Shown here in pieces: positions 1 to 64,000 of a stretch of 64,000 bases of DNA. The notes beneath the pieces were generated by a model that ran no database searches, was not told the DNA's origin, and worked only from the letters and a program-made list of their open reading frames with translations. The stretch's first letter is position 1. Every line of letters begins with the position of its first letter. The DNA is from a virus. Its lineage: Duplodnaviria > Caudoviricetes. A program made the translations under genes and the position numbers. The stretch is taken from the IMG/VR virus record IMGVR_UViG_2684622674_000004, positions 30,769-94,768 of that record; one strand, given 5' to 3'.

Positions 1-462
1 ACTGAGCGATTACGGGCTGATGTTGATAAAAAACTCAAATTTGCCAATGACCGCGCTGAGAAAGCCGAAAGTTTCAGCAAAAAATTCAGTGATCGGGTGC
101 TTGGTGATGCCATTCGCTCCGCCGCATTGAAAACTGGCGCATTGCCGGGTGCTGCTGACGACATCATTCTGCGCGCAAAAGGCGTATTTACTCTCAACGA
201 TGAAGGTGAGGCCATTGCCGTTGATAAAGATGGTTCAGCTCTGCTGGGTAAGGATGGGAAAACACCACTCACCCCGCACGAATGGGCCGAATCACTGAAA
301 GATATTGCGCCGCATCTCTGGCCTCAGGCTGGAGGCACCAACGCTGGCGGTCATAAGCCGAATGGCGGCGCACTCAAGCGTTCAACGATGACCGCAGCCC
401 AAAAGGCGGATTTTATTCGCACTAACGGGCAGCAGGCATTTTTAAAACTTCCGAAAGAATAA
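1..462 (+). CDS. Capsid scaffolding/assembly protein (5'-truncated by window edge)
   Basis: Frame is open from base 1; lies immediately upstream of the capsid gene; charged helical sequence. Confidence 0.7.
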   Translation, partial: TERLRADVDKKLKFANDRAEKAESFSKKFSDRVLGDAIRSAALKTGALPGAADDIILRAKGVFTLNDEGEAIAVDKDGSALLGKDGKTPLTPHEWAESLKDIAPHLWPQAGGTNAGGHKPNGGALKRSTMTAAQKADFIRTNGQQAFLKLPKE

Positions 463-475
463 GGATTTATAATTT

Positions 476-1681
476 ATGACCACAACCGTTAACTCTGACC
501 TGATCATCTATAACGATCTGGCTCAGACATCTTATCTTGAGCGCCGACAGGACAACCTCGATGTGTTCAACGCCTCATCTAATGGCGCGATTGTGCTGGA
601 TAATGCCTTGATTGAAGGCGATTTCCGTAAGCGTGCTTTCTATCAGCTCGGCGGCAGCATCGAACACCGTGATGTTGACTCTACCGGGAAAGTTACAGGT
701 AAGAAAATTGGTGCTGGTGAATCAGTTGGTGTGAAGGCTCCGTGGAAATACGGCCCTTACCAGACGACTGAAGAAGCATTCAAGCGTCGTGGCCGTGATG
801 TGTCTGAGTTCTCTGAAATTGTGGGCGTAGATGTCGCAGATGCCTCACTGGAGGGATTCATCAAATACGGTATTCAGGCGTTGAGTGCTTCCATTGGTGC
901 TAACCCAGACATGGTTGTTACTGCCAACATTGAAGTTGATGGCAAGAAAACCCTGACCAAAGGTATGCGTAAGTACGGTGATCGCTTTGGCCGCATTGCG
1001 CTGTTTGTTATGCACTCGTCTACCTACTTTGACATCATTGATCAGGCGATTGCAGCCAAGATTTATGAGGAAGCTGGTGTTGTAGTGTATGGCGGTCAGC
1101 CTGGTACATTAGGTAAGCCGGTTCTGGTTACCGATACTGCGCCAATTGATGCCATCTTTGGGTTGTTGCCGAACGCCGTGGTTATTACCGAGTCACAGGC
1201 TCCCGGCTTCCGCTCATATCCAATCAACGATGAGGAAAACCTCGGCGTTGGCTACCGCGCAGAGGGGACGATCAATATCGACTTGCTGGGCTATAGCTGG
1301 GATGAAACCAACGGCGGCAAGAACCCGAGCTTGACCGAAATTGGCGCAACCAATAGCTGGAAAAAACACGCAACCAGCAACAAAGTTACCGCTGGCGTGA
1401 TGATTAAGCTGATTGCTGAAGATGTGGCGGCAACAGGTGTCACTCTGAATAAATCGACGACTTCATTGGTTGTTGGTGCAGATGAAACGCTTGTTGCTAC
1501 TGTCGCGCCATCTGATGCAGCTAATAAATCCGTTATTTGGACCTCATCTTCTGCCGCAAAAGCCACAGTTGATGCAAATGGTAAGGTGACTGCTGTTGCA
1601 GCCGGAAGCGCAACCATTACCGCCAAGTGTGTAGACGGCAACTTCACAGCAACTTGCGTAGTGACCGTCACTGCCGCATAA
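476..1681 (+). CDS. Major capsid protein with C-terminal Ig-like (Big_2) domain
   Basis: ~320-aa capsid-like body, then GVTLNK...W.SS...ATVD..G.VTAV..G.A.IT Ig motif; followed by a terminator. Confidence 0.85.
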   Translation: MTTTVNSDLIIYNDLAQTSYLERRQDNLDVFNASSNGAIVLDNALIEGDFRKRAFYQLGGSIEHRDVDSTGKVTGKKIGAGESVGVKAPWKYGPYQTTEEAFKRRGRDVSEFSEIVGVDVADASLEGFIKYGIQALSASIGANPDMVVTANIEVDGKKTLTKGMRKYGDRFGRIALFVMHSSTYFDIIDQAIAAKIYEEAGVVVYGGQPGTLGKPVLVTDTAPIDAIFGLLPNAVVITESQAPGFRSYPINDEENLGVGYRAEGTINIDLLGYSWDETNGGKNPSLTEIGATNSWKKHATSNKVTAGVMIKLIAEDVAATGVTLNKSTTSLVVGADETLVATVAPSDAANKSVIWTSSSAAKATVDANGKVTAVAAGSATITAKCVDGNFTATCVVTVTAA

Positions 1682-1694
1682 GAGTGATCACTAT

Positions 1695-1713
1695 AGGGGC
1701 TTCGGCCCCTTTT
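1695..1713 (+). terminator. Rho-independent terminator after the capsid gene
   Basis: AGGGGC-TTCG-GCCCCT-TTT. Confidence 0.8.
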
Positions 1714-1728
1714 CTATTGGAGGATAGG

Positions 1729-2211
1729 ATGTTAGTCACCGATCCAACCTCACCAGATTTTAACAGCTACGCATCACTCGAAGATTTAGTCGCGTTCGCT
1801 TTGGCGCGCGCAGTTAACTTACCTTCTGAAACAGAGTCATTACTGATTAAGGCGATGGACTACCTGAACGGGCTTAATTGGTATGGAAGCAGAACCAAAC
1901 TAACCCAGCCATTACCCTGGCCGAGATCGGGTATCACTTTCGACGGATTTAGTTATCCATCAACTAATATCCCTCCACAACTTATTACAGCGCAGTGCAT
2001 GCTTGCCGTGGAAGCTATTGAAGGAGATTTACTGGGTTCGAATAGAGAGGCGGCAATAAAGTCTGAGACTGTATCAGGAGCTGTGTCGATCACTTACGCT
2101 GTATCTGATGCCGAGTCATTCACTCCCAATTATCCGGCCGTGATGGCAATTCTACGTGGGTTCGTTGCGGGTAGCGGTTTTGCTATTAATGCCACTGCGA
2201 GGCGTCAATAA
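1729..2211 (+). CDS. Head-tail adaptor (family often annotated DnaT-like)
   Basis: ATG 1729 after GGAGG; NSYAS, A.DYL, QPLPWPR and IP..L..AQ..LA motifs; synteny. Confidence 0.75.
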   Translation: MLVTDPTSPDFNSYASLEDLVAFALARAVNLPSETESLLIKAMDYLNGLNWYGSRTKLTQPLPWPRSGITFDGFSYPSTNIPPQLITAQCMLAVEAIEGDLLGSNREAAIKSETVSGAVSITYAVSDAESFTPNYPAVMAILRGFVAGSGFAINATARRQ

Positions 2212-2561
2212 TGGCTATCAACTACCCACGAATGCGAGCGACAGCAATACGATTGATTACCGAAAATGGAGCGACCTACCATCTCACTCGCGGTGGCGGT
2301 GTCGAGTTCGTCGGCGGTGTTGAAGTTGATATCCCGCTTGAGTCATTCTCGGTTATTGGCGTTATTTCCAGTTATTCCCCCGGTGAGATTGACGGTACCT
2401 TAATCCAGAACGGCGATGTGAAAATGTCGGCTACGGCTGATGTGGAAATTCGCATTGGTGATCTGATTATGGTTGATGGCAAAAAACACCGAGTCATTAA
2501 ACCTAATCCAGTAAAACCAGCCACACTGCTGATCTGCTACAAGCCACAACTGAGGGCGTGA
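2211..2561 (+). CDS. Head-tail connector/closure protein
   Basis: IDGTLIQ.GD motif; coupled to the upstream gene; synteny. Confidence 0.7.
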   Translation: MAINYPRMRATAIRLITENGATYHLTRGGGVEFVGGVEVDIPLESFSVIGVISSYSPGEIDGTLIQNGDVKMSATADVEIRIGDLIMVDGKKHRVIKPNPVKPATLLICYKPQLRA

Positions 2562-2562
2562 T

Positions 2563-3147
2563 ATGGCTGACGATTCCAGCTTTATGGCTTCAATTAATGC
2601 GTTTATCGAAAAGGGTAAGCGTAATCAGGAATTGGTGGTTCAAAAAGGGGCTATCAAAATTCTCAATCAGTTAGTCACGATGTCGCCGGTTGGAAATCCT
2701 GAACTATGGGCCATCAACCACACCGCGAAGTCATATAACGATGCTGTGTTTGAGCATAACGAGGATCTAAAGAAAGATTCAGCTAACTTAACCAAAACAG
2801 GGCGACTGAAAAAACGGGCTAGGGTGACTGATAGCATGGATGTCAAAGCACCTGCTGGCTATACCGGTGGACGCTTTAGAGGTAATTGGCAGGTTGGCCT
2901 AGATGTTCAGCCTGACGGTGAAACAGGACGTATCGATAAAAGTGGCAATATGACAATGGCTGTTGGCAATTACATGCTTGAGCAGTTCAAGGTCGGCACC
3001 AAGGCTATCTACTTCACCAACAATGTTCCTTATGCTTATCGGCTTGAGTTTGGTCATTCATCACAGGCTCCAAACGGGATGATCCGCATAACCGCCGAAG
3101 AGGCAGCTAAATACTTTGTTGAAGCCGCTAATGAGGTGAATAAGTGA
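2563..3147 (+). CDS. HK97 gp10-like tail completion/neck protein
   Basis: SPV, GRFRGNWQ, NNVPYA..LE.GHS.QAP.G motifs. Confidence 0.8.
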   Translation: MADDSSFMASINAFIEKGKRNQELVVQKGAIKILNQLVTMSPVGNPELWAINHTAKSYNDAVFEHNEDLKKDSANLTKTGRLKKRARVTDSMDVKAPAGYTGGRFRGNWQVGLDVQPDGETGRIDKSGNMTMAVGNYMLEQFKVGTKAIYFTNNVPYAYRLEFGHSSQAPNGMIRITAEEAAKYFVEAANEVNK

Positions 3148-3551
3148 GCACTCAACGAATCACCGTATTACTGGAAAAACGGCTTGGAGAATGGGCGGCG
3201 ATTAAAGGCATTCCGTTGTCTACCGAAAACGTTAGCTTTGATGATACTGGTGGTATGTATCTGCAATCGCATGTCATGCCAGCCACAACAGACACTATCG
3301 ATTTAGCGCAGGCTTCCCGCGTATTCAAAGGTGTGTATCAGATTAATATCAACGCCAAAGCAGGTAGCGGTAAATCAAAATCACATTCCATTGCTGCTGA
3401 GTTAATAGAATTGTTTAACCTCAATACTGAGCTTACAGACGGGGTGGTAACATGCTATATCAACAGCGTTCCCAGCCAGTTTCCCGGCATTACTAACGAC
3501 ACCACATACACAACACCAGTCAGCATGAGTTATCGTGCTGACGTCATTTAA
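3144..3551 (+). CDS. Tail terminator-like protein
   Basis: G.YQI.I....G.G and C-terminal PVS.SYRAD; precedes the tail tube gene. Confidence 0.75.
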   Translation: MSTQRITVLLEKRLGEWAAIKGIPLSTENVSFDDTGGMYLQSHVMPATTDTIDLAQASRVFKGVYQININAKAGSGKSKSHSIAAELIELFNLNTELTDGVVTCYINSVPSQFPGITNDTTYTTPVSMSYRADVI

Positions 3552-3571
3552 ACCTCAATCAATCCCACATC

Positions 3572-3593
3572 ACCGGCCTATGCCGGTTTTTTT
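3572..3593 (+). terminator. Rho-independent terminator-like hairpin
   Basis: ACCGGC-CTAT-GCCGGT followed by a T tract. Confidence 0.7.
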
Positions 3594-3616
3594 ATATCCA
3601 AAATCGGAGAATTACC

Positions 3617-4537
3617 ATGGGCTTTGCTCTACCTAATGGCGCGGGTATTTACCTGGCTAAAACATATGAAACCGAAGTGGCGGTAACGGCAGTTTCCAAT
3701 GCTGTTGACGCAGTTCTGACGGTAGCAACGGGGCATGGCATCGCTGAAGGCGATATTGTGCAACTTACGTCTGGCTGGGGCGCTCTGAATGACCTGGCTG
3801 CAAAAGTTACGGCGTCAACAGCGACTTCGCTAACTCTCGGCTCAATTGATACATCTAATACTGACCGTTTTGCTGTGGGCGGAGGTGTGGGGACGGTTAA
3901 GAAGATCTTAAGCTGGATTGAAATCCCGCAAATCACTGAAGTGGCGAACAGTGGTGGCGATCAGCAGATGATTCAGATTCAGTTCCTGAGTGATACCCGC
4001 CAGCGCAACCTCAACACGTTCAAAGCTGCACAATCCCAAACCCTGACATTGGCACATGATTCTAGTCAGCCGGTTTATTCGGTATTACGCGCGGCTGATG
4101 AGTCAGAGCAAACGCTGGCGACCTACATGTACGTGCCTAAAGCCAAAGAGAACCGCTATTCAACTGTGAAAGTGTCATTTAATGACATCCCGACCACAGC
4201 GATTAATGCCATTGAAACAGTCACTGCGGTGTTCAACCTTCAATCTCAGGCGATGACTTTTTATAAGTCTGGTGCTCCTGTGGCCGTTACTGGCGTCACT
4301 TTAAATAAGACTACTACCACTCTTGCCGTGGCTGCCACTGAAACCTTGACGGCAACTGTAGCACCAGTAAACGCAACCAACAAATCAGGCGTTTGGTCAT
4401 CATCAGCACCCGCCAAGGCCTCTGTTGACCCAGTGACTGGCGTTGTAACTGGCGTTGCTACTGGCGCTGCCAATATCATTTACACAACAGCAGATGGCGC
4501 GAAAACCGCTACTTGCGCCGTCACCGTAACCGCATAA
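3617..4537 (+). CDS. Major tail tube protein with C-terminal Ig-like domain
   Basis: MGFALPNG start, W.EIPQI, SGGDQQ; C-terminal Big_2 motif. Confidence 0.88.
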   Translation: MGFALPNGAGIYLAKTYETEVAVTAVSNAVDAVLTVATGHGIAEGDIVQLTSGWGALNDLAAKVTASTATSLTLGSIDTSNTDRFAVGGGVGTVKKILSWIEIPQITEVANSGGDQQMIQIQFLSDTRQRNLNTFKAAQSQTLTLAHDSSQPVYSVLRAADESEQTLATYMYVPKAKENRYSTVKVSFNDIPTTAINAIETVTAVFNLQSQAMTFYKSGAPVAVTGVTLNKTTTTLAVAATETLTATVAPVNATNKSGVWSSSAPAKASVDPVTGVVTGVATGAANIIYTTADGAKTATCAVTVTA

Positions 4538-4549
4538 GGAACATGAACC

Positions 4550-4861
4550 ATGGCAGTAAAATTCACCCTGGTACCGTCACCAACATTTAAAGCTGATGTG
4601 AAAATCCCTCGCGCTGGTCTGGATGACGGCGAGTTAACGTTTACCTTTAAGCATTTGCCGCTTAATGAAGTATCGAATATCGAGAAAGCAGAAGGACAAA
4701 CAGGGTTAGATTTCGCAGAGAAAATTATCCAAGGCTGGGCGCTTCCCGACGCATTCAACCGCGAAAATCTGGAAGTGCTTGCGAATAACTACCCGAAAGC
4801 TATCGAGAATGTCATCAGTGCGTTTTATCGCGAACTGCTTGGTAACCGCGAAAAAAACTAA
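4550..4861 (+). CDS. Tail assembly chaperone (G-like)
   Basis: PTFKA.V.IP motif; ends GNREKN at an A-rich slippery site. Confidence 0.85.
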   Translation: MAVKFTLVPSPTFKADVKIPRAGLDDGELTFTFKHLPLNEVSNIEKAEGQTGLDFAEKIIQGWALPDAFNRENLEVLANNYPKAIENVISAFYRELLGNREKN

Positions 4862-5169
4862 CCTCGGTTGCCACAGCCCTCTATACCCCTGAACCCACCC
4901 GCGAAGAATTGGCAGGCAACGGCCTGACACCTGATGATTTCGACGATGTAATTATCGAGATATGGCCGGATGTTTGGCCTGCTTTCAATGTGATTAGAGC
5001 AATGTCCACGCAGTGGCGTACCGGCATGTCTGGGCCTACTGGGTTGGACTACGGCTGCCTGTCACAAGTCATGGATTGGGTAGGTGTAGAGAGCAAAGCA
5101 ACCGTGTTTGATGACATAAGGCACATGGAGAGCGTTGCGCTGTCCGTTATTCACAAGCGGAGCAAGTAA
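4858..5169 (+). CDS. Tail chaperone T segment reached by -1 frameshift (DUF1799-like)
   Basis: A-AAA-AAC at 4852-4858; -1 frame is open from 4858 (LTSVATALY...) into WP...M.TQWR.G..G.TGLDY. Confidence 0.8.
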   Translation, partial: LTSVATALYTPEPTREELAGNGLTPDDFDDVIIEIWPDVWPAFNVIRAMSTQWRTGMSGPTGLDYGCLSQVMDWVGVESKATVFDDIRHMESVALSVIHKRSK

Positions 5170-8100
5170 ATGGCAGATATCGCAACAATCTCACTACGCG
5201 CGGATACGTCCAGCCTGGAACAAGGTGACAAGGCGTTAGACCACTTTGGGCAAACAGCGGAGAAGGCCACCAAGCAAGCTGATGGGCTGAATGAGTCTAA
5301 TACCAAACTGGCTTCATCTTATGATGAGGCCGCCAAATCACTGGCTAATAATTACAAAGCAACATCCGATTATAACGAAAGCGTTGAACGTAGTGCTAAA
5401 TCTTCAAAAGCGGCCACTGCCATTATTGAAGAGCAAAAGGCTGGGCTAAGCGCACTGTTAGATAGAATCAATCCAACTAACAAAGCATTTGCTGAGCTGG
5501 ATGAAATATCTAAAAAGTTAAGAGCTGCTAAAAATTCTAACCTGATAAATTCAGAGGAATTTGAGCACTACAACTCAATTCTATTCACAACAGCAGACAA
5601 ACTAAATAAAGTCGCTGATGCATTAACCGAAGAAGGCCGAGCAGCAACCGCTCAGGCAGCGGCAGACAGAAAGGCCGCTGAAGCAAAAGAGGCTTTTCTT
5701 GCCAAACTACGAGATCAGAATGCTTTGTTCAAAGCATCTGCTTCTGACTCGGCCACCTATCGTGCAGCGCAGCTAGGCATTACTTCTGAAGCTGCACCAA
5801 TGATAGCCGCAATCCGGCAACAGGAAGAGGCCACCCGCCGCGATGCTGAACAAAAGAAATTAGCCTCAATTGCAGCCCGCGGATTAAAGGACTCAATCAA
5901 GCAGCTCGAAGCTGAGGAACGGGCCGCCACGCAAGCAACTAAAGCTCAGGAGGCTGCGGATATTTCTGCGGCAGCCGCTAAGGCGAATTTTGTTCAACGC
6001 TTGCGGGAACAAGTGGAACTACAAGGGAAAACGGCTTCAGAGGTTCAGGCATATAAAGCTGCACAAATGGGGGTTACAGAGCAAGCTGCGCCATTCATCG
6101 CGAGGCTGAAAGAGCAAGAGGATGCTTGGAAGAAAGGCACTGTTTCTGCTGGTCAATACCGCATGGCAATGCGCCAACTACCCATGCAATTCACTGATAT
6201 CGCAACCTCAATCGCCGGTGGCATGCCGTTGTACATGATCGCCATTCAGCAGGGCGGTCAGATTAAAGATAGCTTTGGCGGTATTGGTAATGCCAGCAAG
6301 GCGCTCTTGAGCCTGATCACTCCGATGACGGTTGGGCTAGTTGGCGCGGCGGCCGTAGTCGGGGGGCTGGCGCTCGCTTACTACAAAGGCGCAGCAGAAA
6401 ATGAGGAGTTCAATAAGCAACTCATTCTGACTGGTAATTATGCAGGCAGAACCGCCTCTCAGCTTCAGGCTATGGCTAAGGGGCTATCTGGCAATGGGTT
6501 AACACAATCAGCCCTGTCCTCCGCCATGGCAAAAGTGGTCGGCACCGGTTCGTTTGATTCATCGCAAATTGAGATGGTTACCCTCGCTGCCGCCAAGATG
6601 GAACAGGCAACCGGACAATCCATTGACGCTACAGTTAATAACTTTAAGCGCCTTCAGGATGAGCCGTTAAAGGCAGCGAAAGAGCTTGATGATCAACTCC
6701 ATTACCTAACTGCTTCCGAATATGAGCAAATCTCTGCCATGGAGCGCTCAGGCAACACCATTGGTGCTGCTAGGGTGGCGATGGAATCCTACTCCAAAGC
6801 CATGCGTGACAGGGCTGATGAGGTTGTTAACAATGTCGGCTACATGGAACGTTCATGGAATAGTTTAAGAAATACCGCAGCGGGTGCTTGGGATGCCATG
6901 CTCGACATAGGGCGGGATAAATCTCTTGATGATCGGCTGACTGATGTCAACGCCCGGATGGCAGAAAGTCAGGCTAATCCTGGGCGATATGACAACAACA
7001 AGCTTGCTGCCGAAAAAGCTCTGCTCACTGAAGAAAAGTATCAGAAAGATGTTACTGCCGCTCGGAAAAAAGCCAACCAGAATGCTGATGAGTTGGAGAA
7101 AAATAGTCTGCGGGTTATGGATGGTTACCGCGACCAATACGCAACGCGAGAGCAGCAACGGACAAAGGAACAACAGAAGTTTAATCAAATTGCGTACCGG
7201 TTCAGCGCTGAAGAACAAGCACGTATCCGTTCTGAGATAGATGCTAAATATAAGGACAGAGCGACACCAAAAGGTCGCGCAGCCGCAGCTTATCAAGACG
7301 ATGCAGCCACCAAGGCATTGCTCGATAGTCAGGCGCGCGTTGCTGCTTTGCGTGAACAGGCAACTGTCACATTAACCATGACCGATCAGGAAAAGCAGCT
7401 AGCTAAATTCACCCAGCAAATTGCCGACCTGAAAAGTAAAACCATCCTCACCGCAGACCAGAAATCACTTCTGGCCCGTTCTGGTGAAATCACTGCCAGT
7501 ATGCAGCTTGAGGCCCAGCTTTCACGTGAAAACGCTGAAAGGAAGAAAGCAACAGCAGCTCTCAAGCAGATGGATGATTACACCACGACGATTGCCAATC
7601 GAAATGCTCAGGCTCAGGCTAAGTTTGGCAAGACCAGCAAGCAAGCGTCTCGTGTTGACCAAGAGTTTCAGCTTGATAATACATTCGACAAGCAGACGGA
7701 GGGAGTTACCGGCGCGGCGCTAGAAAAACTTACCGAGTCATACAACAAGGCAAAAGCTGAGTTACATGCTGGATTCAAGCAGGAAGATTTGAATGAAGGT
7801 GATTGGTTGGCAGGCATGACTCAGGGCCTTGAGCAGTACGGGGAAACGGCTAACAACGTTTTCTCTGCTACCGCTCAGTTGGCCCAAAACACCATGGGCA
7901 GCATGACCTCCATGGCGACCCAGATGATGGCTACCGGATCAGCAAACGTGAAGCAATTTGCCACCAACTTTATGACCAGCATTGTCGATATCATCAATCG
8001 GTTACTGATTGCTCAAGCTCTTCAGGCTGCGATGGGGTGGATTAGCGGTGCTGCATCGGCTGGCGCAGGCGCAGCAAGCGGGGCGGCTAGTAGTGCCAGT

Positions 8101-8544
8101 TCGGGCGCAATGGGGATGTCTACTAGCTTCAGAGCTTATGACGTCGGCGGCTACACTGGCGACGGCGGAAAGTTCGAACCGAAAGGCGTGGTGCATGGCG
8201 GGGAGTTTGTCTTTACCAAAGAGGCCACCAACCGAATTGGCATCGATAATCTCTACAAGATGATGCGCGGTTATGCTGATGGTGGGGTGGTTAGCAATAC
8301 AGTCACTGCCGCCGCGCCAATGCTCGGCATGCAGGGCGGCGGGACGGCTATATCAGTCGATTTGAGTGGCATGACAATAACCACTCAAGGGAATCAGCAA
8401 CAGGATACTGGTGCAAATAACGGCGAATTGGTTAGCAAGGCTGCGAGGAACGAAGTCATAGCTATCGTCACTCAGCAACTCGATCGCGCTATGGGACAAA
8501 GTGGACGTATCACCAATTTTGTTACTAACAGAGCGGGGCGTTAA
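5170..8544 (+). CDS. Tail tape measure protein (lambda H-like)
   Basis: 1124 aa, Ala-rich; QQGGQIKD, LILTGNYAG and GGYTGDGGK.EPKGVVH.GEFV motifs. Confidence 0.95.
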   Translation: MADIATISLRADTSSLEQGDKALDHFGQTAEKATKQADGLNESNTKLASSYDEAAKSLANNYKATSDYNESVERSAKSSKAATAIIEEQKAGLSALLDRINPTNKAFAELDEISKKLRAAKNSNLINSEEFEHYNSILFTTADKLNKVADALTEEGRAATAQAAADRKAAEAKEAFLAKLRDQNALFKASASDSATYRAAQLGITSEAAPMIAAIRQQEEATRRDAEQKKLASIAARGLKDSIKQLEAEERAATQATKAQEAADISAAAAKANFVQRLREQVELQGKTASEVQAYKAAQMGVTEQAAPFIARLKEQEDAWKKGTVSAGQYRMAMRQLPMQFTDIATSIAGGMPLYMIAIQQGGQIKDSFGGIGNASKALLSLITPMTVGLVGAAAVVGGLALAYYKGAAENEEFNKQLILTGNYAGRTASQLQAMAKGLSGNGLTQSALSSAMAKVVGTGSFDSSQIEMVTLAAAKMEQATGQSIDATVNNFKRLQDEPLKAAKELDDQLHYLTASEYEQISAMERSGNTIGAARVAMESYSKAMRDRADEVVNNVGYMERSWNSLRNTAAGAWDAMLDIGRDKSLDDRLTDVNARMAESQANPGRYDNNKLAAEKALLTEEKYQKDVTAARKKANQNADELEKNSLRVMDGYRDQYATREQQRTKEQQKFNQIAYRFSAEEQARIRSEIDAKYKDRATPKGRAAAAYQDDAATKALLDSQARVAALREQATVTLTMTDQEKQLAKFTQQIADLKSKTILTADQKSLLARSGEITASMQLEAQLSRENAERKKATAALKQMDDYTTTIANRNAQAQAKFGKTSKQASRVDQEFQLDNTFDKQTEGVTGAALEKLTESYNKAKAELHAGFKQEDLNEGDWLAGMTQGLEQYGETANNVFSATAQLAQNTMGSMTSMATQMMATGSANVKQFATNFMTSIVDIINRLLIAQALQAAMGWISGAASAGAGAASGAASSASSGAMGMSTSFRAYDVGGYTGDGGKFEPKGVVHGGEFVFTKEATNRIGIDNLYKMMRGYADGGVVSNTVTAAAPMLGMQGGGTAISVDLSGMTITTQGNQQQDTGANNGELVSKAARNEVIAIVTQQLDRAMGQSGRITNFVTNRAGR

Positions 8545-8546
8545 GA

Positions 8547-8888
8547 ATGGCAATTGAAACATTTCTTTGGCGAACTCAGGGCGTCCCTGAAGGTAGCTTT
8601 AACCAGCGGGTCAGAACCGCTCAGTTCGGCGATGGCTATAAGCAAGTTGCTGGCGATGGCATGAACCCTGAAACGCAGTCATGGCCGCTGACATTTCAGG
8701 GCTTAGAAAAAGAGATGATGCCTATTCTGGCGTTTATCCGCAGACATACCACTAAGTCCTGCCAATGGACGGCACCTTATGGCGTAGTTGGCCTGTGGCG
8801 AGTCACTGCCGACTCCATCAAGGCCGTTCCGGTTGGCGGTAATGTCATGTCCGTCTCCTTCACTTTCGAGCAATCCTTTAAGCCTTAA
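8547..8888 (+). CDS. Minor tail protein M (distal tail)
   Basis: AQFGDGY.Q...G.NP, F.FEQ.F; synteny. Confidence 0.9.
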   Translation: MAIETFLWRTQGVPEGSFNQRVRTAQFGDGYKQVAGDGMNPETQSWPLTFQGLEKEMMPILAFIRRHTTKSCQWTAPYGVVGLWRVTADSIKAVPVGGNVMSVSFTFEQSFKP

Positions 8889-8904
8889 TATCGAGTAACC
8901 CAAT

Positions 8905-9657
8905 ATGACAATTAATACTGACTTGCAACGACTGGAGCCGGGTAACCGCGTTCGTCTGTATGAAGTGGATGGCTCTCAATTTGATGGCCCGTTATTGCGC
9001 TTTCATGCCGACACATTACCCCACACTCCAGAGGAAATTGCGGTAGCCGATGGTGACGAAACCAAACTACCCGCTAAATCTATCTGGTGGCAGGGGGAAG
9101 AGTATTCAGCATGGCCGGTGCAGGTTGAAGGCATTGAGATGTCCAGCGATGGGCAAAGTGCGCAGCCCAAGTTATCGGTCGCAAACCTTGATGGAACTAT
9201 CACCGCGCTGTGTCTGGCCTTTGACGATATGGTGCAGGCAAAAGTCATTGTTCACGACACGTTTAAACACTATCTGGATGCTGTGAATTTTCCCGAAGGG
9301 AATCCCGAGGCTGATCCGGAACAGGAGAAACTGCAGGTTTACTATATCGACAGTAAATCGACGGAAACCAACGAGGTTGTTGAGTTTACGCTCTCTAGCC
9401 CAGCGGACTTACAGGGATTACTGATCCCTACCCGACAAATTCACTCCCTCTGTACGTGGTGTATGCGCGGTGACTATCGTTCTGGAAATGGCTGTGATTA
9501 TGCTGGGACGCTGTATTTCGATGAGAAAGGCAATCCCACAGATGACCCGAGCAAGGATAAGTGCTCTGGTCTGCTGGTTGATTGCAAAAAACGATTTGGA
9601 GCCGATAACCCATTGCCGTTTGGTGGGTTCCCCGGCGCGGCCCTGATCAAGAGGTAG
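8905..9657 (+). CDS. Minor tail protein L
   Basis: C-terminal CTW..RG.YR...C.Y.G and DCKKRFG...PFGGFPG Fe-S motif. Confidence 0.92.
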   Translation: MTINTDLQRLEPGNRVRLYEVDGSQFDGPLLRFHADTLPHTPEEIAVADGDETKLPAKSIWWQGEEYSAWPVQVEGIEMSSDGQSAQPKLSVANLDGTITALCLAFDDMVQAKVIVHDTFKHYLDAVNFPEGNPEADPEQEKLQVYYIDSKSTETNEVVEFTLSSPADLQGLLIPTRQIHSLCTWCMRGDYRSGNGCDYAGTLYFDEKGNPTDDPSKDKCSGLLVDCKKRFGADNPLPFGGFPGAALIKR

Positions 9658-9659
9658 AG

Positions 9660-10364
9660 ATGAGAGATAAAACGCTTAAAGCGATATTGGCTCATGCCGA
9701 GGCTGAATACCCCAAAGAGTGCTGTGGTGTTGTGGCGCAGAAGTCGCGAGTGGAAAAATATTTCCCGTGCAATAACTTGGCTACAAACCCGACTGAACAG
9801 TTTCACCTCGATCCCGCTGGCTATGTGGTGGCCGAAGATTGGGGGATCATCACTGCAATCGTACACAGCCACCCCGACGCAACCACTCAGCCATCCGAAT
9901 TGGACATGGCCCAATGTGATAATAACGAGCTGCCTTGGCACATTGTAAGCTGGCCCGAGGGTGATTTACGGACTATCCAGCCGCGGGGTGACGTGCCGCT
10001 AATCGGCCGCCAGTTCGTATTGGGGCATACCGATTGCTGGGGCTTGATAATGTCCTACTTCAAGCAAACGCATGGCATTGAGTTGAACGACTATCGCGTT
10101 GATCGGCATTGGTGGGAGTCTGGTGCGGAAAATTTCTATATGGATAACTGGTATGAATGCGGCTTTCGTGAGTTCAGTGGCCCAGCACAACCAGGCGACC
10201 TGATTATCATGCAAGTATCTGCCCCAGTCGCTAACCATGGGGGTATTTTGCTGGAAGATGGCATGCTACTTCACCATCCATACGGGCAACTTAGCCAGCG
10301 CGTGCCTTATGGTGGTTATTGGCAAGAAAGGACCATGAAGGTGGTTCGTTACAACGGCCTGTAA
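9660..10364 (+). CDS. Tail assembly protein K (JAB/MPN + NlpC/P60)
   Basis: YPKECCG, VHSHPD, DCWGL, NHGGI motifs. Confidence 0.92.
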   Translation: MRDKTLKAILAHAEAEYPKECCGVVAQKSRVEKYFPCNNLATNPTEQFHLDPAGYVVAEDWGIITAIVHSHPDATTQPSELDMAQCDNNELPWHIVSWPEGDLRTIQPRGDVPLIGRQFVLGHTDCWGLIMSYFKQTHGIELNDYRVDRHWWESGAENFYMDNWYECGFREFSGPAQPGDLIIMQVSAPVANHGGILLEDGMLLHHPYGQLSQRVPYGGYWQERTMKVVRYNGL

Positions 10365-10408
10365 TTTAAGTCCGCCTACTTGGTGTTTATATTTAGATGG
10401 AAGAATAA

Positions 10409-10693
10409 ATGAAAATAGAAAGCATCGTTTTTTTAAACGACCACATGACCCTTGACTGTGATCGTGAAGAAGATGTGTTCTGGCTCCAAATATCTGCATC
10501 GTTGGGCTGGATTTGCTTTACCCGGATCAGGAGTGGTGAATCAACGTTTGTAGCCACTGAATTACGTTTGGCGTCTGATTCAACCCCTTGCTTACCAATT
10601 CAAGGGCGATGTGTTTTGTGGTCTCGTAAGGCAGCTCTCGAAGCTGAGACAAAAATTTCTTCTTATCGGGAGAGTCTGGAGCATTTTGGTTAA
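10409..10693 (+). CDS. Hypothetical moron protein (overlaps a convergent gene)
   Basis: ATG with weak RBS; its 3' half is antisense to 10527-11024. Confidence 0.35.
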   Translation: MKIESIVFLNDHMTLDCDREEDVFWLQISASLGWICFTRIRSGESTFVATELRLASDSTPCLPIQGRCVLWSRKAALEAETKISSYRESLEHFG

Positions 10694-11024
10694 TAAAATC
10701 TGCTATTTGTTGGAACGCTTCGTTGTGAAACCTGACGGTCGTTACCTTCAAAATGGCGCTAAGTCCTTCATCACCTAAAAGAAAATCAACACCATCCTTT
10801 GTTGCCTTGAGGGAGTTTAGAAGTAGATTTAAATCATAATGTATCTCACCGTATCTGGTTTCCAGAAGCCCATGCTCGAACAAGTAATGGATGTTGGCAA
10901 TACTGGATTCTGCATCAGTAAAAATACCTTTATCCTTAAAATTACAGGCTTCTGTTGGTAGCGGATAGGACTTAACGGCCTCCTGAAGAATAATAAGCTG
11001 TATTTCCCTGCTGAATTTGTTCAC
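10527..11024 (-). CDS. Phage moron protein, putative winged-helix
   Basis: ANIHYL.EHGLL...ATKDGVDFL...GLSAIL.V.TVRFH pattern; AT-rich; opposite strand to the tail operon. Confidence 0.7.
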   Translation of the reverse strand: MNKFSREIQLIILQEAVKSYPLPTEACNFKDKGIFTDAESSIANIHYLFEHGLLETRYGEIHYDLNLLLNSLKATKDGVDFLLGDEGLSAILKVTTVRFHNEAFQQIADFINQNAPDSPDKKKFLSQLRELPYETTKHIALELVSKGLNQTPNVIQWLQTLIHHS

Positions 11025-11129
11025 TGGTTTTTCCGGTTATCTAATTAACCATTCAAGATAAGTGCAAATCATTTTTACCGATATCCTGACATTTGATCAG
11101 TGATCTGGCGCATCCGTGCGCCGGTGGGG

Positions 11130-11807
11130 TTATTTTATTTTTATCTTATATAAAGGCACTTCAAGATAAACTGCCTTTATCAAGGTAACCTTACCTGTAT
11201 CAATATCGTCTTGATGTAAGTGCATCATTGGATATCTGATATCAATTGCTGAAAGAGATACGCTTCCTATCCCTTTATCCATAAACACCTGTTTGAATGT
11301 CGAAAAGCCATTATCGAGTAGGGCAATCACAAAATCTTGGTTATTCACCTTTTGTTGGGGATCAAAAGTTACTATCGATCCCTCAGGGAAGCTAATTCCT
11401 GTGTTTGTGCTTTTCGCCATTGAATCACCCTGTATCTCTATGGCAAAGGCAAAATCGCTGACACCTATTTTACACGGATGTAGTTTATGAGTTTTAAGTT
11501 CCCATTTACTAAGCCAGCGAGGAACCATTGCTGGGTCAATCAATGGTATTTGCTTCAAATTTACAGCAGGGATATACGTCCCAAGGTTTGGTGGCTCGCC
11601 TTTTCCAGAGGCTAGCCATTCAGGTGATGTACCTAATGCAATAGCCAATTTATTCAGGGTTTTTTCTCTAGGCTTAGCCTCACCACCTTCATATGCGGCA
11701 ATTTGTCGTTGTACAACACCGGCAAGGCTTGCAAGCTCAGATTGTGTTAACCCAATGGTTGATCTTGCTGTGGCAACACGCTTAGGGAAGAACGAATCAA
11801 AACTCAT
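11130..11807 (-). CDS. XRE-HTH + S24-domain (cI/LexA-like) repressor
   Basis: LTQSELA...QRQIAAYEGG..KPR HTH; GDSM and TFKQ S24 motifs; start codon uncertain (11807-11882). Confidence 0.88.
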   Translation of the reverse strand: MSFDSFFPKRVATARSTIGLTQSELASLAGVVQRQIAAYEGGEAKPREKTLNKLAIALGTSPEWLASGKGEPPNLGTYIPAVNLKQIPLIDPAMVPRWLSKWELKTHKLHPCKIGVSDFAFAIEIQGDSMAKSTNTGISFPEGSIVTFDPQQKVNNQDFVIALLDNGFSTFKQVFMDKGIGSVSLSAIDIRYPMMHLHQDDIDTGKVTLIKAVYLEVPLYKIKIK

Positions 11808-11879
11808 AAACTCATTATCCAAAATAACTTGACTCATAAAACACAATGACCAATACTTGCGAACATTGATATGAGTTTT
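11802..11879. promoter_or_regulatory. Divergent promoter/operator region with four ACTCAT half-sites
   Basis: ACTCAT at 11802, 11810 and 11832, inverted ATGAGT at 11871; TTGACT at 11829. Confidence 0.5.
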
Positions 11880-11906
11880 CATGTGTTAAATAGAGAGGAG
11901 TTCATA

Positions 11907-12080
11907 ATGTCCGAAAATGTTTCATCTATCAAGCCGCGTCAAGTGCGTTTTGTTGAAGAGGTAGACCAACGCATTCAAGAGTCAGCGAAGCGTTGTCATA
12001 GAAGCATTCAGTCAGAAATTGCTTACCGGATGGAATTACTTATGAAGTTAGAGGATCGCGGTGATGTTGTTATCCAGTAG
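11907..12080 (+). CDS. Arc/Mnt-like ribbon-helix-helix regulator
   Basis: GAGGAG RBS; PRQVRF...I..SA....RS..SEI..R pattern. Confidence 0.8.
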   Translation: MSENVSSIKPRQVRFVEEVDQRIQESAKRCHRSIQSEIAYRMELLMKLEDRGDVVIQ

Positions 12081-12156
12081 AAATGGCGAAGCCTCGAAGT
12101 GCGCGAACACAAACGAGGCTTCTATTTTGTCAGCAACCTTAAGCGAGTAAACCGAC

Positions 12157-12726
12157 ATGAAAAGTATAGCGAAAGTAAAAAGTAATTTCACCTCATTCAA
12201 GTTTGATGGTCAAGACGTTCGCGTAATAACAAAGGATGGCGAACCATGGTTTTTGGCCTCTGACCTTTGTGATGTTTTACATCTAGACACCACTTCAATT
12301 CGCAAACTAGATGATGATGAAAAGGGTCTGCATTCAATACAGACCCTTGGCGGGGCGCAGAAGGTGGCTGTTCTTTCTGAGTCTGGGATGTGGACATTGG
12401 TCCTTCGTTGCCGAGATGCAGTTAGGCCCGGCACGATCCCATATCGCGTTCGCAAGTGGGTCACCTCTGAGGTTTTGCCTTCCATTCGAAAAACTGGCGA
12501 GTATAAAAACAGTAAATCTTCAAGTGTGGTGTTGACCGAAAAAGAGTGCCGCTACCGTGTCCGCGTTATCATCTATGACGACTTAATGGGCGGGTGCGCT
12601 GAGATGTTTGGTAAGGGGGAAACGATGCGTGATATCGCATACGGAGTAGCTAACGATTTGGGGTACAGACCGAATACCTTCACCACTATCCCAATGAATA
12701 GGGAAAAGTTGAAGAGGGTATTTTGA
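12157..12726 (+). CDS. BRO-N domain antirepressor-like protein
   Basis: GEPWF.A.D.C..L, LDDDEKG, SESG, KWVTSEVLPSIRKTG.Y. Confidence 0.9.
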   Translation: MKSIAKVKSNFTSFKFDGQDVRVITKDGEPWFLASDLCDVLHLDTTSIRKLDDDEKGLHSIQTLGGAQKVAVLSESGMWTLVLRCRDAVRPGTIPYRVRKWVTSEVLPSIRKTGEYKNSKSSSVVLTEKECRYRVRVIIYDDLMGGCAEMFGKGETMRDIAYGVANDLGYRPNTFTTIPMNREKLKRVF

Positions 12727-12804
12727 TAGGCGCATGGGATGGCGCAAAAGAAAAACCGCCAGTTAGCGCTGGCGGTCATGTCAAATCAAACTGCGAGGTC
12801 TTTA

Positions 12805-13581
12805 ATGACTGATTTAACTTTAGCAAATAAATCTCTGCCTGTCATCGCTGGTGTTGAGATTAACACTGATACAGAGGGGCGCTTTAACCTGAACTCGTTA
12901 CACAAGGCCAGTGGTAAGGGTGAAGATAAATCACCTAGCCAATGGATGCGTCGGGCTACCACTAAAGCACTGGTTAATGAGCTAAGTGTAAATTCGCACT
13001 TAGGTTATGAAGTAATCAAATCAGTGAAAGGTGGCGTTGCTCCTGGCACCTTCGCCCACGAACTTCTTGCTGTCGAATATGCTGGGTGGATTTCACCATC
13101 ATATCGCCTGAAGGTTAACCAGACTTTCCTCGACTACAAAGCCGGAAAGCTGAAACCAGCATTCGACCCGATGGCCGCATTAAATGACCCTGAGTTTTTG
13201 CGCGGCACATTGCTGACCTACAGTGAAAAGGTGATCGCCCTTGAACATAAGGTTGAAGAAATGACACCGGATGTTGAAGCTCTAGAGAGAATTGCTAAGT
13301 CAGATGGCACTATGTGCATCACTAATGCCGCGAAACATTTGCAGGTTCAGCCAAAGTTTCTTTTCAAGCTGATGTCAGAGAATCATTGGATTTACCGCCG
13401 TACTGGTGGGAGAACGTGGTTGGCATATCAAGAACGCATTCAGCAAGGAGTGTTAGAGCACAAGGTGACCACCGTATCGAGGGGAGATGGTAGTGAAAAG
13501 GTGGTAGAACAGGTTCTTGTTACCGCTAAAGGACTTACCAAACTTTCAAAAATGCTTGGCATCAATGGTGTGGCAGCTTAA
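12805..13581 (+). CDS. KilA-N + KilAC (ANT) phage antirepressor
   Basis: GRFNLNSLHKASG, GTFAHELLA.EYAGWISP; C-terminal ITNAAK.L, WIYRR, VT.KGL. Confidence 0.9.
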   Translation: MTDLTLANKSLPVIAGVEINTDTEGRFNLNSLHKASGKGEDKSPSQWMRRATTKALVNELSVNSHLGYEVIKSVKGGVAPGTFAHELLAVEYAGWISPSYRLKVNQTFLDYKAGKLKPAFDPMAALNDPEFLRGTLLTYSEKVIALEHKVEEMTPDVEALERIAKSDGTMCITNAAKHLQVQPKFLFKLMSENHWIYRRTGGRTWLAYQERIQQGVLEHKVTTVSRGDGSEKVVEQVLVTAKGLTKLSKMLGINGVAA

Positions 13582-13617
13582 ATAGCACGAAAAGAATTTA
13601 ATGAGTAACTAAAACCC

Positions 13618-13640
13618 AACCCACTTAACTGTGGGTTTTT
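13618..13640 (+). terminator. Rho-independent terminator
   Basis: AACCCAC-N6-GTGGGTT-TTT. Confidence 0.7.
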
Positions 13641-13737
13641 GCGTTGTTTTGCACCATACCCCTGCTATCATGTAACGAACTGTTATGGCTGGGGTGGGAA
13701 TGGCTCCGGTCAGGATGATGGCGGAGGTGGAGGAGAT

Positions 13738-13959
13738 ATGCATATACGTGTCGCCAAACTTGAATCAGATGTAGAGCATATAAAAAAATCATTAGATGAG
13801 GTTAAGTCTGATGTCCGCGAGATTAAGCGTGATATTAGGTCTGAGTTTAATGAAGTCAAATGCGACTCAAAAACTGATTTTAGATTACTTTTTGGTGCGA
13901 TAATAGCTGTAGCCCTTGGTTTGTCAGGGTTAATGGCTAAAGGTTTTCACTGGCTTTGA
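13738..13959 (+). CDS. Small coiled-coil protein with C-terminal membrane anchor
   Basis: AGGAG RBS; RVAKLESDV..IK coiled coil; DFRLLFGAIIAVALGL hydrophobic segment. Confidence 0.65.
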   Translation: MHIRVAKLESDVEHIKKSLDEVKSDVREIKRDIRSEFNEVKCDSKTDFRLLFGAIIAVALGLSGLMAKGFHWL

Positions 13960-13972
13960 TGGGGATAGGGAT

Positions 13973-14278
13973 ATGAAGGTTACTAGAGCAGGATTACTTG
14001 CAATGTTATTTTCGGCTACTCTAATTTCGTTTTCTTCTCGGGCTGAAGATAAAAATGAATCAGCAGAGAAAGTTATAATTTCCCTTGAAACTTCACTTTG
14101 TGCAGAGCATTCAGATCGCGCCCAGTGCAATAGGGATATTGCCTTTTTAGTTGGTATGGCATCTTCTACTGGGTATTTTACTAGCATCTGCGAGAGTACA
14201 GGGCGAATTAGCGACGCTTGTACAGAGGCTAAGGAAGCATATAAAACAATGCAAAGTGACTTTGATAAGGTTAAATAA
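13973..14278 (+). CDS. Exported four-cysteine protein (moron)
   Basis: N-terminal signal peptide ending SRA; four Cys in the mature part. Confidence 0.65.
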   Translation: MKVTRAGLLAMLFSATLISFSSRAEDKNESAEKVIISLETSLCAEHSDRAQCNRDIAFLVGMASSTGYFTSICESTGRISDACTEAKEAYKTMQSDFDKVK

Positions 14279-14640
14279 TGAAGCGAATTATTATTGGCTT
14301 GGCGGTTTTGGTTCTGACTGGGTGCGGTATGTCTCCTAGCGAGATAAAGAGTCAACCGACAGCAAAGTTTGAAAGCAACAAGTCTGTCACTGATATAACG
14401 ACCTGCCTCATTCCTCGGCTAGATGAGAGAACGTTTAATGGTGGGAGGATTAATACTGTATCTAAGCCTATTGAGCATGGTGTGTCACTATCGCCGATCG
14501 CAGCTAATATCGAATTTATTGATATAACAAATACCGGCGCTAAAACGCAGGTTATTTATTACGGTGCTGGAACAGGTAGTGCTCTTAGGCCAAAGGCACG
14601 AATAAACGAAACTGTGGAAGATATTAATAGTTGCATATAG
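14278..14640 (+). CDS. Lipoprotein (moron)
   Basis: MKRIIIGLAVLVLTGC lipobox; terminal SCI. Confidence 0.8.
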   Translation: MKRIIIGLAVLVLTGCGMSPSEIKSQPTAKFESNKSVTDITTCLIPRLDERTFNGGRINTVSKPIEHGVSLSPIAANIEFIDITNTGAKTQVIYYGAGTGSALRPKARINETVEDINSCI

Positions 14641-14662
14641 TCCATCAAGCGAATTAACCCAG

Positions 14663-14683
14663 CCCGCCAAGTGCGGGTTTTTT
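14663..14683 (+). terminator. Rho-independent terminator
   Basis: CCCGC-CAAGT-GCGGG followed by a T tract. Confidence 0.7.
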
Positions 14684-14701
14684 ATTATCTGGAGATAGTT
14701 A

Positions 14702-15328
14702 ATGACCGTATTTTCACAAGAAGTAATGACGCCAATTAAGTTAAGTGGTTCCCTTGCTGCGATGTTTGGGCGTAACCATCAACGATTAGTGAGTAGTTCA
14801 GGTGAAGTTTTTAAAGCGCTTTGTGTAACGATACCCGGATTTGAGCAGTATTTAGCTACAGCAAAGCAAAGAGGGTTAACGTTCGCCATTTTTAAAGGTA
14901 AGCGCAATATTGGTAAAGATGAATTGGAGCTTGCCAGCGGCGGCCAAGAAATTCGTATTGTGCCTGTAATTATCGGCAGTAAGCGCGGTGGATTATTTCA
15001 AACAATATTAGGTATTGCTTTGATTGGTGCAGCTATGGCCTTTGCCCCTGCTGGGGTTGGGGCTTTAGGGGTGTTTAGTGCAGGGGGAGTTACCGGTTTT
15101 ACAGCAATGATGGGCGCATCCATGGCCCTAGGTGGCGTAATCCAAATGCTCTCCCCGCAGCAGAGTGGGTTAGCTATGAGGCAATCACCGGACAACAAGC
15201 CAAGCTATGCATTCGGCGGCCCAGTTAACTCTACAGCTCAGGGTAACCCTGTGGGCGTACTCTACGGCAAGCGTCGAATTGGCGGGGCGGTTATCTCGGC
15301 GGGTATTTATGCTGAAGATCAAATGTAA
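14702..15328 (+). CDS. Tail assembly protein I
   Basis: IRIVPVIIGSKRGG, QMLSPQ, SYAFGGPVN..AQGNPV.VLYG.RRIGGA.ISAGI. Confidence 0.92.
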   Translation: MTVFSQEVMTPIKLSGSLAAMFGRNHQRLVSSSGEVFKALCVTIPGFEQYLATAKQRGLTFAIFKGKRNIGKDELELASGGQEIRIVPVIIGSKRGGLFQTILGIALIGAAMAFAPAGVGALGVFSAGGVTGFTAMMGASMALGGVIQMLSPQQSGLAMRQSPDNKPSYAFGGPVNSTAQGNPVGVLYGKRRIGGAVISAGIYAEDQM

Positions 15329-15369
15329 GAGCGGTTATTTTAATTAACGCCGAAAGGCAGGAGTGATTT

Positions 15370-15624
15370 ATGACTTTAGAACAGCGTTTAGCAGCAGTAG
15401 AAGCAGAATTGGAAAAAATGAAAGCTCAGCAGAAAGGTCGTAAAGATATCGCGGAGCTGGTGAAGAAAACCATCACGGAGGCTATTAAAAAAGAGCATCG
15501 TCCTGGTGGGTTACTTTATCGGTCTGAGCGTCGAGAAAATGCGGCCATGTCTCAGGCCGCAGTATTTAAAGTAGGTTGTGGGGATACACTAATTAGCTCA
15601 GCACAGATTAGTGCTTCTCAGTAG
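15370..15624 (+). CDS. Hypothetical phage protein
   Basis: AGGAG RBS; MTLEQR...VEAEL coiled coil; RPGGLLY motif. Confidence 0.6.
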   Translation: MTLEQRLAAVEAELEKMKAQQKGRKDIAELVKKTITEAIKKEHRPGGLLYRSERRENAAMSQAAVFKVGCGDTLISSAQISASQ

Positions 15625-15862
15625 GGATAACTTCTACAGAGTTGAGTATTTTAAGTAGCGCTGTCTGAGCATGTTTATGTGCCGCAGACAATTCACCAGT
15701 ACTACTTGTTGATTTTACAAATTTAACAATGGCATCTTTGTTACCAGTAGACACGACAAATGCACTAAAAGTCTGTGCCAGAAGCTCAGTGAGCGCATAA
15801 TTCTTGCGAGCCGAGTCATCCATTATCGCCAGAATTTCATCAAGCTTTAGTTGCTTTTCCAT
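15608..15862 (-). CDS. Hypothetical moron protein, convergent with 15370-15624
   Basis: ATG at 15862 preceded by AAGGA on the minus strand; 84 aa. Confidence 0.6.
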   Translation of the reverse strand: MEKQLKLDEILAIMDDSARKNYALTELLAQTFSAFVVSTGNKDAIVKFVKSTSSTGELSAAHKHAQTALLKILNSVEVIPTEKH

Positions 15863-16034
15863 TTTTATCCTTATCCCAGAGTAAATCAGCCATTCCTCCG
15901 ATAGATAACACTCAAGCCGCGCATGGCTAGAGTGGGCTGACCTTACACAATAGAAGATCAGCCAGTAATCGCCATTGAGTTGATCAATAAACACGCTAAT
16001 GCCCACACTTAGTGGGCTTTTTTATGGGTGAAAT

Positions 16035-19000
16035 ATGGCACGTAAACCAATTAAAGGCCGCAAAGGTGGGGGTAGCAATGCCACAACGCCAGTTGAGTCA
16101 CCGGACAGTATTCAATCGACGGCAAGAGCTAAAATACTCATTGCTTTGGGTGAGGGGGAGTTCGCCGGAGGTTTGGATGGGACCAATATCTATCTGGACG
16201 GCACGCCTATAAAGAACCCTGACGGCACCAGCAATTTTACCGGGGTGACTTGGGAGTATCGGCCCGGAACGCAGGGTCAAGACTACATTCAGGGCATGCC
16301 AAATGTTGAGAATGAGATAACGGTTAATACAGAACTAAAATCAGATACGCCGTGGGTTCGCTCCGTCACAAATACCCAGTTATCTGCTACGCGTATTCGC
16401 CTTGGATGGCCCTCATTGCAGCGTCAGGCGGATAATGGTGATGTTGGCGGTTACCGCATTGAATATGCGATTGATGTGTCGACCGATGGCGGAGCTTACT
16501 CGACGCTACTCAATACAGCGATAGATGGGAAAACAACAACGCTGTATGAGCGCTCTCATCGAATCAATTTGCCTAAAGCTACTACAGGTTGGCAGATCCG
16601 CTCTCGTCGCATTACCGCTAATGCTAACTCTGGACGCATTGCCGATAAGATGAATGTTGAGGCTATTTCTGAAGTCATCGATGCAAAGTTACGTTATCCA
16701 AACACCGCACTTCTCTATATCGAATTTGACGCGACTCAATTTCAGAATATCCCGGTTATTTCGTGTGAGCCAAAAGGTCGGATCATTCGTGTACCAACGA
16801 CATATGACCCGGAAACGCGTACTTATTCAGGCGTATGGGATGGCTCATTTAAATGGGCCTACACCAACAACCCAGCATGGGTGTTTTACGACATCGCATT
16901 AGCCGAACGATTTGGCCTTGGTCGTCGAGTTGAGATGAGCCAAGTAGATAAGTGGGAACTGTACAGCATCAGCCAATACTGCGATCAACCTGTTCCAGAT
17001 GGGCGCGGTGGTAGTGGCACTGAGCCTCGCTTTACCTGCGATGTGTATATTCAGTCTCAGGCTGAGGCTTTCACTGTATTGCGCGACTTGGCTGCCATTT
17101 TCCGTGGCATGACCTATTGGGGCAATAATCAACTTTGTGCTTTGGCAGATATGCCACGTGATGTGGATTACATATTCACGCGCGCCAACGTTATTGACGG
17201 ACGTTTCACTTACGGCGGCGGTTCTGAGAAGAAGCGATATACCACGGCGATGGTGAGCTGGAGTGACCCCGCAAACAACTTTCAGGATGCAATCGAGGCA
17301 GTCTCAGATAACGACTTGGTTCGTCGCTACGGTGTCAATCAGCTTGATATGACAGCTATCGGCTGCATCCGGCAAACTGAGGCGAATAGGCGTGGACGCT
17401 GGGCGCTGCTGACGAACAGCAAAGACCGAACGGTGAATTTTAATGTTGGGTTAGATGGGGCCATTCCGCTGCCCGGTCATATCATTGGCGTTGCGGATGA
17501 TATGCTGTCCGGACGGAAGATGGGTGGGCGCATTAGCTCAGTATCGGGCCGCAATATCACGCTTGATCGCGTGGCTGATGTAAAAGCGGGGGATCGGTTG
17601 CTCATTAACTTGCCGAGCGGTGTAGCTCAGGGAAGAACGGTGCAGACGGTAAGCGGGAAGATGGTCACTGTTACCACAGCTTATAGTGAAACACCTGAGG
17701 CAGAGGGAGGCTGGTCTATCGATGCAGATGACTTGGCTATCCAGCAATATAGAGTTACTGGAATTTCTGATAACGACGATAACACCTACTCAATTTCTGC
17801 TGTTCAGCATGATCCGGATAAATATGAACGAATTGATACAGGCGCTCGGATTGATGAAAGACCCATCAGTGTCATACCTCCCGGCGTCCAGCCGCCACCG
17901 ACAAATGTTGCTATCGATAGCTTCTCAGCGCTTTCACAAGGACTCGCAGTAACCACCCTACGTGTTACGTGGGAACCAGCAGCCAGCGCGATAGCATACG
18001 AGGCCGAGTGGCGACGTGATAACGGAAACTGGATATCAGCTCCGCGCACATCAGCTCAGGGATTTCAGGTTGAAGGTATTTATGCCGGACAATATCAGGC
18101 TCGCGTTCGTGCTATTAACCCCTCCGAGATATCCAGTATCTGGGCTAATGCTCAGGAAACCACATTAAACGGCAAAGAGGGAAATCCTCCAATGCCAGTG
18201 GGTTTTGCGGCCACAGGCATTCTCTTTGGCATCACCTTAAACTGGGGTTACCCGGAAGGTGCTGAGGATGCGCTAAAAACCGAGATTGAATATAGCCTGT
18301 CTGCTAATGGTACTGACGCCATGTTGTTGAGTGATGTACCTCATCCACAGCGGAACTACACTATGCAGGGGTTAAGGGCAGGGCAGGTGTTCTGGTTCCG
18401 CGCGCGGATAGTAGATAAATCCGGTAATCAGTCTCCGTGGATAGATTGGGTTCGTGGCATGTCCAGCACTGACACAAGCGCTATTCTCGAAGCTATTGGT
18501 GATGATTTCATTAATAACACCGTGGCGGGTCAGCAACTGCTTAACGATGATTTTATGAATGCCGAAGGTATTCTCGAAACAGCAAAGGCCAATAACGCCA
18601 GCATCTGGCAGCAGTGGGCGCAATACGGAGAGAATAAAGCCGGTGTTATCCACTTAACGACCACGGTTGCCGATGCTGAAAGAGCATTTGCTGAGTTTGA
18701 AACCCTTGTTACAGCAACATTTGAAGACCAGACCGCAGCGATAGACCAAAAAATGACGGCCGTTGTTGATGCTGATGGTGCTAGCGCAACATACAGCTTA
18801 AGAGCTGGTCTGAATTACAACGGTCAGTTTGTTAGTGCTGGCATGGTCATTGGCGCTGAGTTTATTAATGGGGTCGCTAAGGCGTCGATAGGATTTAATG
18901 CTGATAGCTTCATCTTGTTAAGCGGACCAGAGGGAAATAAATTCTCTCCTTGGGCTGTTGTAAATGGTCAAACATTTATCGCAAATGGGTTTATTCAAGA

Positions 19001-19235
19001 TGGCTCTATTACTAATGCCAAAATAGGTAACTATATTCAGTCAGAGAATTTTGTTGCTGGATCAGTTGGGTGGTCAATAAATAAAAATGGCAATGCTGAA
19101 TTTAATAATGCAACGTTCAGAGGTAATGTGACTATGGATAACACTACAAATGGAATTAGGACAGTTATTAATTATCTCGGTCAGCGAACGTATCATGCCA
19201 ATGGTCAGGCGGCGATAATAATAGGGTATTTCTAA
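16035..19235 (+). CDS. Host specificity/central tail protein J
   Basis: GRKGG start, YPNTAL, NNPAW, EPRFTC, FN3 repeats, DGSITNAKIG.YIQS. Confidence 0.95.
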   Translation: MARKPIKGRKGGGSNATTPVESPDSIQSTARAKILIALGEGEFAGGLDGTNIYLDGTPIKNPDGTSNFTGVTWEYRPGTQGQDYIQGMPNVENEITVNTELKSDTPWVRSVTNTQLSATRIRLGWPSLQRQADNGDVGGYRIEYAIDVSTDGGAYSTLLNTAIDGKTTTLYERSHRINLPKATTGWQIRSRRITANANSGRIADKMNVEAISEVIDAKLRYPNTALLYIEFDATQFQNIPVISCEPKGRIIRVPTTYDPETRTYSGVWDGSFKWAYTNNPAWVFYDIALAERFGLGRRVEMSQVDKWELYSISQYCDQPVPDGRGGSGTEPRFTCDVYIQSQAEAFTVLRDLAAIFRGMTYWGNNQLCALADMPRDVDYIFTRANVIDGRFTYGGGSEKKRYTTAMVSWSDPANNFQDAIEAVSDNDLVRRYGVNQLDMTAIGCIRQTEANRRGRWALLTNSKDRTVNFNVGLDGAIPLPGHIIGVADDMLSGRKMGGRISSVSGRNITLDRVADVKAGDRLLINLPSGVAQGRTVQTVSGKMVTVTTAYSETPEAEGGWSIDADDLAIQQYRVTGISDNDDNTYSISAVQHDPDKYERIDTGARIDERPISVIPPGVQPPPTNVAIDSFSALSQGLAVTTLRVTWEPAASAIAYEAEWRRDNGNWISAPRTSAQGFQVEGIYAGQYQARVRAINPSEISSIWANAQETTLNGKEGNPPMPVGFAATGILFGITLNWGYPEGAEDALKTEIEYSLSANGTDAMLLSDVPHPQRNYTMQGLRAGQVFWFRARIVDKSGNQSPWIDWVRGMSSTDTSAILEAIGDDFINNTVAGQQLLNDDFMNAEGILETAKANNASIWQQWAQYGENKAGVIHLTTTVADAERAFAEFETLVTATFEDQTAAIDQKMTAVVDADGASATYSLRAGLNYNGQFVSAGMVIGAEFINGVAKASIGFNADSFILLSGPEGNKFSPWAVVNGQTFIANGFIQDGSITNAKIGNYIQSENFVAGSVGWSINKNGNAEFNNATFRGNVTMDNTTNGIRTVINYLGQRTYHANGQAAIIIGYF

Positions 19236-20233
19236 TGGCTGAGCCTATTTTATATATTTCCCCTAGTGATGGTGGGAAGGGTATTTACATGACATCAGGA
19301 ACCCGGCTACTCAAGTTTCTGGGTAATTATGATACATTGGGAACGGGAAATCCGCCGTCAATCATACTGAATGGCTACACTGGAGGTCAGCTATATCTGG
19401 TTCCAACTTCGTTTGGAGGAGTTTCCATCCCAGCAGGGTCGGCTAGCGCATATGCGTGGTACGTCACCGGGTATTCAATGAGTGGTAATCGTATCACCTT
19501 TACCACTTCAAATAATAATATGGGGTGGGCGACATTTTCAGCTTTTGAAATTCCAAACTCACCAGCATTCGGCACTTACGGATTATTTCTGCAAAATTCG
19601 GCTAATTTCATGGCTATATCTGATGCGTCGGTATTGGGTTTTTGCACATGGAGAGGGCAGGTAACTATATCGTCAGATTGGCAAGTCCCTGCTGGAATTC
19701 CGAACCGAGATAACGCTATTGTATTTGCTAACTGGGCTGATCCTAATGTGTCGTTATTGTATGACGCCCCAAGTAAGAATATCCACTGCTTTGCTATAAA
19801 CTCTACAGGTTCAACAGGCAATGGATCTGTTGTTGCGAATGTTTGCATTTTTACCACGGGTTTCTTCCCCGAGCCACCAAGCCCCGGTACTGCTGGACTT
19901 GCTATATTCAATACCTCAGGACAATGTACGTTCTCATCTCGATACCCACCTTTAATATTGGCTAATACAACTCAATTGAGTTCTACGCCTAACGCGTGGG
20001 TGGACACCGTAATAGCCAGACCCATGATCCCCTTACCCAGCCTTGGGGGTCTCCCTGCGGGGAATGAGCAAAGTGGAGGTTACAGAGGTTGGTATCGCAC
20101 CGCTATGCGGATGTCTGGTTCTAGCATCACAGCTGGCCAAGGCGCTTATGTAAATAGCGTACCGATTAATGACAATAAATATGGTAATAGCCCACTGGCT
20201 TTACCCATATTGAATACAGATACTTACTTTTAA
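19235..20233 (+). CDS. Tail-tip associated protein downstream of J
   Basis: YGLFLQNS..F and GLAIFN..G.C.FSS repeats; coupled to J. Confidence 0.7.
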   Translation: MAEPILYISPSDGGKGIYMTSGTRLLKFLGNYDTLGTGNPPSIILNGYTGGQLYLVPTSFGGVSIPAGSASAYAWYVTGYSMSGNRITFTTSNNNMGWATFSAFEIPNSPAFGTYGLFLQNSANFMAISDASVLGFCTWRGQVTISSDWQVPAGIPNRDNAIVFANWADPNVSLLYDAPSKNIHCFAINSTGSTGNGSVVANVCIFTTGFFPEPPSPGTAGLAIFNTSGQCTFSSRYPPLILANTTQLSSTPNAWVDTVIARPMIPLPSLGGLPAGNEQSGGYRGWYRTAMRMSGSSITAGQGAYVNSVPINDNKYGNSPLALPILNTDTYF

Positions 20234-20252
20234 AATCAATAGGAATGTAACT

Positions 20253-21434
20253 ATGGCTTGGTATAGGTCAGGTACGGTCACGGCTACGGCCGGACAAAAT
20301 GTAATCACGGGAACGGGAACTCAATGGGCTAATAACGTAATGGGGGTAGCCCCAGGACAGGCGCTAATTGTGCCACGGCCTGACGGAAATACATTAATCT
20401 ATGAAATACTGGCAGTAGATAGTGATACCAAAATAAGAATTAACGGGAATGTAGTTGATGCATTAACTTCATCTAATTATGGAATTCAAACAAGTGTATC
20501 TAATTCATATTCGGCGCTAGCACGTGAAACATCAGCTCAATTAGCTTTGTATCAGCAACTATTACAAGACTGGCAACAGATAACTACTGGAACGGGTAAT
20601 ATCACCATTATAGCACCAGATGGTACTGAGGTTGTTATTCCTTCATTGGCTCAATTATCACAAGATATAAGTAATAAAATTAGCCAACAGCAATTATCTG
20701 TGATTGGTATTGGATTGCTGAATCAGTCCGATATTGCCAATTTCGATTGGCAAAACTTTGTATTCACGGCAGGTGCTAATTACGTCACTACCTATAACAC
20801 ATGGGTAAATCCTCCAGCAGGAATAACCTATAACGCAGGCACTCGCGTAAGCATTCGAGTGATTTATATTTCTAATATCGCTGCTGGGCCTAGAATGGGA
20901 TTAGAAATAACGCCAGATACCAACTCAGCAGCTAACTTTAAAGTTTATAAACTGCTGTGTGTAGGGGCGGCAGGTTCAAGGGTATTTACTTTTAATCAAG
21001 ATTGGAACTCAGCTATACCCATACCTATCACCGGCGGGGGGACTGGCGCAACTACTTTAGCAGGTGCTCAATCTGCGCTTGGAATAGTTACTGATGCTTT
21101 CGGTGCCGGCCAGGTTAGTGGAACACCTTGGGTGAATATGACGTTATATAATGGCTGGACAGTTCTTGGCGCGAATAATAGATGTCGGTATAGAAAAGTG
21201 CTTGGAATGGTGTTTATGGAATTTGCTGCTGCGGGAGGAACTGTTTCTACTATCACTACCTTACCTGTCGGATACCGCCCATTAGTCAGTGTTATTGCTC
21301 CTGCTGTTGGGACTCCCGCCTCAATTTCCAGCATATCTCCTCGACTAACAATTGACGCCGCTGGCGGAGTTACTGCTGATGGTTATGCGGCAGGTTCTCC
21401 AATTACCGCTGTTTTTTGTTTCTCATTGCAATAG
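20253..21434 (+). CDS. Side tail fibre / receptor-binding protein
   Basis: MAWYR.GTV...GTGT.W anchor, GGTGATT...A..ALG, C-terminal L.NGW...TLP.GYRP. Confidence 0.85.
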   Translation: MAWYRSGTVTATAGQNVITGTGTQWANNVMGVAPGQALIVPRPDGNTLIYEILAVDSDTKIRINGNVVDALTSSNYGIQTSVSNSYSALARETSAQLALYQQLLQDWQQITTGTGNITIIAPDGTEVVIPSLAQLSQDISNKISQQQLSVIGIGLLNQSDIANFDWQNFVFTAGANYVTTYNTWVNPPAGITYNAGTRVSIRVIYISNIAAGPRMGLEITPDTNSAANFKVYKLLCVGAAGSRVFTFNQDWNSAIPIPITGGGTGATTLAGAQSALGIVTDAFGAGQVSGTPWVNMTLYNGWTVLGANNRCRYRKVLGMVFMEFAAAGGTVSTITTLPVGYRPLVSVIAPAVGTPASISSISPRLTIDAAGGVTADGYAAGSPITAVFCFSLQ

Positions 21435-21442
21435 GATTACTC

Positions 21443-21883
21443 ATGAAATTAAATATTTTAGATGTCCAAGGGTTTTATATTGGTGATTATGTAGAAGGTG
21501 ACTTGCCTGATAACTGGACGTCAGATTTGCTGGGTAATGGCTACTATAAAGCCCAGTATCAGGGGGCAGTTAAGAACGATGAAACAGGTGAATGGACAGT
21601 CGGGAAATGGGTGGAAACTAGCGGCCCATCACCTGAAGATATCGAGAAAGTAAAAGAGTCACTTATTGCCGCTGCAAACGCAGAAAAAACAACACTCATG
21701 TCTCATGCGTCCGTCATGATCGGCGCATTATCAGATGAAATTGAGGGACTGGAAGATAACGATGATGTTGTGCCGGATAAACTGCGCACTGATTTGAAAG
21801 CGTGGAAGCAATATCGAGTTAAGGTGAAAAACGTCGATGTTTCACTTGTGCCGGATATTGAGTGGCCGACAGCGCCGGAGTGA
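21443..21883 (+). CDS. Tail fibre assembly chaperone
   Basis: WKQYRV.V..VD....PDIEWP..P C-terminus. Confidence 0.88.
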   Translation: MKLNILDVQGFYIGDYVEGDLPDNWTSDLLGNGYYKAQYQGAVKNDETGEWTVGKWVETSGPSPEDIEKVKESLIAAANAEKTTLMSHASVMIGALSDEIEGLEDNDDVVPDKLRTDLKAWKQYRVKVKNVDVSLVPDIEWPTAPE

Positions 21884-22038
21884 TGGGAGGGCAGGGATGC
21901 CTATGAGGTGGGGGTGGGGCGGAAATGGGACGTTGAGTCTAATTTACTGTAATCATGTTTAACCAAGTTTGCGCAAGTTGGGACGTGTGATCGACGGCTG
22001 GCGCGGTATCTAGTTGGTTTTAAAGGTAGATCTAGGAA

Positions 22039-22083
22039 CTTCTAAGCCGTAGGTCACAGGTTCGAGCCCTGTAGGGCGTACCA
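22039..22083 (+). pseudogene. 3' half of tRNA-Arg(UCU) = attR of prophage 1
   Basis: CTTCTAA anticodon loop, CAGG-TTCGAGC-CCTG T arm, acceptor strand and CCA; no D arm or 5' strand upstream. Confidence 0.88.
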
Positions 22084-22084
22084 T
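22068..22084 (+). repeat. attL core of element 2
   Basis: Identical to 60512-60528; corresponds to the tRNA 3' end. Confidence 0.9.
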
Positions 22085-22196
22085 CTATACTTCTTCTGCC
22101 GTCTATCTAAGTCTACTAATCCCTTATATAATCAGCCTCTCTGACAATTCCTAGCATCCCAACGTCTACCTACATCCACTGCAATCAACAACAAAG

Positions 22197-22247
22197 TGGG
22201 GGTACTATTGGGGGTATGTCTAGGTTCAATGAAGTGAGATACCCCCA
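22197..22247. promoter_or_regulatory. Putative integrase arm-type sites (TGGGGGTA x2 plus inverted TACCCCCA)
   Basis: Copies at 22197, 22209 and 22240; the same pair recurs at 60430 and 60442 beside attR. Confidence 0.7.
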
Positions 22248-22248
22248 C

Positions 22249-23436
22249 ATGAAATTGAACGCCCGACAAGTCGATACGGCAAAGCCAAAAGAGAAACCTT
22301 ATAAGCTATCTGATGGCGGTGGATTATTTTTGTTAGTCAAAACTACTGGTTCACGTTGTTGGCGGCTGAAATATCGGATCGCCGGTAAAGAAAAATTGCT
22401 AGCATTTGGGGTCTATCCTGATATCACTCTTGCTGAAGCTAGAGCAAAAAGAGATGAGGCTAAGCGTATACTTGCAGTGGGCGGCGACCCTGGTGAAGAA
22501 AAAAAAGTAGAAAAACAAACCAGAAAAGTCAGCATTGATAACACGTTCGAAGCTCTTGCCAGAGAATGGCATGCCTATAAAAGGCCCAATTGGTCCAAAG
22601 GTTATGCTGATGATTTAATGGAGTCGTTCGAAAAAGACATATTCCCTTACGTTGGTAAACGTCCAATTGCCGAAATCAAACCTCTAGAAATTCTCGAAAC
22701 CCTACGCAAGTTAGAAAAGCGCGGCGTCCTCGATAAAATGCGTAAGATCCGTCAGGCATGCAGCCAAACTTTCCGTTATGCAATCGTAACTGGCAGAGCA
22801 GAGAACAATCCAGCAAGTGAACTAGCTGGCGCTCTGGCTGTTCAGAAGCATACACATTACCCCCACCTCTTAGCGAACGAGCTTCCCGCATACCTTAATG
22901 CTCTCAACGCCTATAGCGGCAGTACAGTCACTCGAATAGCAACACGGCTCCTTATGCTTACCGGTGTTCGTACAACTGAACTACGGGCTGCTGAGTGGCT
23001 AGAATTTGACTTGGACAAAGCCGTCTGGGAAGTTCCCACCGCCAGAATGAAAATGCGTCGTCCTCACTTGGTTCCCTTGTCAGAGCAAGTTTTGGCATTA
23101 CTGCGTCAATTACATGAGATTACTGGGCGATTTAAACTGGTATTCCCCGGTCGTAATGACAGCTTAAAGCCAATGAGCGAAGCCAGTATTAATCAGGTCA
23201 TAAAACGTATTGGTTATCATGGTAAAGCCACTGGTCACGGTTTTCGGCACACTATGAGCACCATTTTGCATGAGCAGGGGTTTAATACTGCGTGGATAGA
23301 AACACAGTTGGCCCACGTGGATAAAAACAGCATTCGTGGTACTTACAATCACGCCCAGTATCTGGATGGCCGCAGGGAAATGCTTCAGTGGTATGCCGAC
23401 TATATGGATTGCAGAGAACGTCAGTCGAAAGATTAG
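22249..23436 (+). CDS. int: P4-family tyrosine integrase
   Basis: MKLNARQV..AKPKEKPYKLSDGGGL; catalytic R (TGVR), HGFR, QLAH, YNHA.Y. Confidence 0.96.
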   Translation: MKLNARQVDTAKPKEKPYKLSDGGGLFLLVKTTGSRCWRLKYRIAGKEKLLAFGVYPDITLAEARAKRDEAKRILAVGGDPGEEKKVEKQTRKVSIDNTFEALAREWHAYKRPNWSKGYADDLMESFEKDIFPYVGKRPIAEIKPLEILETLRKLEKRGVLDKMRKIRQACSQTFRYAIVTGRAENNPASELAGALAVQKHTHYPHLLANELPAYLNALNAYSGSTVTRIATRLLMLTGVRTTELRAAEWLEFDLDKAVWEVPTARMKMRRPHLVPLSEQVLALLRQLHEITGRFKLVFPGRNDSLKPMSEASINQVIKRIGYHGKATGHGFRHTMSTILHEQGFNTAWIETQLAHVDKNSIRGTYNHAQYLDGRREMLQWYADYMDCRERQSKD

Positions 23437-23473
23437 TTATTAGGTAAAACTCTTCCGTGAGGAATAAAAAAGG

Positions 23474-23582
23474 GTCGGTTCAGTAGGTTCAGTCGGTTCA
23501 ATATTTTAGTTTGTTGATTTATAGGTTAATTAATTCATTTTTTGAACCGACCCTGAACCGACTTTAGGCCATTTGAACCGAC
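23474..23582. repeat. Iteron cluster 1: three GTCGGTTCA-type and three TGAACCGAC copies around an AT-rich core
   Basis: 9-mers at 23474, 23483, 23492 (reverse) and 23543, 23554, 23574 (forward). Confidence 0.85.
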
Positions 23583-23850
23583 CCTAATCGCGTTATCTCC
23601 CGAAAACCTGGCTTTTTCTCAGCTAAATCACCCTAAATATGCCATTGATCAGCTGAAATTGTTCACCACAGTTTGATGTGAAAATGTGAAGTGATGCTGT
23701 GCATCGATAGGGTGGGTGCTGGACGAGTATACAGTGGTGATTTATAGTAGACCTCAAGAGAATAAGGCTATGCCTAGGCTGATCCCCGAAAACCAGTGCA
23801 CCTCTACTGGCTGGCATAGTTCCCAGACTAATGAGGGTATGAGGTGGTGT

Positions 23851-24732
23851 ATGGGGAAGGCGATAAAAAAAGAACTATCGTGGTTCAATATGAAAAATTA
23901 TGCGTTTTTGCATAACTTAACGTTAATGGACCTGATTAAAGAACTGGAGTGGAGAGATTTTTTATTCCGTCACCTAGATGATGACTCGGATATTTTTGAG
24001 CATGAATATGAAATAAAATATAATAGGATTTTCAGTGGTGACCCTAATATTGAAGTCCTTAGCCAAGAAGAGTTGGAGACTGAGGAGCTAATTCACCACA
24101 TAGGCGAACAGGCCCCTTCTTTAAGAAATATGTATGGAGAGTTACCGAGACTCTCTTCAAGAGAGGGAGTGAGTCCAGTTACATTCACGGAACTATCTAT
24201 GTACTCGTTTGCTGCTATTAAGCAGGGATTTTTTAAAAGAGATGAAGAAAATACCTACATAAAATCTAATGCGATGCTTGCAAGTGTTACTGGTAATATT
24301 GATGCTTGTTTTAGTAATAGTGTTCTAACTTCAATTGATTTGGATGATGCCACTGATGATGAAATTATCACTAGTATGATGCATCTCCTCCCTCTATGGA
24401 GGGCTCAGTTATCTCTCCCTGAAAAAGACCATGTGGCACCAAAAAGAATTGGTGTAAAAACGTTGCAAAAACTAATTTCTAACAGGGTTATTCCCATACT
24501 TGATCTACTTCTCTGGGGCAAAGTGTTCGGTAAAGAAATAACCAATCCTATGATATCTTTACTAGTTTTTGATGATGACCCTAAGGACACTCAAGCGATA
24601 AAAGAGTCTATAAAGCCATTTGCACTAGAGGCAATGGGAGATAAATATACTCGCCTACTTCGCTTGCATATTAATAAAGATAAAGAGCTAGTCTCGACAA
24701 AAATTTCAGAACTAATGCGTAGAGATTTGTAA
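23851..24732 (+). CDS. Satellite-associated protein upstream of alpA (DUF6387-like)
   Basis: WF..KNY, DL...TDDEI...LLP.WR..L, ILDLLLW pattern; int-alpA position; start uncertain. Confidence 0.6.
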   Translation: MGKAIKKELSWFNMKNYAFLHNLTLMDLIKELEWRDFLFRHLDDDSDIFEHEYEIKYNRIFSGDPNIEVLSQEELETEELIHHIGEQAPSLRNMYGELPRLSSREGVSPVTFTELSMYSFAAIKQGFFKRDEENTYIKSNAMLASVTGNIDACFSNSVLTSIDLDDATDDEIITSMMHLLPLWRAQLSLPEKDHVAPKRIGVKTLQKLISNRVIPILDLLLWGKVFGKEITNPMISLLVFDDDPKDTQAIKESIKPFALEAMGDKYTRLLRLHINKDKELVSTKISELMRRDL

Positions 24733-24928
24733 TGAGAAAAAATCTACGAATTTAGATTTAATTAAAAATCGAGGTTTTTTCATGAATGTTTTTTCTAATG
24801 AAAATAAATGAATAAATCTCGAAGTAAATTATTTTTTTAATTTCAGCTTATTATATTTTTTCTTGTGATTAAAGTATCTCCTGTACACCAAGGTATATAA
24901 CCGACCATTACTGAAAACAGGGGTTATT

Positions 24929-25126
24929 ATGTCACAATCACTTATCCGCCTATCAGAAGTCCAACGCCGCACTGGTTATAGTAAGGCTTGGCTTTACCGC
25001 CTTATCAGCCAGAATCGATTTCCTCAATCGATTAAAATCGGCACCCGTTCTATTGCCTTCGTTGAAAGCGAAATTGACGAGTGGATCAACCAACGCATCG
25101 CTGAATCCCGCAAAGAGGTCGCCTAA
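24929..25126 (+). CDS. alpA: AlpA-family regulator/excisionase
   Basis: LIRL.EV.RRTG.SKAW.YRLI...FP..IKIG.R.IAFVESEIDEWI. Confidence 0.93.
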   Translation: MSQSLIRLSEVQRRTGYSKAWLYRLISQNRFPQSIKIGTRSIAFVESEIDEWINQRIAESRKEVA

Positions 25127-25234
25127 TTAAGCATATAGGGTGTGCATTTGTTGCGAGTATTTGCGTTAGGTTTAATCCAACATTTGATTTGCGTCGCTAC
25201 AGACACCAAACGATTTAACGAAGGGTAATTCAAC

Positions 25235-25747
25235 ATGAAAAAATTAAATGCCTTAATTGGCAGCACCCAAACTCAGCCTAAAATAGTACTCAGCGGTATT
25301 AACGTTAATGGCTTGCCTATCGAGTTTGTAGATCAATGGACAGAGTATTGGACTAAGCAGAGTTTCGCTATTTCTGTCCCTGCCAATATTCGTCGCCAGT
25401 ATTATCCCGATGATTCAGCGTTCAGTGTAGCCATGCACAAAGCTGGCTATGTGCCGGTTCGTACTCGGAAGCTGACAGGGAAAGACGGACGATTCTGGTT
25501 GTATCGAGTAACCGGCAAAGATAAGGGGGTTGTCGCACCAGTTCCCGCTAATAGCAAGGCTTGTGGCCTATTTGTGCAGGTGTCACATAAGCCTCGATAT
25601 GGTTATAACGAGGTCGCTTTAGATGGAAAATTACTTCATGTATACGGTGACCACATCCGCTTACTGACTAAAAAGCGGGTTCGTGTGAATGGTAAGCAGG
25701 TTCAGGGCTACACAGCTAAAGGCCTGCGTGTGGAGGTGGTGGCATGA
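25235..25747 (+). CDS. Hypothetical basic protein
   Basis: AAGGG RBS, 170 aa; ATGA overlap with the next ORF. Confidence 0.65.
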   Translation: MKKLNALIGSTQTQPKIVLSGINVNGLPIEFVDQWTEYWTKQSFAISVPANIRRQYYPDDSAFSVAMHKAGYVPVRTRKLTGKDGRFWLYRVTGKDKGVVAPVPANSKACGLFVQVSHKPRYGYNEVALDGKLLHVYGDHIRLLTKKRVRVNGKQVQGYTAKGLRVEVVA

Positions 25748-25775
25748 TGCCCACAACTCAAGCCGCCACCCTGAA

Positions 25776-26490
25776 CCGACTATCTTTGAGCGAGTCGGAT
25801 ACTAACCTGATAATTTCGGGTCAGTTGCAAAAAATTTTGCAGGTGACTTTCGGTTACTTACAAACAGCCCCAGCAATTTCGGTTCTGTTGAAGGGCGGTA
25901 ATAGTAACGCTCAAAATTTAAACTACGAAACTTGCGTAGTTCCTGATGCAAGCAATCTATACCAATCTCCAAAATTTAATGGAGATTGCTACTCAGCCAA
26001 ATATTCGGCTCAGAAAACGCCGCTCAAAAACGGCAATTCACCGAGTTTACCGGCACACCGTAACCTGTTGATTAAACTTAATTGTGCTGAAATGGAATTA
26101 GCTAACTCATTGATTCTTTCGAGGAACGCACAGTCCGTTTGTCGGGAAATCAAAGGCGAACAGTGTTCGGGTTCGGCTGAACATTACCGTTACTCAGGTT
26201 CGTCCGAATATAAACATTGCTTAGGTTCGGTAGTCATTCGAAACGGATGTAACAATGAAAATCAGCAAGTTACAGGCAAAGAAAAGGGAGGCACTGAGAA
26301 TACCGCCCTTTGTGGTTATGGTTTTTTCCATCATGAGGAAAATCAACATGTTGCAGCGCGGCAGGATTTGCAGCTAGTTAGAAACTATTCGCAAAACCCA
26401 CACATGCTAAATGATTACTCAAATCTGAGTCATGAGGAAAATCAACATCTTGCAGAACAGCATGTTCGTACCTGCGAAATTTTAGTAGGT
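25776..26490. repeat. Array of more than 12 different short palindromes, 5 IHF-consensus sites and short direct repeats, inside the open frame 25744-26994
   Basis: e.g. TGCAAAA-AA-TTTTGCA 25826, AACTACG-N7-CGTAGTT 25921, CAATCTCCA-N8-TGGAGATTG 25963, CGAACA-G-TGTTCG 26157, AAAGGGAGG-N11-CCGCCCTTT 26283. Confidence 0.8.
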
Positions 26491-26669
26491 CAGCCCTTTG
26501 GCTCAATTTCTCGTTGCTTAAGTTCCTTTCTAATTATGCGCTTTATCCAAGCAGCTAACGATTCATCGCCGTCCTGTCGCTGGGCTTCTTCCATTAAATC
26601 TCGCAGTTCAGGATCTAGTCGAAATTGGAATGGTGGATTGCCACGTCTTTCATTTTTGTGTGTTGACAC
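26490..26669 (-). CDS. 59-aa ribbon-helix-helix-like regulator (absent from the ORF track)
   Basis: GTG start; MSTHKNERRGNPPFQFRLDPELRDLMEEAQRQDGDESLAAWIKRIIRKELKQREIEPKG*. Confidence 0.75.
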   Translation of the reverse strand: MSTHKNERRGNPPFQFRLDPELRDLMEEAQRQDGDESLAAWIKRIIRKELKQREIEPKG

Positions 26670-26683
26670 GTTAAGTACACCCG

Positions 26684-26717
26684 ATGTAATGTGTTTGTGT
26701 GTGATGACACATTACAT
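26684..26717. promoter_or_regulatory. Perfect 11-bp inverted repeat, candidate operator between the RHH gene and the icd-like gene
   Basis: ATGTAATGTGT-N12-ACACATTACAT. Confidence 0.7.
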
Positions 26718-26805
26718 GCACATGAATGAAAAGGCAACGCCCCGGAGTGCGGAAACACTACCGAGGCGTCTTACCACCAACGATAGATTAGATATCGAGG
26801 CAGCT

Positions 26806-26994
26806 ATGTTAAATCATACCCCAACTCGCTTTAAATTTCTCTTTCTCGCCGTGTGCCGTTCTGACCTGAACGCCAAGCCGCACCGTGAATCAGTCACTGC
26901 CCATTCCGAACAAGACGCCCGCCGCTCCCTGGCTGGTCAGTTTGTACTTTCCTTTGCTGGCCGCATTCCTGCACAGGGGGTATGCAATGCTTAA
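26806..26994 (+). CDS. Icd-like host cell division inhibitor
   Basis: GAGG RBS; F.FLAV.R.D....P.R..V.A.SEQDARR.L...FVLSFAGRIP; forms the C-terminus of the 416-aa ORF. Confidence 0.8.
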   Translation: MLNHTPTRFKFLFLAVCRSDLNAKPHRESVTAHSEQDARRSLAGQFVLSFAGRIPAQGVCNA

Positions 26995-27445
26995 AAAATA
27001 CCGTGTTGAATTTAGCGCATTAGACGCTGCTGGTGGTGCTCTCAAACTGTCATGGTGTGGTGAAGCTGAAAGCCTTGATAAAGCATCTGCCACTGTTCTC
27101 TTGGGGGCTACAGAGCGCCGGTTAAGCAACGTTCAGATCACCAGCATCATGCAGCTCCTTGATGAGGATGATATCTACCCACCTTCATACAAAGAAACTC
27201 AAGCCCTGATTGCTGAACTGATGGGCAGCCATGGTAAGCCAATCCCTGACACCAGCGAGAATGTATCCCGCACTCGGTTACTTCGCGTTAAAGAAGGTCT
27301 GCTTCATTTGTTGACGGTTGTTATTCCTCTGATTGAGAACGAGCAGCAACGATTGCAGGTGTATTGGTGGGCTGAGGCGGTACATAACATCGTGCAGTTT
27401 GAAGAGCTTGACGCGAAAAATGAGCAGGGGGTGTGCAATGTCTAA
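26987..27445 (+). CDS. Hypothetical satellite protein
   Basis: CAGGGGGT RBS; overlaps the icd-like stop. Confidence 0.7.
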   Translation: MLKKYRVEFSALDAAGGALKLSWCGEAESLDKASATVLLGATERRLSNVQITSIMQLLDEDDIYPPSYKETQALIAELMGSHGKPIPDTSENVSRTRLLRVKEGLLHLLTVVIPLIENEQQRLQVYWWAEAVHNIVQFEELDAKNEQGVCNV

Positions 27446-28232
27446 AAAAACTGAGTTAACTCTGGTCGCGGCCAAAGATTTGCAGGTTATTGAGTATCGC
27501 GGTCAGCGTGTGGCAACCACCGAGCAGCTTGCGGCTGGGTATGGTACTGATGTCGAGAATATTCGTCGTAACTTCAACCGCAACAAATCCCGCTTTATTG
27601 AGGGGAAGCATTATTTTCAGATCACTGGCACTGAGCTTGAAAATTTGCGCGGGTCTTTAAGTCCTGCACAAATTTCCAGCAAAACGCGCAGCCTTACTTT
27701 CTGGACTGAGCGCGGCGCTGCCAATCACGCGAAGATGTTAGAAACCGATCAGGCGTGGGAATACTACAACGACCTCACCGAGTTTTATTTTTCTCGACGT
27801 GATGCATTGCCAGCACCTGCAACTATTCCCGACCTCAGTCGCTTGGAAATCCTTCAACTGGCTATCGACTCCGAGCAAGGCCGTTTAGCTGAAAAGCAAC
27901 GCGCCGACAAAGCTATTCGTACCAAAGGACAGATTAGCCGTAAACGTGAAGCCAGCGCCCTCGGCAAACTAAGCGCAGCCACTCGCAAATGTCGTGTACT
28001 GGAAGAACGGCTGGGGGAAAGTACAAAGCATGCCACGGTGAAAGCTGTAGAAAATGTGACTCACCAGAAGTTTGAATGGCGTCCATTGCGCAAATGGTGT
28101 CTTGAAAATGGCTTTAAACCGGAGATGGTGCCTGATCCACAGTATGGCTCTGTAAAATCATGGCCTCGCGAAGCATGGCTGGCAGTACATAGCATCAATC
28201 TGTCCGATGTTATGGGGGTGACTCATGAATAA
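27438..28232 (+). CDS. ORF6N-domain DNA-binding (antirepressor-like) protein
   Basis: IEYRGQRV.TTEQLA.GYG, NF.RNK.RF.EGKHYF, WTERGAANHAKMLETDQAW. Confidence 0.88.
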   Translation: MSKKTELTLVAAKDLQVIEYRGQRVATTEQLAAGYGTDVENIRRNFNRNKSRFIEGKHYFQITGTELENLRGSLSPAQISSKTRSLTFWTERGAANHAKMLETDQAWEYYNDLTEFYFSRRDALPAPATIPDLSRLEILQLAIDSEQGRLAEKQRADKAIRTKGQISRKREASALGKLSAATRKCRVLEERLGESTKHATVKAVENVTHQKFEWRPLRKWCLENGFKPEMVPDPQYGSVKSWPREAWLAVHSINLSDVMGVTHE

Positions 28233-28422
28233 ATTAGCGCCCTGCGAAGTTTCCGATCTTCTCAGTCAAATTGCTTCAATTTTAAAAGTCAGTTCAATGC
28301 TGATTGCTAGTGAGGATGGTAACGACACGGGTTATGAACTTCTTTGGATCGCTCAGGAACGCGCTGAAAAAGCGGCGAAAAATATCGAGGGGGTGAATTA
28401 TGCGCGAACCGCTGCCAAATGA
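28225..28422 (+). CDS. Small hypothetical protein
   Basis: GGGGGTG RBS; coupled to its neighbours. Confidence 0.6.
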   Translation: MNKLAPCEVSDLLSQIASILKVSSMLIASEDGNDTGYELLWIAQERAEKAAKNIEGVNYARTAAK

Positions 28423-28570
28423 TCGTTACAAAGACAGTCATGGCTCATTGATCACTGTTGATAATGTTGCCTTTAATCGCGTTACTTTTAGCCGTGACGG
28501 ATATTCATCGCCCTGCATTATGCCACTGGCGCGGTTCGTTGCTGAATTTACCTTTATCGGGAGAGCATAA
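28400..28570 (+). CDS. DUF4222-like small protein (absent from the ORF track)
   Basis: MREPLPNDRYKDSHG..ITV.....RVTF.RDGY..PC..P..RF..EFT; GAGGGGG RBS. Confidence 0.7.
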   Translation: MREPLPNDRYKDSHGSLITVDNVAFNRVTFSRDGYSSPCIMPLARFVAEFTFIGRA

Positions 28571-28572
28571 CC

Positions 28573-28776
28573 ATGAAAGCCAGTGAATCAGTACCTCTGG
28601 ATATTGCCACGCATAAGGCTGGTCAATTAAATGCTCTCTTGCTGTTGATGTTTGAATCCAATGTTGAATTAGATACTACTGACGAAAAGGAATTACTAGG
28701 TCTAGCACTGGATCTCGCCGGGCCAGTTGCGGTTCATTTGCTTGAGCGGGAGGCCGGACAAAATGGAGCGCCTTGA
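28573..28776 (+). CDS. Small hypothetical protein
   Basis: GGAG RBS, 67 aa. Confidence 0.6.
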   Translation: MKASESVPLDIATHKAGQLNALLLLMFESNVELDTTDEKELLGLALDLAGPVAVHLLEREAGQNGAP

Positions 28777-28868
28777 TATAGCCAGTAGCTAAATGCCCTG
28801 TATTTAATTAGTTAGCATTCCAACATCTAAAAAATAACAGCCGTCAGGCTGGGGACTCGCTCGGCCTG

Positions 28869-29285
28869 ATGAAAGGAAAGGATATATTTATGACGAACCT
28901 GAATCATTCAATCGAATTAAATCGTAAACATATTGCAGTGGCATTTATCGCTTATTGTCAGAAACGAAATAGAGGCGAATCCATTGCCAATGTCATTATT
29001 AATTCTAGAAAGGTTGTTGTTCTGGAAAATTTAACTGAGGCAGCAATTTGTAATTGCCTAATACATTCTCTGGAAGTGCTTTGTTTTCAGGAATTCGGGC
29101 GTGATGACGGTTCTCGGATCCTTGTGGAAACCTACACTCAGATGCTGAGTAAAGATAACAGTAAATTGACACCGCACGGCGTCGAGACAATGACGGAAGT
29201 CATGAAGGCTACGGTCGTAGAGACTTTGGCTAATCCTCATGATAACCGGCATGGGCTGGTATTCAGTCAGGACGGTGCAGCATGA
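28869..29285 (+). CDS. Hypothetical protein preceding the primase
   Basis: ATGA-coupled to the primase; position typical of satellite replication modules. Confidence 0.65.
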   Translation: MKGKDIFMTNLNHSIELNRKHIAVAFIAYCQKRNRGESIANVIINSRKVVVLENLTEAAICNCLIHSLEVLCFQEFGRDDGSRILVETYTQMLSKDNSKLTPHGVETMTEVMKATVVETLANPHDNRHGLVFSQDGAA

Positions 29286-31951
29286 AACCTTCCATCGACA
29301 TGATCCGTGAAGTGACGGCTCAGGCCACCCACCACTGGCGCGATATTCTTGGTTATCTTGGTATTGATGTACCAGAACGACCTCGTGACCATTCTGCTTG
29401 TCCTGCATGCGGCGGCAAAGACAGATTCCGATTTGACGATCAGGACGGACGTGGGACTCATTTTTGCAATCAGTGTGGTGCCGGTGATGGGCTTGAGCTG
29501 GTACAAAAAGTTAAGCAATGTACCTCCACTGAGGCGGCGATTATGGTCGCTGATGCGCTGGGAATGGCTCTGAACTCACCCATGCCGGTATCCACTAAGC
29601 CTGTAAAACAACCCGCACAGCCAGACATACCAATAGCGAATAAGGTTGCGGAGCTGGTGGCGAAAACGGTATCAGGCGAATCTCACTACCTACTTAATAA
29701 GGGGCTTCCAAGCCCCTCCCAAGCCCTATTGAGTGACGGTTCTTTGTTACTGGTACTGCAAACGATGGAGGGCGTGATAACGGGTGCACAGGTGATTAAG
29801 TCTGATGGCACCAAACGTCTGATATCTGGAACCATCAAAAAAGGTTCATTCATTCCCGTCAGATTCCCGCCGATATCGAGTAATGAGCCGGTTGTAACGG
29901 TACTTATCGCAGAAGGTAACGCAACCGGCGTTACCGTTTCGTTATTGAGTGATGGGGTTGTACTGGCGGCCATTGATGAAGGGAACCTGATCCATATAGC
30001 GAAAGCATGTCGGGAACGTTGGCCTGATGCGAAAATTATCATTGCTGCTGATAACGACATTAAACCCGGTGAAAAGAATGTCGGGAAAGAATCTGCTGAG
30101 AAAGCGGCTACTGCTGTGAATGGTTGGGTTGCCTTACCACCAACAGATCATAAGGCCGATTGGGATGATTATCGCCAGCAGTATGGGCTGGACGCCAGCA
30201 TTACCGCGTTTGCTGATTCGCTATATCAGCCACATATATTGGCAGAAGAGGAGCCTCCGGTAACGGAGCCTCAGGATGTCAGACGTCCATATGTCGATGA
30301 GCGTAAAGGTGGCATGTATTGGGTTGAACCCAAACTGGATAAAAGTAACGGCAATATTACGGAAAGAGAAAGCTGGCTGAGTGACCCGATATCCGTTGCG
30401 GGGATAGGTGAAGATGATAACGAACGGTACCTGATCCTCTGTTGGACGCCGGAGGGTAGCAATACCGAACGTTCAGAAGCTTTACCCATGCGTGATATTG
30501 GCGAACGGGAAGGTTGGTCGCGGCTGCGGGCTGGTGGTTTGTCTATCACAGCTAAAAGTGGGTTACGGGCAATACTGGCTGATTATCTGCAACGTAGTGG
30601 AGAGCGGCAGCTTTGGACAGTTGCCAATGCTACTGGCTGGCAGTGTGGGGCATACATTATGCCGGATGGTTCGGTGATTGGGTCGCCTGCAACCCCTGTA
30701 CTCTTTAATGGCCGTTCATCGGCGGCAAAAGGCTACACCACTAAAGGTACGCCAGAGAGCTGGCGCAGTAACGTGGCAAAACTCGCTCGAGGCAACCCCT
30801 CCATGATGTTGGGTATTGCCTGTGCCTTTGCTGCTCCGCTCATTGGTCTGGCTGGTGCGGATGGTTTTGGTGTTCATTTATTCGGTGGCTCCTCCGCAGG
30901 TAAAACCACGACGGGTAACGCGGCTACCACTGTTTATGGTGAACCCGAAGCACTGAAGCTCACTTGGTACTCAACAGCATTAGGGCTGGTGAACGAAGCA
31001 GCAGCACATAACGATGGATTTATGCCTCTGGATGAAATAGGGCAAGGCAGCAATAAGAAGGCTGTTGCTGATGCTGCTTACGCTTTATTTAACGGTGTCG
31101 GCAAAATTCAAGGGGCCAAGGAGGGCGGTAATCGGGATGTGAAACGTTGGCGAGCAATGGCATTCAGTACCGGTGAAATCGACCTTGAGAGTTATATCCG
31201 AGCGGATGGAGGCAAAGTAAACGCGGGTCAACTGGTGCGGCTATTAAATGTACCGATTTCCAAGGCCACGGAATACCACGGCTACAAAGATGGTAAAGCC
31301 CATGCAGATGCTATGCGGGATGCCTGTAAAGACCACTTCGGTGCGGTAGGGCGAGCATGGATTAAGTGCTTAGCCAGCCAGAAAGAGGCAGCGGCGCAAG
31401 CTGTCAGGGATGCGGAACGTCGATGGATTGCGTTATTGCCCGATGAAGCCAGTGAACAGGTACGCCGTGTGGCGTCGCGGTTCGCCATATTGGAAGCCGC
31501 CTTGCTCCTTTCTAAGCACCTTACCGGCTGGATTGAGCAGGAGTGCCGTGACGCTTTACAGCATGGATTTAATGCATGGGTAAATGATTTTGGTATGGGG
31601 AACCGAGAGTCAAAAGCATGGGCGGAACAGGCTGAATCTTTCTTACAGCGCTTCGGTTATAGCCGTTATTTACCCCATCCTGAAACAGACCCTCGAGATC
31701 TACCAATCAAGGATTTGGCGGGATATCGGGAGAAAAAGCAGGGACTCGACACATTGGTATTCCATACCTTCCCGTCAGTGTTTCGCGACGAGATAGCCGT
31801 AGGAGCTAATGCAGTGGCTTTTGCTCAGGTTCTGGCAGATGCCGGTATGTTGGATAAACCGAGCAAGGGGATCACCAAGAAAACGCTCAGAATTGACGGT
31901 AAGCAACCCCGTTTTGTGGTGCTCATGATGCCTGATGACTTGGAGGAATAA
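29282..31951 (+). CDS. Primase-helicase (Zn ribbon + TOPRIM + DUF927 helicase), P4/PICI-like
   Basis: CPACGGKDRFRFDD..GRGT.FCNQCGAGDG; IAEG.ATG, AADND, DWDD; Walker A GGSSAGKTT. Confidence 0.93.
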   Translation: MKPSIDMIREVTAQATHHWRDILGYLGIDVPERPRDHSACPACGGKDRFRFDDQDGRGTHFCNQCGAGDGLELVQKVKQCTSTEAAIMVADALGMALNSPMPVSTKPVKQPAQPDIPIANKVAELVAKTVSGESHYLLNKGLPSPSQALLSDGSLLLVLQTMEGVITGAQVIKSDGTKRLISGTIKKGSFIPVRFPPISSNEPVVTVLIAEGNATGVTVSLLSDGVVLAAIDEGNLIHIAKACRERWPDAKIIIAADNDIKPGEKNVGKESAEKAATAVNGWVALPPTDHKADWDDYRQQYGLDASITAFADSLYQPHILAEEEPPVTEPQDVRRPYVDERKGGMYWVEPKLDKSNGNITERESWLSDPISVAGIGEDDNERYLILCWTPEGSNTERSEALPMRDIGEREGWSRLRAGGLSITAKSGLRAILADYLQRSGERQLWTVANATGWQCGAYIMPDGSVIGSPATPVLFNGRSSAAKGYTTKGTPESWRSNVAKLARGNPSMMLGIACAFAAPLIGLAGADGFGVHLFGGSSAGKTTTGNAATTVYGEPEALKLTWYSTALGLVNEAAAHNDGFMPLDEIGQGSNKKAVADAAYALFNGVGKIQGAKEGGNRDVKRWRAMAFSTGEIDLESYIRADGGKVNAGQLVRLLNVPISKATEYHGYKDGKAHADAMRDACKDHFGAVGRAWIKCLASQKEAAAQAVRDAERRWIALLPDEASEQVRRVASRFAILEAALLLSKHLTGWIEQECRDALQHGFNAWVNDFGMGNRESKAWAEQAESFLQRFGYSRYLPHPETDPRDLPIKDLAGYREKKQGLDTLVFHTFPSVFRDEIAVGANAVAFAQVLADAGMLDKPSKGITKKTLRIDGKQPRFVVLMMPDDLEE

Positions 31952-32050
31952 GCAGATCGCCTCCATTTGAACTGACCTGAATCGGATTAATCATTCTCTC
32001 TGGCGGGGTATGACACCGAGGCCCTGACAGAGAGTAAAAGAATACGGGGT

Positions 32051-33067
32051 ATGCACATCATGAGAATGACCAAAGAATTACGTGCTGAAGTCTTTCGGCT
32101 TAAACAGTCAGGCATTGGCTATAAACGGATAGCTGACATGACTAACTTGAATTTGAGTACGGTCAAAAGCGCCTGTAAGCGGTCAGGATTATTCGCTGAT
32201 AATCCCGAACATACAGCGATGTTTACGATACCAGAGAAGCAATACAGCACAGCACTTATTGTGCCAAAGCCGTTACCCGTGCAGCGGCGTATTACGGGAG
32301 ACAGGCAGACTGATGCCTATTTGTGGGTGTTGGAGGTTATTAATACCGGCGAACCGGGACATATTGCGGCGGCAGAGGAAGCCTTGCACAAGCTGACTAT
32401 CTCCCCCAAAGATGCTCGTGATAATTACACCCGTTATCTGGAGGCGAATGGTGCGGGATGGACTGCCAGTTTTTCCACAATGATGATGGGCGACCCGCAG
32501 CATTATATAGATAGGGCCAGAACCCAATTTACCCGTGCAGCAGAGGTCAGGGGGGCATTTGGCAGCTATGAAGCTGCATTGGAACCTACCAAAGCTGAAC
32601 AACTCATGGAGATGGCCTGTGGTGATATTTATGATAATGATTTTGGCTGGACACCTAAGGAAAAAAAGAAGGGATGTATTGAGGGTGAGCGAGTTACTGA
32701 GGTATGGGACCTGCGAGCGCAAGCGTCAAAGGGTTTCGCTGGGGTTTTACCAGAGCCTCATACACTGTCTGATGTTGTAAGAGAATTTCAGTATTGGCAA
32801 TGGTTATATACGGTGCGTAATGCTGCTTGCAAAGAAATGGACCCAGGTGGATATGGTTATGATTGTGACGGCCCTATATCAGACCGTGAAACCTATCTTG
32901 ATAAGAAACTTGAAATCATCCGCCCTCGCCATCAACGAGAAGCACTAGAAGTATTGAAGTGGTATTTGCAAAGTGAGCGACATCAGAGTTTTTCAGGCTC
33001 AGATAATGATGCGGTATATCTGAATTTGATAGGCGTGCATATAGGGGATGCGTTGATAGATAATTAA
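32051..33067 (+). CDS. HTH-containing phage protein of unknown function
   Basis: N-terminal G.GYKRIA......STVKS HTH; DAYLWVLEVI and PHTLSDVVRE motifs. Confidence 0.7.
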   Translation: MHIMRMTKELRAEVFRLKQSGIGYKRIADMTNLNLSTVKSACKRSGLFADNPEHTAMFTIPEKQYSTALIVPKPLPVQRRITGDRQTDAYLWVLEVINTGEPGHIAAAEEALHKLTISPKDARDNYTRYLEANGAGWTASFSTMMMGDPQHYIDRARTQFTRAAEVRGAFGSYEAALEPTKAEQLMEMACGDIYDNDFGWTPKEKKKGCIEGERVTEVWDLRAQASKGFAGVLPEPHTLSDVVREFQYWQWLYTVRNAACKEMDPGGYGYDCDGPISDRETYLDKKLEIIRPRHQREALEVLKWYLQSERHQSFSGSDNDAVYLNLIGVHIGDALIDN

Positions 33068-33253
33068 ATAATGATATCAACATCGCCTAACGTGCTGCTA
33101 TTGTGGCTGATATTGGTGTTATTATGTCTTTTCTCGTTACGACTTATGGTAATATATCTACATAGCTAATCAATATAAATAGTGAGTCGTATATTAAATA
33201 CGGCTCGCTTTTTTATTGGGTAACGTTCAGAGATTCAGAGGGGTATCCATAAT

Positions 33254-33655
33254 ATGCGTGATATTCAATTGGTATTAGAACGCTGGGGGGGTTGGGCAGC
33301 AAATGAAGATAGCGGCGTAGGTTACTCCCCCGTTGCAGCAGGATTTAAAGGTCTGTTACCCAGTACCACAAAATCACGATTGTCGTGCTGTGATAACGAT
33401 GGGTTATTGGTGGATGCTGCCGTAGGCCGACTGAAGAAAGCTGGGCGAGATGAAGATTATAACCTGATAGAACAGCACTACAAAAAAGGGATATCAAAAT
33501 CTGCAATTGCTCGGAAACAGAAATGTTCTGAGGGGAGGATTAGATTAAAACTCATGATGGCCGAGACGTTTGTTGATGCTTGCCTGCTGATGGCAGGGGC
33601 AAAGTTAGAAATGGATGAGTGGACTCATAAATCTGAAGTGGAAAAAATTGCATAA
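33254..33655 (+). CDS. Late antiterminator Q
   Basis: MRDIQLVLERWGGWA, YS..AAGFKGLLP, C.D.DGL; upstream of a pR'-like region and lysis genes. Confidence 0.92.
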   Translation: MRDIQLVLERWGGWAANEDSGVGYSPVAAGFKGLLPSTTKSRLSCCDNDGLLVDAAVGRLKKAGRDEDYNLIEQHYKKGISKSAIARKQKCSEGRIRLKLMMAETFVDACLLMAGAKLEMDEWTHKSEVEKIA

Positions 33656-33733
33656 AAAGCTATTCGTAACGAGTTTTGCCTATTATTGTGTTAAGAGTGG
33701 TTACTTTGTCACGTAGCTTACACAATCAAAAAG

Positions 33734-33754
33734 ACCTCGCTTCGGCGGGGTTTT
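33734..33754 (+). terminator. tR'-like terminator
   Basis: ACCTCGC-TTCG-GCGGGGT-TTT about 80 nt after Q. Confidence 0.8.
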
Positions 33755-33790
33755 GTCGTTTATGGAGGGCTGAAAAATGCTGTAGCTAAA

Positions 33791-34015
33791 CGGTTAGGCC
33801 GCAGCCGAAAGGCAATGCAGCAGTAATGATGCTGCCCTGAGTCGTCTAATGGCGAGCCTGTGTAGTGATGGGTCAAGGTTCTTAGATTAAAACCAGCTCC
33901 GGTACTCCAGAACGATCGCCAATCGTTTGCCGGTTAGAGGTGAGGGATTCATGAGATACCCCTGACTACGAACTCAAGGGCATGAGCGCGGCCACTGCGA
34001 GAAGTGGCGGTTTTT
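33791..34015 (+). ncRNA. Putative multi-stem structured ncRNA in the late leader
   Basis: GCC-GAAA-GGC, GCAGCA/TGCTGC, AACGAT/ATCGTT and GCCACT/AGTGGC hairpins; long-range pairs GGCCGC/GCGGCC and GCCCTGAGT/ACTCAAGGGC. Confidence 0.5.
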
Positions 34016-34103
34016 CTACATTCGACTGGGCATCACTGAATAACGGGTTCATATCCCAATCTATTCAGGACATTGTTGCAGCAATGGTTGGTGCTCAGCC
34101 GAA

Positions 34104-34209
34104 TGTGGTGAATGCGTAGACTGATGCGCGTAGTGCTGGACTACTGGCAAAGGGCCATAAACCAAGCTGACACCGACGCCAATGCCGGAGAGCAGACCCG
34201 GCCACCACA
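34104..34209 (+). ncRNA. Putative tRNA-shaped small RNA
   Basis: TGTGGTG/CACCACA closing stem; GCGTA/TGCGC and GCCGG/CCGGC arms; lacks the canonical TTC T-loop. Confidence 0.4.
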
Positions 34210-34342
34210 GAACAATTTTCAGGCCACCTATCAGGTGGCCTTTTCCGTTTTAGCCCATCAGTCATCCAATCAACTCCACACACATTACTGCTAATGAGTG
34301 GCTGCGCTGGTGGGCTAAATCCCCACATATAAGGAAACCATC

Positions 34343-34732
34343 ATGTCGGAACCGATCACCAGCACCGGAGCCGCCACTGCAACTGTAACTGGCGTTACTT
34401 TCATCGGGCTGTTATCGGGGCTGGATGCTGGTGTTGTGGTGGGCGCTTTTGCTGGTGCCGCTGTATTCGTGTTATCTGCCTCAGACTTTTCTCTCTTTAA
34501 AAAGCTGTTCTTGTTTGGCCTGTCTTGGGGCACTGGCGTGTTATCAGCCCCTTTCATTACCTCGTTTATTAACTTTCTGACACCGCGCGAAGTACAAGCC
34601 GCTGAATCGGTGGGGGCAATGGTTGCAGGTGCTGTTGTCATACGTCTCTTGATGTGGGCAAACAAAGAGTCAAAAAATCCCGGCGACATTATTGACCGCT
34701 TTAGAAGTGGTAGGGGAAAGCCAGATGAATAA
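34343..34732 (+). CDS. Putative holin
   Basis: MSEPIT..., GVVVGAFAGA.VFV; 3-4 TM segments. Confidence 0.8.
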   Translation: MSEPITSTGAATATVTGVTFIGLLSGLDAGVVVGAFAGAAVFVLSASDFSLFKKLFLFGLSWGTGVLSAPFITSFINFLTPREVQAAESVGAMVAGAVVIRLLMWANKESKNPGDIIDRFRSGRGKPDE

Positions 34733-35006
34733 TTATCTGCTGACACTTGATGCTATTGCCTGTGCGGTGATAGCCGTCCGATTATTTGCTTACCGCCGAC
34801 ATGGTGCCACTTATCGACCGATAGCCTCATTCTTTGCTTATGGCCTGATGGTTGCCAGTGCTTCAGTCACTATCAGGATCTTAACGGGCGATTACCACCA
34901 CGCCGACTGGTCCGAAACTCTTATCAATATCAGCATGGCTGTGGCAATTGTTGCCGCTGGTGGGAATGTCATGCACTTTGCTAAACCAGTGAGAATAAAA
35001 CCATGA
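34725..35006 (+). CDS. Second holin-family membrane protein
   Basis: NA/DA..C..IA.RL..YRR.GA.YRP, GNV motif; TM segments. Confidence 0.8.
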   Translation: MNNYLLTLDAIACAVIAVRLFAYRRHGATYRPIASFFAYGLMVASASVTIRILTGDYHHADWSETLINISMAVAIVAAGGNVMHFAKPVRIKP

Positions 35007-35629
35007 CCCCTTATCAATTCAGAATGGTGGCTAACATCAGCGCCGAGCTTGCTGCGCGTTGGATTCAGCCAATGACCTTGGCAATGAAAGAGTTTGATAT
35101 CACTACCCCAGTACAGCAGGCGATGTTTATTGCTCAAGTGGGCCATGAGTCGGCCAGCTTCACGCTGCTGGTGGAGTCGTTCAATTACAGCGTCAACGGT
35201 TTGATGGCGACGTTCGGCAAGCGGCTGTCTGCTGATCAGGCTTCGGCACTGGGCCGCCTGACAGGTGAAAAGTCAGTGCCTGTGAATCGGCAACGAGCTA
35301 TCGCCAATTTAGTCTATTCAGGCCGCATGGGTAATAAAGCTGTAGATGATGGGTGGAAGTATCGCGGTCGCGGCTTAATTCAGGTTACAGGGCTAGATAA
35401 CTACCGGGCATGTGGTACTGCGCTGAAACTGGACCTAATCAGCAATCCCGATCAGCTGCTGACGGATTTAAATGCTGTTCGTTCCGCTGGCTGGTTCTGG
35501 CAATCCCGCAAGTGTGGTCAATATGCTGATGATATTCAGCGTGTCACTCAGCTGATTAACGGCGGCAATAACGGTATCAATGACCGTAAGGCGCGGTTTG
35601 AACTGGCTAAACGGGAATTGCAGATATGA
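35003..35629 (+). CDS. Endolysin, glycoside hydrolase family 19
   Basis: FIAQVGHES, YRGRGLIQVTG..NY, SAGWFW, INGG.NG..DR. Confidence 0.93.
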   Translation: MTPYQFRMVANISAELAARWIQPMTLAMKEFDITTPVQQAMFIAQVGHESASFTLLVESFNYSVNGLMATFGKRLSADQASALGRLTGEKSVPVNRQRAIANLVYSGRMGNKAVDDGWKYRGRGLIQVTGLDNYRACGTALKLDLISNPDQLLTDLNAVRSAGWFWQSRKCGQYADDIQRVTQLINGGNNGINDRKARFELAKRELQI

Positions 35630-35958
35630 CTACTTGGCGCGCGGCGCTGGTGGCGTTAATGGCTACCGCGTTCCTTTTTCTGCTCCTGAATCGTAATCAC
35701 CTCGCAAACAGGGTGGATAAAACAGAGGCGGAGCTGGTGATCGAGCGAGCTACTAATGTTTCGCTGGGCAATATCATTGATGTCTATCAGGTGAATGATG
35801 CCGCTAACCGCACAGCCACCGCCCGCCAGTTAGATAACGAGAGGAATTTACGCAATGACAGTGACAAACGACTCAGGCGGTTCAAGGCGGCGGGTGATGG
35901 TGATTCGTGCATTGATAGCCGGATGCCTGATAGCAACATTAGCATCCTGCAAGAGTAG
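35626..35958 (+). CDS. Rz-like inner-membrane spanin
   Basis: N-terminal TM, coiled coil, C-terminal Cys; follows the endolysin. Confidence 0.8.
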   Translation: MTTWRAALVALMATAFLFLLLNRNHLANRVDKTEAELVIERATNVSLGNIIDVYQVNDAANRTATARQLDNERNLRNDSDKRLRRFKAAGDGDSCIDSRMPDSNISILQE

Positions 35959-36157
35959 CCCACCAGCCCCCAGAACAGCAGAATTAATCCAGTTGTGGCC
36001 CCCTGAATCAGCATTGACTGAATGCGAGGTGCCGGAGTTCGTCGGTACCACTTGGGGCGATAGTGGGCTGTATGCGCTGGCTCTGAAGCGTGAGCTGCGG
36101 ATTTGCAAGGGGCGGCTCGATGAGGTGATTAAGTGGCAAAGGGATAATGCTCGGTAA
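35897..36157 (+). CDS. Rz1-like outer-membrane lipoprotein spanin
   Basis: LASC lipobox, Pro-rich, C..P...G.TWGD...C; overlaps the Rz 3' end. Confidence 0.8.
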   Translation: MVIRALIAGCLIATLASCKSSPPAPRTAELIQLWPPESALTECEVPEFVGTTWGDSGLYALALKRELRICKGRLDEVIKWQRDNAR

Positions 36158-36230
36158 ATGTAGTTGATAACACTATATATTTACGGTGCATTGGGTAGAA
36201 TGTAACCATTAACGTATATAGGGGGATGAA

Positions 36231-36533
36231 ATGTCAGAAATGAATTATGAAGCCATTGGGCGATGTAAAATCCTCAATGAAAAGATCAAAACGCTCCACG
36301 CAGAACGAATGAAGGCCATTGGTGATCTTCGTGCCGCTGTCTATGCCCTTCATCAGAAGGGAAATATTAACCTTGTTCCGCCTGAGATTGTTGAGTTTTC
36401 CCCTCAGGTGCTTACCGATCTCGTTGAGAGTGTTGGTCGTTACGATGGTGAGCTAATGCGAGCGGTTCACGAATACAATAATTGGAGTGTAGAAGCTGGC
36501 GAAAAGTCAGTGAAGCTAATCAAGCTGGACTGA
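36231..36533 (+). CDS. Hypothetical moron protein with its own promoter and terminator
   Basis: TAGAAT about 35 nt upstream, GGGGG RBS, terminator at 36558-36582. Confidence 0.7.
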   Translation: MSEMNYEAIGRCKILNEKIKTLHAERMKAIGDLRAAVYALHQKGNINLVPPEIVEFSPQVLTDLVESVGRYDGELMRAVHEYNNWSVEAGEKSVKLIKLD

Positions 36534-36599
36534 GCATTTCAATAAAGCTAAATCAAGAGCCTCGGCATAGTCCGGGGCTTTTCTATTTGAGGTATAGCT

Positions 36600-36950
36600 A
36601 TGCCACCCAGAATACCGCGCGCCTGTCGTAAGCATGGGTGCCGCAACACTACGACTCACAGTTCTGGTTATTGTCCTGAACATCAGAATACCGGATGGGA
36701 GAACCACCAGCAGGGTAAGACTAGGCATGAGCGTGGTTATGGTGCCAATTGGGATAAGCTGAAGCCGCTGATAAAAGCCAGAGACAAAGGGCTGTGCCAA
36801 CAGTGTCTGCGTGAAGGTCTGGTTGTATCGGGTACAACGGTCGATCACATCAAGGCTAAGGCTCATGGCGGAACTGATGACCCGTCGAACCTTGAGTTGC
36901 TGTGCTGGCCTCACCATCGGAAGAAGACTGCGACCGAACGAATCAAGTGA
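36600..36950 (+). CDS. HNH endonuclease (terminase-associated, HK97 gp74-like)
   Basis: RGYG..W, RD..LCQ.C, VDHI......GG.D...NL..LC..HH..KT. Confidence 0.92.
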   Translation: MPPRIPRACRKHGCRNTTTHSSGYCPEHQNTGWENHQQGKTRHERGYGANWDKLKPLIKARDKGLCQQCLREGLVVSGTTVDHIKAKAHGGTDDPSNLELLCWPHHRKKTATERIK

Positions 36951-37125
36951 TAATGATTATCAACATCATCGAATAGAGCACCGAAATGGTGCATTATCAT
37001 ATCAAATGAGAATCAATATCATCAATGGGAGGGGGGATCGAATCTCTACAGCCCTTGTCCTACCGTACCGCCAGCCTCATTGGATTTTTTTACCCGCGTA
37101 AAATGAAATTAAAACTGGAGGGATT
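36948..37125. promoter_or_regulatory. Probable cos region with two Fur-box-like sites
   Basis: Lies between HNH and terS; G-run then TACCGCC..CC as in HK97/SfV-type cos; TGATAATGATTATCA at 36948. Confidence 0.55.
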
Positions 37126-37620
37126 ATGGCTGGAGCGCCGGGCCGATCCGGACGCCGAGCCAAGCCAACCGCCCGGAAGGAATTGGCGGGCAATCCGGGT
37201 AAACGTGCTCTGAATAAAGACGAACCTGCATTCACGCCGATTAAGGGCGTATCCCCGCCAGAGTGGTTCGAGGAAGAAGAGTTACACCTTGCCACTGTTA
37301 TGTGGCAGATGACGACAAAGGAGCTATGCAACCAAGGCATTCTTTGTATTACCGATCTAACTGTGCTGGAACGATGGTGTGTAGCGTATGAGTTTTGGCG
37401 CAGAGCGGTTCGTAAAATTGCCAAGCAGGGTAACGTAGTGACTGGTGCAACTGGTGGACCAATTAAGAACCCTGAACTAACGGCCAAGAAAGAGCAAGAG
37501 TCGGAGATGAGTAGCACAGGGGCAATGCTCGGGCTTGACCCCAGCAGTAGGCAACGCCTGATTGGTCTGGCTGGGCAAAAGAAATCCACAAACCCCTTCA
37601 TTAAGTTGATCACATCATGA
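37126..37620 (+). CDS. Terminase small subunit (P27 family)
   Basis: [28 protein letters not shown]. Confidence 0.92.
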
Positions 37621-39347
37621 CTAGAAAAGCATATCCGAATGTTAATGCGGCGAATCAGTACGCCCGTCATGTGGTGCAGGGGCGGATCGTTGCTTGCCGT
37701 TTTGTTATTGATGCCTGTCAGCGTCACATTGATGATCTGGCGGCAGAAAAAGGCCGTAAATTTAAATATAGATTCGATAAAGACCGCGCTGAGAAAGCTG
37801 CAAAGTTTATTCAACTGCTTCCCCACACTAAGGGGGAGTGGGCCTTTAAGAGAATGCCCATCACCTTAGAACCGTGGCAACTTTTTATCGTCTGCTGTGC
37901 GTTCGGTTGGCTGCATAAAGGCAGTAAGTTGCGTCGGTTCCGCGAGGTCTACACCGAGATACCCCGTAAAAATGGCAAATCAGCTATTTCCGCTGGGGTG
38001 GCACTATTCTGCTTTTCATGTGATGACGAGTTCGGTGCTGAGGTTTATTCCGGTGCCACGACCGAGAAGCAAGCGTGGGAAGTGTTCCGGCCAGCGCGCT
38101 TGATGTGCAAGCGTACACCGCTGCTCTGTGAAGCCTTTGGTATTGAGGTGAATGCTTCCAACATGAACCGGCCAGAAGATGGTGCGCGGTTTGAGCCGGT
38201 TATCGGTAACCCCGGTGACGGTTCATCGCCCAGTTGCGCCATCGTGGACGAGTATCACGAACACGAAACAGACTCACTCTACACCACCATGTTAACGGGG
38301 ATGGGGTCACGCAGACAGCCCATCATGTGGGCCATTACCACGGCTGGCTATAACATTGAAGGGCCGTGCTACGACAAGCGCCGAGAAGTTATTGAAATGC
38401 TTAACGGTACCGTCCCAAACGATGAACTGTTCGGGATCATCTATACCGTTGATGAGGGTGACGACTGGACATTACCAGCATCACTGAAGAAAGCTAACCC
38501 CAATATGGGGGTGTCTGTTTACAGTGATTTCTTACTGAGCCAGCAACAAAGGGCAATGAATAATGCCCGTCAAGCCAACATCTTTAAAACTAAACATTTG
38601 AATATATGGGTATCTGCCCGATCTGCATTCTTCAATATGGTGAGTTGGCGGGCTTGTGAAGATAGCACCCTGACACTGGAACAGTTTGAAGGTCAATCCT
38701 GTTATCTCTCTTTTGACCTGGCACGCAAGCTGGATATGAACTCCATGCCGCGCCTGTTTACCCGGACTATTGACGGGAAGCAACATTATTACTGTATCGC
38801 CCCTAAGTTCTGGGTGCCGTATGACACGGTATTCAGTGCTGATGTTGAGGATCGGCGCACTGCTGAGCGTTTCCAAAAGTGGGTAATTACCGGCCATCTT
38901 GAGGCTACTCCTGGTGCCGAAATAGATTACCGCGAAATTCTTGAGGCTGCCAAAGAGGTAAACCGTCTAAATCCAGTCGAAGAATCGCCTATTGATCCAC
39001 ACGGCGCAACCAACCTTTCTCACCATCTGGCTGAAGAGGGGTTAAGCCCGATCACTATCGTTCAGAACTATACAAACATGAGCGACGCCATGAAGGAACT
39101 GGAAGCCGCTGTTGAGTCTGGGCGCTTTCACCATGATGGCAACCCAATCATGACATGGTGCATCAGCAACGTAGTGGGTAAGTATCTGCCGGGCAACGAT
39201 GATGTGGTCAGGCCGATAAAAGAGGCTTCCGAGAACAAAATAGACGGTGCTGTTGCACTAATCATGGCGGTTGGCAGAGCAATGCTGAATACGCCGGGTG
39301 ATTTCCTTTCCAACCTCGATCCAGACGAAGAACTGCTTATCTTATGA
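37617..39347 (+). CDS. Terminase large subunit
   Basis: IPRKNGKS Walker [24 protein letters not shown]. Confidence 0.95.
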
Positions 39348-39505
39348 AATCACTGATTATCGACATTATCGGGGTAGCCGGTTTCGGTTTACTCATGGCG
39401 GGGCTTTATCTGCAATTTGGCACAGCGACGGCATTACAGTGCGCGGGTGGTGGAATGCTGATTTTTGCACTGTTCGCCGCAAGGAGACAATACCGTGCTA
39501 CTTGA
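39344..39505 (+). CDS. Small membrane protein between terL and portal (absent from the ORF track)
   Basis: [25 protein letters not shown]...; ATGA overlap with terL. Confidence 0.7.
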
Positions 39506-40724
39506 TGCCTTATTTCGTAGTAACCCGCTGGAGAACCCAGCTAACCCGTTAACGGGTGAGTCAGCAGAAGATGCTGGCTTCTTTAAGTCTGATGTCTTTG
39601 TCAGCCCGGAAACTGCCATGAAACTGGGGGCGGTTTATGCCTGTATTTATGTTCTGTCCTCCACGCTGGCGCAGATGCCGTTGCATGTGATGCGTAAAAC
39701 AGGAAACACGGTTGAAGTGGCGCGAGATCACCCGGTTTTTTACCTGGTACATGATGAGCCTAACGCCTGGCAAACCAGTTACAAATGGCGGGAATTAAAG
39801 GAACGCCATGTGCTTGGTTGGGGGAATGGTTTCACCAAAGTAGTGCGCTCACGGCGCGGTGAGATAGTTAGCCTTGAAGCCTGCATGCCATGGGAAACCA
39901 CCCTGTTAAATACTGGCGGTCGCTACACCTACGGCGTTTATAACGACCAAGGTACCTTTGCTGTCAGCCCTGACGACATGATCCACATTCGGGCGCTGGG
40001 CAACAATCAGAAAATGGGGCTAAGCCCTATCCTGCAACATGCTGAGACTATCGGCATGGGCATGAGTGGACAGAAATATACCAGCAACTTCTTCAACGGT
40101 AATGCTCGCCCGGCTGGGATTGTGTCGGTTAAAGGTGAATTAAATAAAGACTCTTGGGCAAGATTAAAAGACATGTGGCAAAAAGCAGCAGCAGCACTTC
40201 GAAATGAAGAAAATAAGACCATGTTGATACCTGCTGATCTGGATTATAAGGCGTTGACGGTTTCGCCGGTTGATGCCCAGATCATTGACATGCTCAAACT
40301 GAACCGCTCCCAGATAGCGGGGATTTTCAATATACCGGCCCACATGATAAATGACCTGGAAAAGGCCACTTTCTCCAACATTACCCAGCAGTCTATTCAG
40401 TTTGTGCGTCACACGGTCATGCCATGGATTGTGAACTGGGAGCAGGAATTAAACCGCCGGCTGTTTACTCGAGCAGAGCGGGCGGCGGGTTACTACGTCC
40501 GCTTTAATCTGGCCGGTTTGTTGCGTGGTACTCCGCAAGAACGCGCCAATTTCTACCATTTCGCCATTACTGATGGCTGGATGTCGCGCAATGAGGCCCG
40601 CGCCTTTGAAGATATGAACCCGGTAGACGGTCTTGATGAAATGCTGGTTAGCGTAAATGCGGCCAAATTAACCACTTCAAATACTGATATCGACCCCAAC
40701 GATAAAGGATTGAGCAATGAGTGA
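39495..40724 (+). CDS. Portal protein (HK97 family)
   Basis: GTG after AAGGAG; AVYACI, G.SP, FF.NG/NARP.G, IA.IF.IP, NEAR..ED..P..G.DE. Confidence 0.93.
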   Translation: MLLDALFRSNPLENPANPLTGESAEDAGFFKSDVFVSPETAMKLGAVYACIYVLSSTLAQMPLHVMRKTGNTVEVARDHPVFYLVHDEPNAWQTSYKWRELKERHVLGWGNGFTKVVRSRRGEIVSLEACMPWETTLLNTGGRYTYGVYNDQGTFAVSPDDMIHIRALGNNQKMGLSPILQHAETIGMGMSGQKYTSNFFNGNARPAGIVSVKGELNKDSWARLKDMWQKAAAALRNEENKTMLIPADLDYKALTVSPVDAQIIDMLKLNRSQIAGIFNIPAHMINDLEKATFSNITQQSIQFVRHTVMPWIVNWEQELNRRLFTRAERAAGYYVRFNLAGLLRGTPQERANFYHFAITDGWMSRNEARAFEDMNPVDGLDEMLVSVNAAKLTTSNTDIDPNDKGLSNE

Positions 40725-41316
40725 GACAGAAAAACGCTGTTATAGCGGGGAGGTACGGGCAGAACAGCGAGAGAATGAGCCAACCCGCATTATTGGCTAC
40801 GGCTCAGTGTTCAATACCCGTTCAGAACCACTGTGGGGATTTCGCGAAATCATTAAGCCTGGCGCATTCGATGATGTGCTGGGTAATGACGTTCGCGGGC
40901 TATTTAACCATGACCCCAACTTTATTCTGGGTCGCAGTAGCGCTAACACGCTCACTTTATCGGTCGATGAGCGCGGTCTGCAATACAACATTGTGGCCCC
41001 TGACACACAAACTATTCGCGACCTGGTTATCGCACCAATGTTGCGTGGCGATATCACCCAATCTTCATTTGCTTTCTCAATCGCCCGCGATGGTGAGAGC
41101 TGGTACGAGGATGAAGAAGGGATTGTTATTCGTGAGATTTCTAAATTTTCTCGGCTGTATGACGTTAGCCCCGTCACTTATGCAGCCTACCAGGACGCTG
41201 ATTCAGGTGTCCGCTCCATGCAAGCCTGGCAGGAAGCGCGAGATAGCGGCGCGCTAAAACAAGCCATTAACCACAAAATGGCGCGTGAGCGCCTGCTGAC
41301 TTTGATTAACGCCTAA
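40717..41316 (+). CDS. Prohead protease (HK97 family)
   Basis: GYGSVFN..S, LFNHD, SSFAF, DVSPVT..AY. Confidence 0.92.
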   Translation: MSETEKRCYSGEVRAEQRENEPTRIIGYGSVFNTRSEPLWGFREIIKPGAFDDVLGNDVRGLFNHDPNFILGRSSANTLTLSVDERGLQYNIVAPDTQTIRDLVIAPMLRGDITQSSFAFSIARDGESWYEDEEGIVIREISKFSRLYDVSPVTYAAYQDADSGVRSMQAWQEARDSGALKQAINHKMARERLLTLINA

Positions 41317-41328
41317 GGAAATAAATGT

Positions 41329-42561
41329 ATGCCTATGAAATTGCACGATATTAAGCAGAAGCGTAATACCATTTCAACGGATATGCGCGCTTTGCATGAC
41401 AGTATTGGTGATAACGCCTGGACTGATGAGCAGCGAACCAATTGGAACAAGGCAAAAACCGAGCTTCAGGCGCTCGATGATCAAATCTCGCGTGAAGAAG
41501 AGTTGCGAAGCCTAGATCAACAATTTGTTCAGGAGCAGGAGCAAGAACAGCGCCAACGGACTGACACACCAGAGGGCCAGCAACAAGAGCAGCGCCAAAA
41601 AGCATTTAACAAGTTCTTGCGTCATGGGCAAAGTGAACTGAGTGCCGAAGAGCGCAGCGCTTTGCGCGAGTTACGTGCGCAAGGTACTGCCCCTAATGAA
41701 AAAGGGGGTTACACCGTCCCAACCCAATTCCGCGCAATGATTGTCGAGGCCATGAAAGCCTACGGTGGCATTGCCAGTGTTGCTCAGATCATGAATACCG
41801 ATAATGGGCAGGATATTGAATGGGCTACCTCTGACGGCACTACAGAGGAAGGGGAGCTGTTGGGTGAAAACACCGAAACCAGCGAACAGGATGTTGAGTT
41901 CGGTTCTGGCTCACTCGGTGCTAAAAAGCTGTCGTCTAAAATAATTCGTATTTCTAATGAGTTACTTCAGGATAGTGGCGTCAATATTGAAGCATTTTTG
42001 GCTGGCCGTATTGCTCAGCGCATTGGGCGCGGCGAGGCTAAATATCTTGTTCAGGGGACCGGCGCGGGTACGCCAGTGCAACCCAAAGGCTTGGTGACTT
42101 CTGTCACGGGCGTCACTCCAACAGCAGCGGCCACTACATTTACATGGAAAGAAATGAATGCTCTCAAGCACTCCATCGATCCCGCGTATCGTAATGGTCC
42201 GAAATTCCGTTGGGCATTCAATGATTCAACATTGAAAACCCTCACCGAAATGGAAGATCTGCAAGGTCGTCCACTGTGGTTGCCTGAAATCATTGGTGGT
42301 GCGCCAGCAACCGTATTGCAGGTGCCTTACGTGATTGATCAGGCAATCGACAACATTGCTGCTGGTAAGAAATTTATGTTCTGTGGCGACTTTGATCGTT
42401 TCATTGTTCGTCGTATCACTTACATGACATTGAAACGCCTGGTAGAACGTTATGCCGAATTTGACCAGACCGGCTTCCTCGCCTTCCATCGTTTTGACTG
42501 CATTCTGGAAGATACCGCCGCTATTAAAGCGCTGGTGGGTAAACCTGCTGCGGGTGGCTAA
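41329..42561 (+). CDS. Major capsid protein (HK97 fold with delta domain)
   Basis: GGYTVP, IS.ELLQDS, D..GRPLW.P, GDF, F.RFD. Confidence 0.94.
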   Translation: MPMKLHDIKQKRNTISTDMRALHDSIGDNAWTDEQRTNWNKAKTELQALDDQISREEELRSLDQQFVQEQEQEQRQRTDTPEGQQQEQRQKAFNKFLRHGQSELSAEERSALRELRAQGTAPNEKGGYTVPTQFRAMIVEAMKAYGGIASVAQIMNTDNGQDIEWATSDGTTEEGELLGENTETSEQDVEFGSGSLGAKKLSSKIIRISNELLQDSGVNIEAFLAGRIAQRIGRGEAKYLVQGTGAGTPVQPKGLVTSVTGVTPTAAATTFTWKEMNALKHSIDPAYRNGPKFRWAFNDSTLKTLTEMEDLQGRPLWLPEIIGGAPATVLQVPYVIDQAIDNIAAGKKFMFCGDFDRFIVRRITYMTLKRLVERYAEFDQTGFLAFHRFDCILEDTAAIKALVGKPAAGG

Positions 42562-42582
42562 TTTCACTTGGATTTAAAACAT

Positions 42583-42602
42583 GCCGCTTTTGCGGTTTTT
42601 TT
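42583..42602 (+). terminator. Terminator after the capsid gene
   Basis: GCCGC-TTTT-GCGGT followed by a T tract. Confidence 0.7.
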
Positions 42603-42644
42603 ATGCCCGCAATCTGGGTTCAGGTTGCGGGCATGGAGGTTTTC

Positions 42645-42962
42645 ATGTTGTTAACACTGCCAGAAATTAAGGCTCAGTGTCGTCTGGATGCTGATTTTGA
42701 CCATGAAAATGACCTGTTAACCTTGATTGGCGGCGCAGCAGAAAAACGGGTCATCAGCTACACCAACCGTAAATTATATGCGGGTGCGGTCCCCGAAACA
42801 GACCCTGACGGGCTAGTTCTTGAGGATGATATCAAGTTGGCCATGCTGCATCTTGTCAGCCATTGGTATGAAAACCGCTCATCTGTCAGTGATTTTGAGC
42901 AGTCAGAAGTTCCGATGAGCTTCTACTTCCTCGTTGGCCCATACAGGTTTATTCCGCTATGA
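42645..42962 (+). CDS. Head-tail connector (gp6-like)
   Basis: IK.QCRLD, LV.HWYENR, PYRFIPL. Confidence 0.9.
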   Translation: MLLTLPEIKAQCRLDADFDHENDLLTLIGGAAEKRVISYTNRKLYAGAVPETDPDGLVLEDDIKLAMLHLVSHWYENRSSVSDFEQSEVPMSFYFLVGPYRFIPL

Positions 42963-43351
42963 CTCAACGCCGATTTACTGAAATCAATGCTACCTATCGG
43001 CCACCGGCCCCCGGCGAACTAAACAAACGCGCCCAGTTTCGCACCCGCGAAGATGTACCCGGCAACGATCATATGGGGGTTGATACCGTCTACCACAATA
43101 CATTCGATACCTGGGCGAAGCTGTCAGCTATTGGTGATTCTGTCCGTATCGGTTCGGTGCAGATAGATGTCGCTATTACGCACCGCATTGTTATCCGCTA
43201 CCGAACGGGTGTCACCACGGATGATGAAGTGGTTATCAATAAAATGGTTTATCGGGTCAAGGGAACCACCAACCTGAATGAAGCCAGCCGCTTTCTGGTT
43301 ATCACTGCTGAAGAACTGGGTACCGTGGAAGTTATTGGGGAGGGGCATTAA
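42959..43351 (+). CDS. Head closure protein
   Basis: GELNKR, WAK, THRIVIRYR. Confidence 0.85.
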   Translation: MTQRRFTEINATYRPPAPGELNKRAQFRTREDVPGNDHMGVDTVYHNTFDTWAKLSAIGDSVRIGSVQIDVAITHRIVIRYRTGVTTDDEVVINKMVYRVKGTTNLNEASRFLVITAEELGTVEVIGEGH

Positions 43352-43875
43352 TGGGAATGGAAAGTTCTACCAGCGGTTTATATTTGCACGTTGATTTTGA
43401 TAAACCTAAAGAGCTGGAATTCAACCAGAAAAGGGTCAGAAACGCCTTTGCTAAAGTGGGGCGGGGTGTGCAAGACGAGGCGCGGCGGCTAGTGGCACGC
43501 CATGCCATATCAAAGGCTGGCGAAGCACCCGGCACCCGAACTGGCGGGCTATCACGATCCATCGGCTATAAAGTCCCCTCACCATCAGACGGTCGGCCGG
43601 GATTTATGGTGCGTATCGCCCCCAACCAAAAAGGGGGCAGGCGAGCAACCAGATTACCTTCTGGGGATGACGATGATTTCTATCCCGCTTTCCTGTTCTA
43701 CGGCGTGAAACGCAAGGCCAAGCGAGGTAGGAGTCACCGAAAAGGTGCTTCAGGTGGCAGCGGCTGGAAAATTGCTCCCCGTAAAAACTTCATGACAGAG
43801 GCGCTAGAAAATCGGCGCTTATGGGCTGAGAAAGTCCTGTTCAGTGCACTAAAAAAATCAGTGGTGGTTAAATGA
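43351..43875 (+). CDS. Neck/tail completion protein (gp10-like)
   Basis: S..GE.PG.RTG.L.RSI, FYPAFL.YG, APR.NFM. Confidence 0.8.
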   Translation: MGMESSTSGLYLHVDFDKPKELEFNQKRVRNAFAKVGRGVQDEARRLVARHAISKAGEAPGTRTGGLSRSIGYKVPSPSDGRPGFMVRIAPNQKGGRRATRLPSGDDDDFYPAFLFYGVKRKAKRGRSHRKGASGGSGWKIAPRKNFMTEALENRRLWAEKVLFSALKKSVVVK

Positions 43876-44423
43876 AATTATCACTCGTTATTGCTGCTCT
43901 ACGGCTACGTTGCCCGACATTTGAGGGGCGAGTGTCTGGGGCGGCAGAATATGAGTTGCTCCTCGAAAATGGCAAGATGGCACTACCCAGCGCGTGGATT
44001 ATCCCGACTAACGATACCGCCGGTGAACAGCGCTCAAAAACGGACTATTGGCAGACGATTACCGATGGATTTGCCGTAGTTGTTGTGGTGAATAACAGTG
44101 CGGATCAGCGAGGTCAAAAAGCGGCATTTGATGCTGTGCATGATTTGCGCGCTGAGTTGTTTAAAGCGCTATTGGGTTGGCAACCAGAACCGTGTTATGA
44201 CCCGATTCAGTATGATGGCGGTAATCTGCTGGACACCAACCGTGCTCACCTTTATTTCCAGTACGACTTCTCTGCCAAAATTGAGATATCCGAAGAAGAT
44301 CCCCGCCAATGGGATGACCTTCAGCAGCTTGAAGAGTTGAAGCAAATCATGGTTGATGTCGATTTTATGACCCCTGACGGCACCATTGAACACAAGTTAA
44401 ACATCCCCCTTAACGACGAGTAA
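43872..44423 (+). CDS. Tail terminator (Mu gp37-like)
   Basis: ALR.RCP.F..RV.GAA, ALLGW.P, YDGG. Confidence 0.8.
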   Translation: MKLSLVIAALRLRCPTFEGRVSGAAEYELLLENGKMALPSAWIIPTNDTAGEQRSKTDYWQTITDGFAVVVVVNNSADQRGQKAAFDAVHDLRAELFKALLGWQPEPCYDPIQYDGGNLLDTNRAHLYFQYDFSAKIEISEEDPRQWDDLQQLEELKQIMVDVDFMTPDGTIEHKLNIPLNDE

Positions 44424-44429
44424 CCCCTT

Positions 44430-44636
44430 ATGCATGTGATCCCCAAAGATGGCCGGTCAGTTCCTGACCCGGTCAGAGGTGACTTTTTGCCCGCAGAGGG
44501 CCGAAACGTCGATGAGAATATTTACTGGCACCGCCGGATAGCGTCAGGAGAAGTGACCGTAAAGGCCGCAGAACCTGAAGATATCGCACCACCGGCACCC
44601 ATCGTTCAACCTGAGCAGAAGGCCAAAAAACAATGA
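44430..44636 (+). CDS. DUF2635 (Mu gp38-like) protein
   Basis: GRSVPDP.RGD.LP.EGR.V....YW.RR...G.V. Confidence 0.85.
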   Translation: MHVIPKDGRSVPDPVRGDFLPAEGRNVDENIYWHRRIASGEVTVKAAEPEDIAPPAPIVQPEQKAKKQ

Positions 44637-46126
44637 TCAGCTTTAACAACATCCCTAATGATTTACGGGTGCCGTTGTTCTCTGCCGAAATGGACAACAG
44701 CGCGGCGAATACGGCACAGGACAGCGGGCCTTCGCTCATTATCGCCCACGCACTGGCAACCAGTTCGATTGAAAAGAATACGCTCGTCATTATGCCGTCG
44801 GCAGATCGGGCGGGGCAGGTGGCCGGACGGGGGAGTCAGCTGGCCCGAATGGTGGCCGCATACCGTGCTGTCGATCCCTTTGGTGAGTTGTGGGTGGTTG
44901 CCGTCCCTGAAGTAGCGAGCACCCCAGCAACCGGCACACTCACTGTCATCGGTACCGCGCAAGCCTCCGGCACATTGTCGATTTATATCGGCTCTACTCG
45001 GGTGCAAGTCGTGGTTACTGCGCTGGATACTCCTGCAATTATCGGTGCCAGCATCGCTGCGGCGGTTAATGCTCTGCTTGATTTGCCGATTACCGCAGTT
45101 GCGGCTGCGGGCGTCGTTACTCTTACAGCCAAAAACAGCGGGCTTACTGGTAACGGTTTGCCAATCAGCCTGAACTATCGCGGTACTGTCGGTGGTGAGC
45201 AGAACCCCTCTGGCGTGAATGTGGATATTGTTCCACTGGCTGGCGGGGCCGGTGCACCAAACCTGTCTGCCACTATTGCCACGCTGGGTGATGAGCTGTT
45301 TGATTTTATCGCTTTCCCGTTTAATGACTCGGCATCACTGACCACTATCGGCAAAGAGATGAACGACGATACCGGGCGCTGGAGCTGGTCACGGCAGTTA
45401 TATGGCCATGTGTATACCGCGAAAGTTGGCGAGTTGTCGGATCTGGTGGCTTTTGGTGCCACGTATAACGACCCACATCTGACCATTGCTGGCTATGAAA
45501 CGGGCGTGCAGATGGCAACGGATGAGCTGATTGCGGCGCGAACAGCGCGTAATTCGGTGTTCATTCGTAACGATCCGGCACGACCAACGCAAACCGGCTT
45601 GCTGAATGGCGCATTACCGGCCCCGGTGGGCACGCGTTTCATTCTGTCAGAGCAACAATCGCTGTTAACTCATGGCATCGCCACGGCTTATAGCGAGGGC
45701 GGGGTGTTGCGTATTCAGCGCGATATCACCACTTATCAGAAGAATACCTACGGCAATGCCGATAACAGTTTCCTTGATAGTGAGACGCTGCATACCAGCG
45801 CCTATGTGTTGCGCCGGTTAAAGTCGGTTATCACCAGCAAATATCCACGGCATAAGCTGGCTAACGATGGCACTCGCTTCGGTGCAGGTCAGGCGATTGT
45901 CACGCCCAAGGTGATCCGTGGGGAATTGCTTTCCATTTATCGCCAACTGGAACGCGCGGGCATTGTTGAGAACTTTGATCTGTTCAATCAATACCTGATT
46001 GTTGAACGCAACGCTGATAACCCTAACCGGCTCGATGTGCTGTTCCCACCTGATTATGTGAACCAACTGCGAGTGTTCGCGGTACTTAATCAGTTCCGTC
46101 TGCAATATAGCGAAGAGGTTGTCTAA
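44633..46126 (+). CDS. Contractile tail sheath protein (Mu gpL-like)
   Basis: G.GSQLARM, DPARP.QT, ITTYQKN.YG..D.S.LD.ET, NQLRVFA...QFRLQ. Confidence 0.94.
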   Translation: MISFNNIPNDLRVPLFSAEMDNSAANTAQDSGPSLIIAHALATSSIEKNTLVIMPSADRAGQVAGRGSQLARMVAAYRAVDPFGELWVVAVPEVASTPATGTLTVIGTAQASGTLSIYIGSTRVQVVVTALDTPAIIGASIAAAVNALLDLPITAVAAAGVVTLTAKNSGLTGNGLPISLNYRGTVGGEQNPSGVNVDIVPLAGGAGAPNLSATIATLGDELFDFIAFPFNDSASLTTIGKEMNDDTGRWSWSRQLYGHVYTAKVGELSDLVAFGATYNDPHLTIAGYETGVQMATDELIAARTARNSVFIRNDPARPTQTGLLNGALPAPVGTRFILSEQQSLLTHGIATAYSEGGVLRIQRDITTYQKNTYGNADNSFLDSETLHTSAYVLRRLKSVITSKYPRHKLANDGTRFGAGQAIVTPKVIRGELLSIYRQLERAGIVENFDLFNQYLIVERNADNPNRLDVLFPPDYVNQLRVFAVLNQFRLQYSEEVV

Positions 46127-46483
46127 ATGGCTCGAATTGGCGGCACGTGCTTTTTCAAAATTGATGGTCAGCAATTATCTCTGACCGGCGGCATTGAGGT
46201 GCCAATGAATACGGCGGTGAAGGACGATGTGATCGGTCTTGATGGATCAGTGGATTACAAAGAAACTCATCGCGCCCCTTATACCAAAGGGACATTCAAA
46301 GTTCCGAAAGACTACCCCATCAGCAAGATCACTTCCGCAGATAACATGACCATTACCAGTGAGCTGGCGAACGGTCAGGTATATGTACTTTCCAGCGGCT
46401 GGTTGCATGGCGAAGCGAACCATAATGCTGAGGAAGGCACGGTAGATATGGAATTCCACGGGCAAGAGGGCTTTTACCAATGA
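46127..46483 (+). CDS. Tail tube protein (Mu gpM-like)
   Basis: IGGTC..KIDG.Q, YKE, ELANG.VY.L. Confidence 0.9.
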   Translation: MARIGGTCFFKIDGQQLSLTGGIEVPMNTAVKDDVIGLDGSVDYKETHRAPYTKGTFKVPKDYPISKITSADNMTITSELANGQVYVLSSGWLHGEANHNAEEGTVDMEFHGQEGFYQ

Positions 46484-46761
46484 TTGTGACATTAACCAAA
46501 GAAATAACCGTTGGTGGTGAGAAGGTCAAAGAGTTAAATATTCGCGCACCTGAATATGATGAAATTGCCAAGTTTGGTATGCCGTTCTCTTACTCGGATA
46601 ACGGCAGCGCTAAAATTGACATGAGTTGTACGCTGGCATATTTACCGGTACTGGCCGACATTCCCACTTCATCAGCTAAGCAACTATTGCCGAAAGACCT
46701 GATCACCATATCAATGCAGATAGTCGGTTTTTTTACGGCATCAGAAGTGTCGGTGAGCTAA
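46480..46761 (+). CDS. Tail assembly chaperone; -1 frameshift at T7 (46728-46734) extends it to 46895
   Basis: ...IVGFF at GGTTTTTTT; -1 frame is open (YGIRS...IAYFWRMNP...) until TAG 46893, overlapping the TMP start. Confidence 0.82.
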   Translation: MIVTLTKEITVGGEKVKELNIRAPEYDEIAKFGMPFSYSDNGSAKIDMSCTLAYLPVLADIPTSSAKQLLPKDLITISMQIVGFFTASEVSVS

Positions 46762-46884
46762 CTAGCCGCATTTATAACATTGCCTATTTTTGGCGAATGA
46801 ACCCCCTTACCGTCATGGCTTGCCCTCTATCCAAAATATTTGAGATGGAGGCGCAGGCTGAACGCATTAATACGGAGCTGAGTA

Positions 46885-48762
46885 ATGTCAGATAGTTTTC
46901 AGTTAAAGGCGATTATTACTGGCGTCAATAAGTTATCTCCGGCGTTGACGACTATGCAGAAGGATCTGCGTAAGTTTAAGGGGGAATTTAAAGACGTCAT
47001 GCAAAGTGTGGCAATGATGGGTGCGGCAATTGGTGGTGCTTTCATTATTCCGATCAACCAGGCAATGGAATTTGAATCCTCCATGGCTGATGTGCGCAAG
47101 GTTGTTGACTTTGATACTCCCGCCCAGTTTAAGGAGATGGGCGAGGATATATTGAAGCTTTCTACTGAATTGCCAATGGCAGCGGATGGAATAGCTGCCA
47201 TCGTTGCTGCAGGTGGTCAAGCAGGTATTGCCCGCGCCGATCTGAAAGCTTTTGCGACTGATGCGGTGAAGATGGGTATTGCTTTCGATCAGACGGCAGA
47301 AGAGTCCGGCCAGATGATGGCGCAATGGAGAACAGCATTTAAACTGACTCAAAGTGAAGTGGTAACACTGTCAGATAAAGTTAACTACCTGGGTAATACC
47401 GGCCCTGCGAATGCGGCAAAAATATCTGAAATTGTGACTCGAATTGGCCCGCTCGGTAGTGTGGCAGGGCTTGCATCTGGGGAAATAGCCGCAATGGGGG
47501 CGACTATCGCTGGGATGGGGGTGGAGTCTGAAATAGCTTCAACAGGCATTAAAAACTTTATGTTGTCTCTTACCTCAGGGACAGGTAAAGGATTAAAAGG
47601 GAAAGTATTAAAAGCTATAAAAATAGATCCTAAGCAACTGGCTGCGGATATGCAAAAAGACTCCAAAACCGCTATTTTAAAGGTGTTGGACTCTGTCGCT
47701 AAATTACCCAAAGCTAAGCAGGCTGCTGCACTGGAAGCACTATTTGGTAGAGAGTCACTAGGTGCTATAGCACCTCTCTTAACGAATATGGGTTTACTGA
47801 GGGAGAATTTTAATAAAGTTGCAGATGCTCAGGTTTATGCCGGTTCAATGCAAAAAGAATATGAATCTAGAGCGGCAACTACGGCCAACGAAGTTCAATT
47901 ACTGAAGAACCAATTAGAGATTGCCAGTATTACGCTCGGGGATATGTTCCTGCCCTATATTACCGAGGGTACTAAAGAGCTTAAACCTTTATTAGAGCAG
48001 TTTCGACAATGGGTTAAGGCCAATCCTGAATTAATAAAGACAGTTTTTAAATTGGGGATTTATTTAATTTCTGTTGCCACTGGCGTTACAGCGGTAACGA
48101 AAGCTATCGGTATTATGAACTTCGTCACCAAAATGTCACCGCTGGGTAAGTTACTTACGCTGCTGATCGGTGCAGGTGCGTTGATTGTGGCTAACTGGGA
48201 TACGGTGGGGCCGGTATTTAAGGATGTATGGAACCAGATTAAGCCTATCGTCGATATGGTGGGTGGCTGGGAAGGCGTAATGAAAGGGCTTGCTCTGTAT
48301 ATGGCCGGTGATTTTGCTTTCTCATTTTTAAAAGGAATTAACGCTGGTGGTGCAGGCGTCAGAGGGCTTAATGGTGCACTAAAAACGCTCATTTCTTATG
48401 GTGGGCAAATGGTCACTATTGGTGTGATCATTAGCTTATTTAAGCAACTGGATGACCTAAGTAAAGAGTCTCAGTCCACCAATAAATCCAAAGGGGACAT
48501 TCTGGTTGATAGGCTGAAAAAAGGGGAGCAAGACAGGGGCTACACTGGATTTATCCCACGCATGAAAGAGCTGCTAAATATGGATGGCAGTCAAAATTCT
48601 AAGGTGCCATTAGCCTCAGCCAGACCTCAAGCCGTCAATGGAGAAATTACCGTTAAGTTTGATAACGCCCCTCCAGGCATGTCTGTTACAGATTCTAGGA
48701 CGAGCCAGTCCGGTTTTGGTATTGGCTACGACGTTGGTTATAACCGCTTCGCTAATAAGTAA
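46885..48762 (+). CDS. Tail tape measure protein (TP901 family)
   Basis: AMEFESSMADVRKVVDF, LFG.E, GSMQKEY..RAATT.N. Confidence 0.93.
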   Translation: MSDSFQLKAIITGVNKLSPALTTMQKDLRKFKGEFKDVMQSVAMMGAAIGGAFIIPINQAMEFESSMADVRKVVDFDTPAQFKEMGEDILKLSTELPMAADGIAAIVAAGGQAGIARADLKAFATDAVKMGIAFDQTAEESGQMMAQWRTAFKLTQSEVVTLSDKVNYLGNTGPANAAKISEIVTRIGPLGSVAGLASGEIAAMGATIAGMGVESEIASTGIKNFMLSLTSGTGKGLKGKVLKAIKIDPKQLAADMQKDSKTAILKVLDSVAKLPKAKQAAALEALFGRESLGAIAPLLTNMGLLRENFNKVADAQVYAGSMQKEYESRAATTANEVQLLKNQLEIASITLGDMFLPYITEGTKELKPLLEQFRQWVKANPELIKTVFKLGIYLISVATGVTAVTKAIGIMNFVTKMSPLGKLLTLLIGAGALIVANWDTVGPVFKDVWNQIKPIVDMVGGWEGVMKGLALYMAGDFAFSFLKGINAGGAGVRGLNGALKTLISYGGQMVTIGVIISLFKQLDDLSKESQSTNKSKGDILVDRLKKGEQDRGYTGFIPRMKELLNMDGSQNSKVPLASARPQAVNGEITVKFDNAPPGMSVTDSRTSQSGFGIGYDVGYNRFANK

Positions 48763-48813
48763 TTGATAACCTACAGATCCACTTCGGTGGGTTTTTTTTC
48801 GCCCGGAGAATGT

Positions 48814-50118
48814 ATGAGCTGGAAAGATAAGCTACTACCGGCCTCGTTTCGTGGTGTGCCATTTAAAACGCAGGATGATGAGGCCACTTTCGGGCGCAGG
48901 ACGCAAACCCATGAATACCCCAACCGCGATAAACCTTACTCCGAAGATCTGGGGCGGGTGACGCGGCGCGATACGATTTCAGCCTATCTGATTGGTGACG
49001 ATTATCAGGCGCAGCGCGATCAATTGATTACCGCCATTAATCAGGCGGGGCCGGGGAAACTGATTCACCCGCAGTACGGCGAGCTAAATGTTTGTATCGA
49101 TGGCGAGGTAAGAATTGGCCATAGCGCGGCTGATGGCCGCATGTGCACCATCAGTTTTAACTTTGTTGAAGCCGGTGAACTCTCTTTTCCCACCTCCGGT
49201 GTTGCCACTGGACAGAAGCTGGTTTCCTCCTGTGATGCCATGACCGACTGTGTGACAGATGCATTCGGTAAGGATTTCGGGCTGGAGGGCATGGCTGACT
49301 TTATCCAGAACGGCGTGATCAGTGATGCCAGCGACATGATGAATACCGCGATTAAAACTTTTGACGGCGTAAACTCGGCTATTGCTGACGCGGGCCGCTT
49401 GCTCGATGGTGATCTGTCGGTGCTGCTGATGCCGCCCAGTTCCGGCATGAATTTCGTTAATCGCCTGCAACGCATGTGGCGTTCGGGTAATAGTTTGCTG
49501 GGTAACAGTGACGACATTATCAACAAAATTAAGGGGCTGAGCGGCTTTACTGTGGGTCGTGATCTGGCTCCACACGGGGTATGGAAAACGGACAGCAAGA
49601 CTATCCAGACCCAAACCACCCAGCGCAATGTTGTCGCTCAGGCCATCCGCGCCACGGCACTGACTGAAGCGGCGCAGAGTGTGGCTGATTTACCGCAAGC
49701 CCGCCCGCCACTGAATGCCACGGTGACACCGCAGGCGCAACTGCCGCTGATCACCCATCCGGCGGTGACGTCGCTCAGCGATAATGTGGCCGCAACCCCG
49801 CCAGTGACCTATGAGGCGCTGACGACGATCCGTGACACATTGAATACCGCCATTGATCAGGAGCTGCTACGGGTGACGGATGATGCGCTGTTTCTGGCAA
49901 TCAACACCGTGCGCACTGATGTCAATCGCGATATCAGTACGCGGCTCGAGCAGATAGAAAAAACCACCTTCCGCACCCCTGATGAAGTGCTGCCCGCGCT
50001 GGTGCTGGCGGCTGATTGGTATGACTCCGCCGCGCGCGAAACCGACATTATCGGTCGCAACCAAATCACCCATCCCGGCTTCGTGCCGGTGAAAACGCTA
50101 CAGGTACCCATCCGATGA
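48814..50118 (+). CDS. DNA circularisation/tail protein (Mu gp43-like)
   Basis: ASFRGVPF, HEYP.RD....EDLGR, HP..G, N.I.HPGF.P. Confidence 0.9.
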   Translation: MSWKDKLLPASFRGVPFKTQDDEATFGRRTQTHEYPNRDKPYSEDLGRVTRRDTISAYLIGDDYQAQRDQLITAINQAGPGKLIHPQYGELNVCIDGEVRIGHSAADGRMCTISFNFVEAGELSFPTSGVATGQKLVSSCDAMTDCVTDAFGKDFGLEGMADFIQNGVISDASDMMNTAIKTFDGVNSAIADAGRLLDGDLSVLLMPPSSGMNFVNRLQRMWRSGNSLLGNSDDIINKIKGLSGFTVGRDLAPHGVWKTDSKTIQTQTTQRNVVAQAIRATALTEAAQSVADLPQARPPLNATVTPQAQLPLITHPAVTSLSDNVAATPPVTYEALTTIRDTLNTAIDQELLRVTDDALFLAINTVRTDVNRDISTRLEQIEKTTFRTPDEVLPALVLAADWYDSAARETDIIGRNQITHPGFVPVKTLQVPIR

Positions 50119-51188
50119 ATAACGATGTCACGCTGCGGGTGAATGGCCGCGAGTGGGTGGGGTGGACCTCGGTCTCTATCTCGGCAGGTATTGAGCGCTT
50201 GGCCCGTGATTTTAATGTGGAGATCACCCGCCAATGGCCCGGCAGCGAAGAGGCCGGACACCTACAGCCAAGAGTGAAAAAGGGCGATGAAGTCACGGTG
50301 TTGATCGGCACTGACTTGGTGGTCACCGGCTATATCGATGCCACGCCAGTACGCTATGACGCCCGCTCAGTATCGGTGGGTATTGTTGGCCGCAGTAAAA
50401 CAGAAGACCTGATCGACTGCGCCGCCCTGATAACCCAATTTACCGGGCGCTCTTTTGTGCAGATCGCGACCCAGCTCGCCGCACCCTTTGGTGTCTCGGT
50501 GGTCAATGCGGGAGTGGAAAATACGCCAATGCAGGGGTTGCAGGTGGATTACGGTGAAACCGTGGTCGATGTGCTGGATAAAATGATGGGCATTCAACAG
50601 GTGCTAGCCTATGACAATCCAGCTGGCGCACTGGTGATTGGTTCGGTGGGAGCCTCACGTACCGTCACCGCGTTGGTGCTGGGGGAGAATATCATTTCCT
50701 GTGACACCGAGCAGAGCATCAAAGACCGCTTTTCTGAATACGTGGTTGCCGGGCAACGGTCGGGCAATGACGACGACTTTGGCACGGCCACCACCAATGC
50801 CATCCGGGCTAAAACCGTTGACGGCGGCGTCAGCCGCTATCACCCTATGGTGATCAAGCAGAGCGGCAATGCCACAGGCGGCTCGGTGATTGAGCGTAGC
50901 CAGTTTGAGATGCTACGGCGGGCAGCGCGTACCGATGAAGTGACCTATACAGTGCAGGGGTGGCGGCAGGGGAACGGCGATCTCTGGTCGCCCAATCAAC
51001 TGGTCACGGTGTTCGATCCGGTGTTGGGCTTTAACAACCGCGAAATGTTAATCGCGGAGGTGACTTACAGCAAAAACGAACAGGGGACGATCACCCAGTT
51101 ACGGATCGGCCCCGCTGATGCCTATCTGCCAAAACCACCCAATCCAAACAAACAGCGCCGCAAAAAAGCCGAAGAGGACGAATTCTAA
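50115..51188 (+). CDS. Baseplate hub (Mu gp44/gpP-like)
   Basis: GW..V.I..GIE...R.F, GRSKT.DL.DC, V.GWRQ..G.LW.PN. Confidence 0.9.
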   Translation: MNNDVTLRVNGREWVGWTSVSISAGIERLARDFNVEITRQWPGSEEAGHLQPRVKKGDEVTVLIGTDLVVTGYIDATPVRYDARSVSVGIVGRSKTEDLIDCAALITQFTGRSFVQIATQLAAPFGVSVVNAGVENTPMQGLQVDYGETVVDVLDKMMGIQQVLAYDNPAGALVIGSVGASRTVTALVLGENIISCDTEQSIKDRFSEYVVAGQRSGNDDDFGTATTNAIRAKTVDGGVSRYHPMVIKQSGNATGGSVIERSQFEMLRRAARTDEVTYTVQGWRQGNGDLWSPNQLVTVFDPVLGFNNREMLIAEVTYSKNEQGTITQLRIGPADAYLPKPPNPNKQRRKKAEEDEF

Positions 51189-51754
51189 TGAGTCGATTGT
51201 TGGGGGGGATACAGCGTGGGCTATCCAATATGCTGGTTCGGGCGGTGGTTCGCCGCCTTGATTCCAGCAGTAAAAACCAGATGCTGCAAATTCAGATGAT
51301 TGCGGATGAGTTGAAAGACAACATCGAACATCTGGAGCCTTATGGCTTTACCAGCGCCGCCCACACAGGCGCGGAGGCGTTCGCCGCTTTCCCCGATGGC
51401 GACCGCTCGCACGGGGTGGTGTTAGTGGTGGCTGATCGTCGGTATCGAATTAAGGGGCTGAAGTCTGGCGAGGTAGCGATTTACAGCGACGAAGGGGACA
51501 GCATTATTCTCAAACGCGGCAACCAAATCGAGGTGAACACCAAACAGTTTATTGTTAACGCTGAAGAAAAAGCGGTATTTAACACACCACTGATTGAAGC
51601 CAGCGGTCAGATCAAAGCTCAGGGCAATGTCGAGTCTGCGGCTGATGTTCAAGACGAAACTGGCACTATGGCGGCGATGCGCGGCCAGTTCAATTCGCAT
51701 ACTCACCCGCACGGTGAACCGAATACTGACGTGCCTAACCAGAAGATGGAGTAA
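51188..51754 (+). CDS. Baseplate spike (Mu gp45/gpV-like)
   Basis: EPYGFTS, DRRYR..GL..GEVA.Y, HTH.H. Confidence 0.9.
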   Translation: MSRLLGGIQRGLSNMLVRAVVRRLDSSSKNQMLQIQMIADELKDNIEHLEPYGFTSAAHTGAEAFAAFPDGDRSHGVVLVVADRRYRIKGLKSGEVAIYSDEGDSIILKRGNQIEVNTKQFIVNAEEKAVFNTPLIEASGQIKAQGNVESAADVQDETGTMAAMRGQFNSHTHPHGEPNTDVPNQKME

Positions 51755-51757
51755 CCG

Positions 51758-52171
51758 ATGATCCTGATGGTGAATGGTCAACAACAATCAGCCTCTACGC
51801 CCACCGATCCCCTAACACGTGCGGTGATTATCTCGCTGTTTACTTGGCGGCGGGCTGATCCGGATGATGATGCTGAGCGGCCCATGGGGTGGTGGGGTGA
51901 TACTTATCCCACAATACAAAATGACCGTATCGGCTCCCGACTCTATTTACTCCAGCGCACCACCCTGACCCATAACACGATCGAGCTAGCAAGAGGCTAC
52001 TTAGCGCAGGCACTCGCTTGGTTAAAAGACGACGGTGTAGTTTCACGAATCACCATCAATGTGCAGCGACGCGGTACCGAAATACTGACTGCTGAAATAA
52101 CGCTGTACCGTAACGATGGCAGTTCTCAGTTAATTACCTTCGATGATTTATGGAGTGCACTCAATGGCTGA
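51758..52171 (+). CDS. Mu gp46-like baseplate protein
   Basis: AVIISLFTWRRA, GWWGD, GSRL.LL.R, AL.WL..DG. Confidence 0.9.
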   Translation: MILMVNGQQQSASTPTDPLTRAVIISLFTWRRADPDDDAERPMGWWGDTYPTIQNDRIGSRLYLLQRTTLTHNTIELARGYLAQALAWLKDDGVVSRITINVQRRGTEILTAEITLYRNDGSSQLITFDDLWSALNG

Positions 52172-53222
52172 TAGCGGATTTAACCGCCCAACACTTCCCC
52201 AGCTTATTTCCCAAATCCGCAGTGACTTGAATTCCCGTTTCCAAACTGATGCTGTTCTTCGCCGTACCGACACCGAGGTTTACAGCCGGGTACATGCGGC
52301 GGCGGTGCACACGGTTTACGGCTACATAGATTATCTGGCCCGCAACCTGTTACCGGATCAGTGCGACGAGGATTGGTTAGCACGCCACGGCAATATGAAG
52401 CGCTGCCAGCGCAAAGAGCCATCAACTGCCACGGGCTTTGTACGCTGGGAAGGGGTCACCAACGGCATTGAAGTGCCTGCCGGCAGAGTGATTCAGCGTG
52501 ATGATTTGCAGGAGTACACCACCACCGCAGCGGCGACCTCTATTGCGGGTGTTCTGCGGGTGCCAGTGATCTGCTCAGTCGTTGGCACACTGGGAAATAC
52601 TGACGATGGTATCAGCATGGTACTGACTCAACCGATTAATGGCCTGCCCTCGTCCGCCGCCGCAGATGGCATTGAGGGCGGCACGGATGTGGAGCCAGTG
52701 GAGGAGTGGCGGGCGCGGATCATTGAGCGCTGGTATTACTCCCCGCAAGGCGGCGCTGATGGCGACTATATTATCTGGGCCAAAGAGGTACCCGGCGTTA
52801 CCCGCGCATGGACTTACCGCCACTGGATGGGAACCGGCACGGTCGGGGTGATGGTGGCTAACAGCAACCTTGAAAATCCAGTGCCGGATAATGCGGTAGT
52901 CACCGCCGCGCGTGACCACATCTTACTGCTGGCTCCGGTGGCGGGGGCCAGCCTCTACACCTTCCCACCAGTGGCGAAGATAGTACCGTTCCATGTTCGC
53001 CTTACGCCAGACACACCGGAGGTTCGCTATGCAGTTATCGCCGAGCTGCGTGCCATGTTTCTGCGTGATGGGGTGCCGGGTGGGGTACTGGATCACTCTC
53101 GTATTAACGAAGCGATCAGCATCGCCACCGGGGAGTATAAGCATATTCTGGTGAGTCCGACCGATGATGTTCAACTGGCCGCAACTGAGCTGCCCATTGT
53201 GGGAGAACTGACGTGGACCTAA
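52164..53222 (+). CDS. Baseplate wedge J (Mu gp47-like)
   Basis: RPTL..L, GG.D.E....R.R, GG...[13 protein letters not shown]. Confidence 0.92.
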
Positions 53223-53794
53223 CCGACAGCTACAGCCAACTACTAACAAACCTCCTGCCGCGCGGTCCCGCGTGGGAGGGGGATGATCCCCTACTGTTGG
53301 GGCTTGCACCGTCCTACTCTCGCGCCCATCAGCGCGGAGATAGCCTGATGCTAGAGGTTGATCCGCGCACCACCACTGAGCTTATCGATCGCTACGAGCA
53401 GATAACGGGCCTGCCGGACTCATGCGCACCGCCCGGCGTACAGACCTTGGCCCAGCGGCAGCAGCGGCTGGATGCAAAAATTAATGTCACGGGCGGGATT
53501 AGCAAGGCGTTCTATCTGGCACAACTGGCGGCACTGGGCTATCCGAATGCCACTATCACCCAGTTTGAAAGTGATATTTTCCGCTGTACGTCTACCTGTA
53601 TTGATTCGCTTTATTCAGAAGAGTGGCGCTACTGGTGGCAGGTCAATATGCCGAATGTCACCCAGATAACCGACATGACCTGCGCCTCAGTGTGCACCGC
53701 CAGCCTGAGAACGTGGGGCGACACCACTGCCGAATGCGTCATTAACAAACTTTGCCCTTCGCACACCTACGTGACTTTCTTATACCCGGAGTAA
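53213..53794 (+). CDS. YmfQ/Mu gp48-like baseplate protein
   Basis: LLP.GPAW, E.DP.TT.ELI.R.E...GLPD.C, EC.I.K..PSHT. Confidence 0.9.
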
Positions 53795-53800
53795 CCCTTT

Positions 53801-54868
53801 ATGCATCGTATTGATACCCCAACCGCCCAAGTGGATAAATTTGGCGCGGGTAAGAACGGCTTTACCCGTGGTAACCCACAAACGGGTGTACCGGCTACCG
53901 CGCTGGATGATGATTATTTTGATTCTATTCAAGAGGAGATCGCTGGGGTTGTTGAATCCACTGGTGTGGCGCTTGATAAATCCAACAGAACTCAGTTATT
54001 GACCGCACTGAAAAAACTATTTTTACGGACGGGTAATAACTTTTCTGAAATTGCGGCGGCTGGTTCTGCTGCGGTGGCTGCTGCTCTCGCAAATCTGGGA
54101 TTAAGTGACGTGGCCCATCTTCCACAATTAACAGGTATTATTGGCACATCACGCAATGCAAAAATGAGTGTTACAGCGGCCTCGGCAACGGCTACTTTCA
54201 CCGCTGATGAATTAATCGTGCAAGCTGCGCTGGGAGGACGCCAGTACAAGCTGGCTAGCTTCAACAAGACAATTAACCTTGCCACTACTGGCGCGGGTGG
54301 GATGGATACGGGTGCCGTGCCAGCGAACGGATTTGTTGCGCTGTATGCGATTTATAACCCAACAACTCAAGTGTCGGCCTTGTTAGCAGTTAATGCTACG
54401 TCAGTGCTGGTTCCAGAGGTGTATTCCGGGGCTAATATGCCGTCAGGCTACACGGCCTCAGCTCTGGTTAGTATATGGAAAACTGCGAGCAGCCAGCTTG
54501 TTATTGGCTATCAGATGGACAGAAAGATCACCCTTACCAGTGCTATTGCAATTAACGGGAATACTCAACAGGCGGCATATACTGCAATTCCCTTGACTCC
54601 AACGGTCCCAGTTAATGCGAAAACAGTATCCGGGACTAGGGGGGTAGCATCGACCACGGCAGGGGCTGCTATAAAAAACTACGTGGCTTCAAGTGCTTCT
54701 GGATTATCAGAACAACCAATGAGTGGAGGAACTGCCGCCGCAAACCTTGATATGCACACTGCATTTCTCGACCTACCAATTATTACGCCGCAAACTATTT
54801 ATTTCCTAGCAACAGCTAGTGCAGGAACTATGACGATGAGTGTTGTTATAAGTAGTTATACCTTTTAA
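53801..54868 (+). CDS. Tail fibre protein
   Basis: MHRIDTPTAQ.DKFG.GKNGFT.G.P.TG..AT N-terminus, QEEI, PSGYTASAL. Confidence 0.88.
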   Translation: MHRIDTPTAQVDKFGAGKNGFTRGNPQTGVPATALDDDYFDSIQEEIAGVVESTGVALDKSNRTQLLTALKKLFLRTGNNFSEIAAAGSAAVAAALANLGLSDVAHLPQLTGIIGTSRNAKMSVTAASATATFTADELIVQAALGGRQYKLASFNKTINLATTGAGGMDTGAVPANGFVALYAIYNPTTQVSALLAVNATSVLVPEVYSGANMPSGYTASALVSIWKTASSQLVIGYQMDRKITLTSAIAINGNTQQAAYTAIPLTPTVPVNAKTVSGTRGVASTTAGAAIKNYVASSASGLSEQPMSGGTAAANLDMHTAFLDLPIITPQTIYFLATASAGTMTMSVVISSYTF

Positions 54869-55110
54869 TGAGATTTACGGAGGTTTACGTGGACGAATAT
54901 TATGTTCAGTTTACAGACGATACACAGACAGTAATTGGATTATATTTTTGCTGCCCACAAGACCCAAATGTATATCCTAATTTGGGTACCGTATTTGGAA
55001 ATGACCCAAGGTACATCGCTTATTATGATTCACTGCCAGCGTTTGCTCGCTATGGGATGCCGGTTCCAATATACCCAACAATGACGGTTGATCTTGGTGA
55101 GAAAAAGTAA
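54868..55110 (+). CDS. Small tail-fibre-associated protein
   Basis: VQF.D.T...I..YF..PQDP...PNLG.V...DPRY; coupled to the fibre gene. Confidence 0.7.
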   Translation: MRFTEVYVDEYYVQFTDDTQTVIGLYFCCPQDPNVYPNLGTVFGNDPRYIAYYDSLPAFARYGMPVPIYPTMTVDLGEKK

Positions 55111-55426
55111 GGCATAAAAAATAGGGAGTGTTGGGTTGTAGTCTGTGCATGTGACGGAAGGGCAAGAGTGCCTATTGTGGTGATATATTGGTGAATGGGC
55201 ATATGAGGGGCAAAAAACTACCGCAAAGTAACTCAAAGCAACATGCTCATTGAATCAGTTTGCAGTAATACATTGCTAAAACCTTAGATGCAACTTAAAT
55301 CACCGTAACATATTGATTTATGTTGGCACATACCTAAAGAGCAAGACTCGGCAAAGTTTTATTGCTAATTTATTTAGGTTTTTATAAATAGTTCCGAGAT
55401 GGTTAATTTCATAATTTACGAATAGG

Positions 55427-56038
55427 ATGCTTACCATGATGATTTACGTGCAACTTTCTGATGGAACCCCAAAAAGATTATTTGGCATATTTGGTGGGCC
55501 TCAGCCTGAGGGTTGGTTCAATGGTTATGTAGAATTAGATATTGACCCTAATACAGCATATGCACTTAATGACTATTATAATCCAGCCGATAATAAATTT
55601 TATGTAGACACCGATTTTATACATTTATCTGGATGGATTGACCCGGTAAATATATATAACATTGCACTTGACGGACTAAACTCAAATGGCGCGATTGCTT
55701 TCGGTGCTGTTTTAACACCAACTTCTGATTTTGGTGCTCAGACGTGGTGGTGCCAGTGCGAAGAAGCAAACAAGTACCATGCAGATAATACTTTTTCAGC
55801 CCCATTGCTTACAGCAATGGTTTCTGCTTCCAATGGTGAATTAACTTTGAATGATTTAGTTCAAAGTATCCTTACGAGCGAAGCGGATTGGAAAAATGCG
55901 GCAGGTAACATTGCATGGCAAATTTATAATAAAAAATTAGCCCTACAATATTTACGCGATGAGGTCATTGCAGGAACAAAAACAATTGAGGATATCCAGA
56001 ATTTTGATTGTAGCATCATCATTCCACAGTTGAATTGA
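55427..56038 (+). CDS. Hypothetical protein, possibly fibre-assembly-like
   Basis: AT-rich 203-aa ORF; TW..Q.EEA..Y.AD....APLL pattern. Confidence 0.55.
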   Translation: MLTMMIYVQLSDGTPKRLFGIFGGPQPEGWFNGYVELDIDPNTAYALNDYYNPADNKFYVDTDFIHLSGWIDPVNIYNIALDGLNSNGAIAFGAVLTPTSDFGAQTWWCQCEEANKYHADNTFSAPLLTAMVSASNGELTLNDLVQSILTSEADWKNAAGNIAWQIYNKKLALQYLRDEVIAGTKTIEDIQNFDCSIIIPQLN

Positions 56039-56136
56039 CCTTCATTGCAATAATTTAATGTGTGATTAGTTTATCAAAATGAGATCAAGCCGGGCTTAAC
56101 TGCCCGGTCTATTTGCCTATAATTTGTTAGCCAGTA

Positions 56137-59100
56137 TTAGAAGTTGTATTTAACCCCTAACATCACCGCAGTATCACTGTAGCCTTTGTTGCCGATCTGC
56201 TGTCCAACATTACCCCAGAGATTGACTTGCTTGTTGATCTGACCTTCGACACCCACTTTCACTTCCGCAATGTTCGCCGCACCGTCTTGCTTCACGGTCA
56301 CGCCATCCATATTGGTACCAAAGTCTTTGGTGTTATGAACCCAGTTAGCTTCAACAAACGGCTGGAACACACGGTCCTTACCTTTATCCTGATCCGCGTA
56401 ACCATTTATAAAGGCTTTCACACCCAGACGGGTCTGGATATTGCCATCACCTTCACCTGATACATTGGTGCCGTTGGCTTCTTTATGCTCGTCCGCTTTC
56501 ACACCCATCCAGGTAACCTGTGCTTTAGGCTGGATAAAGTAGGTGGCGTTTTTAGCCGCGTTCTCGCCCACTTTAAAGGTATAGCCACTCTCAACAGATG
56601 CCGTCACCCCTTTGGATTTGTACTCTTCGCTCGCTAAATCCTGGCCTTCAACCGTGTTGTCGAACCAGCTGTATTGTGCCCAGCTGTCCACATACAGGCC
56701 CGATTTATCGGCATCGTTAGCATACCAGGTACCGTAGACCCCGGTGCTGTAACCATCAGTGGTGCCTTTGGCGTTATAACCGGACACTTGTGACACCGTG
56801 GTGTTCTTGCTGTTGCCGTAACCGGCCATCACGCCCAGGTGGAAACGGTCCATGCCATTATTACTCCACTGAGCAATATCGCCACCCAGTTGCATCACAT
56901 AGCGGTTCGCCTGTGTACTCAACTGACCACTGGTATCACGGGAGCGGTTATGGCCGCCTTCGTTACGCAGCCACATGCTGGTAACTTTCTTCTCGCCGGT
57001 CAGCGCGTCGATATATTGGGTTTCACCCAGACGATCGTGCAGACGCGTCACAAACATAGTGTTGGCTGCGGCCAGGTTCGCGGTGTAGCTGCCGGCTTCA
57101 GGGCGTTTAGTTTCCTCGCCTGGACCCGTCGGGTTTTCCGGGGCGACCGGATTTTCTGGATCAACCGGTAAATTGCTCAAGCTGGTCAAATACCAATTAC
57201 TGGCATTGGTTCCTACCCCGCGAGCCAGAGAGTAATCATACGCACCGGCAACAATACGTCCCTGCTTAACAAACTCACCGTTCGACAGTCCATTCACCTT
57301 AATCAACTCAATACCGTTTAATGTCGTCGCGCCACTGCCACCCAAGTTAGTTACAGCCACATGAGTGGTGCCAGCAGTATTACCATTAACGACTAATTTA
57401 TCAGTAACTGAAGCATCATTATTGAGTGCTGAGTTAAAGTTGAGCAGACCGTCATTGCCGATGTAATCACCGGATACCGTTAGAATCGTACCTGGTGCAC
57501 CGTTAAGGCTCACAGTACCGCTATTACTTAGACTGTTCAGTGTCTGGTCGAAACCGGCTAAATCCAGTTCTCCCGCAGTCTCGACAATATATTCAGAAGC
57601 TGTACTGAAGCTGCTTGCCGCACCAGCCTTTAAGGTGCCAGCATTAACCGTTGTCGTACCACTATAGGTATTTACGCCATTTAATACCGTCATACCACTG
57701 TAAACTGCCACTTTACCACTGCCAGCAATGGCAGAATTAAACTGATAATCAGTATCAATATGGTTAAAGACAATTGAGCTATCACCGCTACCTAAGGTGA
57801 TAAGTGGTGTATTAATATAACCGGCTGATGAAGCAGTATAATTAGCTGCGCTACCAATATTCAGTACTCCGGTTGAAGTTGCATCTTTAGCAATGATTAA
57901 ATTATCGGTTTGAACAGTCCCACTGTTATTAATAGTCAGTGAGGCGTTACCGCCAAACTCCCCAAAACTAATATCACCTGTATTAACCCAATTGGAATTA
58001 ACACCAGTGACCAAAACGTCACCTTTTGAGCCAGCGGCATAGCCGACATAGCTACCAGAACTACTGAGATTCCCGCCATCGGAGACGACGACAGAGCCAT
58101 TTCCATTGTTACCTATAACCAAGCTGTTAGAGTTTTGCCAAGAAGAATCTGTACCTGAGATATTTACTTGGCCAGTGGCATCTTTTCCTGCACCAACATA
58201 ACCAAAACTATCAGTTACAACACCACCATTAGTGATATTTAGAGTACTATTAGAACCTACTGATGCGTAAAATGAACCAATTTGCAGGGTCTCGGCATTA
58301 TCCCAACGAGAGTCGGTGCCGGTAATTTCTACCACTCCGATAGAGTCATTAATATTCCCGCTTTGACTGGCTACTACACCACCATCAGAAACAACCATGG
58401 TGGCAGGGCCATTTGTTCCTATATCAAGCAATGTACCCACTTGCCAGCGGGAACCTGCACCGCTCACTTCTACATAACCGGTTGAAGTAGTTCCTGCCGC
58501 AACGCTTGCTTTCGTTGCCGTGGTAACAATGCCGCCATTGGTGATTTTAAGACTGCCATCACCTTCATGGCCGATGAACATACGATTACCGGCATTCCAG
58601 ATTGAGCCTAGACCTGTGACTTCAACGCTACCGGTTGAACCTGGGCGATACGCAATATCAGCATTGTTTTGGTTAGTGACTACAGCACCATCGGTAATTC
58701 GCATCATGCCATTACTATCATTTTCGCCACCAATGCGTAACTCACCGCCGTTGGTTAATTGTGAACCAGTTCCACTGACTTCAAGATAACCAACAGCCCC
58801 AACACCAAAACCAACATGTGTCGCGTTAACAGGGTTATTTACAACTCCACCATCCGATATCTGTAATGTGCCGTTACCGTTATAACCAACAAAGAGCACT
58901 CCGTTATTTATCCACTTAGAGTCAGATCCAGTAATAACTACCTCACCGGTAGCTGTAGAACTATAGCCAATATAGCTCCATAGCCCAGCGGCTACATTTC
59001 CGCTGGTCAACGTTCCACCATTTCCGCTGTTCAACGGTCCACCATTGAAAATCTTCATAGCACCAAATGACGTATTACCAACAATTATTACCCCTGGAAT

Positions 59101-59226
59101 ATCCCAATCAGGATCGTCAGGTATTACATCACCTGTAAAACCGATGTCAGCATAAGAAGTTGTGGTGTTAATCGCAGATATAATAGTTAAGGCGATACAA
59201 GATAATTTGTAGTTAAATAATTTCAT
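56137..59226 (-). CDS. Type Va autotransporter (AIDA/pertactin-like) with repetitive passenger
   Basis: Signal peptide; ~50-aa G.G.L.I..GG.V...G.V.V.G..S.W repeats; TDKL.V.G, AGAYDY.L; Pro-rich linker; barrel ending VKYNF. Confidence 0.93.
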   Translation of the reverse strand: MKLFNYKLSCIALTIISAINTTTSYADIGFTGDVIPDDPDWDIPGVIIVGNTSFGAMKIFNGGPLNSGNGGTLTSGNVAAGLWSYIGYSSTATGEVVITGSDSKWINNGVLFVGYNGNGTLQISDGGVVNNPVNATHVGFGVGAVGYLEVSGTGSQLTNGGELRIGGENDSNGMMRITDGAVVTNQNNADIAYRPGSTGSVEVTGLGSIWNAGNRMFIGHEGDGSLKITNGGIVTTATKASVAAGTTSTGYVEVSGAGSRWQVGTLLDIGTNGPATMVVSDGGVVASQSGNINDSIGVVEITGTDSRWDNAETLQIGSFYASVGSNSTLNITNGGVVTDSFGYVGAGKDATGQVNISGTDSSWQNSNSLVIGNNGNGSVVVSDGGNLSSSGSYVGYAAGSKGDVLVTGVNSNWVNTGDISFGEFGGNASLTINNSGTVQTDNLIIAKDATSTGVLNIGSAANYTASSAGYINTPLITLGSGDSSIVFNHIDTDYQFNSAIAGSGKVAVYSGMTVLNGVNTYSGTTTVNAGTLKAGAASSFSTASEYIVETAGELDLAGFDQTLNSLSNSGTVSLNGAPGTILTVSGDYIGNDGLLNFNSALNNDASVTDKLVVNGNTAGTTHVAVTNLGGSGATTLNGIELIKVNGLSNGEFVKQGRIVAGAYDYSLARGVGTNASNWYLTSLSNLPVDPENPVAPENPTGPGEETKRPEAGSYTANLAAANTMFVTRLHDRLGETQYIDALTGEKKVTSMWLRNEGGHNRSRDTSGQLSTQANRYVMQLGGDIAQWSNNGMDRFHLGVMAGYGNSKNTTVSQVSGYNAKGTTDGYSTGVYGTWYANDADKSGLYVDSWAQYSWFDNTVEGQDLASEEYKSKGVTASVESGYTFKVGENAAKNATYFIQPKAQVTWMGVKADEHKEANGTNVSGEGDGNIQTRLGVKAFINGYADQDKGKDRVFQPFVEANWVHNTKDFGTNMDGVTVKQDGAANIAEVKVGVEGQINKQVNLWGNVGQQIGNKGYSDTAVMLGVKYNF

Positions 59227-59687
59227 TTTAAGTAATAATCCTGATGTTAATATGATAAAAAGAATGAATTTATTAATATGAATTCTCGTTTACTTTTTAA
59301 AATACACATGAGCATCAAACTTATTACTACAACGATAATTCATGAACTCACAATAACGTGATCTAGGTCAAAAAATAATCAGACACCAGGGTTTGTTTTG
59401 TAGGAATTTTCCTGTTTTTCGTTTAAGTATCTAAATTTCCGCATCCAAATAATCAGTTTAAAATAATATTTATATTAATAATTGTATTAAGTTTTCATCA
59501 ATGTGGTTGGCATCATAGAACAGATTCATTGCTCCACAAATACTGGGGATTTATCAGGGCAGCATGGCCGGATGTCACCGGCCGTATGAAAAGTGCTATA
59601 GCTGAAATCAGTAATCTGTTTACCTTTGTTTTAACTATTCAGTCTCCCTCTAATTGTGCATCATTCTATACTCAGCAATTTCCCTAT

Positions 59688-59939
59688 CTAAGTGGGCTTT
59701 CTCTCACGACGTATTACTTTTGGCATTTTTTGTATCCATTCATCAACCAATTCACGGTTGTAGAAGCAAGCCGCTGTTTCGTGAGGGATTCCATTCCCTG
59801 AGACGTGTTTGTACTCGCGCCCCTCCATCCACGAAGTATCTCTAGCATATTTAATGGTATTTTTCTTTAAGCCAGTTATAGCCATCAATACTGATTCCGA
59901 AACCCAACGTGACGGTACTAACTGAATAATGTTATCCAT
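59688..59939 (-). CDS. Putative excisionase (DUF1233-like)
   Basis: IQL.P..WV.E..L...TGL....I..AR..SWMEGREY.H..., YN...VD.WI. Confidence 0.8.
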   Translation of the reverse strand: MDNIIQLVPSRWVSESVLMAITGLKKNTIKYARDTSWMEGREYKHVSGNGIPHETAACFYNRELVDEWIQKMPKVIRRERKPT

Positions 59940-60131
59940 AACTATGTTGCCTCTTAATTTTCTCTGACAAACGATTTTTGTGAACATCTTTTATAGTTTA
60001 CACATAGAGGATATTAATAAAGTTGGTATTGGGTTCTTTTTAGTCAATTAGATGAGTAATAAACAGTAACACATTGAAGATTAACAGTTATTTTTGATTA
60101 TCTTCAGGTTGAAGGAAGTTCAACAAGCTAT

Positions 60132-60244
60132 TGAACCGACTTTATAGAGAGATGAACCTACCGTGGGTCGGTTCAATTTAAAATTAATTTATCTTATATA
60201 TCAAATAAATGCGACCGTGAACCGACTGAACCTACCGAACCGAC
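60132..60244. repeat. Iteron cluster 2 (TGAACCGAC/TGAACCTAC)
   Basis: 9-mers at 60132, 60153, 60167 (reverse), 60218, 60227, 60236 around an AT-rich core. Confidence 0.85.
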
Positions 60245-60511
60245 CACTTTCTGGTTATATATAGAGAAATTTTATTTGCGATTATGAATCCATAATCAAC
60301 TGTTAAATTGATGGTCAAATAATAACCAGTAAAGTGAAGTGCGATGATATTAAATCATTTTGATAGCAAATATTGTCTTTCACGATTCTTGGTAGTTTCT
60401 TCGCACAGGTTTGGGGAAGGAAAATTATTTGGGGGTATCGTTGGGGGTATCTTTAAAATTGAACTTGGTTAATATCTTTATTTAACAGTGTATTGATAGT
60501 TTAATTTTACT

Positions 60512-60528
60512 CCTGTAGGGCGTACCAT
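60512..60528 (+). repeat. attR core of element 2
   Basis: CCTGTAGGGCGTACCAT, identical to 22068-22084; TGGGGGTA arm-type pair at 60430 and 60442. Confidence 0.9.
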
Positions 60529-60602
60529 TAAAATCAATGAGTTACCCTCTATTTACCCCCTAATTATCAGCAACCTTTTTCAAAAGTGCCAGATTAGTGA
60601 CA

Positions 60603-60989
60603 TTAATCCCCCATTACCTCATCAATTTTACTCGCATGCTCAGTTAAATGGTTTGGTGACAAGTGTGCATACCTCTGTACCATTTCGATTGATTCCCACC
60701 CGCCCATTTCCTGCAAAACGGTAAGCGGAACTCCAGCCTGAACTAACCAACTTGCCCATGTGTGTCGAAGGTCGTGAAAGCGGAAGTTATCGATTCCAGA
60801 CCTCTTTAATGCAAGTCTCCATGCCGTGTTACCATCAACGCGCATTTTCCTCACTGCTGCCTATTTTTCCCCGCTGAATATTGGGCTTTCTTTTCGATGA
60901 ACAAACACCCATTTTTTGTGGTGGCCGATCTGGTCTAGTAATAACCGGCATTCGGTGTCGTTGAGAGCGACGCCGATTGCCTGGCTAGA
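60603..60989 (-). pseudogene. P22/DLP12-type integrase remnant
   Basis: AIGVALNDT...QIG.H.KWVFVH, in-frame TAG at 60861-60863, then [20 protein letters not shown]...YAHL; N-terminus missing. Confidence 0.88.
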
Positions 60990-61212
60990 TTACTTTCCTC
61001 TAAGCACCGCTGCCAGAATCATGAATAGCTGCGGAGTTGGTGGCGAGAAGAGCCGCATTGAGTCTGAACGAATTCAATTGCAGGAATCATCCCAAGGTGA
61101 CTAAAAGGCGATAAAGCAGCATGACTCTTTGAAATCAAGGAAACCAAGGACGAGAGCCACTTTCACAACGGCTCTCTTGATATCATTGAAAATTAATAAT
61201 CCTTACGGATAT

Positions 61213-61533
61213 TTATACGCACTGGAAGGTAAGTCGAGCAACGCCATTAACGAGTAAATGAGTATCTATATCAGTTTTCACTTCTTTCATGGCTTTATTT
61301 TGTGTCCTACAAAAATCTGACGCTTTTTTGCTGGCTGTGCCAATAGCACCTTTAATTCGACCTGCAGCAGGGGCAGCCTCAACTTCTGTGAAGTAGTCGC
61401 CGTTATCTAGCTTTTTGATATCTGACTGATATGTCAAGCCTATGCCGTGAAGCTGTGTTTTGTCATTTTGTACGGCACATCCACTTAAAATGGCACTGAA
61501 TATAACGGTTGCTGCAATGATTGAAATTTTCAA
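61213..61533 (-). CDS. Lipoprotein
   Basis: ILSGC lipobox; A..FC and F.C cysteine pair. Confidence 0.78.
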   Translation of the reverse strand: MKISIIAATVIFSAILSGCAVQNDKTQLHGIGLTYQSDIKKLDNGDYFTEVEAAPAAGRIKGAIGTASKKASDFCRTQNKAMKEVKTDIDTHLLVNGVARLTFQCV

Positions 61534-61914
61534 ATGAAAAGGTTCCTTTATATGTCTAGTTGGACTTTATTTTACAATAAGTGATGAAACAATAATTAAA
61601 CCAATGATAATTTACTAATTGGCTATCTTTTTTTGCATTGAAATTTATGGTTTTTTTCAGGTTAAGGTATAGGTTAATCAGCGCATCGAGCTGTCTTGAT
61701 GTATCGGCGTGTAATCTTTATCAGTTGCAGACGGCATAAATGTAATGTATTACCAATGAAAATAATTATTATTATCAATAGTGGTTAAACAAACCAACTT
61801 ATTTGATTGATTAGTGGACGTGATGAATTAATGATTAGGGTGGCTATTGCAAGTTACTAAAGCAATAGCCGAATCGTCCGTCACTTTAGGCGGTTAATCA
61901 TGGAGGAAGTTACG

Positions 61915-62100
61915 ATGAAAGATATGTTAAAAGGCTTACTGTTAGTTGGTGTTATGTCGGTATCTGCGGGTGCTATGGCTGAAGAATGCAATCCATCCAG
62001 CAAGTGGTGGCCGTATTGTAATGATCCCGCAACGGGGCCAGATGTCGGTACTCCAGAACATGAACACTGCCAAGCTAACGGTGGATGCACAAATAATTAA
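61915..62100 (+). CDS. Small exported four-cysteine peptide
   Basis: GGAGG RBS, signal peptide ending AMA, terminator at 62160-62181. Confidence 0.7.
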   Translation: MKDMLKGLLLVGVMSVSAGAMAEECNPSSKWWPYCNDPATGPDVGTPEHEHCQANGGCTNN

Positions 62101-62420
62101 ATAGTACGAAGATTCCCTATATCGGGCGTCACATGTTATTTATTAAATATTATTATCAAGCCGCCTACGGGCGGTTTTTTTATTATCAAGTTTAGCGCCA
62201 TCATCTGGATTCCTCACACTTCTTTCTTAAGTCATCAACAGCAGCTTGCGGCATTGGTGCTGTCATCATTACGCGGTACTGCATGCACTCCTTCGTTTCT
62301 TCATGCTTGCTTGGGGTAGCGCAGCTAACGGTAGACAGTGCGACGGTGATAATTATCGGGCGTAACAGTTCCATGAGCCAATCTCCTCTGAGTGAAAACA
62401 GAGTTTAACAGATGGCTGAC

Positions 62421-62669
62421 ATGACATTGGCTGAAATGGAACGAGAGTTGATAGTTGAGCGAACTCTCGCAGGTTTGGCTGCTGCCAGAGCCGAGGGGCG
62501 AATAGGAGGGTATCGCTGAAAGATGGCGCATGAAGTTATTGAACGGGCTAGGCGCATGCTTGCCAATGGCACTAGCTTGCATCAAGTCGCCTTAGTGCTG
62601 GAGGTATCAACTAAAACGATTTACAAATACATTCCTGCCGAAGATCGCCTTGCCCTGATATCAGCCTAA
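62421..62669 (+). pseudogene. Serine invertase/resolvase (Hin/Pin-like) C-terminal remnant
   Basis: LAEMERELIVERT.AGLAAARA.GRIGG, in-frame TGA at 62517, HTH ending VS.KTIYKY.P. Confidence 0.85.
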
Positions 62670-62703
62670 CCAACCGTGACCGGGCTTAATTTCCCAGCCT
62701 ATT

Positions 62704-63140
62704 TCAATCGTACAACCAGCGCCCAGCTTTGGCAGATTCTATTATCATTCCAACCGTAAGCGGTTTTTTCTCACGCGCTGGGGGGTTCTTTTGCCAAAAG
62801 GCGTATTGACACTCGAAATAGTTCTCGGCATCGAAGTTTGAAAAATCGATATTAAAATGTGTGAATACATCCGAAAGCATATCGTCTATGACCATAACCA
62901 ATCCAAGGGATGTAACGCCCTACGAGTGAACCAATTTTGTTCGTTGGTTGCATTCGATTCCCAGCGGGTGTTAACAGTCGCTTGCCATTCGGGAAACGCA
63001 TATCGTTGAATACTATGCGTGACAGCATGGAAGCTACGCTGGTACCTCTTTTCGCCCCGATGGATTTTCCGGGGGGTGATCACTATCGCCAACTGCCGAC
63101 CTCTAAGGCCAAACCCCCATCCAGATTAGTTATTACAGCC
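62704..63140 (-). pseudogene. Decayed STM2901-like / DUF1493 gene pair
   Basis: C-terminal PLTV.M..ESAKAGRWLYD; upstream fragment GA.RGTSVAS..SR...TN.IG..VGRYIP.IG in another frame. Confidence 0.55.
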
Positions 63141-63343
63141 AGTTGAGTCTCCATCAATATAATGGTGGGCTGATGTTCAATGAATCAGAATGATTATTTT
63201 GGGAAAACTCTAAAACCGTGGCCCGTTTTTGTTGACCACTACAAGGGATACCTATTGTAAAAATCGGATTTTCTGTTGTCTGCTCGTTTTTTGCTCAAAC
63301 CACACTCAAATCAACTAAAGTTAATACAGGCATTGCACTGACT

Positions 63344-64000
63344 GTGGAGCCTACTATGTACCATAAAATCAATGGCAGTGAATACCGACGTATTTTTGTT
63401 GTCGGTGATATTCATGGCTGCTATAAAAAACTGATGGATGCTTTGGAGCGTGTGCAGTTTGAGCGCGCGGTTGATTTACTGGTCTCTGTCGGGGATTTAG
63501 CGGATCGCGGCCCACAGAATATTGAATGTTATGAACTAATCAATGCCAATTGGTTTCGTGCTGTCCGTGGCAATCATGAGCAAATGGCGATTGAGGTGCT
63601 GGCAGGGGGCGAAGTTGATACTTGGATGGCAAATGGCGGGCGCTGGTTTTTCTTACTGGATGACAGCAAGAGATCTCAAGTTGAAGAGCTTATTAAGCGG
63701 GCTGGGCAGTTGCCGCTAGTGCTAGAAATTACGACTGAGCGCGGCAAATATGTTATCGCCCATGCAGATTATCCTTCGGATGAATATGTGTACGGCAGAC
63801 CTATCAGTGAGCATTTAGTAGTATGGAACCGCAAGCGCCTTAATGCTGCCATGAAGGGGGAGAGCGAGGAAATTACGGGCGCAGATAAATTTATTTTCGG
63901 CCATACGCCACTGGTAAAACCATTGCTGTTTAAAAATCAACTTTATATCGATACCGGTGCGGTGTTTGGTAATACGCTCACCCTGATTCAGATTCAATAA
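63344..64000 (+). CDS. Ser/Thr protein phosphatase (PphA/NinI-like metallophosphoesterase)
   Basis: GDIHG, GDL.DRG, RGNHE, GHTP, IDTGA motifs. Confidence 0.92.
   Translation: MEPTMYHKINGSEYRRIFVVGDIHGCYKKLMDALERVQFERAVDLLVSVGDLADRGPQNIECYELINANWFRAVRGNHEQMAIEVLAGGEVDTWMANGGRWFFLLDDSKRSQVEELIKRAGQLPLVLEITTERGKYVIAHADYPSDEYVYGRPISEHLVVWNRKRLNAAMKGESEEITGADKFIFGHTPLVKPLLFKNQLYIDTGAVFGNTLTLIQIQ

Follow-up and report, generated by a model that had tools for sequence, protein, structure and literature searches.

The window, that is, the whole 64,000-nucleotide stretch of DNA analyzed here, contains a 38,461-bp element (22068-60528) lying between two copies of an exact 17-bp direct repeat, CCTGTAGGGCGTACCAT. 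A search of the window allowing up to 3 mismatches found no third copy; 0.13 matches are expected by chance, and two copies were reached in 1 of 100 shuffles. The ends of the element carry the following features.

22039-22083, plus strand: 3' part of a tRNA-Arg(UCU)-like sequence, from the anticodon loop to CCA (compared with the intact tRNA beside attL in G005)
22068-22084, no strand: attL core, 17-bp direct repeat (repeat search)
22197-22216, plus strand: P'-arm copy of the doubled motif, TGGGGGTA-N4-TGGGGGTA; distance to the core center 130.5 bp (motif search)
60218-60244, plus strand: TGAACCGAC repeated three times in tandem within the P arm, possibly arm-type sites (sequence search)
60430-60449, plus strand: P-arm copy of the doubled motif; distance to the core center 80.5 bp (motif search)
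60512-60528, no strand: attR core (repeat search)

The tRNA fragment is incomplete, the DNA 5' of it is degenerate, and ARAGORN and Rfam did not detect a tRNA at 22039-22083. In the relative G005, the same core forms the end of an intact tRNA-Arg(UCU) gene directly 5' of a 99%-identical integrase; the core and the doubled-motif pair recur there ~44.5 kb apart, and the left and right flanks of the window are also found adjoining at one place. The doubled motif has two matches in the window, one per element end, against an expectation of 0. In the rebuilt attP, the upstream copy is 80.5 bp and the downstream copy 130.5 bp away from the core center. This spacing matches the 81 ± 2 and 132 ± 2 of HE-PICI attP sites given in the available text of PMC10111431, but the arm-motif sequence differs. 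A 15-kb Tatumella island has the same doubled motif. Searches with the core and the arm motif found no internal att site within 22068-60528. Together, these observations show a single unit inserted where a tRNA-Arg(UCU) sequence ends (3' side), through an integrase module of the P4 type that has paired arm motifs. A preliminary description, made from the sequence alone, had also proposed one att-bounded unit, and had named internal att sites of nested elements as a finding that would speak against its reading.

Genes were called by Pfam, PHROGs, and NCBIfam profile searches, which recovered the early and late genes of that description. The left 10 kb have the layout of Gram-negative PICIs: an inward-facing int, an int-alpA RNA, AlpA, a zone of Bro, ORF6N, and Icd-like genes, DUF4222, and a primase-DUF927 gene. 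The early genes all lie on one strand, and co-orientation continues from int through the tail fiber.

22216-23436, plus strand: P4-type tyrosine integrase, transcribed inward (PF13356, Arm-DNA-bind_3; PF22022, Phage_int_M; PF00589, Phage_integrase)
23716-24732, plus strand: DUF6387 gene, start probably later than 23716 (profile match)
23767-23837, plus strand: int-alpA RNA motif (RF02996, score 42.4 bits, gathering threshold 35.8, E = 4.9e-06)
24929-25126, plus strand: AlpA, excisionase/activator family (PF05930, E = 1.2e-18)
25235-28232, plus strand: variable "Bro zone" (profile matches; variability from comparison with relatives)
28225-29285, plus strand: small replication-zone genes of 65 aa, DUF4222 (28400-28570), 67 aa, and 138 aa (phrog_1737) (profile matches)
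29282-31951, plus strand: primase-helicase with Zn-ribbon primase, Toprim, and DUF927 (phrog_1139, E = 5e-146, full length)
32051-33067, plus strand: protein of 338 aa (phrog_6204), HTH at the N terminus; located between primase and Q, an arrangement shared with Fels-1 and phi467
33181-33209, plus strand: terminator-like hairpin 5' of Q (hairpin search)
33254-33655, plus strand: late antiterminator Q (PF06530, E = 4.5e-45)
33731-33754, plus strand: terminator-like hairpin, tR'-like, ~75 bp 3' of Q (hairpin search)

The DUF6387 gene is cargo between int and alpA and is missing from most close relatives. Upstream of alpA lies a hairpin that pairs with the alpA ribosome-binding site, as in 44 of 45 distinct leaders from satellite-sized relatives. 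The Bro zone comprises ORFs of 170 aa, 416 aa (with an Icd-like domain restricted to the C-terminal 47 residues), and ~153 to 186 aa, followed by an ORF6N antirepressor-family protein (27333-28232). Int is 65 to 86% and AlpA 73 to 85% identical to proteins of related loci, some of them 12- to 18.5-kb islands, versus at most 48% and 44%, respectively, in phage-named records; in the loci with similar Int, no hallmark late gene was seen within 10 kb. As noted earlier, the scanned co-oriented plus-strand ORFs from int to Q include no match to XRE/S24 repressor, Cro, N, O/P, or recombinase families. A LexA box search returned 0 matches (0.75 expected), the P4-type immunity RNAs C4 and isrK gave no match with E values of 1 or less over positions 22000-37200, and P4 Psu, Sid, and Delta/Ogr had no Pfam match in any ORF scanned. 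Among deposited phages in the collection searched, coverage of the early region does not exceed 12%, and that of the primase stays below 80%. In content, order, and orientation, the early region is satellite-type.

Downstream of Q lie the lysis, packaging, head, and tail genes, followed by two genes on the opposite strand.

34343-36157, plus strand: lysis cassette with two holins, GH19 endolysin, Rz, and embedded Rz1 (profile matches)
36600-39347, plus strand: HNH endonuclease, terS (P27/Terminase_4 type), terL, and a probable cos near 37068 (profile matches; cos from the YeP1 alignment)
39465-44423, plus strand: portal, S78 protease, HK97-type capsid, head-tail connectors, and tail terminator (profile matches)
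44633-56038, plus strand: contractile tail with sheath, tube, chaperone, tape measure, DNA-circulation protein, Mu gp44-48-type baseplate, fiber, and two downstream ORFs (profile matches)
56137-59226, minus strand: 1029-aa autotransporter with pertactin-like passenger, autochaperone, and beta-barrel; cargo (profile matches)
59688-59987, minus strand: DUF1233 putative excisionase, inside the right end (profile match)
60603-60854, minus strand: truncated lambda-type integrase, 75 bp right of the element (profile match)

The tape measure belongs to the PhageMin_Tail family, and the baseplate is of the Mu gp43-48 type. While the terS-capsid block has ~73% nucleotide identity to SfV, the lysis genes (34996-36137) have 94% and an 11.3-kb tail block (42666-53955) 91% identity to Yersinia phage YeP1, whose linear genome end aligns to 37068. 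Overall, the lysis, HNH-cos, and tail blocks are 91 to 96% identical to this lambdoid phage and, because of that identity, were probably exchanged recently. Six late genes compared with YeP1 have 272 synonymous and 53 nonsynonymous codon differences and no breaks. This comparison shows late genes that, as previously described, appear intact, with mostly synonymous divergence from an isolated phage. The autotransporter is 90% identical in the relative G001. It is an addition to the genes of the preliminary description, as are the RF02996 int-alpA RNA, DUF6387, DUF4222, and the DUF1233 gene.

Most relatives were viewed 10 kb to each side of the primase, and late genes in these loci were recognized with a panel of 26 proteins; IMG/VR provirus ends are predictions. 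IMG/VR holds 12 loci with a primase at least 93% identical, of which 11 keep Q and 10 keep the 338-aa gene. Synteny of the early region apart from this late module had been suggested beforehand as a check. Five full provirus records show 90 to 95% nucleotide identity from alpA to Q, Q and its terminator included. The TerL described here is matched in none of the five: three carry another myovirus module (sheath 44 to 46% identical), and two carry Fels-1-like heads (TerL 69%). Homology with the relatives stops at the hairpin at 33731-33754, and Q and this terminator mark the border where late modules are switched. Farther away, AlpA and Bro genes follow the same order in loci L039 (Serratia) and L086 (metagenome), within an int-AlpA-Bro-primase-late layout. 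L039, G007, and G008, whose primases are 68 to 81% identical, carry TerL; G007 and G008 also have head genes, and G008 has a tape-measure gene. From these alignments we infer that the element belongs to a Yersiniaceae lineage that would keep its early module and Q while swapping late modules with co-resident lambdoid phages. The preliminary description had envisaged a satellite that captured an SfV-like late module. Its early type and late module hold, with YeP1 as the nearest isolate, but a single recent capture does not, given five relatives with two other late modules. It had also said that grouping of the early genes with a phage lineage of this layout would count against it, which is nearly the case, except that the lineage has no isolate or named member in the phage collection searched.

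The integration site is a tandem hot spot. A lambda-like prophage to the left ends 185 bp from the element, a second prophage remnant lies on the right side together with the truncated lambda-type integrase, and the lambdoid-type DUF1233 gene, absent from the close relatives examined, sits inside the right end. Moreover, copies decay, since 2 of the 12 close relatives are deletion derivatives: L077 has a truncated primase fused to a sheath gene, and L072 lacks two genes. All of this would suit an immobile remnant, formed when a PICI and a lambdoid prophage stood in tandem at tRNA-Arg and a deletion across the middle att removed the prophage int and early genes. We nevertheless consider such a dead fusion very unlikely. 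The junction lies precisely behind Q and its terminator, and in five relatives the same early-plus-Q block precedes one or the other of two different late modules, a repeated outcome not expected of random deletion. Likewise, the P and P' arms have matching motifs, the P-arm copy being found past the tail genes at the far right end with a spacing that agrees with the published one. The entire arrangement recurs in G005 next to an intact tRNA, and the late genes of our element have diverged without breaks.

A Gram-negative PICI, as Fillol-Salom 2018 and SatelliteFinder are said to define it, has int, alpA, and a primase/replicase co-oriented beside a specific att, spans ~10 to 20 kb, and depends on a helper for induction and transfer. 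The co-oriented, att-adjacent int, alpA, and primase are present here, but so are two holins, sheath, tube, tape measure, and baseplate, in 38,461 bp; holin and tail genes are forbidden by SatelliteFinder-type rules in the available text of PMC10085698. EcCICFT073-type PICIs and the E. coli thrW island share the order int, small gene, AlpA, antirepressor, Icd-like, DUF4222, and DUF927 primase, co-oriented beside a tRNA, yet they span 11 to 18 kb, lack lysis and virion genes, and end in ProQ/PerC, defense, or redirection genes. The cf-PICIs (EcCIEDL933), as far as the accessible part of 10.1101/2022.09.08.507074 describes them, share the int-alpA-primase left part and encode their own HNH-terS-terL, portal, protease, HK97 capsid, and connectors, all found here as well. 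In contrast, they are ~15 kb, carry no tails or holins, require a helper for tails and induction, and have capsid modules that diverged anciently from phages, whereas our element is 38.5 kb with tail and holins and has lysis and tail blocks close to those of a phage. With P4 the element shares a P4-type integrase at a tRNA and an AlpA/Vis-family regulator; the N-terminal part of the element's primase has 35% identity to P4 alpha, the helicase is DUF927 rather than the P4 alpha C terminus, and the ORFs and RNAs scanned include no psu-delta-sid, epsilon, or CI/C4-type immunity RNA. As in lambdoid phages, there are Q, a lysis cassette, and co-oriented morphogenesis genes, but profile searches found no divergent cI/cro immunity, N, O/P replication, or outward int. 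The genomes of SfV (37.1 kb) and YeP1 (39.5 kb) are of similar size; YeP1, however, has an ordinary lambdoid early region with a LexA-like repressor, O, RusA, another Q, and an outward int, all lacking here. The element represents a temperate-phage lineage with a satellite-type early module, and its closest published counterparts are the elongated PICIs (Tommasini, Mageeney & Williams 2023). In the available text of PMC10111431, these have the zones Integration (inward int plus AlpA), Bro, Replication, and Late, ordered as they are here, a tRNA or gene-end att, conserved arm architecture, sizes above 22 kb, and a Late zone of lambdoid prophage clusters, some recognizable at the nucleotide level, as is the 11.3-kb block here. 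They differ from our element, whose late region has ~35 ORFs, among them Q, a complete set of lysis genes, and genes for a contractile tail and a PhageMin_Tail tape measure, and whose late module is swapped among close relatives.

The reading that we favor, and regard as probable, is one integrated temperate-phage genome, a lysogeny and replication third of Gram-negative PICI design joined to a complete lambdoid-style late two thirds, with a likely cycle as follows and within the late-module-swapping lineage. Since no isolate or virion record exists and deposited phages cover little of the early region, this cycle is read from gene order. AlpA, whose translation would normally be blocked by the hairpin over its ribosome-binding site, would be made, drive excision with Int, and switch on the rightward early operon. 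The primase-helicase would replicate the circle, and Q would be produced via read-through or activation past the terminator at 33181. With Q present, transcripts started at a promoter just 3' of the Q gene would read through the terminator at 33731 and on into the genes for lysis, packaging, head, and tail; HNH, TerS, and TerL would cut and package DNA at cos near 37068 into an HK97-type head, to which the contractile tail is then joined. No cI-type repressor would take part in maintaining lysogeny, which would follow the logic of PICIs.

The trigger could be a helper, because profile and LexA-box searches found neither a repressor nor an SOS site of its own and C4/isrK RNAs were not matched. 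The element might thus be an elongated PICI, structurally self-sufficient but with a helper, resident alongside it or infecting, as the sole activator of AlpA (the case for EcCICFT073 and EcCIEDL933), so that its own virions are built on the helper's induction signal. Such dependence fits Gram-negative PICIs, in which the helper activates alpA expression needed for induction (available text of 10.1101/2022.09.08.507074), and the accessible portion of PMC10111431 treats as PICIs elements that exceed 22 kb and have acquired as many as 17 late genes, and uses four-zone order and inward int to separate PICIs from prophages. The ribosome-binding-site hairpin common to satellite-sized relatives and the prophages on both sides point the same way. 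Yet we find this alternative doubtful: nothing structural need be borrowed, since Q, lysis, packaging, head, and tail genes are complete and conserved; its own Q would suffice for late expression; no result identifies a helper; and SatelliteFinder-type definitions, in the PMC10085698 text available, exclude holin and tail carriers. The odds, in our judgment, lean slightly toward a temperate phage that would make its own infectious particles without a helper.

The primase phylogeny proposed in the preliminary description (116 rows, FastTree, midpoint root) places the 15 rows from phage-sized elements in one clade (support 98), beside a sister clade that includes L003, a 16.1-kb island with cf-PICI-like capsid genes. 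The other main clade has 95 rows; within 10 kb, none of them showed a hallmark late gene, and 10 have repeat-bounded sizes of 12.3 to 18.5 kb; satellite status for most of the 95 is an absence of matches to the small panel. It is possible, though we hold it tentatively, that a small satellite gained lambdoid Q, lysis, head, and tail genes and so became autonomous, the SfV/YeP1-like set being the latest acquisition. This origin shares the anatomy of our favored reading and differs from it in history alone. Under midpoint rooting, the phage-sized clade is nested in a family largely without late genes, the capsid-encoding island would be an intermediate grade, late blocks closely match a lambdoid phage, and late-gene capture by PICIs is already published. 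However, because the root was placed at the midpoint and not inferred, loss from phage to satellite fits the tree equally well. Fels-1 and phi467, true lambdoid phages with cI/cro, share the primase-338 aa-Q arrangement, and later late-module swaps are uninformative about origin.

A broader proposition, again one that we advance with reserve, is that these Yersiniaceae elements, with a satellite operating system (no protein repressor, an RNA-hairpin-gated AlpA switch, a P4-type integrase, and PICI arm geometry), may live as free tailed phages, the phage-grade end of a series from PICI through cf-PICI to virus in one primase family. If so, simple swaps of the late module at the Q junction would carry elements across the phage-satellite boundary, and the origin of Gram-negative satellites could be tested with extant intermediates that satellite finders exclude by rule. 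Tommasini et al., in the available text of PMC10111431, file their elongated elements as PICIs.

Two readings may account for the 38.5-kb element at window positions 22068-60528. It could be a temperate phage with satellite-type early genes, which we consider the best explanation, or an elongated PICI whose AlpA needs a helper phage. The window makes up the rightmost two thirds of an IMG/VR provirus record of 94,768 bases that has no N, and DNA matches to Yersinia phages and Yersiniaceae genomes point to a Yersinia-like host. In the ORF map, the genes on the plus strand from 22216 to 56038 form a co-oriented, nearly unbroken run. Two pairs of repeats mark the ends of the element.

22068-22084 and 60512-60528: the two copies of the 17-mer att core CCTGTAGGGCGTACCAT
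22197-22216 and 60430-60449: co-oriented copies of the doubled arm motif TGGGGGTA-N4-TGGGGGTA

No third copy of the core occurs at up to 3 mismatches (0.13 expected; a count of 2 was reached in 1 of 100 shuffles), and there are exactly two doubled motifs in 64 kb, with 0 expected. The ends of the element are real att sites. The preliminary description had proposed one att-bounded unit and held that internal att sites would instead reveal two nested elements. The exact 17-bp repeat and the arm motifs paired at the ends only uphold the single unit; neither core nor motif was found within the element, so that objection does not apply, and an internal att site left by nesting or tandem insertion is rejected.

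A tRNA-Arg(UCU)-like sequence supplies its final 16 bases to the core, which contains one base more. Of this tRNA-like sequence, the window retains only a 3' fragment, from the anticodon loop onward; ARAGORN found no complete tRNA gene in the window or the whole 94.8-kb record, and Rfam found no tRNA at attL (21800-22200). In G005, one of five full IMG/VR provirus records of close relatives (G001-G005), the same core closes an intact tRNA-Arg(UCU) directly 5' of an integrase 99% identical to that of the window. The same doubled-motif pair lies about 44.5 kb apart in G005, and sequences resembling the left and right flanks of the window adjoin at about 49150-49330. At the attR of this record (near 45682, compared with window 60512-60560), the tRNA-end copy stops short after CCTGTAGGGC, with about 27 bases missing relative to the window. 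This shortening resembles the attR tRNA "damage" that passages of Tommasini et al. (PMC10111431) report for PICIs and not for prophages.

Measured from the core centre of the rebuilt attP, one doubled motif is 80.5 bp upstream and the other 130.5 bp downstream. For helper-embedded PICIs, the same source describes a doubled 8-mer with a 4-base spacer at 81+/-2 and 132+/-2 bp, and, in the part concerned, states that the sequence of this motif was not found in other PICIs (PMC10111431). The arm geometry and the spacer are the same in our element and the motif sequence is different, which suggests that this geometry is common across the integrase group. Both ends of a 15-kb Tatumella island (L044) bear the same doubled motif as the element, TGGGGGTA-N4-TGGGGGTA.

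The early region, from int to the gene before Q, contains the following features.

P4-type integrase (Int) with Arm-DNA-bind_3, Phage_int_M and Phage_integrase domains
23767-23837: int-alpA RNA (RF02996), exceeding the gathering score
DUF6387 gene, between int and alpA
AlpA, after DUF6387
170-aa ORF of the Bro zone
416-aa ORF of the Bro zone, its last 47 residues an Icd-like domain
ORF of about 153-186 aa, Bro zone
ORF6N antirepressor-family protein
DUF4222 and small ORFs
Primase-helicase of 889 aa with Zn-ribbon, Toprim and DUF927
338-aa HTH protein (phrog_6204), after the primase

Scans with Pfam, PHROGs and NCBIfam showed the gene list of the preliminary description to be correct, including its lack of cI/Cro/N/O/P and recombination families, none of which matched in the scanned co-oriented plus-strand ORFs from int to Q. 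Beyond that list, the element holds the int-alpA RNA, DUF6387, DUF4222, a 1029-aa autotransporter and a DUF1233 gene. The 170-aa and ~153-aa Bro-zone ORFs matched nothing in the three collections, and a protein atlas gave no usable match. The variable 416-aa ORF carries two 33-base direct repeats, 99 bases apart (window 26331-26462).

Judged by its sequence relationships, this early region is satellite-like, not phage-like. The closest deposited-phage integrase is 48% identical to Int (726 records, all below 60%), compared with 65-86% in loci fetched via the primase. AlpA reaches at most 44% among phage-named records and 73-85% in the primase-fetched loci; the one 63% match from the phage collection comes from a genomic contig of Salmonella. 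Coverage of the primase stays below 80% in all 42 phage records, and that of the 7.9-kb early DNA, searched at blastn sensitivity, does not exceed 12% in any of 175. An E. coli thrW island has the same gene order across 17 kb without virion genes: int, a small gene, an AlpA-like HTH, an antirepressor, Icd-like, DUF4222 and a DUF927 protein. This synteny, together with Int and AlpA lying nearer to related loci than to deposited phages, bears out the satellite-type early module proposed earlier. L076, a satellite-sized Yersinia IMG/VR record of 12.4 kb, encodes AlpA, an AntA protein, a DUF4222 protein (84% identical to that of the element) and a 67-aa gene (88%), with none of the hallmark late genes of a 26-protein panel. 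Its protein at 9982-10713 matches a phage-protein N-terminal domain family (PF18352) and has a GpV Apex motif, a hint that it may act on the tail tip of a helper.

The 338-aa gene has phage homologues in Fels-1, phi467, ENT39118 and vB_EcoS-611R1; in Fels-1 and phi467, both with cI/cro, it sits between a P4-like primase and Q. Equating it with the YdfU-family gene of the Yersinia phage YeP1 was rejected, as tblastn gave no match to YeP1.

Downstream of the primase region lie Q, a late operon and a right end with two minus-strand genes.

Q (PF06530), with terminator-like hairpins before and after it, the latter at 33731-33754
Lysis genes: two holins, GH19 endolysin, Rz/Rz1
Packaging genes: HNH, terS, terL
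Head genes: portal, S78 protease, HK97-type capsid, connectors, tail terminator
Tail genes: sheath, tube, chaperone, tape measure
Baseplate and fibre: Mu gp43-48-type baseplate proteins and fibre
56137-59226, minus strand: autotransporter of 1029 aa (pertactin-like passenger, autochaperone, beta-barrel), prophage cargo
59688-59987, minus strand: DUF1233 excisionase-like gene inside the right end, facing attR

The late region is mosaic, with segments that match known phages. Identity to YeP1 is 94% in the endolysin-spanin block, 96% in the HNH-to-genome-end block and 91% in an 11.3-kb connector-to-fibre block; alignment of the HNH-to-genome-end block places a probable cos near 37068. Outside these blocks the resemblance to YeP1 is lower: terL shows only 65% nucleotide and 60% protein identity and the portal protein only 29%, and the head block (terL, portal) is about 73% identical to SfV, a lambdoid myovirus. 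The early region of YeP1, in contrast to that of our element, is standard lambdoid, with a LexA-like repressor, O, RusA and its own Q. Codon comparison of six late genes with YeP1 gave 272 synonymous and 53 non-synonymous differing codons, an excess that fits continued selection for function. The DUF1233 gene is absent in the close relatives examined; an Enterobacter locus (L021) has a homologue (52%), located 4.6 kb downstream of the primase.

The primase search kept 80 of 123 loci matched in IMG/VR, together with 59 genome loci. Among these, 12 loci have a primase at least 93% identical to that of the element. Q is kept in 11 of the 12 (90-93% identical) and the 338-aa gene in 10; two (L077, L072) are deletion forms. 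From alpA to Q, all five full records are 90-95% nucleotide-identical to the element, and homology ends at 33645-33761, at the Q stop or about 100 bp past it, by the terminator. The TerL of the element is matched in none of the five. G001-G003 have a distant lambda-type terminase and a different contractile tail (sheath 44-46%), and G004-G005 have a Fels-1-like TerL (69%), portal and protease-capsid. Part of the late region of G001 matches terminases from phages of Serratia and Citrobacter and lysis genes from Yersinia phages; its distal half (L142:6030-20000) had no megablast match in the phage collection. The autotransporter is 90% identical in G001, whose late module differs. Since G001 has this end in common with the element but an integrase only 60% identical, every module is exchangeable.

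More distant relatives extend the pattern. In a Serratia locus (L039) and a metagenome locus (L086), the order of the AlpA and Bro-N genes matches that of the element. In L039 and the distant records G007 and G008, the primases are 68-81% identical and terminase genes are present; G007 and G008 also have head genes, and G008 a tape measure. On the available sequences, then, the element belongs to a lineage and is not a one-off. The preliminary description had suggested that it may be a satellite that became autonomous by capturing an SfV-like late module. This is half upheld: the satellite-type early module and the single unit stand, and a recent fusion as the source of autonomy is not supported. 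The same early block and Q occur with two other late modules. In two loci on a Symbiopectobacterium contig (L055, L056), the N-terminal part of a primase and a Q homologue (43%) are followed by capsid, protease, portal, terS and terL, so a Q-driven head operon seems to occur there also.

In a FastTree primase phylogeny (116 rows, midpoint root), the 15 primases from virion-gene-carrying elements form one clade with support of 98. Its sister clade includes the island L003, 16.1 kb long between copies of an 18-bp repeat, with capsid, protease, portal, HNH, terS and terL. The other main clade has 95 rows, all without a hallmark late gene of the 26-protein panel within 10 kb; 10 of them are repeat-bounded at 12.3-18.5 kb. 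One tree carries an extant series that runs from islands lacking structural genes through one that encodes a capsid to elements that encode a complete virion, which bears on the origin of Gram-negative satellites. With the midpoint root, gain and loss are indistinguishable on this tree.

How such an element is switched on is what separates the two readings. No XRE/S24 repressor was found in the scanned early-region ORFs, and P4-type immunity RNA was rejected, with no C4 or isrK match. The LexA box CTGT-N8-ACAG is absent from the whole window; since 0.75 would be expected by chance, this is weak evidence against SOS control. In 44 of 45 distinct leaders, that of the window among them, the alpA ribosome-binding site forms the 3' arm of an MFE hairpin (single-sequence folds, with no proper chance control). 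The hairpin of the window, at 24870-24931 just upstream of alpA, is separate from the int-alpA RNA. Pairing is kept by differing arms (CTCGTAA/TTACGAG, CTCCTGTAG/CTACAGGAG, CTCCTATAG/CTATAGGAG) and, in the window, by CTCCTGT/ACAGGGG with one G-U pair. RNAalifold on 20 leaders gave no consensus because MAFFT aligned the hairpin variants out of register. The hairpin, common to satellites and phage-sized elements, may gate translation of the master switch.

Gene order and orientation, att architecture, the hairpins around Q and the probable cos position make the following cycle most likely. AlpA and Int would excise the element, and AlpA would turn on the rightward operon. The primase-helicase would then replicate the element, Q would pass the terminator after its own gene to express the lysis and morphogenesis genes, and HNH, TerS and TerL would package from cos. 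In PICIs, according to parts of a preprint (10.1101/2022.09.08.507074), AlpA is switched on by another phage. Whether AlpA answers to its own element or to another phage decides between a temperate phage and a helper-dependent elongated PICI. The element and its relatives are a tractable case for lysogeny without a cI-type repressor.

Phages and satellites are usually treated as cleanly separate. Passages of Tommasini, Mageeney and Williams 2023 define a four-zone Gram-negative PICI, give prophages as lacking AlpA beside int and having an outward-facing int, and use AlpA and tail genes as class signatures for satellite versus phage (PMC10111431). In the counts reported there, AlpA matched 1 of 169 prophage models, and lambda tail markers had no match in the satellite or fis-island sets. 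The same passages describe 11 "elongated" PICI genotypes, longer than 22 kb and carrying as many as 17 captured late genes, and favour capture over fusion (PMC10111431). A 45-kb Cedecea case and Serratia cases are named there. The widely used SatelliteFinder, as described in part of its paper, forbids holins and tails and rejects a candidate with either (PMC10085698), and the cf-PICIs of the preprint, in the parts concerned, have heads without tails, with head modules anciently diverged from phages (10.1101/2022.09.08.507074).

Our element has the zones and captured genes of an elongated PICI but departs from PICIs and cf-PICIs in having lysis and tail genes; it lacks the psu-sid-delta set of P4 and the immunity-replication set of lambdoid phages. 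With its 12 close relatives and the Serratia and metagenome relatives, it breaks the holin/tail exclusion and the AlpA-versus-tail signature together. Two placements fit it equally well: a temperate-phage lineage whose early module is of PICI type, or the end of the elongated-PICI series at which the virion is complete. Published work already covers "elongated PICIs" and the capture of late genes by PICIs, and particle production by this element is a prediction. In the literature searched, no element of this design that encodes a complete virion is described; some may appear in the supplements of PMC10111431, outside that search.

The lineage carries cargo, here the large autotransporter, and shares a tRNA-Arg site with other prophages; it may therefore transfer host genes with or without a helper. 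This locus is a tandem prophage hot spot. Window positions 1-21883, ending 185 bp before attL, are the late half of a lambda-like siphovirus prophage with a 1124-aa tape measure, a 1066-aa gpJ-type tip protein, DUF6453, a fibre and a gpK-type assembly protein. This prophage apparently entered the same tRNA-Arg at a point further upstream (anticodon loop to 3' end), and its integration would have left the tRNA fragment beside the element. Two features lie to the right of attR.

60603-60854, minus strand: truncated lambda-type integrase, an 83-aa C-terminal fragment 75 bp right of attR
63344-64000, at the end of the window: phage-type Ser/Thr phosphatase-like ORF

Both appear to be left over from a third element at this tRNA site.
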